Source: Moniliella sp. 'wahieum' (taxonomy: Eukaryota). From it: a stretch of DNA of 64,000 bases. The position numbers were made by a program, and so were the translations under genes. The notes under the pieces are model-generated. The model searched no databases, was not told the origin of the DNA, and was given only the letters and a program-made list of their open reading frames with translations. The stretch covers positions 620,001 to 684,000 of the forward strand of contig RSEE01000024.1 in the NCBI GenBank assembly GCA_003971905.1. The letters are read 5' to 3'. Positions 1 to 64,000 of this stretch are shown in pieces (within the stretch, counting starts at the first letter, position 1; every line of letters starts with the position of its first letter).

Positions 1-1554
1 CCAATAGGCGCGAGGGACAACCCACGCCCTGGCCCCCAACGCTCCACCAAGGCCCTCGGCAAATTCAAGATCCTGCCCGATGGCGCTGATGTGCCATCTG
101 CCCCTCATCCACCACCCTCGGCCGACCCCGGTCCTTCCCCCGACGAAGACAGCAGCGACGACATGGACGACAACGACGAGCTCTCCGAGCAGCAGGCTTT
201 CCTTGACCGCATCCCCGAGGGATCCATGCGGCGCGATGCGCGCCGCCTCACCCGCAAGGCCCGTGCCGAGCTCCCCCGTGTTACGGCGTATTCCACCGCT
301 ACCTCCTACCGCATGGCCGACCTGGTTACCTGGCTCACCGCACGCAAGGCGACCCATCATACCAACCCAATGACGTTTGATGAGTGTGTCTATTCCACCT
401 ACACGTACAAAACCATGCAAGACATTCTCAGTGGCACCAATAAACCGCATCCTCCCCCCCTTCCCCAGGCTAGTGCGGACAACCATCCGCCTCCCCGTCG
501 CCCTCCACCTTACTGGCCTCCACCCACGGGCAATCTTATCGGAATTCCAGAACTGAGCGAGGAAGCTGAGGCTGAGGCGGAAGCTGAAGCGCAAGCTGAG
601 CTCGCGGACGAAACACACGCATTGCTCAGTGGCCATGCAACCGACTCTGCTACCGAGAGCGGGACAGATCACTGGGCAAATGGCTTTGGCTTTGGAGAGG
701 CGCGTGCTCTTGCCGTGGGCAAGGGGTTGGAACAGACCGTTAAACCGACCACCGAGGAAGCAGGCGAGCGCTTGGAGCATGCGCGGCGCCGTCGCCGCGA
801 GCGTTTCGCCGTTGACAACCATATTCCCGAGGTCTTTTTTATGGAGTACGGGGCGGTGGTTATTTGGGGTATGACAGAACATGAGGAGCATCGTTTACTC
901 CGAGAAATCCGCCGGTTCGAAGTGGAGCGGGTGGCATCCGATGACATTGAGTCGGAAGACCTAAACTGGTATTTGGCCGACTATTCCCGGATCTACAATG
1001 ATGTGATCACGCTGCGTAAGGGTAGTGGCTACATGACCAAACTTTCCCTTTCGCATGCTCTGGCTCAGTCGACCAAGATCTCGTTCTTTGAGGGGGTGAT
1101 TGACAACACAATTGACAGCACCAAGGATATTCCTCAATCGATCGCCGAGAGTGGTACCATTGGGCTCCCACCGAAGGATATCATGAAGCAGATTGGCCAC
1201 CTGTTCATCCTGCGTATGAATCTTCACCTTGTTGGCTCTATTGTCGACTCCCGAAATCTTTTGGGCACAACCTGATTTGGAACCGCTTTACTCGGCGGCT
1301 CGCTCCTATCTCGAAATTCCACAGCGGATCGATCTGCTCAACACGCGCGTGGAGGTGCTGCAAGACATGCTTCAACTACTTAAGGACCAAGTGTCCACGG
1401 TTCATTCCGAGTGGCTCGAAATTATCGTCATTGTGCTCATTATTGGGGAGATTGTGCTGGGTTGTGCGACCAGTATGTTGATATCTTTGTCATTTGCGTT
1501 ACAAAGTTGGATACTGACAGGACTGCTGTAGTGTTCGTCGACCTGTACGTTTGA
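1..1554 (+). CDS. RMD1/Sif2/Rmd8-family DUF155 protein, 5' truncated by the window edge; frameshift near 1250; intron 1473-1531
   Basis: Frame 1 is open from base 1 (GPQRSTKALGKFKILP). Family-typical segments RVTAYSTATSY, EVFFMEYGAVVIWGMT, KLSLSHALAQSTKISFFE, IFWAQPDLEPLYSAARSYLEIPQRIDLLN, EWLEIIVIVLI. Intron GTATGT..ACTGAC..TAG gives C-terminus MFVDLYV*. Confidence 0.88.
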
Positions 1555-2222
1555 GTAGAGCTTTCCCCTCCTCCGTTTTCCCTCTGTATACCAATTATTT
1601 TTATCTTTTCCTGCTCCATATCAACGTTCCTGCTCCATGTCAACGTATCAGACTTGTACATTTTGTGCTTTCTGCATTCAGGGCCATTCACTCCGGTCCC
1701 ACGATGCAGCTGATGATCCGCGGCTCAGACGCCTACAACTTTGTACATCCTTGTCGTCTGCTCGAGCGTGCAATTTTCTGTGGGTGCGCTCAAATACCGG
1801 GATGACCATGTTGAGCCGCAACCTTCACACATTGCAACCGTAAAAACCAAAAAATGGTCGGATACCTTCAACTGTCGCGGGCCAGGAAGTGGCCACGGCT
1901 GAGTGAGCGCTCACGGTGAGCCTCACGCCGAGGTAGGCATGGCGAGGTACCACGGCTTGAAGAATCAAGCACAAAGGAAGGTCCAAAAGATTGAGGCAGC
2001 ACCGCGCTAAGGATTCTTCATGGCGAGAGAGAGTTGGGTGGCCAAGACAGGCGAGCAGGTGCCCGAAGGCGTCTTTAGGATATTACACTACGGCAGAGTG
2101 ACCTCGACACTCAATATTCAATGCAAGACAGCAGTGTGCGCTTGCAAGGAGGCCACGCCGGGTCGTTGCAGCCCACTGCAATTCCAAAAGGAGGGAAGGA
2201 TGAGGCTGTCATTCATGGGCTC

Positions 2223-5118
2223 AGCAGCTGGCAAGAGGAAGAGCCAGTGTCACATGTCACGGCCGTCATTTTTCGTACATACACCACCGCAGAGGTCTCT
2301 TGGGAGCATATATATCACGTGTTGGGACCCGCGATCCTGTACATATTAGGCCAAGACACCTTAGGCTTTATCACCCTTTGCCCCTTACTTGACCTCCGAA
2401 GCCTTCACGTCTATACTCAGACTTGTTTGAACCCTTGTCTCCTCTAGGTGTGGCATAAGACTTAGACCGAACCACCACCACCGCGATTGCATTGCTCTAC
2501 ATTTCCAGAGGTTCATCACCCAACCCCTTGGATTCCTCCGGTCGTACATTACGACGACGGCATACCGACCCATTATTGCTGGCTATTGCGTAGCCACTCC
2601 GCCGCAGCCTGCCCCCAGTCCCAGCGCATCTGGAGCGAGTCACGAGGACCGTTGGTGTTAGGGAACCATTGCACTTGGCTCGGCACATGCAGGCAGGCGC
2701 CCGAGGCGAGAGAAAGGGGGACATCCGTTGGTTCTCCACATAGCCTGCGCCTTGCCAGAAAGGAGCAAAAGTGGCGTCTGTTGTTTCTCTGTCCATCCCG
2801 TTCGGGTCGAGCAACCCAGCGGTGAGTACTTGGCCCGTTTGCACATCAACGGGTCCGGCTTGTAACGCAACGATTCGCATCTCGTAAGGCGAACGAGCAT
2901 GTCGCCAATCCAGAACATGTGGGGACAAGGATCCCCACTTTCTTAACTTCGCATCCGGTACAAAATCGGGAACGCAACGTGCGAAAGACCCATGCCATTT
3001 GGCCTGATGGGCTACAACCCTTGGTTGTTCTGGTTGTTCCTTACGGTAGACCCAACCGGGAATAAGGTAAGGCGCAAACATCCTCCCATTCGAGGTTGCA
3101 CCAAACCAAAGCGGTCGGACTCGTTCATGAAATTCCCATATTCCTGCAAGCCATGCTTCATTGGCCGAGCCGCGCCTTAACACGACTTGTAGTTCTTGAG
3201 AATCCAGATGTGGGAATCAGACGAACAATCAGAGCGGGAGGAAATGGTGAGCGATCGCTGAATGAGTCAATAAAGAATTTCAGCGTTGACGTCCCTGACG
3301 TGCCAATCGGATGGAATGACATGAAGGTCGGATCCTCTGCGAGAGATCGTGTCAGTCAACTGTGTGTTGCACGTGGAGGCCGAGATGCACATACAGGAAG
3401 CGTTGTAAGGAAGGGGTAGGCTCCAGGGGGGGTCGATGGCTGGAGGGAGAAGTTGACAATTTGGTCCGGGTGAGTAAGGCCGTACTTGTGCGGATTGCCA
3501 AGCATCTGCTCAAATGACCATACTTTTTTGTGTGGTTTGGCGGTCAATCGCCAGGAGATTGCCTGTTCCCCCGAGGAGGAAAATATATGGTCATCGCCAG
3601 CAAATTGCACTTCGACAAAATCTCTGCAAGTTGCACACTGATTGTTAGTAAAACTCCTCGAACTGCGGAAGGGATAACGATCATACTCGTGGGGTAAACT
3701 TGATCCACTTGGTGAAAGGAAACTCATTCGTCTTCTGTCTAGTGAGCATGCGAATGTGTACAATTTGTACGATGCATCCCTTTGGTATAAGAAGTCAGCA
3801 TGGCAACGCAAATAGGTACATGAAACGTACGCAATGAAGAGGTGTGACCAATCAATGGCGGGGTGAAGCACGATAAGAAAGCATCACTTTGGGCAACCAG
3901 CTGGTGTCAGTGTCCGTGTCGTAAACATCTATTTTGCACTCAAAGTGAATCGATCCGTCATCAAACCGACGCGAGATACACCATAGCCCACATTTTGTCC
4001 CGATATCTGCCTTTGCTTTGCCCTTCCATGAGAAATGGGAAGTCAGAACCGGCTAGCAACAAGTTTCGGAATTGAAGAGAGTACTTACCTCGGAAGACCC
4101 AAACTAGCCACCCGCCAGTCTTGACCATATTGCACGCCGTGTTTCAGCCCAAGCAACATCCTCCGGCGGACAAGTATACAGCCAGGTTGTGCGTCCCGTT
4201 TCCAGTCTACGCTACAACGGCAAGCTCTCCTGGTCGGCTGAGGGGAGGAAAAACCAAAAAACGTGCGATCATCCGCTGAGAAAAGACTGAGGGGCGATAA
4301 TGAAAACCCAGTCCCCAAACAATGGGTTTGATGGACTCTAGTTGAGCGTGCGGATCAACCTCGGAAGAGTGCGTTGGTGCGTTGCCGAGGGCGAATGGGG
4401 CGTTCCCGAGGAGGCACGTATTCGCCCAAAATATTCCAGCCAAAGTGCCATTCGATCATGTCAAGGTACACGACAAAAGCGTACCATGATTGGGAAGGGG
4501 GCAAACATCGGCGCGAATACTGGCCGCTTCCAGCTCCATTTCAAGGATGGAACAAGGCCGGTGCGCAGAGCCAGAGCATGCCAAACGTAGTCATTCATTA
4601 GCGCGTGGTGCAATGCTGGCAACAAAAGAACCCAAAAGTCAGCTTAATTGGTATACTCTCAAAGGGAGCTTTTGGAAATACCCACCTTGTTTGTCTGTGA
4701 GAGGCGGACCCATCCGCAGGAGCGAGAACCCCAAGAGGGATGCGATGTGGTAAAGGATTTCGACCGGTAGGGACACGAGGGTAGGGCGTGGAGGGGCGAT
4801 AGCCAAGCCCTGCACCTCCTCCCGGGGGTAGGGAACGAGGGAGAGCAGGCAATTGGAGCATGTGGCCGTCGGGAGGGAGTGCTGGCGGAGGGAGGAGAGG
4901 TATTAGGGTGAGGGCGATGGGCGGTGTGGACATACGCCAACAGGAGCCAAAATCAGCAAGGCGGGGCGGCACTGCGCTGGGGGAACACGGGGCATGCACG
5001 CTGGCATGTTTTGACCAGCGGGGATGTGATTACAGGGGTTGCAATTTGGGTGTTATTGCCAAGCCACGCGGCGGCTGGATGGCGGATGATTGAGGGCGAG
5101 GATCGAGGGTAAGGATCG
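2223..5118 (-). repeat. Inverted duplicate (copy 1) of 14646-17473, covering promoter, F-box gene and 3' flank
   Basis: Reverse complement aligns by eye along the whole length, e.g. both copies encode LRRGSANEAWLAGIWEFHER and share gtacgaaaaatga...tgacactggctcttcct downstream. Confidence 0.95.
2573..4860 (-). pseudogene. F-box protein with PQQ-like beta-propeller repeats, copy 1; many frameshifts (pseudogene or sequencing errors); start approximate
   Basis: Paralogous to 15002-17344, with the same introns (GTGGGT and GTAAGT donors) and stop TAA at 2573-2575. Reading frame is broken by numerous 1-nt deletions. Confidence 0.7.
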
Positions 5119-5123
5119 TTGCA

Positions 5124-5246
5124 TGCTGGGCTGAAGGTTGCGAAGCATCGTGCATGAGAGGGTGCTGAAGCTGCGGGGAGGCGCCTGGGCCTGCGACGCC
5201 AGCTGGGCCTGTTCAATCTGCGCCCGCAGCGCCGCCCGGTGTGCGT
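5124..5246 (-). repeat. Displaced ~125 bp copy of CBK1 5' coding sequence (17822-17948)
   Basis: Reverse complement reads gcggcgctgcgggcgcagattgaacaggcccagctggcgtcgcaggcccaggcgcctcc...caccctctcatgcacgatgct, near-identical to CBK1 ([20 protein letters not shown]). Confidence 0.95.
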
Positions 5247-5577
5247 GGCAGGCCAACTACTGGAATCTTGCGTCTCACTGTCGCTGCCATACAATAAAAC
5301 ACGGCGTCTACACCTCACCACTATCGGAGGCACCTACAATCGCATCTCCGGAGTTCACAGCTGGCGTGTATTTAAGATGAGACCGGGCGGGTCAAACTGC
5401 AAGTCCTGTGCATCTTGTCGTTATTCCGACGAATGTCCGTAGTGCGTCGATCGTGCTGCATCATCGCGTGCGTTATAAAAATGTCCTCTGTTCTCGTCGC
5501 GTGCACAGGTTCTGAACCGAGTAATAAAAGCCATGGCGAGCTTGAGAACTTGGCTCGCCGACTTGGCTTGACAGAGC

Positions 5578-6103
5578 TTAGCTCGAGGGCTTAATCGTGA
5601 AGAGAGGACTCTCGTTGCCCGAGGTTCCCACCACATTGATAATGTAGTCATCACGTTCTTCCAGATCCGTGGGCAGGGTGACGGTAAAGTAGCCCTGGGT
5701 GTAGGGCAATTCAGGTTGACCACTGGGGTTCCACAGGGGCCAGTAGAGGTGCGCTCCACCGGAATCGTTTTTCAGCTGGTAGCCCAGCTTGATGGCCGCC
5801 ACAGATTGACCTTGCTCTTCGGGAGGGATGTTGTCCGTCTCCCTGGTGGTATACACCGCCCCGAATCAGAGGTTGGTCAGCTCAATACCAGGATTATGCT
5901 ACAGAGGATGAGAACATGTACGTACCATGCCACGTAGAGGATGGCCAGCATACGCCACCTGGCCCGCGTGCGGGGTGGTTACGGGGGATTCCAGGAGAGG
6001 GTTTGGCCAAGTTGAGCGAAGGGATGGGCGTAGCAGAAACAAAAGCGGTGCCGGTGGCGATGGCACTTAGAAAAGCGACAGTGACGATGGGGGTGGCGAG
6101 CAT
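5578..6103 (-). CDS. Small secreted protein with Kre9/Knh1-like (Ser-Thr-rich GPI family) Ig-like domain; one intron; frameshifts in exon 1
   Basis: Signal peptide MLATPIVTVAFLSAIATGTAFVSA. Motifs WNPP.TTP, VAWETDNIP, KLGY, TVTLPTDLEERDDYIINVVGTSGNESPLFTI. Intron GTACGT..GCTGAC..CAG. Confidence 0.7.
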
Positions 6104-6381
6104 ACTGTGGGAAGGGCGAAAAGTAAGGGTGGGGAGTACGACGATGGAAGATACAGGGAGGTGTTTGTTTATGAGCAACAAGGAAGCGGGGGATGAGATG
6201 GAGGTGTTAGCGGCAGCGACGCCATAGGGGGTGAAGTCTTATATAGACAGGCCTTTGACTCCGAACACCGGAGTCCGGCGTATGGGAGTGGATAGGATAG
6301 CGTTGCTACGGCGGGGAATGCGCGGACTTTTGTGGTCGTGGCCTGTGGAACACCGTCGCCCTCGCATACGATCCCTGGAAG

Positions 6382-6621
6382 CTTGAAGCTTGATGGACGA
6401 CAGACACTCAGCCATGCCGACAAAAAGCGAGTGCTCAGCCCTTAACTAATGAGTCCCGCCGCTACGCGCCAACCTCAAACCCCGTCCGCATAATGGCGAA
6501 CAACGGGGAGCTCTGCCCCCAGTAATAGCACCACACCGCTTCTCCTGACAGGCGGACCCTCTGCCCTATTTGCTGTCCCCTCGAACGAGATCAAGCTTCA
6601 AGCTTCAAGCTTCAAGCCTCA
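6382..6621. repeat. TNA+palindrome heptamer arrays: CT-TGA-AGCT-TGA (6382-6393) and (TCAAGCT)x3-TCAAGCC-TCA (6591-6621)
   Basis: Read directly from the sequence. Confidence 0.95.
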
Positions 6622-6668
6622 ATATGCAAGCGTGGGATTCATAACAAGGTTCACGGGAAGAAGATGAG

Positions 6669-9600
6669 CTAGGTCGTAGACAGCTTCGAGTAGCTCGGCG
6701 GTGCCAATCGGCGCTTGATCGCCATGATCGCGTACAGGGGAAACGAGCTAATGGCAACAATCAAGGACACCTTCCACAGGAACTGGAGGGTAAGGACAAA
6801 ACGCAAGTCGAAGAACTCGGGGAGGAATACAATGCTGATGCAGTAGAGCACCAGTGTCGCTACTTCAGAAATCACCATATAAAGGTGCCTGCGGAGGATA
6901 ACGCGGTTAGTATCCTCAAATGTTGGTCAGAGAGGGGGAGAGAGACGAACCAGGTAGTGATTTCGAGTGCAACCATGATGAGCTCGTTAAACACAAGTGC
7001 GGTGAAAGAGATGGAGACAATGTTGAGGAACTCATTCTCGAACAATGCCAAGGAGGCGATCATGATGGCGCCACCTTGGTAGATAGAGATCATAAGCCAC
7101 TCAGTAAACGTTTACTCGACAGAGATCGCCCTTTTGTCAAGTCTTTATACAGCTCGGGGTACATGAGCGACATGTCTTCGCTCACGTCACGGTCGAGGAC
7201 GAGAGAAAAGACGGGGGCCATAGTGTAAATGGTAGCATAACCAACCATGAGCCAGCCTTGATATAATGCAATGGGGGCGAAGTAAAAGATAGCGCTGAAG
7301 ACGGCTTGCATGACACTGATGATCAGACCCCGATGAATGACAAATTGGGCGAGCTTGGCGCTGCGCTTATACGAGTTACGCCCGTGCCAAACCAAAAGGC
7401 GGGTGAGATGGGAAAATTGGGTTAGACTAAAGTCGGCCGCTAAAGACGCTTGCTTGCCTTCCTTGCCCACAATTCCCAGCCCCACATTGGCCGCTTGAAT
7501 CATGGCCACATCATTCCCGCCATCGCCAATGCAACAGACCCGCTTCTGGGTAAATTCCTTGATCAGTCGCGCCACATCTGCTTTTTGCTGGGGACTACAC
7601 CGACAGGCCACCACAGCACTAAGTTGAGTCGCCACCTCGATAAACTCGGTGGCCAAGTCGGGCTGTTCGGGAGTCAGAAGCTGGTGCAAGCTGTCCCCAT
7701 CAATGACAAGGCAGCAATCTAACTTGGTCCGCAGGATCGACAGGGCATCTCGGGCTGCCTGCGCATGAGGGAGCTTCTGGACAGTGTGAATGTACTGATT
7801 GCGCGCCACCAGACGAGAGCTGATGGCAATGCATGTCGCCGTCTCAATTTTATCACCCGTCAGCATCCAAATCTTGATCCCACCGTTGCGAAGCAGCTCG
7901 AGTGTGGCCTTGACTCCAACCTGTAGCTTATCCTCCACTCCCGTCAGACCCAAGAGTTCGAGCTGGTACTCGAGGTGTTGGGATATCACCGTCGCCATCG
8001 CCTCGTTTCGGTCCTCGAGTTGTAGCTTGGCTTGCTTGTAAGCATATTCAAACGATGCCCATGCCTCAGCACTCAGCTTTTTGCGTCCAATAACGAGCGT
8101 GCGCAAGCCTTCGCGGGCCATGTTTCCGGTCTCCTCATCCAGCCAATCGTTCACCGCCACAATCTTCGTCATGACCACATCTGCCCCCTTCTGATAGAAA
8201 GTAACTTCGCCCGAGCGCTCATCGCGAATGACAATCCCCATACGCTTGCTCTCACTGCTGAAGGGGAAGATCTCGAGGATGCGAAAGCGATACAGTTGAC
8301 CATTGCTTGCTGCCCGGAGTGTCAAATTGGTCCGGTCACGGTACACAAGCGTGAGGCCAATACTTTCGGTCCAGCGTACAATGGCCACTTCATCAGGTGA
8401 CGAAGCTTGGTAGGTAATCTGGGGTTCGTCCTCCTCCCCCACTCCCCCATCATCCCCGTCCTCAATTACTGGAGTGACATTGTGGCAGAGAGCGAGAGCC
8501 AAGGCAAGGTCCTTGACACGTTGGCTCATATCGCGCCTGGTGCGCGGCACATAGTGCTGCCCTCCCGAGATAGAGCGGTCTTGCTTTTTCTGAGCCGCCT
8601 TGCTGCTCTTACCCGTCCCGGCAGGTGTATCGTCGAGCGAAAGCGCAAGCGCCAGTTGCGTTGCCACCTCATCAAAGGCATCATATCCGTAGCTCATTGT
8701 ACCCAGGTGGAGCTTACGAAGCTCCATCTCGTTCTGGGTCAACGTCCCTGTCTTGTCCGAGAGGAGGTATTCGATCCGCCCCAGTTCTTCAGGCAAAGTG
8801 CTGGTTCGTACCACCGTCCCAGGGATGTCTGGATCTGACATGATCTGCCGCCCATAGACCGTCTTGCCCATGTCCAAGTTGACACGGAGCGAGATGGGGA
8901 TGATACTGCTAAAGAGGATGAGGAAACGGAAAATGTAGACCCACCACTCGCCACGGAAACCATTGAAGGCAACCAAGGAAATAGATAACGTGAACGTGAC
9001 GCAAGCGAGAATCTTCGACAAGCGGTTGATCTCAAGGTCCAGCAACCCAACTTTCGTCTCGGGGTGGGATGTATTCATCACCGCACGAGTCTCACTGCCG
9101 GTGTAGACCACCATACCGACCACACTACCAGCCGCAAGGACAGTGTTAGACCAGAGCATGTTCTCCGACGTCAAAGGAACCACCAACGGATGAGGGTTCA
9201 TCGCAATCGTCGAGCCAGGGCGATTGGCACCGTCTTTCCGCATAGCTGCGCTGGCCTCAATGTCCTCGCTAGCCCGGCGCCCGAGAAGGTCCCCTGCCGA
9301 GTGATGAGTCGTCTCTGCACGTGGAGCCGAGTGGGGGAATTGAAGAGACGCCGAATCGCTCGTGTCTAGATCAGGATGGAGAGTAAAATTGCCCACAAAC
9401 GTGTGGATATCCTTAATAGGGGGTCCAGCATAGAGTGAGGCGCGGTCCGTAAGAGAGACAAGCTCATCGTTAGTCATACTCTGGTGCACTCGACCGCCAC
9501 ACGGAGCTTCCAATCCGTTTCTCCGTCCAGCTGGTCCGTGCGGATAAAGCAGGTGCCTCCATCGGCGCCATCGCTCCCGTTCTGTTCGCGATCCTCCTCT

Positions 9601-10647
9601 TGCTCGGCAGCCTTGGCATCCTCTGCCTCCTGCTCTTCGTTTACACGCAAAGGGGGTTCGGGGGTGTCCAACTGGTCTAGGTCATCGTCCAGGGCGAACT
9701 GCAGTTCTCCGTCGCCGGGAAGGCGTTGTGGTGCGCCAGAGTGAGGAGGGTCATTGACTTCGGCGGGATGATGATGAGAGGCATGGTGGTCCCCACTGGC
9801 AGTGCGAAGCAGGAGTAGATCAGCCGGTACGCGATCGTTCTTCTCGAGTACGACTAAATCGCCTACCTTGAGTGCACTGCTGGGAACAGCAAGAAAGGCC
9901 GCATGCTCTTCATCCCCATCAAGCGGAAGCTGAACGCCAGCAGACCGATTCAAGCGGGCAGCAGCCTTGCGCGCTGACTTGGGCACCAATCGGGCCGGGA
10001 GCAAGGTACGATATGGCTGCGAGTTGCTCTCGCATCACGGGGTAGCGTGCCACATCGTCCAATGCTTCCTTGCCAATAGTGACAGCCAAAACAAATGAAA
10101 GAGGCGCAATATAGGTTACCAAGAAGCCAATCTTGAGTGCGGGGATGAACTGGCTGAGAGCGACAAGCAAAAAGTACAGGTTGAAGAAGAACTTGAACTG
10201 CTCGTAGAGAACCATAGGGAGGAAGGTAAAGACGTTGTACTTTTGATTGCAGACCACATTGCGTGCAAATGCCCCGTGCTTCTTGGTGTAGCCTTCGAGT
10301 GGTGCCACTGTGCGCCCAGTGGACAAGGTGCTTGGGCCCCGCGGGAAGAGGCGCTGCCACCAGGGTGAAAGGCGAGACTTTGCGGCAGGATCATCCTGGC
10401 CTGAAGCAGGCGTCGAAGTAGAGGCGGCCATGGAAGTAAAAACATCGGGCTGCGAGGCCACGCGTAACGGGGAGACAGAAGCAGGGAGGGAGTCGGGGTA
10501 ATTGGGTTCGGCATCGAGAGGGTCCGCGCCGGGTTCGGCGGATGTGCCGAGCAGGCCAACACGCTCCTCGTCGGTCAGGTCGTCGTAGCGCGCTGAGGGG
10601 CGGCCGCGGCGGTAGGCCCCGCCATAGCCGCGTGGCGGCGAAGACAT
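6669..10647 (-). CDS. NEO1: P4-type ATPase phospholipid flippase, Neo1 subfamily; intron 6888-6950; frameshifts near 10000-10040, 9480-9500 and 7110
   Basis: [41 protein letters not shown], phosphorylation motif [32 protein letters not shown]-terminal PPSYSKL. Confidence 0.95.
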
Positions 10648-11385
10648 GTCGGGGGGACCGGCAGGACAGGGAGTGCGGTGGTGGTGGCGAAGGTGGTGGC
10701 GATGGTGCGTGGTAGCCAGATTGAAGCTTGAACGCACGCTGCGGCCGATCAGGTGTGCTAACCACAAGCGAGCCTGGTGCATCCGCCACTGAATCGCATT
10801 CGGTGCAAATCCACACCGGGCCTCGGAGGGTTGAATGTTTCAAGGGTGGTCAACGCAGCAGTGCCGGGTGGATGCTTGCGCTGCCGACAGCACCCGAGAC
10901 TGACCTCGGTGTGGGACGACCACTCGTTGCCAATGTTGCAGCGCCCGGTGGAGGCGCGGGCCCCATCCTCACCATCCTCATCGCCAACCCCCCCCACTAC
11001 CCCACCGCCGCTATCGCCACCTGCCGTTGCTAGAGGTCTCATGAGATGTGCCTTTTCCTTGGACGCGGCCGGGCCCAGATGTCCATAGTAGCCCGGAAGC
11101 ACCCCGTAGCTCGTTGAACGCTGAACGAGCCACATCTATACGACACGCTTCTCTTTGACTGAGACGGAGTGTGCGCTGGTCGCGCTCAGCGCTTGGCTTA
11201 AAAGTTACTAGGGCCAGTAAGCAGGCCGTATTTGTGGCCAATCTTACCTCCATCTCGGGTGCCAGATGCATCCACTTTAAAAAAGTTTCGCCAACGGCAA
11301 GGCCGAGATTGTCTCTTTGGCCTATGCCGCGGCCAATGTAGGTCGCATGCCTGTGAGATAATGGTGGCCAGGAAGGAAGCTCATA

Positions 11386-12803
11386 TCAAGTGAGTACCCG
11401 CCGGATTGCATCTCTCGCTTCCTCACCCGGGAGACGAGCAGTCTTTAAGGTAATTGGGCAGGTGTCGACATGCTCGAGGTGAGTGAGGGCACACGAATAG
11501 CAAAACGCATACCCGGTCCGAAGCAATGCAGGGTTGGCGATCGGGGTACGACCACAGATACCACAGGCATTGTACAAAAGTGTGGCCGAGTGGTGTCCCG
11601 CGGGCCAGGGCTTGTGGATGGGTCATCGCCTCCTCGCCCATATCCGTTTCATGCACCCCCTCTCCTGGAACAGCCTTGATCACGGGGGCAACAAAGCCGT
11701 CCATGGGCTCATACAAGATCCCATTCCCATCGGGGAGCAAGGGCTTCGGGGGAAAGAGCGGCACGTTGGACCCGTACCCACCCAATTCGATGCTTCCCGC
11801 CACCACCCAAACTTCCTTCCGCCCCATCCCCTCCTGTTCGCCGCCGCGGAGATTCCGCGCTGTACCACCACTCAAAAACTTGAATCCAAAGATTGCCGCA
11901 GGGAGAAGGTACTGAGCGACTCAAAGAGAAGGCAAAGGGGAGGCTCGCAGGGCTCGGCGCAGACCTTCTCTAGGACGCCGCACAAGGGAGCAGCTCCGAG
12001 AGACACCATCGGGAAGAAATGAGGCAGAGAGTTGATCCTGCGTTAAGTCAGTTCTCAGAACCATACGAGCGGAAAGAACTACAGACCTGATCATCCGGGC
12101 CCAAGCGGCGAATATCAATCCGCATCCACTTAAACCATGGGCGCCAGTGGGGGATGCGATCGAACAGGTAGGCCATGTGATAGACCAGGAGCCAAGCCTG
12201 GTACCCCACCTGGGCATAAGGATAGCCGTGATAGAAGCAAGACTTCAACCTGGCTTGTACACGCTCCCGTCGACTAGTGTTGCCGACGGCAGTAGCAGGG
12301 CGTTGGGATGCAATGGGGGAAGAGGGGGCATCTGAGTCACCTTCGTCCTCGTTGTCACCGAAAAGAACCTCGTCGCTAGGGAGCCCTCCGCCCATGCGTT
12401 CCCACAAAGTATGTGCCTTGGCAGCCAGGTAAGGAAGGCCGACAAGGAACAGAAGGGAGAGGTTGATTTCGCGTGGGCGCAGCTGTTCATGCTTGAGCTG
12501 GGTGGCGCGGGACTGGTGACTGTTGGCGTTAATGACACCGGGACGCCGGCGGCGCTTGAGTGAGTAAAAGTGCTCGGAGAAGGAGGCACCCCAGGTCTTG
12601 AGGTAGTGGCGCTCAACAAGGAAGAGAGCAAGGGCATAGGCTTCGTCAAACTTGTTGGCGAACCGCAGGAGCAGACCGGCACGTCGCTGTGCGAGGACAA
12701 CGACAATGTAGCGCAGGGCTGGGCCAAGGAGAGAGCGGAGCTGTTCGGATGCGTATAGCTCAAAGAATGATGGCCGCAGTGGATCGACGGGGATGTCGGA
12801 CAT
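11386..12803 (-). CDS. PEX12: Peroxin 12 (Pex2/Pex12 N-terminal domain plus degenerate RING); intron 12038-12086; frameshifts in the 3' half
   Basis: PSFFELYASEQLRSLLGPALRY, VERHYLKTWGASFSEHFYSLKR, FEWWYS, CGICGRTPIANPALLRTGYAFCYSC..TCPIT. Confidence 0.93.
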
Positions 12804-12863
12804 GGCGGTGGTTGTGCAGAAGGACGAGCCAAGCGGCACTTGCAGCGTTGCGTTGAAGTTGAT

Positions 12864-12882
12864 GTTTAACGTTTAACGTTTA
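12864..12882. repeat. Heptamer array GT-(TTA ACGT)x2-TTA upstream of PEX12
   Basis: Read directly from the sequence. Confidence 0.9.
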
Positions 12883-13268
12883 TCCTGTGTACACGACCCG
12901 GCCCCCTCTACCCAACGAGCCACTCCACACAATCTGAAAGCGGCCCCAGCCCCCCGCGGTGCGACCGCCAAATAGGACCGAATCCCCCGGGGCGGAATTT
13001 GTTCCGGGCCATGGCACCCGGCTACCTTTGCCGGCCCGCGCTTGTTCGATTATTTGCTTGCAGTCAAAAAGTTGGTGTGCTAGCTACTCTTGTACTGGTG
13101 CTTGCACATCTACTTTTCCCTCGCTCCCTCTCTGGTATATCTTGGGCGCACACTGGAGGTCTAACAAAAAAATCGCAATGAGCACGAAGAAACAGGGTTA
13201 TATATGCACTTCAGGAAGCGGCCTGGGTGCTGAAAGGTATGGAGGGTACAAAGAAGAGAAAAAACGGC

Positions 13269-14417
13269 TTATTTGGCTACCGATTTGTGCTGCTCGGCAT
13301 GCTTCACGATCCAGCTGGAGGGGTGCAAATAAGAGTTTAGTATCATATGATCAAGGGGAGCGTTCATCACGTACTCAGTCACAATGTTGGCGGCCTTGAT
13401 GCGTTCCTCCATGTCCTCTTGCAACGGCTCATGACGATGATTCTTGAACGTAACGAGCGTCTTGTCGTCCGCCTGCACCTTCTTCTCAAACTCGACTGAT
13501 CCGGCATATGACACCACCGGGTCCTGGTCTCCATGAATAAGGAGCAAGGGAAGGTGTGCAGGATAGTTTTTGTACTTGTCGTTAAGCAAGTCCATCCCGT
13601 TGAGCAGCGGTCCGGCGATCGCCCGCAAAAAGACCTTCTTTTCCATGTAAGGGTTTTTGCGCGCATCCTCCTGAATAACCGGGTCGGAGCTTAGGTCTTC
13701 GGGTGCGATAGGGTTGACCCAAGGCATGTTGGGGAAAATCTTGAGCACACCCCGGGCCAGCGTCTGGACAATCCCAGGAGGAGGGCTGGTCAATTTGAGC
13801 CACGGCGCCGAGCCAATCACGCCAGCCAGGCCTTCTGTCGTGGTGGGCGGAAGATACGGGGAGTCGGCAGGACGCGTGACCGAGCTCAAGGCCAGCTGAC
13901 CTCCCATGCTGTGGCCCATGATGAAAAAGGGTACAACTCCCGGACCATACTTGTCATCCATGCGCTTGCGCTCGGCAAGGATGACCTGATTCAGGTCTTG
14001 CAACAGCAGTTCGAGCGTCGTGTTCGAGTGGGTGTCCTTTTTCCATTCACCAGTCATGCCTTTCTCAGCGGTGACACCATAACCGCGCTGGTCGTAACTG
14101 GTAACATAGATGCCCTTATCAGCAAAGACGGGTACGATGTGGTCGTAGCGGTAAATGTTCTCATTAAACCCGTGCTGGACGAAACGAAATCAAAGGATGA
14201 GTACCACCGCCGCTTGTAAAGAGTAGGAAGTAAGGAAGCAGCGTACAATGAGCACCAGCGCGGCTACGGGAGGCTTGCCCTCTGCGACCAGGGACGGCAC
14301 CCAGTGCTTGGTGAAGAGTTTGACCTCAGGATGGGTGGAGGTGGTGACAAACTCGTCCTCCGTGGTGCAAGGATTGGTAACAGGGGCGAAGGGGACGTCG
14401 GTGTTTGCGCTGCTCAT
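13269..14417 (-). CDS. Alpha/beta hydrolase, monoglyceride lipase/lysophospholipase (Yju3-like); introns 14175-14246 and 13315-13374; frameshifts near 14060-14130
   Basis: VLI|HGFNE oxyanion segment, YDQRGYG, nucleophile GHSMGG, LLIHGDQDPV, RHEP. Confidence 0.9.
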
Positions 14418-14589
14418 GGTGGGGGGGGGGATGGAGAGAGAGGTGGTAGGCAAGAAGCTAGACGCGCGTGCGCGGTTGGACAGCAGTGCGTGCATTCACA
14501 TGATCCGCATCCGGATCCATCCCATCGTCTGTTCCGAGTGGGGCGCCCGGCGGGCGATGTGGCATGTGGCGGCGGGGGCGACGGTGTCC

Positions 14590-14690
14590 GATCATCGATC
14601 ATCATCCATTGTTTCCGCCATTGAAATGTTGATCATCAATCGAGCGATCCGAACAATCATCGATTCTCGCCCATCGATCATCGGTCATCG
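14590..14690. repeat. TCA-TCGA heptamer cluster in the divergent promoter between the lipase and F-box copy 2
   Basis: GA-TCA-TCGA-TCA-TC at 14590-14603 and degenerate units at 14653-14690. Confidence 0.85.
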
Positions 14691-17473
14691 GCCATCCAGC
14701 CCGCCGAGTGGCTTGGCTATTACATGCAAATTGATTGCACCCCCTTGTAATCCCACCCCCCTGGGGGAAACATGCCAGCGTGGCATGCACTGTGTTCCGC
14801 CCAGCGCAGTCCCGCCCCGCCTTACTTGGGATTTTGGCTGCTGGTGGTGTATGTACCACACGGCTGCCCATCGCATTTACCTTCGATTTGGCGCGCCTGT
14901 CGCCCTCACCCTGGTATCCTGCCTCCCCCTCTCCTCCGCCTCCATCCACTCATCCATCGCTAGCATATCCTCCCTCCGCCAGCATTCCTCCCGACGGCCA
15001 CATGCGCCAATTGCCTGTTCTCCCTCGTTCCTTTTTTCCCCTGCCCCCGGGGAGAAGGAGGTGCGGGGCTTGGCTATCGCCCCTCCACGCCCTACCCTCG
15101 TGTCCCTACCGGTCGAAATCCTTTACCACATCGCATCCTCTGGGGTTCTCGCTCCTGCGGATGTGGTCCGCCTCTCACAGACAAACAAAGGTGGGTATTT
15201 CCAAAAGCTCTCTTCGGAGAGAGTACCAATCAAGCTGACTTAGGGGTTCTTTTGTTGCCAGCATTGCGCCACGCGCTAATGAATGACTACGTTTGGCATG
15301 CTCTAGCTCTGCGCACCGGCCTTGTTCCATCCTTGGAAATGGAGCTGGAAGCGGCCAGTATTCGCGCCGATGTTTGCCCCCTTCCCAGATCATGGTACGC
15401 TTTTGTCGTGTACTTTGACATGATCGAATGGCACTTTGGCTGGAACCTTTTGGGCGAATGCGTGCCTCCTCGAGAACGCCCCATTCGCCCTCGGGAACAC
15501 CCCAATTCCCCTCAGGAACGCACCAAGCGCCGTGCCATTTCGGAGGTTGATCGACCCGCTCAACTACAGTCCATCAAACCCATTGTTTGGGGACAGTGTT
15601 TGCGATATCGTTCCCCACTCTTTATCACAGCGGATGATCGAACCTTCTTTGGTTATTCCAACTCAGACGAAGCAGAAGACTTTACCGTTGTAGGCGTAGA
15701 CTGAGAGACGGGCCGGACAACCTGGCTCAATACCTGCCCACCGGATGAAGGTGATTGGGTTGACGCGTGGGCGCGCAATATGGTCAAGACTTGGGGATGG
15801 CAAGTTGTGGTCTTCCGAGGTAAGCACCCTCTTCAATTCCAAAATTTGATGCTAGCCGGTTACCTACCTCCCATTTCTCATGACAGGGCAAAGCAAAGAC
15901 GAAAGATATCGGGACAAAATGTGGGCCATGGTGTATCGCGTCGGTTTGGATGACGGATCGATCCACTTTGAGTGCAAAATAGATGTTTACGACACGGACA
16001 CTGACACCAGCTGGATTGTTCCAAAAGACGCTTTCTTCGAAGTGCTTACACCCGCCATTAATGGTCACAGCCTCTTCATTGCGTACGTTTCATGTTAACA
16101 TATATGTGTGGCCGTGCTGGCTTCTTATACCAAAGGGATGCATCGTACAAAGTGTACACATTCGACATCCTCACTCGACAGAAGACGAATGAGTTCTCTT
16201 TCACCAAGTGGATCAAGTTTTCAAACTACGAGTATGATCGTTATCCGTTCTGCAGTTCGAGGAGTTTTGCTAACAACCAGTGTGCAACTTGCAGCGGCTT
16301 TATCGACGTGCAAGCTGCTGGCGATGACCAGTATATTTTCCTCCTCGCGGGAGCAGGCAATCTCCTGGCGATTGACCGCCAAACCAATGAAAAAGTATGG
16401 TCATTTGAGGACATGCTTGGCGATCCGCCCATGTACGGCCTTAATCACCCGGACCAAATTGCCGCCTTCTCCCTCCAGCCATCGACCCCTCTGGAGCCTA
16501 CCCCTTCCTTACAACCGCTTCCTGTATGTGCATTTCTGCCACCAGCACATGCACACAGTTTGACTGACACGATCTCTCGCAGAGGGATCCGACCTGCATG
16601 TCATTCCATCCGCTTGGCACAGCATGGCTGAGCACGCTGAAGATCTTTGTTGATTCGTTCACCAAGTCGCTCATCATTTCCTCCGGCTCTATTCGTTCGT
16701 CCGATTTCCACATCTGGATTCTCAAGAACTACAAGTCGGTGTTAAGGCGCGGCTCGGCCAATGAAGCATGGCTTGCAGGAATATGGGAATTTCATGAACG
16801 AGCCCGACCGCTTTGGTTTGGTGCAACCTCGAATGGGAGGATGTTTGCGCCTTACCTTATTCCCGGTTGGTCCTATACCGTAAGAACAAACCAGAGGGTT
16901 GTAGCCCATCAGGGAAAATGGCACGGGTCTTTCGCGCGTTATGTTCCCGATTTCGTGCCGTATGAGAAGTTCAAGGAGTGGGGATCCTTGTCCCCGCATG
17001 TTCTGGATTGGCGACATGCTCGTTCGCCTTACGAGATGCGAATTGTCGCTTTACAAGCCGGGCCTATTCCTGCACAGACGGGCCAAGTACTCACCGCTGG
17101 GTTGCTCTACCCGAACGAGATGTTCAGAGAAACAGCAAGCGCCACTTTGGCTCGTCTCGGGCAAGGCGCAGGCTATATGCAGACCCAACGGATGCCCCCC
17201 TTTCTCTCGCCTCGGGGCGCCTTCCTGTTTGTGCCGAGCCAAGCGCAATGGTTCCCTGCCACCAACGATCCCCATGAGGCGCTCCAGATGCGCTGGGACT
17301 GGGGGCAGGCTGCGGTGGAGTGGCTACGCAATCGCCAGCAATAATGGATCGGTGTTCCGTCGTCGTATATATGCCCCCAAGACACTGTAGTCTGCCAGGC
17401 GAAGGTGGTCTGTGTGTGTACGAAAAATGATTAATGACGGCCCTGACACTGGCTCTTCCTTTTGCTAGCTGCT
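14646..17473 (+). repeat. Inverted duplicate (copy 2) of 2223-5118
   Basis: Same alignment as copy 1. Confidence 0.95.
15002..17344 (+). pseudogene. F-box protein with PQQ-like beta-propeller repeats, copy 2; introns 15191-15261 and 15820-15886; in-frame TGA at 15702-15704 and frameshift near 16096; start uncertain
   Basis: Splicing gives a complete F-box LVSLPVEILYHIASSGVLAPADVVRLSQTNK|ALRHALMNDYVW. Propeller-like motifs VVGVD*ETGRTTW, YRVGLDDGSIHF, LLAIDRQTNEKVWSF. Confidence 0.75.
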
Positions 17474-17661
17474 CCTGGAGAAGGTGGCCTGTGCGCCGCA
17501 TGAACAATTGAAATGGGGGGCGGGGGCACACTGGCCGTGTGGCTGCGCCACGCGCCCTTGCTGTCCGCAACCCGCCCCGCCAGCCCAGCCCAGCCGCGCC
17601 GCCGCCAACTGCTTCGCTCGGCCTCCTGTGTCTCGTGCGTCGGGGCGCTTTGAGTCTGCCC

Positions 17662-19474
17662 ATGTCCACCCCCGGCGCTGTTTCTGCGCACAGCATGCCC
17701 GCCCCGCCCGCCAGTCTGTCCTTTCCCCAGTGGCCCGACGCGTCGAGGATGGTGTACTGACTGCGACGATCCATCTCTGTTGCCCTGTTACTTGCAGACG
17801 TGCACGGCATTCCCGACCCCGACGCACGCCAGGCGGCGCTGCGGGTGCAGATTGAACAGGCCCAGCTGGCGTCGCAGGCCCAGGCGCCTCCCTCGCAGCT
17901 CCAGCACCCTCTCATGCACGATGCTGCGCAAGCGCTTCAGGCCCAGCAGACCCAGTTGGCCATGGCCGAGGCCAGTCTCGAAGACCGGACCAGGCAAACG
18001 GATGATGGCGTGGGACAAGCTGTCGCATCGCCCTCCTCCCAGGGGAAGGACGATGATTACGTTTATTTTAAGCGCCGTCTCGAAGGTATCAGCAAGGGCA
18101 CCATTGAAGCGGCCACAGGGGCGAAGCTCAAGCTGGAGCACTACTACAAGATTGCTGTGGCTCAGGCAATTGAGCGGGCTGGGCGGGGTGGAGCTGGAGA
18201 AGCGACTGCTGGCCGCTGGTCCTTCCTTGTCCGAAGATCGTAAGGAGCGGCAGCTGACCCAGCTGGGCCGTCGCGAGTCGAACTTTTTGCGCTTGCGGCG
18301 CACCCGGCTTGGACTAGAGGATTTCCGGACGGTCAAGGTGATTGGAAAGGGTGCGTTTGGAGAGGTGCGCTTGGTTCAAAAGACTGATACGGGTAAGATT
18401 TATGCAATGAAGACGCTGCGGAAAAGCGAGATGTTCAAGAAAGACCAGCTGGCTCATGTGCGGGCGGAGCGAGATGTGCTCGCCGAGTCCAACTCGCCGT
18501 GGGTGGTGCAGCTTTACTACTCATTCCAGGATCCCCACTACCTTTACCTCCTCATGGAGTTTCTCCCGGGTGGAGATCTGATGACGATGCTCATCAAATA
18601 CGATACTTTTTCAGACGACGTTACTCGCTTTTATATGGGCGAGTGCGTGCTTGCCCTCGAGGCCATTCATTCGCTCGGCTTCATCCACCGCGACATCAAA
18701 CCCGACAATATCCTTATTGATGCCAAGGGCCACGTCAAACTCTCCGACTTTGGTCTTTCGACTGGCTTTTACAAGCAGCATGACTCGGCCTACTACCAAA
18801 AGCTACTCGAGGGCAACACGGCACGTGGTGCGGTGGCCCAACAGGCGCACCGGGACCAGGCTGGGCGCAACTCGGTTGCCGTTAATCCGATTACGCTTAC
18901 TCTCAGCTCGAAGGACACGATTGCCACCTGGAAAGCCAACCGACGCAAGTTGGCCTACTCTACTGTCGGCACGCCTGACTACATTGCACCCGAAATTTTC
19001 CAGCAGCAGGGCTACTCGTCAGAGTGTGACTGGTGGTCCTTGGGTGCCATCATGTTTGAGTGTCTGTGTGGCTACCCTCCCTTTTGCTCAGAGAACGCGC
19101 ACGACACGTACCGCAAGATTCTCGCCTGGCGAGACACACTTGCCTTTCCTGAGGATATCCATCTCTCTCCCGAGGCTGAACACATGATCCGCTCTCTTAT
19201 CCGCGAGCCGGAAAACCGACTGGGCCGGCATGGTGGGGCCCAGGAGCTGAAGGATCACCCCTTCTTTGCTGGTGTTGACTTTTCTACCATTCGCCAGATT
19301 GATGCACCCTTCATCCCTTCCCTGCGGAGTGTCACCGACACGTCCTACTTCCCCACTGAGGATCTCAATGAGGTGCCTGACCTACCCCCTGCTGCTGAAC
19401 ATGGCAAGCAATCGGACCTGCCCTTCTTGGGCTACACATTCCGTCGTTTTTCAACCAACGAGGAGGCTCTTTGA
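17662..19474 (+). CDS. CBK1: NDR/LATS-family AGC kinase (Cbk1/Cot1/Orb6/Ukc1); probable intron 17714-17797; frameshift near 18185
   Basis: [62 protein letters not shown], hydrophobic motif FLGYTF. Start codon inferred from a phase-compatible intron. Confidence 0.95.
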
Positions 19475-20289
19475 GCAGCTGCTGCCCTGACTGGATGGAC
19501 ATGAACGCATCTCTTGCGTCCTGCATTGGCTACCGTTACCCTTTCTTCCTCCGGCAACCCCCTCCCCCCTCTTATTGAATTGCCCTGTCTCTTCCATCTC
19601 AAATTTCATCTGCACGGTCAACAAGAACTCGAAGCCATTACGGAGCTTCACATTTGGCAATCACGTTAATCACGGTTGCTGGCTGCAAATATAAGATCCG
19701 GGTTGTCGTAGTAAGCAGCGTGCGTATATGGGCACCGACGGAAAGTATTCCAGTCTAGTGTCTGGAGCTAGGCCATACTTGTGTCAGAACGAGAAGCCCC
19801 AGACCTGGGCTTGATCGCTTAGCCTCTCAGGTACGCCCTGCCCGCAGGCACGCCCTACTGCTCGTGGAGGCTTGTTCAGAGCGACCAATAAGCTGAGACG
19901 GACGCCAAGATCATCGATCTACTGAGTAGCTCAGCCGCGCCCAGGCTGAGTCTCAGCATGGCCGTGGCAGTTGTTTTGGCCGACTTGTGGTTCCGTGGGG
20001 CGGGAATGATTAATGACTCTTGAGCTGAGCAGGACTGGACGCTTCGATCGCGCCGAAGAGTGTCTGGTCGACGAGGGGCCACCCCAGCAAGCCAAATGGG
20101 ATTGGTGCGCCCCATGCGCCCTATGACGCAAACGAGCCTATGACACTGGCGCCATGCCGGGATATAATCCTGGAACGGATGTCCTGGGCCCTTCCAAACA
20201 ATACCTCCCCTCCCACTACCCCCACTTTTTGCTTCGTCTCCATAACCACCTCCATCTTGGGACCCATTCCTCCCTTCCCGTTCTTCTCC

Positions 20290-22071
20290 ATGTCTATCGC
20301 TGCCACACAGCCACCCGCGCCGGCGGCAACCGCCATCCCCACCGGCAGCGCCGCCCCCCGTCCTTCCAGCACCTTGCCTGCCCATGCCCTCTCCACCCTT
20401 CCTCTGCACCGCTTTGCTTCTTCCGTTGCCTCTGCTTCTGTTCCCGCCGCCTCTGCACCCTCTCGCACATCCACTCCCAAGTCCATGCACCACTCTCCCC
20501 TCCCCCAATACCATTCATCCGTGCCTCCGCGCCAATATCAAGAACCCTCTTCTGCATCCGTCGGCCCTCCCTCCCTGTCCCAGCCACTCTATCCTTCCGC
20601 CCCCTCCATCTCACTCCCTGAGGTTCCCGTCATTCCTTCCCTTCCCGAGCGAGAGAGCAGTACTACACGCCTCTCCCTCCGCCATTCCCACAGCGTCACT
20701 ACTATTCGCACGCCCCCCAATCCCTCTCCTCGGGCATCCCGCCGACCCCTCTCCATGGCGGGTGCGGATCAGGATGCCGCCCAGGTCATGTCCCGCCCTC
20801 GCACTGCCCCATTTCGCGTAGGTGTGGTCGAGGACCCCAACAAACGCTGGCGTCGCACCATGGAGGATTCACATACATTTGTTTATGACTTTGGCGGTGT
20901 TCAGGGTCAAGGCTTCTTTGGCATATATGATGGCCATGCGGGAAAAGCTTCGGCTGAGTGGTGTGGCAAGTACCTCTATCAGGTATGTACTCTGTCCCTT
21001 CCCTTTGTCTGAAACTGACGTGTCTTGGGCAAGTAGTACCTGCGTGAGCATCTCATTCGCTATGGAAACGAACCGGTTCCCGATATCCTCAACAATACCT
21101 TCCAAAGCGCGGACCTAGCACTGGGCGAAATAGCAAAAGAAACTCGGACCTCGTCGGGATGTACCGCAGTGACCTGCTACTTGCGGTTGGAAGATGCTCA
21201 GGGGGTCCCTCTAGCCGGGTCTGGTTCAGGAGGGATCATGCATGGCGAAGCGGGGGCGTTGGGCCAAGCCTTCATTGGAGGTGCCTCAGTCCCCCCTCAT
21301 ATTGAGGGATTCTCTACTGTGGCTGTTCTGCGTACCAATCCCGACCCCCTGACCATCTCCCCTGTTTCAGAGGTGGAAACAATGCCCGAACCTAAAAATC
21401 AGCACAAGGGTCTTCTGAATTCGCTTGCTCGTCGCGCTGGATTGCCTCACCTACACCGCCGCTCTGGGTCTGTCAATAGAGCCTCGGGCGAGAACCGCCC
21501 TTCATCGCCGGACACACCCGCCGCCTCGGGCTTGCCCCACCATTCGCCCGATCGGACGCCAGTCCATCTGCTGGACCCGCTTGTGGCTGCAATCCCCTAT
21601 CGGCGAGTGCTCTACACGGCCAATGTGGGGGATGCCCGCGCCGTCCTCTGTCGCGGTGGGAGGGCAGTACGTCTGACGTACGACCACAAGGGTTCGGACC
21701 TCCAGGAGGCGATGCGAATCCAGGAGGCAGGAGGGTTCGTGATGAACGATCGTGTCAACGGTGTCCTGGCAGTGACTCGCTCTTTGGGGGATAACAGTAT
21801 GAAAGAATTCGTTGTGGGCAATCCCTACACCACGGAGACGACTCTGGACGAAGAAGACGCCTTCCTAATCGTTTCTTGCGATGGGCTGTGGGACGTGACG
21901 TCGGATCAAGAAGCAGTGGACCTGATTCGGAACGTGGACGATGCCCAAGAAGCGGCTCGGATTTTGCTAGATCACGCCCTTTCCAACGGCTCCACTGACA
22001 ATACTTCTGTCATGGTTATCCGCTTCAACGCCAAACCCGATACAGGCTTTGCATCACGAATCATTTCGTGA
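20290..22071 (+). CDS. PTC1: PP2C protein phosphatase, Ptc1-like; intron 20983-21036
   Basis: [66 protein letters not shown]. The intron joins the two ORFs in frame. Confidence 0.92.
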
Positions 22072-23406
22072 TCGTTGTTTTTCCCGACATTGTGGGAACT
22101 GTTGGTAAATGACGTGTACTAGTATGCTCGCCACTTTCCCCGTTATCTCTATAGTACTCTTCTATCTTGTGTCTGTGCCGGGTTGTCTTCCGACCCGGCC
22201 TTTTCCCTCTCGACTGAAGTTTGTCTTCCCAGAGAGGCAGTTCATCTTTCGCTATCATCCTACGACCGACGCTGTTCCTTTCTGCTCTATCAAGTTGAAT
22301 TAAGATCTCTATTGGCTATACTTAACGAGTGCCATTCTGGTTTCGAGGGACCATCGACACAACCCAGGAGGCAATAAGTGCAGCGTATGAGCTCGCAGCT
22401 TGTGTGGGGGGGGGGGCACATCCTTCCTGCTTTCGGAACGACCATGCTAATTTGTGCTCAAGAACAACGACCCCGGCTTGCCTGTGAGCGATGGATTGTT
22501 GTCAGAATCACACCGTGCTAGGGGGCCCTTGCCCACTAGGCCCGTATGGGCACTATGGCGTGATTCCTATCAGTTGGGAGATCCTGTGTCCACCTCTCGA
22601 CTGTGCCCCCTTCCTGAGGAGGACATATACCTCCTCTGCGTCCATAGATGTATGCAATCCATCTGCACCCTTTCCCCCATCTCCGTCTCCTGACAATTGT
22701 CATTGAGAACGAATGCGGCCCGCTGTTTGCCAGGGCTCATTTAATGACTCGCTGCTCTGCCCGAACCGGCGTGGACATGAACCGACTCCGCACCTCGCTT
22801 GTGTTGGGCGCTTCGGTTGCAGGGGAATGTTTCCCTCAACTTAGGCCAACTCCCGTATTTGGGGTCTGCTCAACGCCAAACACTCCACCACTGTCTCGGA
22901 CCGTGAACAAGTAAGTCTTAGAATGACCACTTCGGAAAGAGAGACACAATGGGTTGTCAAAACGGTTGACTACAGGTGCGACCCCATCCTCGCGTGTGCA
23001 ATCAGGCGCTGATTTGCTGTTGTGCTGACCAGATTGCGGCGATGGTTCAAGGCACGTAAGGGAAGGACGTCGAACCTAAGCCTGCGCCCAAATCCAAACT
23101 GTATCCTTTAGGGAGCGCTACCCTGCTACCGTTTTCTACCATGTATAGTTGACTACGAATTTCTTTCTGATCTTGTGAGCAGCATAAGTTTCGATACGCC
23201 TATCAGCGCATTGAGATACAAAATCGACGACGAGAAAGCGGACCAGAGATATTGCGCGAAGCCGAAGCCAGTGACGAGGGTAGGTCGCCAAAACAATCCA
23301 AAGCGGTGGGGAGAGTAGGAAGCGTAAGAACACCAAAGCCAGTGGAGAGGAGTGTAGGAGGCCAAAGGAGGCCGAACTCGTTGAGGGAGGGTACACATCA
23401 TGCAAC

Positions 23407-24445
23407 TCATGGGCGTGAATATTTCTTGGCCTTGTTCGACTTTGAATATTTCCCTTTCGGGCTGCCTTTCCTCTTGCCCTTGCCCTGTGTATCGGAGGCC
23501 AGAGTGTCCTCCACCCACTCTTGCACTGGTTGCCAGGTTGCCGATTGGAACAAGTCTTGTGTCTGCAAGCCTAACATCCCGAGAAGTCCTTGGTTATCTT
23601 GATTTGGTTCCGCTGAGGACTTTGTGGCAAACCTTGCCTGTGCGTTGGATCGGCTCCTCTTTCCGCTCGCGCTTTTCATCTCATCTGGCCGTGGAGATTG
23701 GAGGCGAGTGATAAACCTTATGATGGCCATCGTCATACTCGCCAGCTTCGCTTGGACATCCAAGGGCAGAGTGCGCACCATGCTTACCGCGTCTGTACTG
23801 AGGGATTTCCAAAGATCGGACGTGTCCATTGCACCTTGGTCTAACACAAACAAACAAAAAATAGTTCAGTACCAAATTGGTCGGTATAGTCTTCAAGCGT
23901 ACGGACCAGGGTAGACAGAAGGTGAAGCGAGGCGCTGACTTGATGGGTCGCTCACTGCAGGAAAAACCTACCTTTCGGCCGTCCCGACGACTTGACGGGC
24001 CAGCCTGGGAAACTGGGACCCATTTATCGGCCCTATTGTATACGCCGAAGGTCGATCGCCACCCTTTCGTCGGAGTCACCCCTGGGGAGGTAACCGCATC
24101 GGCTTGGCCCGAAAGGATGCTGTACACGGCTAGGGCGGCAAAGAGGAGGAAGGACCACTTGATTGCCCACCATGCCATCCTCATACTGGATCGAACCGTA
24201 GAGGAGACCATGCGCACTGCAATGTACATTGCCAGGAGGGTGGCGAAAGGGGGTAGCAGTGTCGTCTTCCATGACGAAGGGTCATTGTACACCCCCCAAA
24301 AGGTGGTGTAGATCAGGTTGCTGAACACGCCCAGGAGGTAGTACAGCTGCCTTCCCACGATCGCGCAGGCGGTCGTAGTGATGGATGCCAGGGTAGCAGC
24401 GGGGGAATTGGAGGCGAGGGGGGCGGCGGGGTCGGGCAAGGCCAT
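23407..24445 (-). CDS. Small membrane protein, Apq12-like (nuclear envelope); probable intron 23841-23971
   Basis: Two hydrophobic helices around a basic amphipathic linker (LLAMYIAVRMVSSTVRSSMRMAWWAIKWSFLLFAALAVY) and a basic C-terminus. Intron GTAGGT..TAG. Family assignment is by resemblance only. Confidence 0.55.
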
Positions 24446-24580
24446 GACCAGCAGTAAAATCAGAGGTGGCGTTGGTGGGGCTGGCTGGTGACGGCCAAAC
24501 ATCGCAAAGCAACGCAAAAGGAGAGATCCTGATAGGCCCACGTGACTTGCGTCTTCGTTTCATTTTCTACGCACTGCAAC

Positions 24581-24676
24581 GTTGAACGTTGAAGCGGCGC
24601 CAGTAAAGTTCAAAATGCAATGTGCCACATTTCGCAAGTACTAGAGTGACTAGCTAGTGACAGCTAGTGACTAGTG
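24581..24676. repeat. Heptamer units (GT-TGA-ACGT-TGA; TGA-CTAG repeats) in the divergent promoter of the Apq12-like gene and eEF1B-gamma
   Basis: Read directly from the sequence. Confidence 0.85.
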
Positions 24677-24857
24677 CAGCTTGAAACTTGCAGCGTGAAG
24701 ACGGCGGAATGGGACGCGCATTCCACAGTTCGCGCAGTAGGGGACAGGTGGCAGGACACTGTCGCCGTGCCGTCCTTTGTTCTGTACATGTCACACACGC
24801 GCCCTCACAATCTAAGACGACAGGTACGCTTCTGTCCCACCACCCCATCTGTACACC

Positions 24858-26319
24858 ATGTCCTTTGGCAAGCTCTACAGCGGTAACGTCAACTTTTTCC
24901 GTAACTGGCGGATCCGTGCTGCGGCCAAGCTGGCCGGGCTCGACATCGAGATCGTCCCCACCAAGCCTGGCGTGGGCACCAAAGAGCCCGAATTCCTTGC
25001 CCTCAACCCCAAGGGCAAAGTCCCTGTTTGGCAAGGCGCCGATGGCCTTGTTCTCACCGAGTCGCGTGCCATCGCACTTTACTGTATGTCCCCCTACCTC
25101 GTTCTTTCCCTTCGACAGCGATGTGTTCTTCGGAACAGTTATCCCTGGCTAAATGGCGGCATGGTAGCCGCCGGGTCGTGTCGAAAACGCTTGCACATAA
25201 TGTGGCTGAGCTGTACAGGGGGTGACACCGATTGACCCGATCAAGGTTACTAACGCTATTGTCTTCGTTTCATCATTAGTCGCCTCGCTCGCCAAGAATG
25301 CCAAGCTCCTCGGCAACGATGAAGCCACATCGGCTCTCATCACTTCGTGGGTTGAATGGGCTGACGATGAGGTGTTGAGCAAGGCCATGAGTATCTGCTA
25401 TCCCAAGTGGAACATTGTGCCTTACTTCAAGCCTCTTGACGCACTGCAGCGCGAGGCCCTTGCCAAGTCGTTCTCTGACCTCGAGAAGACCCTGGCCAAG
25501 AAGACCTTCCTGGTTGGCCACCGCCTGACGCTCGCCGACATTTTCGTCGCTAGCAGCCTCCAGTTCGTCTTCACCTCCATCTACGGTGCCGAAACTCGTG
25601 CGAACTACCCCAATATTGTCCGTTACTTCAACACGATTTACAATGTGCCTGGTATTAAGGAGATTGCCCCGACTGAGGCGTTGCTCGCCCAGGACTATAA
25701 GTTCACCGTTCCTAAGAAGGAGAAGGCGCCCAAGGCTGCCCCTACTCCTGCTGCTCCCAAGAAGGAGAAGGCAGCTCCCAAGCCTGCTGAGGATGCCGAA
25801 GAGCCCGTGAAGGAGGCCCCTAAGGCAAAGAACCCTCTGGACTTGCTCCCCAAATCCTCGTTCATCAACGACGACTGGAAGCGGGTCTACTCCAACCAGG
25901 ACACCAAGACCCAGGCCATCCCTTGGTTCTACCAGAACTTTGACTGGGAGGGCTGGTCCATTGTCAAGTTCCGCTTCAAGTACCCTGAGGACCTGACGGC
26001 CATCTTCATGAGCTCCAACTTGATTGGTGGTTTCTTCAACCGTCTGGAAGCTAGCCGTAAATACTTGATGGGCACCGGTGGCGTGTTCGGCGAGGCCAAC
26101 GACTCCGAGATCCAAGGTGTCTTCATTCTCCGTGGCCAAGACTGGAAGCCTGTCCTTGGTGTTGCACCCGACATCGAATCATACGAGATCACTCCCCTGG
26201 ATGTGCGCAACAACGAGGAGGACAAGAAGTACTTCGAGGGTATGCTTGAGTGGGACCTTTCGGTTCCGTCGCGCTCGGGTAAGCCCCTGGCCTACCAGGA
26301 CGGTAAGATACTCAAGTAA
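24858..26319 (+). CDS. TEF4: Translation elongation factor 1B gamma (GST-like N-terminal plus EF1G C-terminal domain); intron 25084-25279
   Basis: FLALNPKGKVP, LTESRAIALY|F, TFLVGHRLTLAD, KNPLDLLPKSSFINDDWKRVYSN, FMSSNLIGGFFNRLEASRKY, DGKILK. Confidence 0.96.
25115..25214 (+). ncRNA. snR38: Intronic box C/D snoRNA, snR38/SNORD1-like
   Basis: Terminal stem ACAGC/GCTGT, D box CTGA at 25206-25209, guide CAGTTATCCCTG at 25136-25147 complementary to the conserved LSU rRNA CAGGGATAACTG, D'-like CTAA at 25149. Yeast snR38 lies in the TEF4 intron. Confidence 0.85.
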
Positions 26320-26806
26320 GCGCTGGGCTCCCTGCGTTCACTGGCTTGAATTTCATGGTTAGATTCTCACTTTGATGCCCGTTCATTTGGCCCAATATTA
26401 GTCCCTATTTCCTGTAGAACAAAAAATCATATGAGGAAGGGAACACCTAAACCAGTGGGTCAGAAGTAGGTTCAACATTGTGAATGGTATTAGATGTGGT
26501 AGTACATCTATGAAAAGAAGTATCTATTGAGGTGTTATTAAGGAGGATGTCGTTGATACCGATGGTGGGGAAGATATGCGTGAGGAAAATTTGTCAAGAA
26601 GTACCACCATCAACAACAGCTTTTTCTGCTCAAATTTGGCCTATAAAGCAGAGTGGCATGCTTTGCCCTCATCTCTGCTCCGGGCTCCGGTGAGGTTGCG
26701 GTCGACGAAGTAGAGCACAGGTAGAGCTGTGTGCGAGGATCGCCACAAAATGGCAGGGGGGCAAGGGGGCGAATCTGGCCGAGTTCAGCGCTGGCTAGCT
26801 GGGAGG

Positions 26807-27225
26807 TAAGATCTAAGATCCGAGAAGAAGCGGGGTGGGCGTCCCGAGAACAAGACCAGTTGTGGTTCACAGGGCGATGCGTCGCTGAAAAGCCGCACGA
26901 TATAAACACGCTCGTCACGCGTCACGCGTCACGAAGTTACGCGTGACAAAATCAGCGTTCAATAACATGTAACAGTGACTAGTGATCGAGTGATCATCGA
27001 TCATCGATCATAGCGATAATCGATAATCTATCGCGTGACAGTGACATGCGACATGCGACATACGATGCTGCGCCACACATCACCCATCACGCACAGCACG
27101 TCACGCAACACTTCACCTTTCAAACACGCTTCCCTACGTCATCGACGTCATCACGCCGTCGTCACCCCATCAATCATCGATCCTCAAGCCTGGCCTCAAG
27201 CCTCAAGGAGGCCTCAGGGCCTCAG
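26807..27225. repeat. Dense cluster of TNA+palindrome heptamers upstream of the SH3 gene
   Basis: TAA-GATC-TAA 26807, (TCA-CGCG)x2 26915, TAA-CATG-TAA 26963, TGA-CTAG-TGA 26976, (TCA-TCGA)x2 26994, CGA-CATG variants near 27045. Confidence 0.92.
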
Positions 27226-27308
27226 GTTGCTGCCAAGTACCAGCAGGTATACTAACCCCCAGCGGCGAGGCCCAGCCGCCACTCGCTCCGCCACTTCTTG
27301 CTCCCGGC

Positions 27309-28364
27309 ATGGCCAACCCACACAACGCATACATCATTGCCAATGTTCTCCAGGACGCCGACGAGTTGCGCAAACGCGGCGCCCTGACCCAATCCGCCGT
27401 CACTGCCATCACTGCCCCACTTGAGCCGTACCGCGCCCTCGCTGACCCCTATCTATCTGCCCCCGGCGGACATCCCCCGCCCCTTGGTGTGCCCCCCGCC
27501 CATATTTCCAGTGCCAGGGGGAGCGCCAGTGTGGAATTACCGGTCGCCACCCCTGAAACTGCCAATGCTCCGTCCGCCCCTGCAACTACCCCACCCTCCG
27601 CTTCCTCTGTTCCCGAGGACGGCACCCGACCATCCGTCGCCGACATCACCACGCGCCTGGATGGACATATAAGCGCCCCCTCCACCATCAAAGGGACCAG
27701 TGGCGTCCCGAAACGTGCTCCTCCCTCTGTGCCAGCCAAGATCCCTGCGGAGCATACCAACGACGAGAAGGGTGAGCGAGCCCGGGCAAAGTGGGATTAC
27801 AAGGCCTCCGCGAACGACGAGCTGGAATTTTCCAAGGGAGATGTGATATTGGTGGGTGAGCGTACGACGGAGGATTGGTGGAAGGGGCATCGGGTTGGCG
27901 CTGTCGGCGCAGAAATCCGGGACCGATTGTTCCCAGCCAACTATGTGGAAATGATCAAGACCCACTCTCTTTCCACCCGTGCGTCGCATGGGGGGGAGAA
28001 AGACCCGCCTCCCGCATACGGAACAGCAACTGGATCCAGCACTTATGGAGAACCGTACGGGTCTTCCACCACTTACGGGACGCCTCGCGCCACAGCGACT
28101 GGATATGGAGGTTACCAGAGTTATGGTGCTCCGCCCCCTGCTGGCGTAGGGTATGGGGCAGCGGCCCATGCGACCCCTCAACCCTTTCAGGCTCGCCCAG
28201 CAGCGGGGCTGGATCCATCCCCACCGCCAGTGTCCCCCGAGGACGCTCACCACAACCACCACACGGAGAAAGTATCCAAGGCGATGAATTCCAAAATCGG
28301 TCGCGCCGCCGTACGTCGTGTGGCGTCTGGTGCGGCGGCGAGGGTTGTGGGCAGTATCATCTGA
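27309..28364 (+). CDS. SH3-domain protein, Lsb1/Pin3-like
   Basis: SH3 domain ARAKWDY..DELEFSKGDVI..DWWKG..LFPANYV, PPAY motif, Pro/Gly/Tyr-rich linker, Pin3-type C-terminal helix. Confidence 0.88.
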   Translation: MANPHNAYIIANVLQDADELRKRGALTQSAVTAITAPLEPYRALADPYLSAPGGHPPPLGVPPAHISSARGSASVELPVATPETANAPSAPATTPPSASSVPEDGTRPSVADITTRLDGHISAPSTIKGTSGVPKRAPPSVPAKIPAEHTNDEKGERARAKWDYKASANDELEFSKGDVILVGERTTEDWWKGHRVGAVGAEIRDRLFPANYVEMIKTHSLSTRASHGGEKDPPPAYGTATGSSTYGEPYGSSTTYGTPRATATGYGGYQSYGAPPPAGVGYGAAAHATPQPFQARPAAGLDPSPPPVSPEDAHHNHHTEKVSKAMNSKIGRAAVRRVASGAAARVVGSII

Positions 28365-29115
28365 TCTGAAGGAATCATCGCCCATGCGCCATGGGCTTCT
28401 CTTGTTGGGAATGACCTGGACCGGTCTCGCTCACTCATATAGGGCCTTTTCAGGCCCTTTTGCGGTTCTGTTTTTTACTACCTCTGATCTCACCTTCCAT
28501 CCTTTTTGGACTCGACCCTTCTATGGACACATTATTTTGTGATCAGCTTGCAACCTTCCTTGAACAATTTCTAAATCTGATGAACTCGGACGCTTTCGGG
28601 CCGGACTTGGTCCATGATGATGTGCAATAACCCGTTGGTCTGGGTGGGATATATACAGACATGGAAGACTCATGTTGAGTTCTTACGTCTCACGCGTTGA
28701 TCGGCATATTATGAAGAACCAGTCAAGAAAACAAGTAATATAATAGTCTGCTCTTTCCAAGGCCGAGCCGCAGACCACTAGTACTACCACTAAACAACTC
28801 AGAATAGTACCAGTGGTTAGCATAAATGAAGGGCCCAAGGCTGAGACACCGAGACCCTATGAGGTCTCTGGTCGCCTCACAGTCCTGAGGAGCATGAGGT
28901 CTGAGTAGTACTAAAGAGTGAATACACTTGGGAGTGTTTAGAAGTTGAAATTGCGTAGGTGTATGTTCGAGGTACGAGAAGTGGAAGAGATGGAGAGACG
29001 GAAGAAAGGCTCTTTATTAGCAGAAGATGCCCTCCCCCAATAAACTCCCCGTAGATGAATGTTAGAATGGAGCGAAGGACTAGGCCGCTGAAAGAGGGTT
29101 GTAACGGGCAAGAAG

Positions 29116-30918
29116 TTAAGGTGGAGCCCGCCGGGGTTCAGAATATATGTGATCCGGAGCCATTGGATATCCCCCCGTTCTCGGGGATAAGGCGACGGAG
29201 GAAAATGGACCCACAAAATCGTAGGCCCCACCAGCCGTAGTTGGCAAGGATCCTTCCATAGAAGCGACCTGGCCACTCGTTTCTCCCCTACCACTCGGAA
29301 ACTCCTCTCCCCGGGGAGGAAGGGTGAGGCGGAGTGGTTCGTAGGGCAGGCCAGTGTCGGCGTAGGTGCGGAGAGACGAGTCTGGGGTTACAAGCCCCCC
29401 AGCTATTCCTGCGTGCGTATGGACCAGACCCGAGGGTTGATTGTAAGGTTGGAGAGGGTTGGGTCCATGGCTGTTGCGGCCACTGAAGGTCGGAAAGTGC
29501 GTGTTGTTTGGGGAAGCCAGGGGAGGGTACGGCTCGGAGGAAAGTTTTTGCTCAAAGAAGGATAGTGAGAAGGCAGGACGTGTGGGGAACATCGTCTGAC
29601 TTGAAGCCATGGTCGAAGGCCACGTCGAAGATCCACCAATTCCTGACTGGTGCTCGGAAGAATGAGCATCGTACACGCCACCAATAGACTTCCGTTCGAA
29701 ATCGGAGCGGGGCGGACCTGGTGGACCTGCTCTAGGCCCCGCGGGGGCAAAGAGCCATGGACTCTGATGATCGTGAGAAACAGATGTGGTATTGGGGCTG
29801 TACTCCCGTGAGATCCATGATTGGGAAGAGCTCCCCTCTGTGGGGAAAGACCAACGTTGTTGGTCCAGAGGCCAGTGCCCTTGCGCGGGCTTCTCCATCT
29901 CCCTCCCTTCACTCTGTCCAGGTTGATGGCCTGCACCCCCCTGAATAGGAGGAAATGAGATGGGATTGTACGCGCACCTCGTTTCCCCTGCTGGGATTAC
30001 TGTAGCCATAGAAGGAGAGGGGTTAGCTCCCTCAGATTCGGGAGGTTGAGACATGCTGGGATGAGGATAGGGACGAGCCAGGCCCATTTGAGGTATCGAC
30101 AAATGATCGTCCGGCCGAGGTGGAGCCAAAGAAGCGGGTTGGAGCGGCACAGATTGTTGCCTCTCGTCAACGGATGAAGACTGTGCACGGCGAGAACGTT
30201 GGCGGTGCTTCAAGGAGGGGATTTCCAATCCAGCGGCTCGATACGCGGCCCGCTCTTTACTGTATGGGTAACCATATAATAATCACATCAGCTCATGAAC
30301 GCAGGGAAAACGAGAGAGAGGAGTATGAGAAGCTCTATTAGTACACGTACTTTGAAGGGGGTCCCCTACGCATCAAAATGTCTGACCTGGTGCACTTGCG
30401 GCCCAGGTGGGCACATCGGCCACAAACAGGCATCTTGCGGTCGCACTTGGTTTTCCTGTAGTGACGGGTCAGCCATATCCCTGTACGCTCCACAAGGAGA
30501 CGAGGAAATAGGGGAAGCGTGCAGAAGAGAAAAGGGCGAGCGGAGAGGGAGTAAATTGAGAAGCCGGAGGGAAACGCAGAGAGAGGGGACTGCGAGAGGG
30601 ATTGGGAGTGGAAGATTGTCGGAAAGGAGCGTACCTTCGTCGGCAACTATCACAGGCCGGATTTCCCTCGTAAGAGGAATCGCTGCGGCGTCGCAAATTC
30701 TCAAGCGCGAGCATGGTTTGATCAAGACTGTCTCCTGGACGGCGTAAGGGGGGGTTGGAGTTGATTTCTCCCACAGACGTTGGAACACGCTCGGTTATTT
30801 CACCTGCGCCAAGGTGTGGAGACACATTCTCCATCGAGACGTTAGGTACCGAATTGACGAGAGAGGGCGTCCAGTTCGGCTGATGGGCCGAACGGGAAGG
30901 AGGAAGAGGTGGTGGCAT
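29116..30918 (-). CDS. Zn(II)2Cys6 transcription factor; introns 30456-30634 and 30260-30350
   Basis: Splicing reconstitutes ACDSCRRR|KTKCDRKMPVCGRCAHLGRKC followed by RRGPP and a long Ser/Pro-rich exon. Confidence 0.88.
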
Positions 30919-32740
30919 GTTGACTCTTGGCCACGTAGTTTAGGGGGGGTTGGGCCGAGGGTGGGAACTTCAGAACGGTCTGAAGGGGCGCACGCGACCT
31001 AGGGAAAAGGAAAGAAGTCCAAGAGAAGGGTGGGGTGCGCACGGCCGGCCGTGTCTGCTCGACTCCCTGGCACAGATGGGCGCGAAGGTGGCGAAGGTGA
31101 CGAGAAACGAATGCAAAGGTGGTCGTTCACTGTATTCGCAGGGACTGCACGGCAGAAATGAGGACCCAGTAGGCGTCAGCCGAAAGACGGAGCGGGCGGT
31201 CCAACTTGGGAGTGAGCTGAAGGCGGTGGCAAATAAGAGAGAAGCCAGGGTGCAACACTCGCCACTATATGGAGGGAATTTATCCCCCCGGAAGACCCAG
31301 TAGATCACGGGTCGCGTGTCACAATGACATGTCACATCCCAAGGGCTTTCGCATATCCATGCCTCCGTCCTGTTGAACCATGCGAGCGCAGCAGGACGTT
31401 ATGATGTGTGAAGCCCGAGGGGTACTAGTGCCGCAAGAGCTCTTCAATGCATGTTTGGGATGAAACAAGGATAAGGCCAAAGGCCTAAGAACGGACTACA
31501 CAACTCTCGCTCTGCATCGCAGTCCCACCCCTGTAAGGTACGGTGATGAAGTCGATGAAGTCACCCCTGGATAGTATGCTACAGTGCCTGTTGCCCTCAC
31601 AACATAAGTGCCCACCTAGTACTACAGGACGAAAATGTGGGACAAGCTGGTGCAAAGGCGGCATCCCACTGTCTGGCCCCATTTTTCATCACATGTCATC
31701 GGTACTCAGTACCCAGTCTCTCTTCCGCTCGCCATTGACGCAAGGAGTGAGACGGAACACCGCAGTGTACCTTCTACACGTGAACCACTCATATACATCA
31801 TCAAAAGCGGCAGTTTGGTGCCTCCTGCCACCTGTCCCAACATGCCCTATTATGTATTACAGGAGCAGGGGGCAAAAGTGGCAAGACAGTGAATCGAGAA
31901 GGAGAAAAGAGAATGGGAAGCCATAGACAAGCCACATGGTACATACCGACATCGCCTCTCAGACTGTGAGCATTCACTGATCAGGCACCAATGTTGGAGT
32001 ACATCGAACACAACCAGAACGGGTCGGTCTCTCGAGTGATCTAGTGGTATATGAGTATACGACAGTCCTCCGCGCCGGGGGAAGGCACGCCGGGTTGTGC
32101 GAGGCGGTGCATGAGAGGCCTGGCTTAAGACGCCGGCGGCGACAAGATGCGTCTCTCGGTTCAATTTACACAGTGCTCTCGAGACCTCCGCCAGTGTGGC
32201 CATACAAAGTGAGAGGCAAGGGAGGGCAGTAGTAGAGACAGGGCACGATCATGCGTCATACGCATGCATCATGCGATCGTCGGGCCCATCGCCTAGCCGC
32301 TCCGTAGCGCTATATGTAAGTTCCTGGCCCCCTCCGTCGGTTACCGGTTGCACGTTACGCGTGCGCGTTACATGGGCATGGTACATGTTTCATCTATGTG
32401 GTTACATGGTACAATACTTGCGTCACATGTCACAGAACGGGCCACCGGGTCACAGCGTTCAGCTATCTATATACCACACAAGAGAACTCACGCGCTCATG
32501 TGGCTGCTGATAGCCCCATAGGACATACGGCAAAGGAAGGGGGAGCTCGAAAAGCGGACAACCTGTATGAGATCATGAGGCCGGAGGCCTGAAGAACAAA
32601 TGAGAGCGGGGCAACGGGGGCTAAAGCACATATACAGGCAGGAATTGCAGGCATTATGATGATGGGTGTTGCACTCAACAGATCAATACGCCTGCGGTCG
32701 GGACGGGGATCTATAGGGGACTAGAACGGGGAGAGTTGTC

Positions 32741-34298
32741 CATGATGCATGAGCGATGAGCGATTCTCGATTCCGTGAATATTGAATTGACCTGATGGTG
32801 AAGCTTTAAGTGTGACGGGTGACGCCACGCGTCACAGAGTACCCAAGAAAGCCATGTGTGGGAAGCGCCAGCAGACCCTGCGGATTGGCCGGCTCCGCCT
32901 GAGGCCTCAGATCCTAAATCTCAGACCTCGATGCCACACATGACGAATGTCACGTCACAAACTGCTGCTGTGCGTCCTACAGGCTACACTGTCACAGGTC
33001 ACCATGTCACATACGTCACATGTCACACCTCCCATACACCAGTTAGTTGCATGCAGAATGTTAGTACGTTCGTACTCCGTACTTGTGTATGTACGCCTGA
33101 ATCAGTATTCAGTACGTACCCAGTCCCCAACGCCAACGACGAACGTCAAGCGGAACGTCGAATGCCCACCTACTTAATAGCGGCTACGGTCTCAGTCTCT
33201 CAGGCAAAGAGCTCGCCGGCCAATGATTAATGAGCGCTGAGCGCGCTGAGCGATGATCAATGATCGCTGATCGCTGATAGTCATCGACCCTGGTGACCTG
33301 TGTTCTCCCTGCTCTGAATCTGACCCGCTCCGGCCTCACACTACTAGCGCTAGCTAACAGAACGCACTGACGCTTTCGAGGATAGTCCATAGCAGGTTCC
33401 CGTGATGCATGATGCTTGAGAACGGTAAGACCGGCGCGGCAGACCCAACACAACTGCTGGCCCGACCAAGTCTCCGACCCCGTAGTGGCCAAAACTATAA
33501 TCTGCCGTCGTTTGTGGCTTGGAGAGCAGGGCTTGAAGCTTGAAGCTTGATGCTCTCTCCTGGCTACCGTACGCATAGTCCACTCTGGCTACTGGCCACC
33601 CCATAATTAATTGGGGCTATTCTTCTACTGAATCTCAGTACCGAGCCTAAGCATCGCGCGTCCCTTTTGCAGAACGGCTACTGGCGTCACGCGTCACACG
33701 TCATCGATCATGCGTCACACGTCATCAATGATCAGCATCGACGTCATCGCGTCGCTGCCAGTGCCAAACTTCATCGATCATCGCCTTTTTCGCCACCCGC
33801 TACAGTCGGCGACGGTGTAGTCGCATGTCGCATGTCGCATGTCGCGGCAGGCCACCGCTCCTATCGGCGTTCGACTTGGTGCTTAAAGCTTAAAGCGTAT
33901 CCCAACTCAACGTCTCAACGTCTCAACTCTCGAGGCTAGCCCTGCCTAACCGCGAAGTCTCGCGAAGTCTATCAGCACCGGCATAGAAGTACTAAGGAAG
34001 CTGGCTTGAAGCTAAGCGCGCGCTAAGCACTCTCAAAAAGAAGCGTGGTCTGCGGCCTCCGCACCTCCTTCTGATGCCCGAAGCCTATCGTTAGGACTTC
34101 TAGGGCTTGAAATGGAAGGGCTCGACGCTGATGCGCTGATGTATGATGACCGGTGAGCGGTGAGCGCTCAGGCTGAGCGGCGACCAGGAGGGCGATGGTT
34201 AATGATTTCTGTAATAATCGATGGCTACTCGATCTAATCAAAGATCGAAGTCAATGACCGTGGTCCGATGACCGTCATCGACTCGTACTCAGTACTCA
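32741..34298. repeat. Densest field of TNA+palindrome heptamers in the window
   Basis: Units at 32743, 32776, 33016, 33224, 33403, 33534, 33687-33731 (six TCA at exact 7-bp spacing), 33821, 33884, 34147, 34289. Confidence 0.92.
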
Positions 34299-34320
34299 AT
34301 CTCTATGTTGTGTGCATTCC

Positions 34321-35040
34321 ATTGACAGAGCTTAAGGCTGGGACAGGGGGAACGCTACGTCTAAACCGAACCGTTCATCTTGCGGGGTGTTTGGAAGCGC
34401 CACTAAGGTTAAGGAACCAGGGGGATTGCCAGGATATCAGACCCTCCGGCTCTCGCCATCCGGTCCCGTACCCTAGGAAGCGCGTGTGGACACGGAGGAA
34501 CGTGGTTGACATACGAGCGAGGAACCATTTCCACTGAGACTTAGTAGCCAACTCCTTCCAACGCGCAAACAACTTGCCCGCCGTCTTGGTGCCGTAGTAT
34601 CCTCGCGTCGTCAAAACCAGGGGGAAAAACGGTTCTTGAGTGCGTCCCTGGTACTTGGCGTTCTTGTCGCATTCTCAGGCTTGTTCAAGCAGCCGAACAT
34701 AAGATCGGCGGGTCATCGTACACACTTTTACGTCATAGACACGTGCCGACCGGTGCCACGTTCCCAGCCACCCGCAGCCAGAGATCTCTATCTCTACTCC
34801 ATATTGCCGTGGGAAACGCCTGTGCACTTTTTACATAAGCCTCACGTCAGCCACCGGGGCCGCCGCCACCCACGCCAGCCAGCGAGTATCGGTGATATTG
34901 TTTTCCACGTGGAAGGGTTCCATCGTGGAACGTGGCTACGGTGGCGATGGTGGGCCGGGGACGGTGGCTAAGGTGGCGACGCAGCACCAAGCTGGGGCGA
35001 AGCCCCAGCCGACCGGGCCATAGGCCCGGTGGTCCTCCTC
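34321..35040. repeat. Diverged dispersed repeat A, direct copy of 52842-53455
   Basis: Both copies start ATTGACAGAGCTTAAGG, share ctaaaccga.ccgttcatc, aaccagggg, ccagga.atcag and ggacacgga, and end near gccataggccc..ggtcct. Confidence 0.85.
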
Positions 35041-35894
35041 GTATTTTCCGTATACGATGCTTGATGCATGGTGTGGCATGGTCACACATGTGTGTCGCAT
35101 GTCGCGTCACATGTCACACGAGGAAGTGCTATCGGATGATATTCTTAGTGCCTTCGCAGCCTCGCTTGCTTCTGTTGGGGGGTGCTGGGGTTCCCCTGCA
35201 CGGCCCTCGGTGGATCGGTGACGCTCACTTAACCGGGCGGAAGAGTTCCGCTCGCAGGGCGCGCACGCCCTGCTCGCTTCATCTCCCTTCTCTTTCTCCT
35301 GTCTCCTTCCCTTCAGACGTTACCTGAAGACTTATGGTCCGCCACTTTGCCTTCACGCCTTGTCTGAAGGCTGCTTTGCAGCTGAACCATTCTAGCAGCT
35401 TCGTCTCTGTTTCGCTCTGTCAACATCTATATACCAGTGCGGTGGGGCTTAGACAGGAGGGGGTTACCAAAACAGGGTCAGCCAACAGTCAGCATCCTCG
35501 ATCAGTGGGGATCCTTTATCCCACCTTCCATTCTCGTCCCTTCCCACCTTTCTTGTCCAACTCCTGACGGTTTCCGGCCAAATGATTGAGTAATGCAGGC
35601 AACCTCTCGTCTCCACTTAGCTGCCTCATCTTCATCATCCAACCTCGTCCTCCAGCTTTCCATCCGCCCAGTCACGCGAGCCTTCCTTCAGCGGCGTCGA
35701 TTCGCCCTACCACAGCGTATCGCGTGGGTTCCTTTCACAGCTACGTCCACAGCCGCCCCCGCCCAGCTTCAGCCCTGGCAGTCTTTGTCCTCCACAGCAT
35801 CTACCCCCGTCCCTAAGCTCCGGAGGCTTCAGACACGTTGCTACCCCCAATCCGGCGCATACACGGCCTTTCCGCGCGTGCGGCCGCCACGGCT

Positions 35895-36089
35895 TCACGC
35901 CCAAAGGCTTCTCCTCGGCTCGGATCCATCAAATAGCCCAAACCCGAAACTACCGCAGTCGGCAGCCTTGTGGCCATGCCGACGGCAGTGGCGGCACAAC
36001 TCTCGGCGTGGATTGAAGGAACACTGTGCGCGAGTGTGGTCGTTGGTGCCGCAATGGGGGCACCGGCGGTGAGTACGGGTAGGGGGCAT
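35895..36089 (-). CDS. 64-aa ORF with two CCHC zinc knuckles; possibly the head of a decayed gag-like or Air/Gis2-like gene
   Basis: CPHCGTNDHTRAQC and CRHCRRHGHKAADC both match CX2CX4HX4C. Start context AAAATG. Confidence 0.6.
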   Translation of the reverse strand: MPPTRTHRRCPHCGTNDHTRAQCSFNPRRELCRHCRRHGHKAADCGSFGFGLFDGSEPRRSLWA

Positions 36090-36232
36090 TTTAAGGGAGT
36101 GGAGGGACGCGTCGACGCGACTCTGTCATATGCCCGTTAGTTGGCGCAGCCCCCCCCCCGTCACGTGCAGGTCGGGGAGCAGTAGGGTTGCACACTTTTT
36201 GGTGGGTACTGCCATATGGTAATAGAAGATGC

Positions 36233-36407
36233 CACATGTCAGTACTGTCACATGTCAGTGGTCATTAAGTCACTAGCCGCTGCATGTCACCGGTCACTGG
36301 TCAGCCATGTGACAACCACTATACAGCTGCTATGTGTGTGTGTGGATTGGCCCAGTTGGCCCAGGTCTGTCCGGTACACAATAGCTTCTTAGATCTTACC
36401 GGTTACC
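36233..36407. repeat. Heptamer cluster including mixed array TC-TTA-GATC-TTA-CCGG-TTA-CC
   Basis: Units at 36248, 36287, 36389. Confidence 0.9.
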
Positions 36408-36761
36408 CAACGCACACTCACGCTTTCATCCCGGTACCATGCGCGTACTCCATACTCGTGGGCTTTGTTAGGGCTGACTCAGCAGGCCTCATTAACCTGA
36501 GGTCTGTTGATGGGCTTGAAACTTCTTGAGGCTGGCTTATTGATAGCGTTTAGCTCTTAACAAGTTGACTGTGGCTTAGCGTCTTAACATCATGCTTAGC
36601 AGGTCTTGGGCCTTTTAGCGCCTCAAATTTCTGGGCTTAATAGCTTAACACCGTATATACCGATCTCATAAAAAGGTCTGAGCGCCTCAGCCTCAGAGGT
36701 GACCTCAAGGCTGTGCCCGCCATTATGGGCCTGGGTAGTGTGGGGACGACGGCGATCGATG

Positions 36762-36933
36762 TGGTGTGACGCCACACTGGTGTAGTGGCGCCGGTAGCCC
36801 AAGTCCGGACCTTCTGGTTTGTTCCGTGCAATATTCCTTCCTGGCTGGCAGGAATATTCTCTAGCCTCTGTAGCTCATGTGCAATGCAATCCACTATTAC
36901 CAACTGCCTGTCCTCTGGTCTTCAACATGTGGC
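36762..36933. repeat. Diverged dispersed repeat B, inverted copy of 54062-54238
   Basis: Shared tggtgtgacgccacact, ccggtagcccaagtccgga, ttccgtgcaatattc, gcctctgtagctcatgtgc, taccaactgcctg. Confidence 0.9.
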
Positions 36934-39900
36934 CAGAAAAGGTGGCTGCGAACTGCTATTAGGAGTGAAATCAGGACACTCAGGATGAGCTGAGCTGAGG
37001 CTCAACAGCCAGGCTGGCTCTTCAGCTCAACCTCAACGCTCAACGCACCCTCTCTGCTTTAACTCCTGTTGGAGCCGCAGGGCAGAGACGCTGCCTGTCA
37101 ATTGGCCGGTGGGAAGGAATTAATCTGTTTCTGTTCTGTTCCACCAAACATGCTAGGAGATTGGGTTTCGGGCATCGCGCTCCATGTTTCGTGGGGAGCC
37201 GCAGGATTATATGGAGGGAGTGGGGAGATGACGCGTGACGTGTGACATGGTGTGACGCGGTGGCGAGCATGGAAGAATCGGCTAGGACAAAAGGTACTTT
37301 TTACTGAGAGATCATCGATCAATGGGTGGGGACGAGGAGTTGGTCACACCAATGAGGGCTCCGAATGAGGTTTTATCCCCTAACTGAGAGGCCGTAGCTA
37401 CTGCTGTCCAATAAGCTAAAGATATTGCCTCCTGTGCAAGGATGAAAGAGGAATAACAGAGGCAAATATATAGCTTCTTGTAAGCAGTCGGTCCGCTGAG
37501 GCGAGTCCGACCTTGAGGAAAGAAAGGAAGGGGGGAACGATGCGCAAGAGGTTTTGATAACCAGCCTTTGACGTGCCCGAGCGGCAGAACCATGAGACAA
37601 AACTTCACTGCCGTGTACCAGTGGCTTGGCCGCAAGACTCAATGACATGTGGTGTACGATCAAGCGCCGAGCCACATATCGATCCTCTAACAGTGCAGTG
37701 TGGAAAGGAAAAAGCAAAGCTTGGTTTTCGCCCCTCTCTCCACCCTCTTTTTGTCATAATCCCGCCATTATATCGCACGCCGGTCTTCTGTCTTCCATTT
37801 TCACCACTTTGAAGTCATCACATTTGCACAGAACTTCAACAGGGACGAAGAAATGCGGCGCCTACCACAGCTCGCTCACTAATTTGGAGCATGTTGTATA
37901 GTAGTTCGTACCAACTCTCAATCACAAGAGATGCCACAGTGGATGAGTTGCTACAGTATAGCCGAACGGAGGACAATCCAAAAGGTATTAAGTGGAGGGT
38001 TTTTGGACAAGTAGAGGATAGCAAAGGCGATGATGATGTGTCTGGGGAAGCCCAGGCTGCAAGACCTCATAAAATGCCACATAATGCCCACCTACAAAAG
38101 GGACAGAGAAGGGTTCGAGTAAGCAAGTTTACATATATAGTACACCGTTCGGCTTCGGAGATCAAAGAGGGGATGACGAAAGGGAGATAGTGAGAAGGCC
38201 CAAGACGTCCTTTTTCCTATAATGCGTGCGGGACCAGAGTTCCCATGAACAAAACCCATCTTCGGCGGTTACTATTTTTCCTTTCTCTCCTTTCCTCTCT
38301 TCATCGATGAGGTCTCAGCTTCATCGGTGGCGATCCGAACAGGGCGGAGGAGAGTTGGGCCGTAACGCGTAATAGGGCTATATCCCTTGTTGGTGAATCC
38401 ATGCACATCTGCTGCCCTCACGCCGTCCACGTAATGGAACAGCCTCGAGACCCTCTGGATGAGCATCCCACTGCAGGTTCACCTCTGATCGAGTAATGAT
38501 ACTCACACATCTAACAATAACTATACTGTTGTCACACAGTTTTTTTGGCTGATATCGCCCCACATTCAATTCATTTGCCTCAAGCTTGAATCAAGCGTCT
38601 CGCTCATCCCCTGTCCTTTTGCTAGTTGCACTATGTCCTGGTATTACATCACATGAAAGTTAGTACATTATCCCCCTCCCGACATTGTCTCGGATTTGAT
38701 CTCACTCATCTGATTAGCACCGTTTTAGTCTTAGCTCCCAACTGTGACAGCAATAGCAGTGTGTCCGTATACTATTCATGTGTGGATTAACGGCGTTCTA
38801 TACGGTCCACACGTTTATCTCGCTCACTCATATGTCGACCACGTGCATTCGTATCCGCTGCCGCTACATCAGGTTTGGAAATTAGAGTGAATGGCCCTGG
38901 AGAGCCATAGGACCGGCCTGACCACTCTGCTGGGGCGACACCGTTGGCCTCTCCGTCTTACAAATGTTATATGAATGCAGCTGCAGTTGCAAACCAGAAG
39001 ATGCCACGGAAACAAAAACACTGCACATACTACTGTGCCACGATCCTCTGATATGAGCTGCCAGGTAACCCTCCCTCTGTTGTTCCCTTCCTCATCATGT
39101 ATCCTTTCGTCTTCCAACAAATCCGTTGCCTTTTTTCTGGCGTACTTGCTTCTACTCGAGTCTCGTGTCTTCCTCCAATTTTCACAACTATCAAGAAAAA
39201 GGTGTAAACTATCGATGTCAACTCCAATGGGCAACCACTGTTGAGTTCAATCGGGGGGCAACTGCCCTCATCTGAATTGTCAGCCATGACGAACACAGTT
39301 ATGAGCGCCTGGGCGAGAACCCTGGGTCTGGAGCCGATTGGTCACAGCTGCCGATACCCTGGTCGACGCAAACGCGCCTCAAAAACCCTATGAATTACCC
39401 GTTTGCTCGCCAAAACACAGAAACAGATGTGGCACTCTCCCGAACTTGGCCAAGACCACAGTAGCTGTGGTGTAGCTTTCTCTGTTGTGTTGTTCTTTTG
39501 CAGTCGGCTCAGGCCCGTGGGTTTGCCCCCCCCTCCAACGCAAGTTGTTCGGCCTTTCGACACTGTCGCATAGGCTTCAATACGGAAACGATGTAGGGGC
39601 AGTCCCACCGTCTTATCGAGTATCTTCTTCCTGTGGAGTCCTCCTCGCCGTCTTCATAGTTCCTTTGGTGGCTCTTGGCCACCACGGACATAAGGCTGTT
39701 TCAGTTACCAGAACATCTCTCTTTTCCTCTTTTTCCTCTGTTTTCGCCCGCGCTGCATTGCGGCACAGCGACAGGATCAGTGCTCGCTCCACAAAAATCA
39801 AAAACGCGCGGTTGTGGTTTGATAGAAAGCGCTTATAGAGAAGTCTAAAGAAGGAGAGGATTGGTGGGCGGCTTAGAATCACAATTGAGATAAAGAAGCA

Positions 39901-40642
39901 GGCAGGCGGTGAGTCTGATGAACGTGGCGTTTCATTGCTCACATGGCTTCAATTGAGCTCTATAGCACGAAGGGTACGAGTTCAGGAAGGAAGATGTGAG
40001 CAGGGAAGAAATAGGATCCAAGAGTGTTTGGACGAGGTAGAGAGAAGAGGGGATAGCATTCATATGGGGTAAAGTCACAGAAGCGAATCAGGAGAACGAG
40101 TCGAAGAAACGATTGAAGGGATAATGGCAAGGGTATTCAAGGGCACAATATGAATCAGAGTGAGATAGAGACGAACCTGGGTAGAGACAGAGAGAGATAC
40201 AGAGGGCTGTTGGGAAAAAAGGCTATGAAGAGAGGCAAGGGGAAAAGGAAAGCGGCGTATGTGGGGTACCTATAACTGGAGATGCTTTACTACTGTGCTC
40301 AACGTTGCTCCCCATTTTGTCGTCGGAGGTCGCGTGCGTGAAGTCACGCCCCACACTTTTTTGGGTCCACTGTGTCTCGCCTCAGCCAAATGTGTGGTCA
40401 CGCCGCGGATTTGGCCGCCGCATGCAACCCATCGAGAGAGAAACGGGCGCTTCTACTACTATTGAAGATGTGGAAGGTTAATCGATTACCCGCACCCCCT
40501 CTGGGTTGAACTTGATATGCGCAAAGGAAACTGACAACAGAGTTTGAGGCCACGGCATGAACAATAGCAGCAGGGCATTTTGAGATCGATTAGCGATAGG
40601 TGCGGTGTGCCCTGGCGTATAGCCACTGAGAGTACTGTAAGC

Positions 40643-40912
40643 GTTCAACGTTCACTGAGCACTGGAGCCTCAGCTGAATGTAAACGTGTATGTGTCATGA
40701 CAATCCTTTTTGAAGCTTGAAGCTTGAAGTGTGGTCAACGCCAATGGAAACATCCCCTCTTTTGAGGCAACTGTGAACAGGATGTGTGCCTGAAGATCCG
40801 AGAGCCAAATTTACCTCCCGGCCGATTGATGCGCATTGGAAGAGCAACACATATCCAATACCTGGTTCCCGAGTATAATGAGATCTGAGAGTTCATCGAT
40901 CATCGATCATCG
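40643..40912. repeat. Heptamer cluster (TCA-ACGT, TGA-AGCT x2, TGA-GATC, TCA-TCGA x2)
   Basis: Units at 40645, 40711, 40879, 40893. Confidence 0.92.
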
Positions 40913-41923
40913 TGCTCCGAAACGTGTTCATTCCCGATTGGAGCGCACAATGTATAACCCGAGATCTTTGATGATATGTTGTTTCTCCTGGCTGTTTCAG
41001 AGGAGAACATTATTATTAATAGAACGAGTTTGCCTCCCTCTCATCTATCTTCACATATGCCACACAGTAATGCTCATGTCTACATTGTCGAAGGTTGGTG
41101 TACAGGAACAGAGCGTTTATTAACTGGATCTGTCGTAAAGGTCAAAATTACGTTATCAGGCAAGCTCGGGGTGTGTTTTTTTTATTTATTTATTTATCTT
41201 TTATAGTTCCCTGCCTATTCTGCCTCGGACACGGTCTTTCTTCTTCTCGAACTGTTGGAAGTCAACCTCTCAGCGTGCCGATGGCACTCATGCAGGGCGG
41301 GTTTGGCAACGGACGTGCCGATCCGAGGTAACGGTTGTCACCTCCGCATGAAGAGCATAGATGTGGTGAAGGAGGAAATCTATTGCTGTGGCGAGCGAAA
41401 AAAGCAGAGAAAGCAGTGGAGAGGCAGGAGGAGGAAGTGGAGGAGAAAGCGAGAAGAGAGGGCGGATAAAGCAATCATTGTGGCAGCGGAAGCCCTAAAA
41501 GACGGGACGTTCCACCTTCCAGTCTTATGCCGAGACAGAACCAGAACGTTGTGGCCGTGGATGTAAGAGGAAGAAAGTACTAAACGGTACTTTTGTTAGT
41601 ACAAAACGCTTCACTATTTAATGTACCGCAATGACTGTTCTATGCTTTTCGATTCCTCCTTTCATGATATAGACCGAAAGATGTTATCGTGTTATTTGTG
41701 TTATATATCGGACAAAAGAGAGGGTGTAAGGGGAAAGATGACAGAGATTCAAAGAGTGAAAAAAATTGATGTGAGAGAAGATAGTAAAAAGCCGTGCTGA
41801 AACTGGTGTGGATAGTCCGAAGGGGTGAGGTATCATTGCTTCTGTAAATGTACAGAAGACGGTGGGTGTGGATAAAGTGAGAGTGGTAGTATCACGGGGT
41901 GATTCTAAGAACGAGAGCCAAGG

Positions 41924-44180
41924 TCAGCGACGGAAGATGCCAGGCTTGTTGAGGTTGACCTGTCCTGACCTCTGAACATGTGGATGGTCCGCCTTGCCCT
42001 CCGGGTCATCCAGGAGAGAGGCACATGTCCTGATCGAGGGAAGCCAAGGATCAGCCCGCTCTGTCGTGCTGGGAGAGAGGGAGTTCGGATGGGGAGGTGC
42101 CTTGAGCAGTGCCTGTGCTTCAACGACGTTGGTAGGAACGTGGAGAGGAAGATACATTTCTTCAGCCAGCGGCCCTCTCAGGAGCCGATTGAGTGTCCAG
42201 CGTTGATCCGGGTGAACTGCGAGCATGTGCTGCAGTGCCACTCGGCTCTCACGCGGGATCAAGCGAAAAATCGAATCCGAAGATCCCTTTTGGTACGTCG
42301 TCTCGCTGGCCCTCGACGGCTCGGGCAGAACAGGCTCCTTTTCGGTCAAGACGGAAGGTGGGCAAGCACATGAAGTGTGTGGTTCTCCTTCGGCAACTGT
42401 GCTTTCGTGGCTTTGGTTCGAAGAGGGGGGCTGGGAACAGGCCAGACAAGAGGGACTTGTGCTGGATACAACGTTGGATACGGTAGCCGAGGGGACGTGA
42501 GATGTTGCACTTGAGGTGCTCTGAGAGATATTGGCGCGATCAAAGAGAAAGGAGGGGGCAGTGCTAGGTGCTGTACTGGCCGCAGCAGTATGACCGGGAG
42601 GATGCACAGTTTCCCCAGATTTGGTCATGGCAATGGGGAAATCTGAATTGGGCAGGTGCTGATGCGCGGCACTTCCCACCTGTTGAGCACTGCGGTTGAT
42701 CGTTGTGTCGGTGGAAGTTGGCAAGTTATTCGTCGATATGCGTGTCAAATCTTGGCCTTCCACTGACTTCACCGTAGCAAGCGGCGGACGGACCAGTTCG
42801 GGATGGCTCTGAACATAGAGACGATATGAAGCATCCCTTTCCGGATCGGCCACTTTCCAGGGAAAGCGACGTAGAACCATGGCCAGAAATATAATCCCAA
42901 GAGACCACACGTCGATCAGGCGAGGGTCATACCGGGCTTGAGTTAGAACTTCGGGAGCTAGATAGGGGTCTGATCCCACCACACCCGAAGCTGAAATGAG
43001 TTTGCCTCCTGATTGTGAACTGGGACGGAAAGTGAATGCCGTCCCAAAATCAATCAGCTTCACAACATTGTCCCGGGTCAAGACACAATTGTCTAACTTG
43101 AGATCCCGATGAGCCAATCCGTGAGAATGGAGGTAATCGACACCATCGACAACTTGACGGAAGAGGCAATAGAGTTCCTTGCGGCACATTTGGCCACTCA
43201 TCACGACTGAAAACAAATCGAGCGGAGCATACTCCATTGCGCAGCAGTATCTCTTCCCTGGCATGCCCATCCGCGGCGAGGAGACAAACACATCCAAAGT
43301 TTGGATCAGGTTGCGGTGCTGCAATGCAGCACCCATACAAAGCTCAGCCACCGCCTTGCGCTTGTACGTCTCCTCATTCTCCCCGCCCGCAATGCTCGGA
43401 ACTCCTTAATGGCCACCAACTTCTTGTCCTGGTGTCGGCGCATCAGACGTACTGTACCCCCTGCACCCTCGCCCACTGTGGGGCCCCATTGACCGTAGTT
43501 CTTGATCTGGACCATAGGAGTTTCTTGATCGTTCTTCCTCTGACTACGGCGCATGGAAGCATGCCTCGTACGAGGGGTTGAAGTAGGCAAGGCAGTGCCA
43601 TCACCTGTTGGGTGAAAGTGGATATGGAGGAACTGAAGCCAAAGTAAGTTAGCACACCCGCGTATTTGTAGCTTGACGGACGAAAGATAGGACACACATT
43701 ACGCAAATCGGATATTAGCCCGGCCTTCTTAGCGTTCTTTTTCCTACCTTGGCCAGTGGGTCTCTCCGATTGAGGAGGCAGAGAAGAAGGGGGATGAGGG
43801 GCAGGGCTGGTAACGGGCCGGCGGCTGGTGCGTAATCCGCGCGGATCACCCTTGCCCAATGCGGCATGCTGCAGCGTAGGCCGTGGCTGATGGGAAGTTC
43901 TAACAGACTCTTCTTTGGGTGCGGGGGAGCTGTTACGTGCGTGCGGTAACCCAAGAGCAGAAGCCGCCTCTACCGATGAAAACGGTGCTGGAGGGGAAAC
44001 AGCGGATGCGTCGGACATGGCAAATGATGCGGCAAACCTAGCCTTCGATCCCTCTGAGGGGGTACGGCCGCCGGGGGCGGTGTGTGGCCGATGAGAGGAT
44101 GAGCGGGGGTGGGCGTTGTGGCTGGTGCTGAGACCGTTTGAGCTGGGCGAGCAGCCCGTGCGCGGGAGTATGGCGGGCAT
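41924..44180 (-). CDS. HAL/Npr1-family Ser/Thr kinase (Hrk1/Sat4-like); intron 43633-43697; frameshift near 43380; start uncertain
   Basis: YGQWGPTVGEGAGGTVRL, AIKEFR, AELCMGAALQHRNLIQTLD, AHRDLKLDNC, KLIDFG, SGVVGSDPYLAPEV, YDPRLIDVWS, LRRFPWK. Confidence 0.9.
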
Positions 44181-44448
44181 GGCCGTGTGGAGGCGAATGC
44201 GCAAGATGGGGTGGCAAGATGGGGTGGTGGTGAGAGGCCAAAGTGAACTGCTGACCGGGGAGAGTACCTAACTATGCGCCAAGACGGGATCCAGGGTGAA
44301 GTGCACGCGATGCTGACAGCCGACACTGCTGGTGCTTGCGCCGCCCAACGGCGCTGGGCCTGAGCGCCCTGAGTCCAGCGGTGGTCCGCGTGTCAGCACA
44401 GGTGATGAATATAAAACTCTAGTGCGATTAAATCAGGGCGGCCACTCG

Positions 44449-44677
44449 TTACATGTTACACGCCCTGGCGCCGCTATCCCAGACACACTCCCCCTCTGCT
44501 GTGGGGCAACTGAATCAAATCACCCCGCGGCTGCCGCCCGTGTTCACAATCTCGTCATGCGTCACGCGTCACGCTTGCGCCCGGCGGCACCAAACGACCC
44601 CTGTGGCTTGTTCAGCGATCAACTGAACGTTCAACGTTCAACATTCAATGTTCAACGTGTTCAACTTGAACGTTCAA
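44449..44677. repeat. Heptamer cluster upstream of the HAL kinase
   Basis: TTA-CATG-TTA 44449, TCA-CGCG-TCA 44562, long degenerate TCA-ACGT array 44624-44677. Confidence 0.9.
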
Positions 44678-45115
44678 CCCGGGTAGCCTCTGCGAGACCT
44701 CAGGCACAGGCGCGGGCTACTATAACCGTGGCATCCTGGACGAAGACATGTGATTACTATGATGTTCTTTTCACTCGACAAACGACATGCATCCTACGGC
44801 CACCACATCCATCGCCGCCAACATCCACCCCATCCACCCGCATAAGCCGACCCAAGAGGAAGAAAGAACGAACGGCATCCGTTGAAACAAAGGAGGACAA
44901 AAGGGCGCACCGGGCAGCCAGCGGGCAACAAACTGATGAGAAGAATAAGGATGGGAGGATAAATCGGCAAAAAGGAGCAAAAAACTTGAGAGGAGATGCA
45001 CGGACGAGAGACCCGTCATTAATCATTGCTGGCACGAACGTGACATTTGTGGTCCACGGTAATAGTAGGAAGCTATCAGGAGCGCACCGCCAATCAGCTA
45101 GCAGTGGTCTGCGCC

Positions 45116-46665
45116 TTACAGAAAGAGAAGCGCAACGGGCGCCAATGCCGCGAGCACAAGACCAGTGAGGGCGAACGGCACAGCAGCTGATGTACGATCG
45201 GACACCGCGGCCTGGCTACCCGACCCCGATGCGGCCGAAGCTGCAGCCGAGGCAGAAGTAGACGTGGACCCTGATCCAGCTGCGGCAGGGGCGGCCGAGG
45301 AAGAGCCCGACTCTGCATCGTGAGACAGAGTCGCATAGTCTCCCAGGGTAGGACCCTTGGGGTCGCCAACCTTGGCAAGGCCGCCATCGGTAATGTTGAG
45401 CGCACCGCGCTTGGGCAGGATGGTGTCGACGGGCTCTACATTGTCTTTGGGTCCAAATTGGTTTTGGTACCACGGAAGGCCCACAATGTCGGGCACACAG
45501 TTCGGTTTGTACCCGACCGACGAGTTGCCCAGATCCCAGTAGTATTCCTTGAACGCCTTGACCGTCTGGTCCTTGGTCTCGTGCATCAGGGTATTAATCC
45601 CAGGCGCCGAGGCATTGGTAGCCCATCCCTTGTACTCCCCGGTAACCTTATCGTACGTGGTACCCTTGCAGTCCGCCAAGTCCTCCGTGCCACCACCAAT
45701 CTTGAGGCACCAGTCATCGGCCTGGCCACAAGAATAGAAAAGAAGTCATGGGTTAGTTAGTGACAAAAATAAAGGAGGGAAGTGGGAAGGGGATGGGGAA
45801 GAAGTGAGAAGTCATCTCAACACGTACGTCGCGGTTCCACATCACGGCCTGCATACCAAGTACCTCCTTGGCAATCGCACGGACACGGTTGTCGAGGTCA
45901 CCCTCGGGCGGGCGCCAGTACATGGGCACCTTGCCCGTGTACTCGTAGATCAACTGCATGGTCCAACCCAGGTCGCCAAGAATCTGCAGGTCAGTCTTGG
46001 TGGTCTGGACGGAATGAGAGAAGGTGTGGACACCAAGATGGATAAGGTCGTGGGTCTCAATCATGGCCTTCATGGCATCAGGAGTGTTGAGAACATTGTA
46101 CCCGATCAAAAAGTGCGTCGAAGGCTGCTTGTTCTCACTGAGGAAACTGGCCAGATCTTGCGAGTACTCTGTCGGGCCATCGTCAAACGTCACAGCCGCC
46201 ACATGGTCCGGGGTGAGGTACAGGTCGCCGTTGAAGCAATTGGTGATGGACCAATTGCAGACCTTGCTTGTATCCGTCCCAGGAGGATACTTGATACCTT
46301 CGTCCGAAGCGGTGGTCTGGGGGATGGAGGGAATGAGCCCAGCGGCCTTCTTGTCATTGTAGCGCTTCACCCAGGCGTCAGGAAGGAACTTCTTGCCTGG
46401 CGCCTGAGGGTCGGCGTAGGTGGGGTAGGGCTTTCCGTTGGCCGAGATGGCGCCAGGGGTAGGAACAGCGCCCCCTGGAAATAGGGCTTGGCAGGGCCAT
46501 TGTCTTGCTGGCGGCGGTGTGTGCAGGCTGGTCGTGGGCATGGTTGCGCTCAAAGAGGTAAGCAAGCTGGTTGCCGCGTTCAAAGGCCTGAGAGGCCGAG
46601 GCCTCGGAGATGGCGCTAGCCGCCAGGAGTGCAGCGGCAAGTGCGGCAAATGTAGGCGCGACCAT
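45116..46665 (-). CDS. Secreted GPI-anchored chitin deacetylase (CE4/NodB); intron 45722-45827; frameshift near 46500
   Basis: Signal peptide, TFDDGP, HTFSH, WRPPEGDLDNRVRAIA, WNRD|ADDW, LMHE, Ser/Ala-rich stalk and hydrophobic GPI tail. Confidence 0.93.
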
Positions 46666-49126
46666 GGTAGGAGTGTGACTGTTGCGTGGGGAGAGAAACG
46701 AATGTGTGCTGGGAGAAGATAAAGGTTGTCAGAGATGGAGAGCAGGGAACGAATGTGGTGGTGGGAAGGGTCAGGGTTGAGGCTTCAAGTAGGACGGACG
46801 AACGTTGCTTCAGCCCGGAGGGGGGGGAAAGTCACTAGTCATCCCGTCTCCGTCTCTATAATGCGAGGCTATAACAGAGTGATGAGGTATCGATGAGGCA
46901 TCGGTGAGAGCGGCGCGAGCGGTGCGTATGATTGCGTGGACGGCTTGGCTGGGCTTGGCTGGCGCACCGTGCTGCCTCTGTCCAGCTGCCCCCACGCGGG
47001 CATTGTTCTGCTCCCAGGGGATCCGTAAAGCTGGTGTGGTAAGTACTGGTTGCGGACCAGTGCCACCGCTGTAAAGAGCCGTTCGCAGCAAAGCAAAGGG
47101 CACGGCCCGCACCTGAGCGCACCGCTACAAACCCAATCACACACTGGCCCTCTGCCGCCAGTGCAGCCGATCGTCGACACACAGGCCCCCCTGCCAGAGT
47201 GATGGTCTGGGGTGCCTGACGTGGCGCAAATGGACGGCACTGGCCCCGTGCCACACATGCCCGCCGCCACCACTCCAGGCTTGGCACTGGCGCGGATGGA
47301 AATCCTTGAGCCGCACATTATCCTATCCCCAAGCTCTACCATTGGGCTCTGCTGCCGCACCCTTACAAAGCATGCATTACCGGCTACCGCAGTATGGAAG
47401 AGACCTGGGATGCCCGATCCTCGGCCCCCCTTGGAATGGCGGCGATACTCCGCCGAACAGTGGACTATTGGGTCTCTTGCTTACGCGCGCTTAGGCACCG
47501 CCACTGCCGAGCCTGAAAAAGGCCATACGAGAGCGGTCACATTAACGTTCGTCGACTCGTACCATCCCAGGGCCTCAGCCCTGTACTACCCTCGCATGTC
47601 TCACTCCTGCAGCACAGGTCGTAAGCCGGCAGCCTATCAGAATCACAAAACATATCGAATTCCTTCAGCAGCCGATCCCCGGTAGAAATCTCTTTTACAT
47701 CCTCCCATTAATAACCCTCGGCCAAGGCGTACGAGCGTAGATGTGTGCGCAAGAAGAGGAGAACCAGCAGCCCTTGATGGGGAAAAAGAGGAGACACCTC
47801 CCACTTGGCGCAAATGATAATGGCGTTCCCCACAACAGAGCAGACGAAACTGCGGAACCAAAAGGCGACGATGTATAACTGATCTCGATCTCTGTCGGAG
47901 TAGCCCGTAGCAGCAGCAGCCAAGATGCAAGGAGGTTGTCAGGTTCTGTTTGACGGGTACCGTGTCGGCCAACTCAACCTCCGTTGACTCCGGTCCCAAG
48001 TCGCTGCCGTCCAGCAAAAATGCCTTCAACTTCCACGGCTTCTAAGCAATTAAGAGTCTATATAATGCTGAGGGGCTTATTAAGGGAACAGAGTGTGGGA
48101 ATACTTCCTGACCTGGATGGGGCGCCAGATGCACCTCCTGAACGCGCTGCACGGAAGCAAGTCGAAGGTGCCAAAAGGGGAAGTAGGCCTTGATCCAAAA
48201 AGCACAGTCCTAGAGGCAGTTGGTCCAGAACCTCTTCGACGGATAGGACACGCCACCATCCGGAGACCGTGTATCGGGGCTCCTCTCTCTCCGGCGGTCA
48301 GCGGCAACGTATCGCGATTGTCCGCGTGTGTGCTCACGAAGTATCATCCTCTGTAGTCCTTCTGCTCGACGAGGCAACCTCTGATATCTGTTCCCTTTTG
48401 ACATGAGACGGGTACGGAACTGAGCCTATCCCCTTCAAGTTGCTTTGGAGAGTGCAGCAGCAGAAGAAGAAGAAAAGCAAAAGGTGGTGCTGATGCAGGA
48501 ACAGAAGGCGGCACGTGGGATGATCTGCATTTTTGTCATCGCGCGTTGCCTGTGTCGATGGTCAAAATGCCCACCACAATGTCACGCCACCAATGGCCCC
48601 AAGGTCGATGAGGGCACCCACGACAAACTGATGCAGCCAGGGCGGTACACCGGCTCCATGCCATGTTTTGGTTCCCCAGCGACATTCCATCGTGCCCACG
48701 GTGGGCGCCTCGGGAACGCCGTGGGATGAGACGAAGGAGCGGGCAGAGGAGAGTGATTTGGGTGTGCCACTCCTGTTGCCGCGGTATTGTTGAGCGATGC
48801 TGCCACTCTTATCTTCCCGCCGGATCTGTCCACGCCCTCCCCCCCCCCCCCCACCAGTGCTAAGTTCATCGTGTCTGACCCTTCTGCCAAAAAAAGCACG
48901 ACTTTCTCAGATTGGACGTAATACCACACTCCTACCCAGCCACTTACTTTTTGCCCTCCCTTTCTCCCTCCGCGGAAGTGTCAGAGCAGGGGGACATTGG
49001 GCAGCTACCTCAGGTTGGCATCCGGGCCGTGTTCCAGACCCTCAAGTTGGTACAATAAGGTGAGGTTATTTCGTCCTGAGACACATTGACAAAGAGGCAT
49101 TCTCGTTAGTCCTACACGTTCTATAA

Positions 49127-49221
49127 GCTTCAATGGGTTAGTGGTATACTACATCGTTGCCAGACAGCCCTAGTGCCTGTGAGACATCGATGTGACAGGG
49201 GTTCGATTCCCCTTTGAAGCA
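49127..49221 (+). tRNA. tRNA-Gly(GCC) with a 24-nt intron (49163-49186)
   Basis: Acceptor stem GCTTCAA/TTGAAGC-A, D loop AGTGGT, anticodon stem CATCG/CGATG with TT-GCC-A, T arm AGGGG-TTCGATT-CCCCT, followed by a T7 Pol III terminator. Confidence 0.93.
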
Positions 49222-49750
49222 TTTTTTTGGTTGTGCCATCAAATCCAGACGCCAAGCTGTTGACACCCCGAGAGTCAATTGGCCATGTACACCGCTGGCT
49301 TGGTCCTTTCCTACCTGAGGCGACAGGGGTGAGCCTCACCACCACCCTCATGCTCTCACTGGCGGCTCTAGTCACTCGAATCAAAATGACGTCTTGTGCG
49401 TGGGCATCGCATCGCATTGAATATTGACGGTACGAGCCACGGTTATGGGATGCACCTATATCACTCCACCTATGCTATAGCCACTAAATCCATCCATGTA
49501 TGTACAACAAGACATCGTTGATCTGAAGTGGGGGCAGGGGAGGCCCTCGACGCATTAGGACCCATGAGATGGGAGAGGATAAACTCGATCCCGTGTAATG
49601 GATGAAGGTTGGCTCCGGCCAGCGGAACCATAGGAGGGAGGAGGGAGGAGAGAGAGAAAGATGACGCAGAGGGGAAAAGGGGGAGGCGGGTGATGCAACC
49701 TGTACACACACCCTAAGCACAACCGTAGTGACATGACAAGGGATAGAGGA

Positions 49751-50739
49751 TTACGCCAAGCTGGGTGCCAGCGTTGCGGGCGGGAACGCAGGTTCAAACG
49801 CGAGTTTGCGCATGGACACGGTGAATGCTGTGCCCAACGACGGCGAGGCGGTAGAAGCATCCTGGATTAGCAGCTCGTCCACCAGTTCCTTCTTGTTGGA
49901 TGGCGAAGGGAAATCCCAGTCGCCGACAACCGTCTGCTCACCCAAGAGGAGACCGAGGACGAGGAGATAGACCCCGTCATCAGCTGCGCCGGGCTCGCGG
50001 TCGAGACGAGGTGCGAAGGCGAAAGGGGTCCCGGGGAGAGAGTGGAGAGGTCCGTGGGAGCTACGCTAGTTGGCGCAGCAGCAACGACAGGAGGGAAAGG
50101 GAACCCGTTTGCCAATGCCGAGTACTGGTTCATCGTTGGGGCCGAAGGTGGAGTGACGAGCGTCGCGACAGACGACGACAGGGGGCCTTGCGGCGGGAGT
50201 TCACCCAGCGAGGGGGGGAAAGCACGCTGGGACGGGTGAGGCACCCCAACCGAAGGGGACTGGCTCTCCGGGCTGGAAGGAACAAGATGGGATTGAGCAA
50301 TGGCTTGGGCCTGCGAGGGTCATGCCCTGTGCTTGGTTCGCTTGGTTGGTCAAAACATCAATCACTCCCTCAGCCATCTGAAGGCGCTTCTCAAAATCCA
50401 TCACGGCCGAGTAGAGGTGCTGGTTCTGCTGCTTGAGCCAGTGGTTTTCCTGGACCAGCATGCGGTGCTCCACCTCAATGCGACTGAAAAGGCCTTCTTC
50501 TTGTCCCGGCTGGCCTGAGCGGAAGCACGGTTGCGCGCCTGCCGCGCCTCGAGGCGGGCAATGCGCTCAGCGCTCATAGGCTTGGCGCGCTTGTTGGACG
50601 GGGTCAGGTTGGCCTGGGATGGGTCGTCGCTTTCGAGCTCACGCTTGATAGGAGCACGGGGGCTCAAGGTGGCACTCGAAGCGGGCGAGACAGAGCGGGT
50701 GGAGGGGGAGAGCGCAGCGGGAGATGAGACGGAGGACAT
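49751..50739 (-). CDS. bZIP transcription factor, Hac1/Cib1-like; several frame shifts
   Basis: KRAKPMSAERIARLEARQARNRASAQASRDKKKAF followed by a leucine zipper (L.VEHRML.QENHWLKQQNQHL). Resembles Ustilago Cib1 as recalled; not verified by search. Confidence 0.8.
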
Positions 50740-51721
50740 TGTGATGAGGGGGAGGAGGCGTCGAAGAGAGATGTGGGTGAGGAGAGGGACAGAGACGATG
50801 CAAGTGGCACGGAGGGCTGGGGGAGAGCGACAGGAGGGGTGAAGAAGCAGGCGTAATTGAGACGGGCAAAGGGAGGGGGCGGTGAGGAGGAGGACAGGAA
50901 TGCGAATGCGAGGACTGCGGGGAGGGACGACGGTCAGAAGCTGCGCAGACACGACAGCGGGCAGAGGAAGGCAGGCGCGGGACATACGAGACGGGGGGGA
51001 GATGCGGACGGAGCGTAGGCCAGCTACACGGATCGGATGGGGCGAGAGGATGGAGGAGGGTGGGGAGAGATGGTGGTGGGGGCAAGGATGGGTGGGGGCA
51101 AGCGGCGGCAGATGAAAAAGGAAAGGCGTGGGTGGGCTTGCGTTCTGGGGGGGCTTCCTTGGGTGCTGGCTGGTTGACTCAGGGCCTGAGGCTGCCTCTG
51201 GCCAGTGCCTGCTGGTGCCTGTCCTGGGGCTGGGAGGACTCAGTCCGTGGGGCACCCACCTCCGCCGTGACCGGTGAGCTCTGAGGACACCGCCCCTCTG
51301 CAGGCACAGCCATTCTCGGCAGCGTGCCAGGCTGCTTAGGGCTGGTGGGGCTGGCGGGCACGGGGGCAGTGCGCCGGGTGGGTCCAATTGAAGGGGGCCC
51401 ACTGAGCGCAAAGGGATGATGGGTGAGGCATGGGTACTGATGCATGATTCAGCATGGCTGGTATCCGATCGGAAGAAGCCGATGTTTCCGCTGCCCACCG
51501 CAGCTGCCTGCCTCAGCCTGCGACAGCACGGGGGCCCTGTGTGGGGCAAGTCCCCACCCGGAGGTTTGGTATGTACGCGACAAGGTGGGGAGGGCGGGAG
51601 GGCTGTGTGCAGATGCCCCGCCCCCCTGGGGGGCCGCCTGTTGCCGCATGCTGCAAGCGAAGCGTGATGCATGAGGCGAGATGTGAGATCGGAGAGAGCG
51701 GCCGCGCTTCATCTGGTCGGG

Positions 51722-52442
51722 TGAGATCTGAGATCTGAGATTGGATCCATATGGAGTTCTGAAAGGCAGGCCGATAGCCGATACGCGTCGCTGGTGGGTG
51801 GGCTGGGGAGGCCAATTCGGCCGCCTGGAATGGTGGCCGGTGGGGGCCGTAACCATCGATTCACCGACCATTCAATATTCAGCGCTCAACGGTATGTGAT
51901 CAATGATCTGTGATCCGTGTGATCGATTGGTGCGGCTGCGCAGCGCTTACCTAACCACAGCGAGCGTTCAAGGGTTCAGTTCATACGTTCAGCATGCATC
52001 ATGCGTCCGGCATCAATGGTGAGACCGGTGAGGCACTGGAGAACTGCTTGACTGCTCCTCATCGATGGCTGACACATGCCGCATCCCGCCTGGGTGCTCT
52101 GGAGGTAAGGTAACCGGTAACCAATAACCGGATAACCATAACCGGTAACTGGTAAGTACTAACCGAGGGCTCAAATACACCATTGCCAGTTTAGCGCTTA
52201 GCCACCCATCAATGATCGATGATCGATGGGTTCTGAGACGGTGCTCAGTGCCCCCGTTCTGGAAAGGCTGCAGAGCCAACACATCGTACCCATCCCATAG
52301 CCTGCATAGCCACGGTGCACAATTTGAACCTTTGCGGGTCTGTCGGAAACGCGCAGAAGACCAGGTGGAATGACTTCTCTCTTCGAGGCACTGGTCTAGC
52401 GACTCGCTAGTTACTAGTGACTAATCAAGCTAATCAAGCTGA
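51722..52442. repeat. Heptamer cluster upstream of the bZIP gene
   Basis: (TGA-GATC)x2 51722, TCA-ATAT-TCA-GCGC-TCA 51872, TAA-CCGG/CTGG/GTAC array 52111-52162, TTA-GCGC-TTA 52191, TGA-TCGA-TGA 52213. Confidence 0.92.
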
Positions 52443-52841
52443 AAAGGCCGAGGGGACTGTTCCCCGGAGGCCCGCTTTTCTCCGAAAGCAATTGCCTGTT
52501 GTGGCAATTGCATGCTTCCCTCCCTTCTGTGGCGCCACAGGCAAGCCACACCCTGGCACTTCCATTACCACCTGTCTGGAGACCTTTCCGAGCAAGCGTG
52601 GGTAACCGGTTGGGTAATCGGCAACCGGGAATCGATAACAGACAACCAATTAATAGGGTTTCTGACCGGTTGGTCCTGGATTATTTGCTCAAAACAAAAG
52701 ATCCCCGAGGGCTGTCTACGTCTCAACAACGTCCCCTACACCGTGCCAACATACCAACACCCTCCCCATTCTGTACCTCACCACCTCAGCCAAGTCCCGA
52801 GGCCGAGAAAGTGACGGTCACTCCGGTCACTCTGGTCACAT

Positions 52842-53455
52842 ATTGACAGAGCTTAAGGAGTTGGAACAAAGAAACGCTGCGTCTACGGCCTAAACCGACC
52901 CGTTCATCGGGCTAGTGTTGCCTGTTAGCGCTTGGCGCCAACCCAGTTTAGGAAACCAGGGGAATCACCAGGAGATCAGGGCCCTCTGGTGCCCACGATC
53001 CGTTCCCATTCCCGAGGTAGCGCTTGCGGACACGGATGAAAGTGGTAGACACCCAATAAAACGGTGTGGACGATGTGCACATGTTAAAGCCACCCAGAAA
53101 TTTGGGTGATAAATCAATTTCAACCCTACCACCTCGGCCATGGACAGTTCCCCCACGCTTAACCAAGACCTTTATTGCGCCGCGTTCCGCAGGAATGATC
53201 TAATCCGTGTTACGCCACACTGCATATGATTTGACGACGGAACGATGGACATTGTGGACGAGCGGGGAAAGCGGCCTACGGAACGGTGGCCGAGGGGGGG
53301 GGTTGGCCATTAACAGTTACCACCAACACGGCGGAAGGGGGGCCCCCGACCTTCAATGCAGACGCACACAGTAACAGCATCGATAAGGTACTCAGAACTC
53401 AGATCTCAGACCAGGCCGTAGGCCGTACGCCATAGGCCCCGCGGTCCTTCCTCTT
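52842..53455. repeat. Diverged dispersed repeat A, second copy
   Basis: Aligns with 34321-35040. Confidence 0.85.
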
Positions 53456-53997
53456 CCGCCATCCATCGACCACCAGGCATCATGCATCATACATCATGCA
53501 TTCTCACCCAATCCAAAAACAAGGGGGAGAGAACGTCTGAACCTGAACTCTGAACGTTCAAGTTGAACGTTGAACGTTGAACATACATTGAAACTCGAAA
53601 CCATCGGGCCTCAGGCTCACTCTCTTTAAACCACTAGTCACTAGTCACTAGTCACTAGTCACTGACTACCAAAAAGTGACTGAGAACTAACCTTCTGACA
53701 TCTGACCTCTGACCGATCTGAATATCTGAGCCTTGGGAGCCAGACTGAGCCCCTGCCCGAGCTGGACGAGCCCCCGAGCTCCCGTCTCCCGCGCTCTCGC
53801 GCGCACACCACCGACAGACGGCACGTTTAGTAACTAGTAACTCACCGAAACGCCTGCGACAAATGAAGAAGCAACCTATAGCACTCTCTGTCAACCAGTT
53901 TTACGGCAAGTATTTTTAGGGACACTGTAATAGGCGGTGTGACCTTGGTGACCGGCCAGCCACCCTTAGCACTAAGCTTAGCGCTTAGCGCTTAGCG
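53390..53997. repeat. Heptamer cluster (TCA-GATC, TCA-TGCA, TGA-ACGT, TCA-CTAG x3, TAA-CTAG, TTA-GCGC x2)
   Basis: Units at 53399, 53480, 53564, 53638, 53831, 53978. Confidence 0.92.
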
Positions 53998-54061
53998 TGC
54001 ATGTGATGGCGATGAGCGCGCGAGAGCGTATGAGTCACGGACAAAGGGCAAACATTCCCAA

Positions 54062-54238
54062 GACCAGATGTTATAGACCACAGAGAGCAGGCAGTTGGTA
54101 GTATATTGCATCGCACATGAGCTACAGAGGCCAGAGAACATCCTGCCCGCCAGGATAGAATATTGCACGGAATGATCTCGATGGTTCCGGACTTGGGCTA
54201 CCGGCACCACTACACCAGCAGAGTGTGGCGTCACACCA
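54062..54238. repeat. Diverged dispersed repeat B, second copy (inverted)
   Basis: Reverse complement aligns with 36762-36933. Confidence 0.9.
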
Positions 54239-56368
54239 GATGGGGAAACGCAGGAAGACGCAGGAAAGGAAACGCAGGAAAGGAAACGCACACAACAGCA
54301 CAGCAGCTTGCAGCAGCTTTTTACCGGGGACCGCGACTGATGCACTGATGCCTTGCAGCTTGAAGAAGCTTGAAGCAAAGGAAGACTGAGGAAGGCGATG
54401 TGATGATGTGATGAGAAACGCATCTGTACTCCGTCCATTCAATGTACTCAGGTCCCCGGTACTCAGGTACTCTCAGGGCACTCACAGGCGACCGGGGCAC
54501 ACCTGGCACACCTTGATTTGGCTCAAGCTCTCTCGAAGGGGAGGCAGGTCTGAAACCTTCCCGGTTTCCCACCTGAACCACACGAAAAGTACTAGCATGG
54601 GCTGCCATGTCCTACTCGTAACTCGCGTTACCCATTGCTACTTACCATAATAGTTACTGTGGATTGTACGTTTGGGTTAGGTCCTGGCGTTCAATCTGAG
54701 ATGAAATCTAAGAGGGGGCGCCAATGGATACGCCAAAAACCTCCATTGACCGTGGCTATTGGCCCCAAGAGCATCTACCTATTAACATGGTGTAAACCTC
54801 ACTGAAACACATCAGAGGTCTCGTTTCCCCTCTCGGCAGGCGAGGAAGGAAGTGCACTTCAAGCTTCACCCACTTCATGTCGGATGGAAAGTCAGCGATC
54901 CCCAGCTTGGAAGTTGGGACCCCTCAGAAGCTCTTGCAACCGGAGGCGGCAACAGGGGTTGTACTGGCAGGTTGCTATTCCCTTCGGTGCGTCCCCGGGT
55001 AACTCTTCTCTCTCCGTGGAGGCGGAGCCTGGGGTACTATGCGAGTGCTTGTAATGATGCCGCCGCTGGTGCGGTGGGAGGTGGATGGCCCAACAAGAGG
55101 ACGTGTGGGTGTAAAATGGATCGCTGCTGCCTGGGCGGGGGCTGTGTTGATCTCCAGCTTGATGGGACAGTGGGGATGCAGCCGCGGAGGCTGTGGGAGT
55201 GGCGCTGGAGAATCAATGGCTGTTGGCGCCGGAGAATCCAAAGTCGCTTCCCGGGCTACTAGGTAGAGGGCAACACGGGCCATCGAGTTGACACACTGTG
55301 CACAACTGGATGTCCTCCACATTTTCCCATCGAAGCGGATGGGCATAGAGGCAAGTGTGTTCACGGCCTCCAGGAGGCAAGGTGGTGTGCAGCCAAAATG
55401 CGCTACATTTCCCCCATAGACTCGCCGTTCGTTCGTGCTTGGACGCTGCGGTTGATGGTCAACTTGGTGTTCCGAGGCGAATCTCTTTGCCCTTGCAAGT
55501 TGATCATCAACGGCGAGCCCAGGAGAGTTGCGGACCAAGTAGGCGTTTTCTGGAAGGGACGGCGGACTAAGGCGGAAACAAGGACATAGATAGACCGTTG
55601 CTGTCTACATGGCGACAGGCTGGGGCGAGAACCCCCAGACATGGTACTATGCATGCAGGCCGATGCAGAGCACTACCTATATCGTCCCCCAGTGTGGTTC
55701 TCTTGGTTTTCGCTAATAGATCGACCACACGATCTGCCCACAGCGCCACAGAGGGGATGGAGACGTGCAAAGTACTTACAAAAATAGACATGGATGCGCG
55801 TTTTGTATGCTGTGTTGTGCCGCACCTGGCCTGCTTTGGCTTCTGCGCCGGGGCAGTAGACGATGGGAGGGCGATCAGGCGGTTCGCTCCTACATTTTGT
55901 CGATCGCTGCGCGGGCGGCCAAGTGCCATCAATCAACTCGAAAGCGTTCAATATGTGTTCCGACACTGCGAGCTGCGCAAAAGAAGAGAGTCACCGCTCA
56001 GGTCACCGGTGGGTCCCGGCCGGCCCACCGACGCTCGCTTGTATTCATATCCTGCCCACCCATGTCCTCGGCGGCCATCGTCGCTGCCGCCCCGCACAGC
56101 TGCGGGCACAGACGGGCCCCGTGCATCCGGGGAGGGGGCAGAGCTCAAAGGCACCCCCTGCAGCCAGCAGGGCCGCTGAGGCGTGCGCACGCAGGCTGCT
56201 GGGGTGCGGGGAGACGGGTGTGGCCGCCACGTACAGAAAAGAGAGCGCCCTCTGGTGGCCCTTTTAAGCCCCTCCCCCACCGGTCCGTCTCTGGCCACCC
56301 GCGCCCCTTCCTCCTCCTTGGCCTCCCCACCCACCGCCACCTACCTCTTTTTTCTTCACTGACACAGC

Positions 56369-57998
56369 ATGGTCCTCACCCGCTCCTTTCTGGTCACTCT
56401 GGGTGCCGTACTGGCCACTGCCGGCTGTGCCCACGCCTTCCGTCCCTTGGCCTTGTCCAATCGGGCATCCATCCAACAGGGTGCATCAGTCTTCGAGCCT
56501 CGCTCCTCGGCTGCGACGGTGAATGCCACTCCGCATCTCACCTACCACACCTGGAAGCAGTACGACACGGCCCAGTACCCCTGGCACACCAACTTGACCA
56601 TGCTCTGGGAAACCCAGTGGCAGACTTACGTACGTATACTAGTGCTAAAATATGTGGTCGTATAGCGCGTATATAACTAACCTCTGATGCCTCTTCGACA
56701 TATAGTCGCAACATGGTGTCTACCCGTTCGACTCTTGGGCTAACGGATCCGACTTTAGCACCATTTTCTCCAAGCTCCTAGCCAATAACGGGTCTGTCTC
56801 GGCCAATGGGTTTGACCAGGACACGTGGGCCCAGCCGTTCCTGGACCAGGGCAATCAGGTCCTTTCCCTTGCTCAGAGCTATGTCCAAGCAGGAAACCTC
56901 ACTGCTGCTTACGCCACATACTTGTACGTCCCATCTATATAGTTCACTCTCTGCTGTTTGAACTATTGCCACACTTTTCTAATATCCCCCCCATGTGCTG
57001 ACCGATTCGCTATAGCCGTGCTGCCACCGTCTTCCGCATTGGCTATTTCCCCTGGGTAGGGCCCAACTCCGAATCGAGCAAGAAGAAACAAGCGTTTCAG
57101 CTGGAAAAGGAAGCGTACGAGTTGGGGGTCAAGTACTACACTCCGACCATTACCTTTGCGAAGGTGGACATTCCCTTCCCTACTGCGCCCGAAGGTGCGT
57201 TCAACACGACAATCCAGGGATACCTACACTCCAACCGTGATTGGACAGCTTCCACCCAAGTCCGGCGCACGGCTCCTGTCCCCCCCGGCCAAGCAAAAGT
57301 TTGTTCTCCTCGTGGGCGGATTGGACCACTACCGTCCCGGGCAATGGGATAATGTACAAGATCTGCTTGGGGCCAACTTTACCACCCTTGTGGTTGACAT
57401 GGGGACCGGGGATGCGGCCATTTCGGGACGCAACACGACGTGGGATGCAGAGGTGTGGAAGACGGTGCTAGACTGGGTCGAGGCCAATGCCGACACGTAT
57501 GCGATTGACACCAACTTCCTGTATGGATGGGGCACCTCGACAGGGTCCTACTATGCGATCAAGCTCTCCCGCTCGGAGCATGCTCGGCTTCAAGGTGTGC
57601 TGAGTCAAGGCCAAGCCGCCCACTTTGCCTTTGAACCCGACTGGCTTGCCAGTGCCGACTATCTGGCCTACCCCACGGACCTGTGGGGACCGTTGGCCAG
57701 CGCATTTGGATACAGCTACGAGACCAAGGAGGACTTTGCTAAAGTGTCGCTCAACTACTCGCTTCTCCATCTCGGGGTACTGGACAACGCTTCCTGCCTC
57801 ACCACAGTGATCAATGGGTTGGATGATGGCGTGTTTCCTATTGACGATGCTTTGCTTACCACCACTCATGCCGCTGGGTCCTATTCCCGCCTCTTCCCGG
57901 GGCAGGGACACATGGGCGAGCCAGCTTCTTCGTCCTGGGTTACTGAGTTTTGGAAAGATGTGCAGACCAACGGCTTCATCTTCCCTGTCCACGTTTGA
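56369..57998 (+). CDS. Secreted Ayg1/FrsA-like alpha/beta hydrolase; introns 56630-56705 and 56924-57015; frameshift near 57280
   Basis: Signal peptide; LWETQW..GVYPF, YFRAATVFRIGYFP, GGLDHYR, VDMGTGD, nucleophile WGTSTGSYYA, NGLDDGVFPIDD, GHMGEP. Confidence 0.85.
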
Positions 57999-59044
57999 GT
58001 GGCTCGCTTTTCTTTTTGGACTACCCGATGAAAGGGCTGGGAAACGTTCAAAGCAGATGTGGGTTGGTTGGCTCTCTGCTCTCTCAAGACTGTTTTCATC
58101 ACTTTATGGTTCTCTTTTATGGCGTCTGACGCACCCACTTCTTTCCTATATTCGACTCCCGCTGTCTGTTGGTGATCACATATAGGCACCCGACGCCGAG
58201 GTCACGCGGTCACACTTGTAATATCCACCTGCCTCTCTTTCCGATGCGTTCCTGTGGCCTCGTTTCAAATGCCTGCATAAAGCGCAGGCAGCCAACCAGT
58301 TATATGGACTTGCGTGTGTGTGTTTGTGGATACAGAATAATGCTGAATCAGCACACCTGCATGAAGGAAGCTCCTCGGTAGAGCTAGGTATATGATGGCG
58401 TGGGGACTGCGCGTGCGCTTTCCTCTGTGTGTGTCGGTGAGCAACAAGGACGAAACGAAAAGAGACATGTGAGCTGAGGCGAGAGCCAGCGAAGCTTTGA
58501 CGGTTGACACGTCGTGTCCCCATGGACGCTGCCCTCTCCACTACACCCGCACACGGACCCGCGCAACTGCGCCGCCATCCTCAGTGCACGCGTAGTACCG
58601 GGTCCAAGAGTGCTGACTCCTGATGAAGCTGGGGACGAAGCTGTGAACGTGTGCTGTGTGGGTACCATATGATAACGCTATGGGTATGGCATGTGCAAAG
58701 GGTGCGGGGGCTGGTGCGAAAGATCAAGTGACGAGTCCCAAGGAGAATGGGCATCGAACCCGTGCGGGCAGGACGGGCACGCCACGCGCACCAGGACCAG
58801 AACAGAACAGGGAAAGTGTACCGTGTGCGTTGCGAAACCAATCCCCCGAGGAGGTGGCAACATAAGGAATCGGGGAACAAAACCAAGAGTCCGGATCAGT
58901 CAGAGTTCAGGCTTGCCTCGTGAGCCATACTAGAAGGGTTGGGGAAGGGGAAGATAAAGAAAGTGGCGGTGGGGGGATAGAGGGTCCGATGAGGAGATGG
59001 TCCGATGAGAGATGAGGAGATGGGAAGATGGGGAGCGTGAGAGG

Positions 59045-60900
59045 CTAGGTAGCGGTAGGGCTGCTGACAAGGGAATGTGTATGCGTATACGAATGCGGAT
59101 GCGAATGCGAATGCGAATGCGAATGCGGATGGGGATGGGGATGTGAATGTGAATGTGAATGCGACAGAGACAAGTCCATACCTCGCCGTTCCGCCACCGA
59201 TGGCGAGGGGGCAAGGTCGACCTTTGGCGCGGTCACGGGGAGCGGCAGAGGCCGGACACGTGCCACCCGCTGCTCTGGGAGAGAAGGAGGGTGGTGCTGC
59301 ACCTTGGCCAAGGCCGTTCCGCAGACCGACATGCGAGCGATGGCCTGGGTCAGTTCTTCAGTGGTGGTGGACGTGGACGTGGACGTCGTACGCCGGGAGA
59401 GCTCGGTGGGAGAGGCGTCCATCTCGGACCGTGGTTCTGGAGGATCCGTGACGTCCGACTCGGAGGACACTTCGGTAGCCAGCTGCGAACGGGCTGGACG
59501 GACCGGGTGCGAAAACGAAGACGAAAGCGAAAGCGAAAGCCTCCGATCCCGCTCGGCCGGCCCAGGCGTAGCAGGCGCCACGGGCGGGAAACCGTATCCT
59601 TTTCTCTCCACCATCGGACTCACCGCAGGCGAGTTGGTCGACGCACGCCGTTGCCCAAACGCGTACTTGATTTTCCGCGCCTCTCCATCTTCCTCCCCAT
59701 CTGATACCGCTGCCTCGTCCCCATGCACCGTCGGGCCGGACCGCAAGGCATGTTCCTGGCTGGGATCCAAGGGAGAGGGGACAAGGGGGAACGGATAGCC
59801 CTCCAACGAATGAGAAGGGGGGAGGGCATGGTCTGATGCTGGTGCGGGTGCGGGTGCGGGTGCGGGTGCTGAGGGTTCCGCAGGTGGCGCGGACGCTTCT
59901 TTAGGCGGTGGCCGTGCGGATGAGATTCCAGGGCGCGGGCGGGTGGGCAGGCGCAACGTGAGGGAGAGGCGCCAATGATCCCATCTGCCGGCCCCACTGC
60001 GGTGTTGGCGGGGCAGGCCAGTGGGGCGTAGCAGGATCAATGGGGGTAGGAATGCCCATGTGAAAGGGCATCGCGGCCGAACGACCGTGACGCGCGGCAG
60101 GAGGGAGAGGGAAGTGGAGAGGGAAGTGCACGGGCGCGCCGGGGGCGTGGTTGAGGTAGGGATGGAAGGGCCGTGCGCCCGGACTCAGCGGTGTGCCCGG
60201 ACCAAGGCGCGTGAGCAATGGGCTGCCGGTGCTGCCCGGCGAGAAGAGGTGAGGGGGTAAATGGGCATGGGGGGTAGCTTGCGTCGGCTCCATTGGCCAC
60301 GCCATCCCAGGCGTCATGGGCATCGTCATCCGTCCCATCGGTTGGCCGTACGCCGCCAGGTCCCCAAACGAGGCTGGGGGGAGGGCAATCCGGCCTGGCC
60401 GCCCATTGGGGCGGGCGGGGGGGACGTTGCCATTGGCGCTAGGTGGTGGCGAATAGGAGGCTGCGGACGACGTTGCGCCGGTGCCGGGGGCGGGTAAGGC
60501 CACTTCGTCGCTGTCTCCACGCGGCAATTGGGTTGGCGCGTCGGTCTGCGCTGCACCCGACACGCCGGATGCGCCAGAGGAATGTGACAGCGCCGACGCG
60601 GCTGACACAGTCGACAGGGAGCGTTGGTTATGCATAGGTGGGGCTGAGGGACCAAGGGCCGCTACGGCTGGGGCTACCATGATGGCCGGGGAAGCATGTG
60701 CCGAGCCGGTGGAGGATGTCCCATGTGCACTCCCAGGGCGCATGTGCAGCGAGGTGGAGGAAGCCATGGATGGGTTGGAAGACCAACAAGACCGCAAAAG
60801 AGGCGCTTCCAACCATTCGGACCGACCTGATGGAGATTGGTACTCTCTTGTGTGCTGCCCTGGGTACAAGAATGCAGCAGAATCAGTGAGCTGCTGTCGT

Positions 60901-60935
<35 letters not shown>

Positions 60936-62500
60936 TTGTTGTTGCAGAAGGGCATTGCGCTGCAGGGCTTGCTGGACGTATGGGGAGGGCTGTTGTGGGC
61001 GCATGAGCACATATGGAGATGTTGTCACTGGCGCACCATCTGCCAACGCTGTCCCGCCAGCCATACCAGAGGACCCGAGGCCTGGCAACGGCAGACCAGG
61101 GATGCCCCCGGACAAATTGAAGTTGGCGCCAACAAGACCCGGGAGGTTCAAAGCCGAAGCAGCCGCTGCCGCTGTGGGGGCGGCAACTGCACCTTGCGTC
61201 CGACTTGCACTGAACGCACCGGTGTACTGGGCGGGGGCAACGGGGATCGAGCCAGGATCAGGGGTGGCATTGACGGCAAACCGGTCAAAGTGGACCTTGA
61301 GGGTCCGACCATTGAACTCGTAGCTGCAAAAGAGAGGGTCAGTAACCTTTCCGAGCAAGCAGGTTTAATTCGGGGCCGTAGAGAAGAGACATACCCATGA
61401 TACAAACGGACAGCGTGTTGGGCATCTGGGGTAGCAAAAAGAACCGTGCCAAACCCCTTGGATCGGCCGTCGGGACCGACGGCGACGTCGGCGCGTTGGA
61501 CAAGGCCAGCAGCACGAAACAGGTCCTTGAGATCTTGCCATTGCGTGTTAAAAGGGATGTTGCCGACAAAAAGCGTGCGGCCATAGTAGGGTGTCGGCGC
61601 TGCCGTCGCAAGCGAAGCACCGTTGCACAGGGCCATGCTCGTTGTCGACGGAAGACTCGGATCCCCTGGAGGCAATCCGAGGCACCTTTCCCACCCTTCC
61701 CACTGTTCCGCTTCCAACGGCAGTCGCATGGCAGCGTCACAGCTTGCGGAGGAGCCTGAGATAGGATCGGAGTTGAGCAACTGGCCGGACGGTCGATGCT
61801 GACATCAAGCACACGACCTTGCCAGCTGAAGCCGTGGAACATCTCCATCGCATGCGTCGCATCATGATGCGTCGCCAGAGCAGGACACCGAACCATACCC
61901 CTTGGAGCGGTTGTCGGGCGTCAGGGCGACGTCAGCGCGGAGAACGGTGCCGGATCGGCGGAAGAGATCCTTGAGGTCTTGCCACCGCACGCGGTACGGT
62001 AAGTTGCGAACATACAGCTGGGTGCGTGGGTCGAAGCTGCTCAGCGGACCCGACTGCACTCGGCTTCCCTGATGGATGGAAGAGGTGGCAGAGGGGAGGG
62101 GAAGGAATGCGATTGTGGTTGAGACTGGGGTTGGAATGGGTCGGGGTGTCGGGGTGGGGTGGAAAAGGAGGTATAGCCAGGGATTGCCCCATTCACACTA
62201 GGGCTTCCACGTAGGTTCAAGCTTATAGTTGAACTGGGGTTAGGACTGGGATGGCGGGGTGGGGCCGCCAGTTGGCCCATAGGCCGGGCCCAACGACGGA
62301 TAGGAACTTGTGGAGCGTGTCGAGGCGAAGGCGGATGAGGAGGTGGAGCGGGCGCGTTCCATCAGCAGCAGCTGTGGCGAGCAGCACAGCAGCAGCGGCG
62401 GTCGCAGCAGCGGCAGCGGCAGCAGATGGGCCTTCGATTGCATCTTCGAGGCTGGGGTCAGCGGGACACCCGTGCGGGCGGGTTTGTCGTCGGGCAGCAT
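59045..62500 (-). CDS. Two-RRM RNA-binding protein (Gbp2/Hrb1-type RRMs) with a long low-complexity tail; intron 61324-61394; several frameshifts; start uncertain
   Basis: TQLYVRNLPYRVRWQDLKDLFRRSGTVLRADV..RSKGYG and RTLFVGNIPFNTQWQDLKDLFRAAGLVQRADV..GRSKGFGTVLF..G|YEFNGRTLKVHFDRF. Confidence 0.85.
59077..59162. repeat. Coding hexanucleotide repeat (GCGAAT/GGGGAT/GTGAAT) encoding (SH/PH)n
   Basis: Read directly from the sequence. Confidence 0.9.
60890..60944. repeat. CAG/CAA trinucleotide repeat encoding poly-Gln in the RRM protein
   Basis: Read directly from the sequence. Confidence 0.9.
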
Positions 62501-62695
62501 GGCCAGGGAGGGTGGAGCGTGGGGGCGAAGACACTAAAGGGACGAGCCGGGCAGCGGAGAGAAGGGCAGGGCAAAAAGACCAGACAAGAGACAAGGCGCA
62601 TCCCACGGCACGGGAGGAGCAGAGGGCAGAGACCGAGGGGGAGCAGCAGAGGCTGGACGGGCCAGACGTAGAGTGAGAGGGGAGCGGCGGGGAGT

Positions 62696-63050
62696 ACTGA
62701 GTACTGACTGAGTACTGACGCTGGCAGGAAGAGAACCTGGCAGCGAGTGGCTGGCTGCGGCCGTATGTGGACCAGCTGCGTCCGGGCACCGCAGCACTGT
62801 GCCAGCCGCCGCCGCTGCGACGGACGAGCAGCGTAGCGCGTGACGTCATGGCGGGGGGCGGCGCTGCGCTGGCGCCGTGCCGCCCCCGCGACCGACGACT
62901 GCGGGTCGGGGGTGGCGCGGGGGGGTGGCACTGGCCAGGTGCGGCCCACCTGGTTCTCGCGAGCGAGCACTAAAGAGGGGCAGCCGACGGCGAGCGTAAT
63001 CGGCCCCAGTACGTGGCAGCATATATGTACTCAGACCGAGTACTCAGATC
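62696..63050. repeat. Heptamer units (TGA-GTAC-TGA twice; TCA-GATC) upstream of the RRM gene
   Basis: Read directly from the sequence. Confidence 0.8.
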
Positions 63051-64000
63051 CTGATCTCGGGTCTCTCCTCTCTCCTCTCCCTCGTCGCTCGACTGGCGCA
63101 AAGACTCGCGCAATTGGCGCCCGCCGGCAAGCGCCAATGGCGCATCGGCTCGCACCCGCAAGCCTTTTGCTCTCTGCCTTTCCCCGCGCCACCGCCACCA
63201 CCGCCCTGGGCGTGACACCCCGGCCACCCCCCACCCCCTGCCACTCCACAGAATGCACCGGCAAAGCCACAGCCCTTATTCCTACTGACTGATCGCACCG
63301 TGACACATGTCCTCAGAAGCCATCCATGCCAACGACGATAGATGGTCATCTTCGCTTGCTCCGCGCGTTGTAGTTGTGTTGAACGTTGGCCGTCGGACCG
63401 TGTCAGCATCCACTGTCGCACTCCCCAAGCGAACCACAATCGTGCCGCAAACCAAGGTAATTGTATCCTGTGCAAATCCATTTGACACATGTGCATTCCT
63501 CACTGCATTCATTCAATCGGGGGTATCGCCTCTCCCCCCGTTTTCGCGTGTTGTGGCCTCCGCCGCGTCGGCTCTCCTAGGCTCATCTGTTTGCATTCCA
63601 AGCCCAATGTTCTGGCTCCGGCTCTCGTTCCCTCAAGTTGCTTTCGAGCCTCGCCTCTTTTTTCTAGAGTCAGTTGCTCCCTTGGCGGACCATGCGCTCC
63701 ATTTGGCCAGGGGCGCGCCCCACTAGCCCACCTGTGCATCTGGGTCGCACGCGCGAAGCGTGTCGCGTGAACCAGGCCCGAGAGGAGGTAGCTACGTCGA
63801 GCCACCAGCAGAACGGGAACCAGGTGGGGGACGACCAGCGCTGTCGTCACAGTCATTGGTGGATGCCTACTAGTATGGCCCAGCCGCATCCCAGCCTCGA
63901 CGCAGCTACTCGGTTGTCCAACCGACTGCGACTGCCGACTGATGCTGTGATGCAAGATGCAAGAGGAGGTCTTAGTCCAACGTCAGTCGGGGGGGTTGGG

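Follow-up and report, generated by a model that had tools for sequence, protein, structure and literature searches.

Palindromic TNA heptamer repeats in the non-coding DNA of Moniliella sp. 'wahieum' as candidate excision scars

What writes short repeats of a single geometry, each built from its own surroundings, into the non-coding DNA of a basidiomycete? The window, meaning the whole 64-kb stretch analysed, contains many sites that read TNA-xyy'x'-TNA, with the same TNA on both sides of a 4-bp palindrome. Under the flank rule, the palindrome consists of the two bases next to the array on one side plus their reverse complement. If the sites are scars of the kind proposed below, each 7-base insertion would mark one excision by a cut-and-paste transposon, and the non-coding DNA may preserve traces of a mobile element no longer visible in the window. 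The arrays and their variants are as follows (window coordinates, with strand given as a dot).

2111..2122 (.) array TCA-ATAT, 2 TNA
2248..2260 (.) array TCA-CATG, 2 TNA; 7 bp 2249-2255 missing in paralogue ~17445
6378..6393 (.) array TGA-AGCT, 2 TNA
6591..6617 (.) array TCA-AGCT, 4 TNA
10721..10732 (.) array TGA-AGCT, 2 TNA, 5' edge of NEO1-like frame
12864..12882 (.) array TTA-ACGT, 3 TNA, 5' edge of Pex2/12-like frame
14589..14603 (.) array TCA-TCGA, 2 TNA
14672..14696 (.) degenerate period-7 array, CATCGGT-like; about one unit longer than paralogous stretch near 5100
17426..17437 (.) array TGA-TTAA, 2 TNA; 7 bp 17431-17437 missing in paralogue ~2270
19659..19674 (.) full 7-bp duplication AATCACG + inverted filler TT + AATCACG, period 9
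20005..20016 (.) array TGA-TTAA, 2 TNA
24578..24593 (.) array TGA-ACGT, 2 TNA
26807..26820 (.) array TAA-GATC, 2 TNA
26913..26933 (.) array TCA-CGCG, 3 TNA
26963..26974 (.) array TAA-CATG, 2 TNA
26974..26985 (.) array TGA-CTAG, 2 TNA
26981..26995 (.) period-8 variant TGA + TCGA + one retained flank base + TGA
26992..27011 (.) array TCA-TCGA, 3 TNA
27014..27028 (.) array TAA-TCGA, 2 TNA
27043..27061 (.) period-7 array GACATGC x2.7, unit without TNA; TNA not needed for expansion
27137..27152 (.) full 7-bp duplication CGTCATC + filler GA + CGTCATC
27212..27226 (.) period-8 variant TCA + G + GGCC + TCA
31545..31560 (.) full 7-bp duplication GATGAAG + filler TC + GATGAAG
32422..32434 (.) array TCA-CATG, 2 TNA
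32741..32752 (.) array TGA-TGCA, 2 TNA
32776..32787 (.) array TGA-ATAT, 2 TNA
33015..33027 (.) array TCA-CATG, 2 TNA, within degenerate TGTCACA-like run 32990-33027
33222..33244 (.) two-array chain with one TGA in common: aa-TGA-TTAA-TGA-GCGC-TGA-gc
33403..33415 (.) array TGA-TGCA, 2 TNA
33531..33550 (.) array TGA-AGCT, 3 TNA
33684..33726 (.) TCA-N4-TCA chain (CGCG, CACG, TCGA, TGCG, CACG) + 21-bp higher-order duplication
33771..33783 (.) array TCA-TCGA, 2 TNA
33820..33845 (.) period-7 array GTCGCAT x3.7 (TCG-CATG, without TNA); expansion after or without TNA
33881..33896 (.) array TAA-AGCT, 2 TNA
33905..33931 (.) period-8 array TCA + ACGT + C, 3 TNA
34011..34028 (.) gc-TAA-GCGC-GCGC-TAA-gc; sole fit to both palindromes kept, ambiguous with GC slippage
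34127..34141 (.) period-8 variant TGA + T + GCGC + TGA
34285..34298 (.) array TCA-GTAC, 2 TNA
35106..35118 (.) array TCA-CATG, 2 TNA
36246..36257 (.) array TCA-CATG, 2 TNA
36286..36297 (.) array TCA-CCGG, 2 TNA
36387..36407 (.) chain with one common TTA: TTA-GATC-TTA-CCGG-TTA
37229..37240 (.) array TGA-CGCG, 2 TNA
37310..37321 (.) array TCA-TCGA, 2 TNA
38361..38372 (.) array TAA-CGCG, 2 TNA
40642..40654 (.) array TCA-ACGT, 2 TNA
40710..40729 (.) array TGA-AGCT, 3 TNA, an example in the initial annotation
40879..40890 (.) array TGA-GATC, 2 TNA
40893..40912 (.) array TCA-TCGA, 3 TNA
44448..44460 (.) array TTA-CATG, 2 TNA
44559..44574 (.) array TCA-CGCG, 2 TNA
44626..44665 (.) array TCA-ACGT, then degenerate units + full 7-bp duplication GTTCAAC + GT + GTTCAAC (44650-44665)
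45016..45027 (.) array TCA-TTAA, 2 TNA
46830..46841 (.) array TCA-CTAG, 2 TNA
49416..49427 (.) array TGA-ATAT, 2 TNA
50563..50576 (.) array TCA-GCGC, 2 TNA
51722..51741 (.) array TGA-GATC, 3 TNA
51870..51888 (.) chain with one common TCA: TCA-ATAT-TCA-GCGC-TCA
52109..52155 (.) TAA-CCGG array + degenerate GGTAACC-like units, including period-8 variant 52123-52137
52191..52202 (.) array TTA-GCGC, 2 TNA
52212..52228 (.) array TGA-TCGA, 2 TNA
52423..52438 (.) full 7-bp duplication AATCAAG + filler CT + AATCAAG
52816..52831 (.) full 7-bp duplication GGTCACT + filler CC + GGTCACT
53398..53410 (.) array TCA-GATC, 2 TNA
53477..53490 (.) array TCA-TGCA, 2 TNA
53562..53582 (.) array TGA-ACGT, 3 TNA
53632..53663 (.) array TCA-CTAG, 4 TNA, longest, 32 bp
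53828..53842 (.) array TAA-CTAG, 2 TNA
53976..53997 (.) array TTA-GCGC, 3 TNA
54336..54350 (.) period-8 duplication ACTGATG + C + ACTGATG
54857..54868 (.) array TCA-AGCT, 2 TNA
62692..62718 (.) TGA-GTAC arrays, two, adjoining

Specificity and placement of the repeats

The heptamer signal is confirmed as real, and its specificity extends to the TNA trinucleotide, the identity of N, the 4-bp spacer and the period of 7. Same-N ten-mers number 84 in the window against 2.6 ± 1.7 in 50 dinucleotide shuffles, and of these 72 follow the flank rule (0.37 ± 0.56, maximum 2, in 100 shuffles), bearing out the excess that the initial annotation had estimated; its six example coordinates also read as it claimed. 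The 84 sites form 71 arrays over the whole window, and the 61 arrays of at least 12 bp together cover 904 bp. Array ends are phased, with the T of TNA starting 24/71 and the A of TNA ending 28/71. Thirteen different palindromes occur under the flank rule, rather than the 14, GGCC included, listed earlier; GGCC and TATA are absent between TNAs at the 4-bp spacer in the window, and AATT occurs there once, outside the flank rule.

No comparable enrichment is found in the window for other trinucleotides or periods. Matches of trinucleotide, palindrome and repeated trinucleotide total 167 over all 64 trinucleotides; the four TNA account for 84, the runner-up ATC for 7, and each remaining one for at most 4. 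CNG and GNC, the stronger hairpin closers, are not used in repeats in this count. N equals M in 84/98 TNA-palindrome-TMA sites. Same-TNA pairs at spacers of 0 to 9 number 61, 36, 47, 40, 155, 54, 63, 46, 43 and 65, palindromic spacers of 2 or 6 bp between TNAs are not enriched in the window, and there are 183 period-7 runs versus 90, 94, 83 and 63 for periods 5, 8, 10 and 11.

The sites avoid genes and occur in clusters. The description of them as intergenic holds for the 82/84 that lie outside Pfam-supported reading frames (15,195 bases of the window), where "intergenic" is defined by open frames and Pfam matches rather than gene models; 14/71 arrays fall within frames of 200 codons or more that have neither a stop codon nor Pfam support. 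Twelve arrays fall between 32 and 34 kb and 11 between 52 and 54 kb.

Symmetry and extent of the duplication

The data are symmetric and fit a TNA-centred target better than an oriented 5-bp one. Right-only cases number 18, left-only cases 23 and both-sided cases 7, and in a common orientation N gives TCA 17, TGA 17, TTA 4 and TAA 3 times. Both sides of one TNA are used in the chain at 33222..33244. The base adjoining TNA is weakly biased (C in 37/96 versus a 25% background), which suggests a target nG-TNA-Cn. A symmetric process of this kind fits a dimeric enzyme acting on a symmetric target.

The unit first proposed, a local TNA duplication with a P-nucleotide-like 2-nt inverted copy of the flank, is borne out except for its 5-bp extent, the duplicated target being better read as 7 bp, NN-TNA-NN. 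Six duplicated bases with the 2-nt inverted filler are retained at 7 sites, and at another class of 7 sites all seven bases are duplicated (U + 2-nt inverted filler + U, U being NN-TNA-NN); 0.00-0.03 are expected per class (30 shuffles). TNA is central in 7/17 such 7-mer matches, and TNA makes up only 4/64 trinucleotides. The junction spectrum is 72 with spacer 4, 7 with spacer 5, 7 with spacer 6 and 1 with both palindromes, graded as in end joining.

Presence/absence states and slippage

The window holds two diverged copies of a gene, 86.6% identical, that differ by two reciprocal 7-bp pieces at single TNA sites, AATGA versus AATGAttAATGA and TGACA versus TGACAtgTGACA. The sites therefore behave as insertions and not as conserved motifs, the two-paralogue comparison alone fitting unit insertion or deletion. 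Other fungal contigs from metagenomes, including an Agaricales-like one, carry the same TNA-palindrome grammar, and a pair of Agaricales-like contigs differs as GTTGA versus GTTGAacGTTGA. These empty-site comparisons yield the +7 bp differences foreseen in the initial annotation, with exactly the form of a TNA duplication plus 2-nt inverted filler.

Slippage clearly acts on the arrays, as seen in copy-number differences and arrays of mutated units. Units lacking TNA are still expanded to 2.7-3.7 copies (27043 and 33820), which supports a separate slippage step. Arrays with at least three TNA (11/61, ~18%) far exceed random re-hitting of some 2,100 TNA sites, so that any founding event has to be supplemented by slippage or hot-spot targeting.

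Excision scars as a possible origin

At about even odds, we read the sites as scars left by repair after cutting by a cut-and-paste DNA transposon, or by a nuclease that shares its chemistry. This best explanation combines a 7-bp TNA-centred target duplication, hairpins opened 2 nt off the tip and enlargement by slippage. The geometry with its specificity and symmetry, the 7-bp duplication, the presence/absence states and TNA-independent expansion are observed; we infer the transposon, the hairpins and the sequence of events. An element would insert at a symmetric target L2L1-TNA-R1R2 and duplicate those 7 bp; upon excision both flanking ends would be sealed into blunt hairpins, each of which the host would open 2 nt from the tip. 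Each opened end would be a duplex that stops at TNA and carries a self-complementary overhang of 4 nt, with R1R2R2'R1' at one end and L1'L2'L2L1 at the other. End joining would mostly retain one overhang and trim the other, giving TNA + palindrome + TNA and a net +7 bp, with the palindrome built from the left or right flank depending on the overhang retained; occasionally the trimmed copy would keep 1 or 2 extra bases. Replication slippage or unequal exchange would later enlarge the arrays, re-insertion into newly made palindromic 7-mers may be an added route to their growth, and point mutation would erode them.

Covalent flank hairpins (hAT, MULE and Transib/RAG chemistry) are an established source of P-type palindromes. 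The sites resemble the hairpin excision footprints of Ac/Ds, Tam3, hobo and Hermes, and V(D)J coding joints with P nucleotides, in that duplication copies are joined by short inverted flank copies, the 2 + 2 nt palindrome matches a hairpin opened 2 nt off its tip, and junction trimming is graded. The differences are one dominant product, no hAT complement substitutions, no element seen and a density of ~1 per kb. The hAT duplication is 8 bp (nTnnnnAn) and that of Transib/RAG 5 bp, whereas here 7 bp centred on TNA are duplicated; we know of no described family that pairs blunt flank hairpins with a 7-bp NN-TNA-NN target. Tc1/mariner footprints (TA + element ends + TA) also place a palindromic filler of fixed size between two short target copies, but that filler comes from the element termini and is identical everywhere, whereas here it comes from the site's own flank. 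PIF/Harbinger and IS4/IS5-type targets are likewise symmetric and centred on TNA or TWA. PIF/Harbinger, however, duplicates 3 bp and excises precisely (109/110 events in yeast, PMC2836001), so such scars are not expected from it.

An excision origin is favoured by the filler being templated by its own flank far beyond the shuffles and by its position within a 7-bp TNA-centred duplication. The symmetry of the sites, their graded junctions, the empty sites and the clustering outside genes speak for it as well. It is also favoured by 7-bp-duplication elements of the same phylum, hAT7 in rusts (Pucciniales) and Kyakuja (KDZ, with CA..TG ends and no inverted repeats) in Agaricomycotina (PMC12730594). 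Against it, the 64-kb window yields no transposase, transposon or MITE and no terminal inverted repeats flanked by a matching duplication, as the initial annotation had correctly said of a candidate enzyme, and no transposase or element among 87 open frames scanned from the scar-bearing metagenome loci; hAT7 and Kyakuja homologues are also missing from the window and those loci. The narrow junction spectrum (72 : 7 : 7 : 1) weakens it too, known hairpin scars usually being more varied. So does the density, very high for scars, in a subphylum reported to have compact, repeat-poor genomes (PMC5751038).

The missing element, together with the density and uniformity of the product, would suit a host break-and-repair or replication process without a transposon, which we regard as rather unlikely. 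Here a nuclease or stalled fork at TNA would be followed by snap-back or strand-switch synthesis, through which the inverted 2 nt would be added and the site copied again. The outcome would be a mutational signature specific to a lineage, Basidiomycota; the pattern is indeed known from two or more distant groups of basidiomycetes, represented by this Ustilaginomycotina window and the Agaricales-like contig. However, the inverted filler offers no microhomology from which a strand switch could be primed, and strict TNA specificity between symmetric flanks speaks for a dimeric enzyme that recognises its site. A 7-bp duplication with P-type filler is also the product expected if an element inserts and then leaves through hairpins. 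Nor are we aware of a host process that yields a target-site-like duplication together with a hairpin-type palindrome.

The mechanism first proposed, in which a 5-bp target (TNAxy) is duplicated and Transib/RAG-like or hAT-like chemistry leaves P nucleotides on just one side, describes the 72 main junctions exactly, and even-length palindromes from blunt hairpins are RAG/Transib-like. It is nevertheless very improbable, since 6 or 7 duplicated bases are retained at 14 sites and its one-sidedness is unexplained in symmetric data. With uniform hairpin opening its predicted extra products stay at shuffle level (TNA-N'A-TNA 6 versus 3.2, TNA-TN'-TNA 3 versus 3.2, TNAxyy'x'Axy 6 versus 2.1). The chemistry named is not supported either: hAT-type complement-substitution scars are absent as a class from the window, with 1-2 occurrences each, and Transib is reported absent from 1,726 fungal genomes (PMC5751038). 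Ordinary heptanucleotide microsatellites or selected cis-regulatory repeats (e.g. TGA/TCA half-sites 7 bp apart) would account for arrays in promoter and terminator regions and for the evident slippage. As an origin they are contradicted by palindromes each derived from its own flank, TNA-phased array ends, trinucleotide and period specificity, unused CNG and GNC closers and the lack of conservation between paralogues, and we consider them hardly credible; in agreement with the initial annotation, the founding event calls for something other than a fixed binding motif or plain slippage.

Similar repeats may already have been seen in Ustilago maydis. Its TE-poor smut genome is said in PMC4081816, which credits Schirawski et al. 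2010 and a 2012 paper, to hold small intergenic "10-bp repeats, suggested TE footprints". From this second-hand description, the two may be the same thing: both lie between genes and are read as transposon footprints, and the TNA-palindrome-TNA core is exactly 10 bp.

Repeat grammar and specificity

The window contains 84 ten-mers in which a 4-bp palindrome stands between two copies of the same TNA, compared with 2.6 ± 1.7 in 50 dinucleotide-preserving shuffles. In 72 of the 84 the palindrome is formed by the two bases outside the TNA pair and their reverse complement (the flank rule), the junction bases being inverted copies of the neighbouring flank (P type); 100 shuffles gave 0.37 ± 0.56 such sites, with a maximum of 2. 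These counts confirm the pattern described in the initial annotation. The sites make up 71 arrays, or runs of such units, and 61 of these are at least 12 bp long, summing to 904 bp.

The initial annotation had set other trinucleotides and other periods as the control for specificity, and neither shows a comparable excess. Placing each of the 64 trinucleotides on both sides of a palindrome yields 167 matches, with 84 for the four TNA and 7 for the runner-up. The two TNAs are identical in 84 of 98 TNA-palindrome-TNA pairs. Same-TNA pairs number 155 at a spacer of 4 bp and 36-65 at every other spacer from 0 to 9, and distances between identical TNAs have their maxima at 7, 14 and 21 (155, 100 and 59). 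Among short periods, 7 is the most frequent, with 183 runs against 63-94 for periods 5, 8, 10 and 11, and it accounts for 40 of 136 Tandem Repeats Finder rows. Array starts coincide with the T of a TNA in 24 of the 71 cases and array ends with the A in 28, so the arrays are phased on TNA and their founding is not as plain slippage would give.

Thirteen palindromes are in use; GGCC and TATA are unused in the window, and AATT occurs once, outside the flank rule. Among non-palindromic TNA-N4-TNA pairs, 29 of 65 are one mismatch off the rule, and eroded copies therefore raise the count. There are 48 TCA and TGA arrays and 13 TAA and TTA arrays, and the supply of these trinucleotides outside Pfam frames is 1505 against 637. 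Eroded units at 33684-33726 and elsewhere carry many CG to TG or CA changes (CGCG as CACG or TGCG), which hints at CpG decay in the arrays.

Gene content and location of the sites

The window has a G+C content of 56%, and its Pfam matches include a NEO1-type P4 ATPase, Pex2/12, EF-1 gamma, two protein kinases, PP2C, a polysaccharide deacetylase and an RRM protein. Named Ustilaginomycotina proteins (Tilletiaria, Thecaphora, Sporisorium and others) share 70-72% identity with the ATPase frame, and two further proteins match it at 91% and 82%. This places the source among the basidiomycetes of the smut subphylum, and the search showed no named close relative.

All but two of the 84 sites lie outside the Pfam-supported open frames (15,195 bases), and the remaining two lie right at the 5' border of such frames. 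Long stop-free frames without a family match contain 14 of the 71 arrays. Judged by open frames and Pfam matches rather than gene models, the sites appear to be intergenic. They are clustered, as at 32-34 kb (12 arrays) and 52-54 kb (11 arrays), and other gene-free stretches are poor in arrays. The stretch 31400-41900 (about 10 kb) has neither a stop-free frame of 200 codons nor a Pfam match and accounts for 27 of 71 arrays. This stretch could be a gene desert, or small genes that evolve fast could be clustered there. Two dispersed short repeats connect both array-rich regions (54064-54241 with 36932-36759, 82% identity; 52842-53051 with 34321-34511, 70%). A hexamer array, (GAATGC) x15.3, lies at 59073-59164 within a long minus-strand open frame, and more 6-bp arrays follow at 59367-59869. 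These hexamer arrays are probably coding repeats.

Related loci in metagenomes

Scanning metagenome contigs with a 17-base AGCT array identified at least 121 loci with at least 594,670 bases. With AGCT units excluded, the loci have at least 60 TNA-palindrome-TNA sites, at least 38 of which keep the flank rule (analytic expectation about 4). Among the matches listed, rule-obeying sites number 40 for the four TNA and 207 for the 60 other trinucleotides (10 versus 3.5 each), with GCT, AGC and TGC also high. The pooled loci are heterogeneous, many of them bacterial in appearance. TNA enrichment is real in some contigs, such as L001, where six of six sites keep the flank rule, and is weaker overall than in the window. 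One locus (L004) has the chain TCA-GGCC-TCA-GCGC-TCA, and its frame gave no match when used as a query. Another scar-bearing contig, L021, carries four tandem copies of one family, 1.5-1.9 kb long and 76-82% identical.

Presence and absence of units at the same site

An inverted segmental duplication of 2.4 kb, with 86.6% identity, joins 14968-17367 and 4896-2550. It contains a gene-like stretch without a Pfam family; the copy at 2550-4896 has many 1-bp differences and may be a pseudogene or contain introns. Just beyond the duplication end the two copies align cleanly, save for two reciprocal 7-bp pieces:

17431-17437, AATGA-tt-AATGA, where the other copy has a single AATGA
2249-2255, TGACA-tg-TGACA, where the other copy has a single TGACA

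A degenerate array upstream differs by about one unit between the copies. A third case is found in the metagenome, where L002 and its scar-bearing relative L067, an Agaricales-like locus whose best named match is Crepidotus at 62%, align with GTTGA against GTTGA-ac-GTTGA. The copy number of a TCAAGCT array also differs between these two loci, and indels of other kinds are present too. The unscarred state is thus seen at two reciprocal paralogue sites in the window and at one in L002/L067, with polarity unproven. As read from these alignments, the sites appear to be insertions rather than conserved motifs, a change that two sequences cannot polarise. The arrays must have been founded by gain.

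A 7-bp target centred on TNA

Each site was written as L2L1-TNA-R1R2, and spacers between two TNAs were classified by their derivation from the flanks. In the main class the spacer is R1R2 plus its reverse complement, or the reverse complement of L2L1 plus L2L1 (46 and 50 hits, 72 distinct junctions). A spacer of 5, with one extra flank base retained, gives 7 hits, and a spacer of 6, with both retained, occurs at 7 distinct sites; each of these classes has 0.00-0.03 hits in shuffles. The two copies of the duplication around a scar are accordingly 7 bp long at 7 sites, 6 bp at 7 and 5 bp at 72 junctions, where shuffles reach at most 0.23 per class. The site at 19659, AATCACG-tt-AATCACG, is a complete 7-bp direct duplication with two inverted bases between. 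When any 7-mer is allowed around a 2-nt inverted filler, TNA is central in 7 of 17 hits, and the remaining 10 have 10 different trinucleotides, some of them being the same arrays read in another phase. The +8 and +9 classes are also found in the metagenome loci (at least 20 and at least 5 hits).

Single events comprise 18 right-only, 23 left-only and 7 both-sided cases. After common orientation the central trinucleotide is TCA in 17, TGA in 17, TTA in 4 and TAA in 3, with a mild preference for C after TNA or G before it (37 of 96, versus 25%). Plain 7-bp duplications centred on TNA but lacking filler are no commoner than for other trinucleotides.

The initial annotation had proposed a 5-bp duplication (TNAxy) with a 2-nt inverted filler, resembling the result of hairpin opening or of polymerase strand switching. 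The hairpin, or P-nucleotide, idea is supported in principle by the flank-derived inverted bases. The 5-bp target does not hold, since 14 sites keep 6-7 duplicated bases, the process is symmetric, and the products expected if a 5-bp target had its hairpins opened alike on both sides stay at the level of the shuffles (6 versus 3.2, 3 versus 3.2 and 6 versus 2.1). The junctions point to a duplicated target that is 7 bp long, centred on TNA and symmetric.

Proposed mechanism and array growth

A target-like duplication together with flank-derived inverted bases marks an insertion that was later excised by way of covalently closed flank hairpins, as in hAT, MULE and Transib/RAG elements. For the scars in the window, a 7-bp duplication (2 + 3 + 2 bases) with hairpins opened 2 nt from the tip would leave a duplex ending exactly at TNA, and the opened end would also bear a 4-nt self-complementary overhang. 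Retention of one overhang and trimming of the other would produce both left and right types by one rule, with a net gain of 7 bp. Weaker trimming would give the +8 and +9 forms, and retention of both overhangs would give 34013, the only such site and an ambiguous one. The site at 24647, considered as one with both palindromes kept, does not fit. In this scheme the element, its hairpins and the way the ends are joined are all inferred.

Three arrays (33222-33244, 36387-36407 and 51870-51888) have one common TNA and different palindromes, which is what two events, one on each side of a TNA, would give. Nine arrays contain three TNAs, and a further two contain four. Period-7 units that lack a TNA are still repeated (2.7 copies at 27043 and 3.7 at 33820) and a higher-order duplication of 21 bp is present; a second step, slippage or unequal exchange, therefore follows. 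An origin of the sites as slippage-born microsatellites was rejected because the founding is TNA-specific and phased, with whole-unit growth following afterwards.

Known transposon systems and a transposon-free alternative

None of the families compared is known to combine a 7-bp NN-TNA-NN target with blunt flank hairpins. The hAT superfamily duplicates 8 bp with the consensus nTnnnnAn, whereas the window sites have 7 bp and nnTnAnn; hAT scars convert the duplication-terminal base to its complement (hairpin offset of 1 nt), and each such form occurs only 1-2 times among the TNA pairs. Families with 7-bp duplications, hAT7 and Kyakuja, exist in Basidiomycota according to the available text of PMC12730594, where the comparison with the window sites covers the length of the duplication. 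Transib/RAG elements duplicate 5 bp, whereas 14 window sites retain 6-7 duplicated bases; their blunt flank hairpins lead to even-length palindromes, and at the 72 junctions, where hairpins are putative, filler and flank likewise form a 4-bp palindrome. PIF/Harbinger duplicates 3 bp (TWA/TNA), whereas the duplication in the window reaches 2 bp beyond TNA on each side. A Tc1/mariner footprint has a TA target and filler from the element ends that is the same everywhere, whereas the window has a TNA target and 13 palindromes, each matching its own flank.

A site-specific break-and-repair process that needs no transposon could also leave scars at TNA, and several observations speak against a transposon. 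In the window, inverted repeats (16 nt or longer, within 6 kb) are array-on-array matches only, and a scan of the window and metagenome loci for 3-, 5-, 7- and 8-bp duplications beside 14-nt inverted termini gave noise and one clean hit, in L029. Pfam searches found no transposase in 106 open frames of the window, which have housekeeping families only, or, among the matches listed, in 87 frames of scar-bearing metagenome loci. Neither the 64 kb window nor the metagenome loci listed contain a matching element or an occupied allele. Scars are very dense for a subphylum that the available part of PMC5751038 portrays as repeat-poor, the junction spectrum is narrow, and hAT-typical complement-substitution scars are absent. 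The same part of PMC5751038 reports 0 Transib copies across 1,726 fungal genomes, and the portion available of PMC2836001 describes PIF/Harbinger excision as precise. Break-and-repair therefore stays a serious rival. Hairpin-type excision of a cut-and-paste element is suggested by the form of the scars, and no candidate for the agent is seen in the window or the metagenome loci examined.

The hit in L029, a fungal-looking metagenome contig, is a 724-bp element at 4324-5063. Its inverted termini, TAGGGTAAAGTGAG, match perfectly over 14 nt, and the 8 bp duplicated beside it, GTGCAGAC, agree with nTnnnnAn. The element resembles a MITE of the hAT type and has no relation to the TNA scars.

Novelty and implications

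We rate the scars as belonging to the hairpin-type excision scars, in a form for which no published description was found. A heptamer grammar of TNA and flank-derived palindrome likewise gave no match in the full-text literature, a scope that most subscription papers lie outside. The '10-bp repeats' of U. maydis (Laurie 2012) are known to us through a citing sentence; the core in the window is also exactly 10 bp, and the two may therefore be the same phenomenon. The available parts of other smut genome papers hold no description of '10-bp repeats'. There is a real chance that the existence of the scars, though not their grammar, is already in print.

The most far-reaching account is tentative, possible rather than probable. 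A hairpin-forming transposon not yet described, or a nuclease domesticated from such an element, would be active now or recently in Basidiomycota, with a 7-bp stagger at NN-TNA-NN; almost invisible as an element, it would leave a +7 bp P-nucleotide scar at each visit. Once slippage had enlarged them, the scars would supply much of the new intergenic DNA, as a main source, and likewise of the large tandem-repeat fraction reported for smut genomes, and would also explain the U. maydis '10-bp repeats'.

If the sites are indeed scars, TE-poor basidiomycete genomes hold a dense and datable cut-and-paste record, about one scar per kb in this window, that repeat annotation has missed. The scars could then be used to gauge how transposition proceeded over time, which targets were chosen and how hairpins are repaired in fungi, and would explain part of the tandem-repeat content of smut genomes, given as 4-11% in the available text of PMC4824034. 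If no element exists, the pattern would be a new sequence-specific signature of templated insertion. Either way, NN-TNA-NN with two added inverted bases makes a simple genome-wide test. The arrays introduce stop codons in several frames, and they form palindromes within promoters and terminators; gene birth and regulation may therefore be affected.

Follow-up and report, generated by a model that had tools for sequence, protein, structure and literature searches.

Seven-base palindromic units at TNA sites in a basidiomycete genome as candidate excision footprints of a transposon with a 7-bp target duplication

The DNA analyzed here, a contiguous stretch of 64,000 bases hereafter called the window, is basidiomycete nuclear DNA, with Pfam-assigned genes that include those for a P4-ATPase, kinases, a PP2C, and EF1-gamma; the EF1-gamma ORF shares 75% identity with an unnamed protein and ≈53% with proteins from Tilletiaria, Ustilago, and Tilletia. 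The window harbors an inverted segmental duplication, the two copies of which share 88.4% identity over 2541 aligned pairs (2550–5106 versus 14660–17367, MAFFT alignment) with 43 gaps, 29 of them single bases, and homology picks up again beyond a 240-bp block carried by copy 1. The duplicated gene had been labeled an F-box gene in a preliminary description of this DNA, an identity that we could not confirm, its ORFs being without a Pfam match. In copy 2, the last long ORF stops at 17342–17344, ≈80 bases upstream of the scar described below, which probably places this scar in a 3' untranslated region; a metagenome search for relatives of the 258-residue ORF just upstream of the copy 2 scar found none. 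The features of the duplication are as follows, with "scar" denoting an extra 7-base unit together with the sequence that it repeats.

2225–5106, minus strand: paralogue copy 1 of the inverted segmental duplication, carrying the 240-bp block (2312–2549) that is absent from copy 2
14660–17475, plus strand: paralogue copy 2 of the inverted segmental duplication
17426–17437, minus strand: copy 2 scar, TCATT-AA-TCATT on this strand and AATGA-TT-AATGA on the plus strand, with an inferred 7-bp target of AATGACG and a period-7 run of exactly 12 bases
2264–2270, minus strand: plain site in copy 1 that matches the copy 2 scar, AATGACG, read directly
2248–2259, minus strand: copy 1 scar, TGACA-TG-TGACA, with an inferred 7-bp target of CGTGACA
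17442–17448, plus strand: plain site in copy 2 that matches the copy 1 scar, CCTGACA, with one substitution at –1, read directly

Direct reading of both copies bears out the earlier observation that each carries one extra 7-mer at a different TGA with a plain site opposite it in the other copy; the two TNA sites are 9 bases apart. On the plus strand of copy 2, AATGA-TT-AATGA (17426–17437) is followed by CGGCCC and then by TGACA (17444–17448), and in the reverse complement of copy 1, AATGACG (2270–2264) is followed by GCCG and then by TGACA-TG-TGACA (2259–2248). Once two 7-base gaps are allowed, the 9 bases between the sites contain one mismatch between copies. MAFFT, left unaided, opens no gap in the 17426–17448 region and aligns the stretch as a block of mismatches; the gapped register is our manual reading of the two copies and is, as a reconstruction, far more parsimonious than the mismatch block. 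Under the excision model set out below, each paralogue would have received one scar event, at neighboring sites, after the gene duplication.

Two further differences between repeats had been put forward as additional examples. The first, a possible decayed scar in the same duplication, is indeed present as two copies of TCATCGG in copy 2 and one in copy 1 (at ≈5093), with a MAFFT gap of 8 bases, but its filler is GG where the rule set out below predicts GA, and we regard it as compatible with a scar but ambiguous.

14678–14691, plus strand: possible decayed scar, TCATCGG twice in copy 2 and once in copy 1, with filler GG in place of the expected GA

The second lies in repeat A, a direct repeat (34321–34511 versus 52842–53051, 70% identity by BLAST), copy 2 of which does have 7 extra bases at ≈52883–52889; these do not, however, obey the TNA rule.

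The elementary form of the scar is the 12-mer TNAXY-Y'X'-TNAXY, written on the suitable strand, in which the filler Y'X' is the reverse complement of the dinucleotide XY that flanks the TNA; the expectation for this form comes from 30 dinucleotide shuffles. The flank rule of the preliminary description, in which AA gives TTAA and CA gives CATG, is true at both paralogue sites, and across the window we find 96 matches where 0.37 are expected. These matches collapse into 55 loci, or ≈0.86 loci per kb.

1–64000, no strand assigned: the set of 55 loci (96 matches) of TNAXY-Y'X'-TNAXY, none within a Pfam-supported ORF

This rule is highly specific for both the site and the length of the inverted copy. 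Among the 16 combinations of first and third base tested, only T..A is enriched, with the other 15 giving 0 to 11 matches; ANT, GNC, and CNG sites yield 0, 0, and 2 matches to the same scar form, respectively, and T precedes NAXY in 96 of 108 cases. Inverted copies of 1, 2, and 3 bases give 11, 96, and 2 matches versus 4.9, 0.3, and 0 expected, and a complemented middle base N only 4. Identical TNAXY pairs spaced 2 bases apart number 134 in the window, and the filler is the reverse complement of XY in 96 of them. The fillers of the isolated events (n = 31) harbor 13 different XY; they are therefore copied from the flank, and this diversity rules out a fixed element end as their source. C or G occupies the middle position in 25 of these 31 events, with G at –1 in 15 and C at +1 in 12 (background ≈25% each), corresponding to a weak preference of the target for these two flanking bases. 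Both mirror-image forms of the scar are present in the window.

Period-7 repeats are common in this DNA, with 50 perfect period-7 tandems versus 3.55 in 20 dinucleotide shuffles, and in 28 of the 50 the unit consists of TNA plus a 4-base palindrome. Such abundance is what ordinary 7-bp microsatellites that expand by replication slippage would produce, and slippage probably does aid the growth and shrinkage of existing arrays. On the other hand, slippage has no means of making the initial inverted dinucleotide where the sequence does not yet repeat, and at 25 of the 55 loci the period-7 run is only 12 to 13 bases long, a length that we read as a single event at a non-repetitive site. Longer runs cluster at 19 to 21, 26 to 27, and 32 bases, that is, at 12+7k plus chance extension, and the arrays end in phase with TNAXY; growth from a pre-existing repeat with no rule of phase or sequence, the hallmark of slippage-born microsatellites, is thus not what the window contains. 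Nor do the scars resemble palindromic motifs held in place by selection, such as protein-binding sites, as 13 different XY leave no common motif. We consider slippage or motif selection a very unlikely origin of the units. The earlier proposal, in which they arise de novo from one TNA and are the footprints that a recurrent process leaves rather than microsatellites that have expanded, is instead supported by the single-event loci, the TNA specificity, the 2-base inverted copy, and the 13 fillers.

The distribution of the loci relative to genes speaks to whether they are mutations at all. Pfam-supported ORFs contain 637 of the 2772 TNA sites of the window and none of the 55 scar loci; the chance that all 55 fall outside of coding DNA is ≈0.77^55, below 1e-6 by our own arithmetic. 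The scars are thus real mutations under selection, because coding DNA is avoided and an assembly artefact would not do so. Displacement amplification is known to generate turn-around synthesis as an artefact, and inverted chimeras made by strand-displacing polymerases could in principle write short inverted copies into an assembly. Beyond the complete avoidance of coding DNA, many of the 7-base units carry later point changes, the events differ between paralogues that are 88% identical, and TNA specificity would go unexplained; we therefore judge an assembly or amplification artefact to be exceedingly improbable.

The extent of the duplicated segment can be read from the less common forms of the scar. 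Identical TNAXY 5-mers are also over-represented at spacings of 3 and 4 bases, with 30 and 39 pairs versus ≈5 to 6 expected. Where the spacer begins with Y'X', the extra base of the +8 forms is identical to the one that comes before the first TNA in 7 of 9 matches (6 of 8 loci), against a chance of 1/4, and the two extra bases of the +9 forms equal L2L1, the dinucleotide that precedes the TNA, in 8 of 11 matches (7 of 10 loci), against a chance of 1/16. Counting matches with two inverted bases and 0, 1, 2, 3, or 4 repeated flank bases gives 96, 7, 8, 0, and 0; as in the fixed-length duplications of hAT7 elements (see below), the duplicated segment goes to 7 bp and no further. In the other direction, deeper trimming of the second copy is little enriched (2 matches to a +6 form and 12 to a +5 form, with 1.45 and 4.5 expected, versus 96 to the +7 form), and the second copy begins sharply at the T of the TNA.

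From these counts, the predicted duplicated target is the 7-bp segment L2L1-TNA-XY (nnTNAnn), symmetric about N, with the +8 and +9 evidence consisting of 8 and 10 loci, respectively. On one side of the putative junction, two palindromic bases are copied from its own end, and the other copy is either complete, short of one base, or, in most cases, short of two. The symmetry of a 7-bp target about N removes the asymmetry that counted against a 5-bp duplication and explains both mirror-image forms; it also refines the earlier description, in that the true target would be a 7-bp site centered on the N of the TNA and not the TNA itself. A form with palindromic bases from both flanks (+11) has one clear case and perhaps another at 24647, and the product expected if both overhangs are lost, TNATNA, is in mild excess (122 versus 85.9 expected).

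34011–34028, plus strand: the only clear +11 form, GC-TAAGC-GC-GC-GC-TAAGC

Several simpler schemes were considered and set aside. The 7-bp result takes the place of a 5-bp duplication with palindromic bases on one side, a scheme that lacks symmetry. Were the duplication 3 bp long and its ends closed as hairpins, a T-N'-N'-A filler should be found, and none is; fill-in of a 3-base overhang yields +3 only; a piggyBac-like hairpin on a pseudo-end predicts +5; and a nick 1 to 2 bases into the flank predicts a filler that is not palindromic.

The TNA core invites comparison with the PIF/Harbinger superfamily, for which TNA is the described target (PMC4482050, PMC4561436). NuwaII, a member described from two basidiomycetes, uses C|TNA|G (PMC4482050), and mPing is reported to take TTA, TAA, TCA, and TGA targets (PMC4561436), and so the freedom of the middle base is shared with the scars described here. 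These elements make a 3-bp duplication, however, whereas here the duplication reaches 7 bp; the flank preference in the window, G at –1 and C at +1, is the opposite of C|TNA|G; and the fillers are diverse and flank-derived, and hence not element ends. Moreover, mPing excision is described as precise, via complementary 5' overhangs (PMC4561436), in contrast to 55 scarred loci, and the simple fill-in product, TNATNA, is just mildly in excess. It is therefore highly doubtful that a PIF/Harbinger-type element, NuwaII included, left these footprints through a 3-bp TNA duplication. Tc1/mariner and Stowaway footprints likewise combine a target duplication with a few extra bases, but in the account of PMC4561436 those bases are constant and come from the element ends, whereas here they depend on the flank.

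We consider it moderately probable that the 7-mers were left behind by hairpin-type excision of a cut-and-paste DNA transposon whose target, a 7-bp nnTNAnn site, is duplicated on insertion. Insertion of such an element would leave the 7-mer L2L1-TNA-XY on both of its sides. When it excises, hairpins would form at both flanking ends, as hAT elements and V(D)J recombination make them. Opening of each hairpin 2 bases 3' of its tip, the usual position in V(D)J hairpins, would produce 3' overhangs of 4 bases that are complementary to themselves (XY-Y'X' in one case), and on the opposite end the recessed strand would then start at the T of the TNA. End joining that retains one overhang and drops the other would give L2L1-TNAXY-Y'X'-TNAXY or its mirror image, a net gain of 7 bases; retention of both would give the +11 form and loss of both would give TNATNA. 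Two-sided palindromic scars, which this model allows, are rare (1 to 2 cases), an observation that weighs against a transposon. At the two paralogue sites, the 7-base differences are likelier to be gains than exact 7-base losses because of this excision model and the 25 single-event loci, the polarity being inferred from them.

hAT elements usually have 8-bp target site duplications, short terminal inverted repeats, and a DDE transposase with a hAT C-terminal dimerization domain; their target consensus, nTnnnnAn, does not obviously reduce to nnTNAnn, and their footprint spectrum is much less uniform than that of the scars reported here. Kyakuja elements, of the KDZ group, have CA..TG termini and encode a KDZ transposase. 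The footprints of the hAT element Ac/Ds are described as palindromic sequences from flanking DNA, which points to hairpins (PMC4561436). Like hAT footprints and V(D)J coding joints with P nucleotides, the scars in the window consist of flank-copied palindromic additions beside a kept duplication, with the other end trimmed, and the flank-derived palindromic footprint expected of hairpin excision is seen, at the level of sequence, in those 96 of 134 spaced pairs. The scars differ from both in being centered on TNA within 7 bp, in being nearly uniform (two palindromic bases, second copy starting at T), in occurring at ≈0.86 loci per kb, and in forming arrays. That density, if each locus records a visit, implies very many visits; both this and the near-uniformity of the scars are points against a transposon.

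A 7-bp duplication has precedent among basidiomycetes. hAT7 is described as a hAT lineage with 7-bp target site duplications from Pucciniales, and Kyakuja as having 7-bp duplications in Agaricomycotina (both in PMC12730594); hairpin-type elements with a 7-bp duplication therefore do exist in basidiomycetes. Both are, like the element postulated here, basidiomycete cut-and-paste elements with a 7-bp duplication, but they are reported there from subphyla other than that of the Ustilaginomycotina-like source of the window, and the likeness is one of duplication length. In the window itself, no transposase domain is found by Pfam among 137 ORFs of ≥110 residues, identical nnTNAnn 7-mer pairs 40 to 6000 bp apart flank no element with ends matching at ≥10 of 12 positions, and no MITE-like inverted repeats are seen, results that count against a transposon. 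The titles, abstracts, and passages covered by our literature search (including those of PMC5148889, PMC13234504, PMC7218506, and PMC9942834) contain no description of TNA-centered 7-bp palindromic units.

A route to the same product that dispenses with a transposon begins where a nick or break is made specifically at TNA. Strand displacement would allow a short tract to be synthesized; synthesis would then switch template, turning around to copy XY as Y'X', and finally go back to its first template at the T. This scheme yields a +7 product whose two units carry an identical N, requires no element, in keeping with the absence of one from the window, and fits the very high scar density more easily. 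Short template-switch mutation is, furthermore, an established class (PMC5453318), and such mutations resemble the scars in being de novo inverted copies of adjacent sequence; they have no fixed site or length, whereas the scars have a strict site, a fixed length, and a 7-bp limit. Template switching offers no reason for the hard 7-base limit of the duplication, for its symmetry about N, or for +8 and +9 forms that repeat exactly L1 or L2L1, and if microhomology guided the return, scars would be expected at ANT, GNC, and CNG sites as well, where 0, 0, and 2 are observed. We know of no TNA-specific nicking enzyme of this kind. On balance, we regard the template-switch scheme as unlikely, although appreciably less so than slippage, a PIF/Harbinger element, or an artefact.

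The broader proposition that an endogenous TNA-specific nicking or breaking activity, coupled to hairpin or turn-around repair, writes 7-base palindromic units into non-coding DNA without a transposon is similarly doubtful. If it did operate, the units that it writes would number a few per cent of the point substitutions and would be a source of microsatellites and of new intergenic sequence. In a milder version, the units may be due to an undescribed group of elements or to a transposase that forms hairpins, targets nnTNAnn, and has been domesticated.

Should the preferred reading, hairpin-type excision of a cut-and-paste transposon, be correct, this genome would be a dense and legible record of transposon visits, with roughly one scar per kilobase, and the 7-bp nnTNAnn target, the 2-base hairpin opening, and the end-joining preference of the host could all be read without experiment. 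The scars could serve as frequent and nearly homoplasy-free markers by which strains, and paralogues of recent origin, can be distinguished; an annotation pipeline would otherwise call them ordinary tandem repeats.

Hairpin-type excision would also account for the arrays. Each scar contains a perfectly symmetric 7-mer, Y'X'TNAXY, which would constitute a new target, and re-use of this target would add identical units and build arrays, perhaps with the help of replication slippage. A single scar that provides a perfect symmetric target and so seeds a 7-bp array would, if this is true, represent a natural case of microsatellite birth. The scar signature belongs to this genome and not to (TCAAGCT)n arrays in general, because metagenome contigs with such arrays are without it. 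A 26-base (TCAAGCT)n stretch is found in at least 121 metagenome contigs, a distribution that is compatible with ordinary slippage of this unit, but these contigs hold only 11 further rule loci in 506,900 bases, versus 5.0 in simple shuffles and 55 loci in the 64,000 bases of the window. Arrays and nested scars of particular note in the window are listed below.

6591–6617, plus strand: array of (TCAAGCT)x3 followed by TCAAG, the terminal 5-mer being that predicted by the rule
53632–53663, plus strand: longest array of the window, with unit TCA-CTAG
33906–33931, plus strand: array of the +8 form, built of C-TCAAC-GT units, so that the repetition includes the base preceding the TNA
33222–33244, plus strand: nested scars with one common TGA, the left flank used once (AATGA-TT-AATGA) and then the right (TGAGC-GC-TGAGC)

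The 7-mer scars, units of the form TNAXY-Y'X'-TNAXY that we read as putative transposon excision footprints, show strong clustering within a small number of intergenic stretches, at 32400–34300, 26800–27230, and 51700–54900. Within these clusters, different 7-mer arrays succeed one another almost without gaps, and parts of these spacers may largely be scar-derived sequence. A direct repeat, repeat A, adjoins such a scar-dense intergenic stretch at both of its copies, and in copy 2 an 8-base insertion creates the 10-base palindrome TTGGCGCCAA.

34321–34511 and 52842–53051: repeat A, direct repeat, 70% identity (BLAST)

Two arrays with a period of 11 were also found.

24645–24674: period-11 array, TGA and then a 4-base palindrome twice (CTAG CTAG)
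27137–27165: period-11 array, unit CGTCACGACGT, containing an 8-base palindrome

The first is consistent with a scar to which each flank contributed palindromic bases. The simple scar rule does not account for the second. Across the whole window, perfect tandems of other periods likewise exceed their numbers in 20 dinucleotide shuffles, with 42 of period 6 (13.35 in shuffles), nine of period 8 (0.85), and 12 of period 9 (0.3). Part of this excess is due to the +8 and +9 scar forms, which also repeat one or two bases preceding the first TNA, and some of it is coding trinucleotide-type repeat.

Beyond the window, (TCAAGCT)n arrays are present in more than 121 metagenome contigs (those listed are L001–L121), which come from many environments and range in GC content from 0.29 to 0.70. 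The sequence around these arrays lacks the scar signature, with 11 further loci in 506,900 bases against 5.0 in simple shuffles.

One ORF of the window is informative about its source lineage.

25210–26316: EF1-gamma ORF

No near-identical protein was found in the collection searched; the top match, an unnamed protein, reaches 75%, and the best named ones, from Tilletiaria and Ustilago, ≈53%. The source is therefore a basidiomycete lineage of which this collection contains no closely related sequenced member.

Two further features concern the paralogues of the inverted segmental duplication (copies 1 and 2).

2312–2549: block of ≈240 bp, copy 1 only, flanked by CGTCGTA and TATATGC
5176–5246 and 17822–17892: inverted repeat of 71 bases, 96% identity

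Both borders of the block lie within a TA run, and no terminal inverted repeat was seen at it. The 71-base repeat is located upstream of copy 1 and downstream of copy 2, where its arm lies at the start of a kinase ORF (17654–19471), and its identity is clearly higher than the 88% of the adjoining paralogues. This placement and identity suggest that the duplication unit was permuted or that gene conversion took place later.
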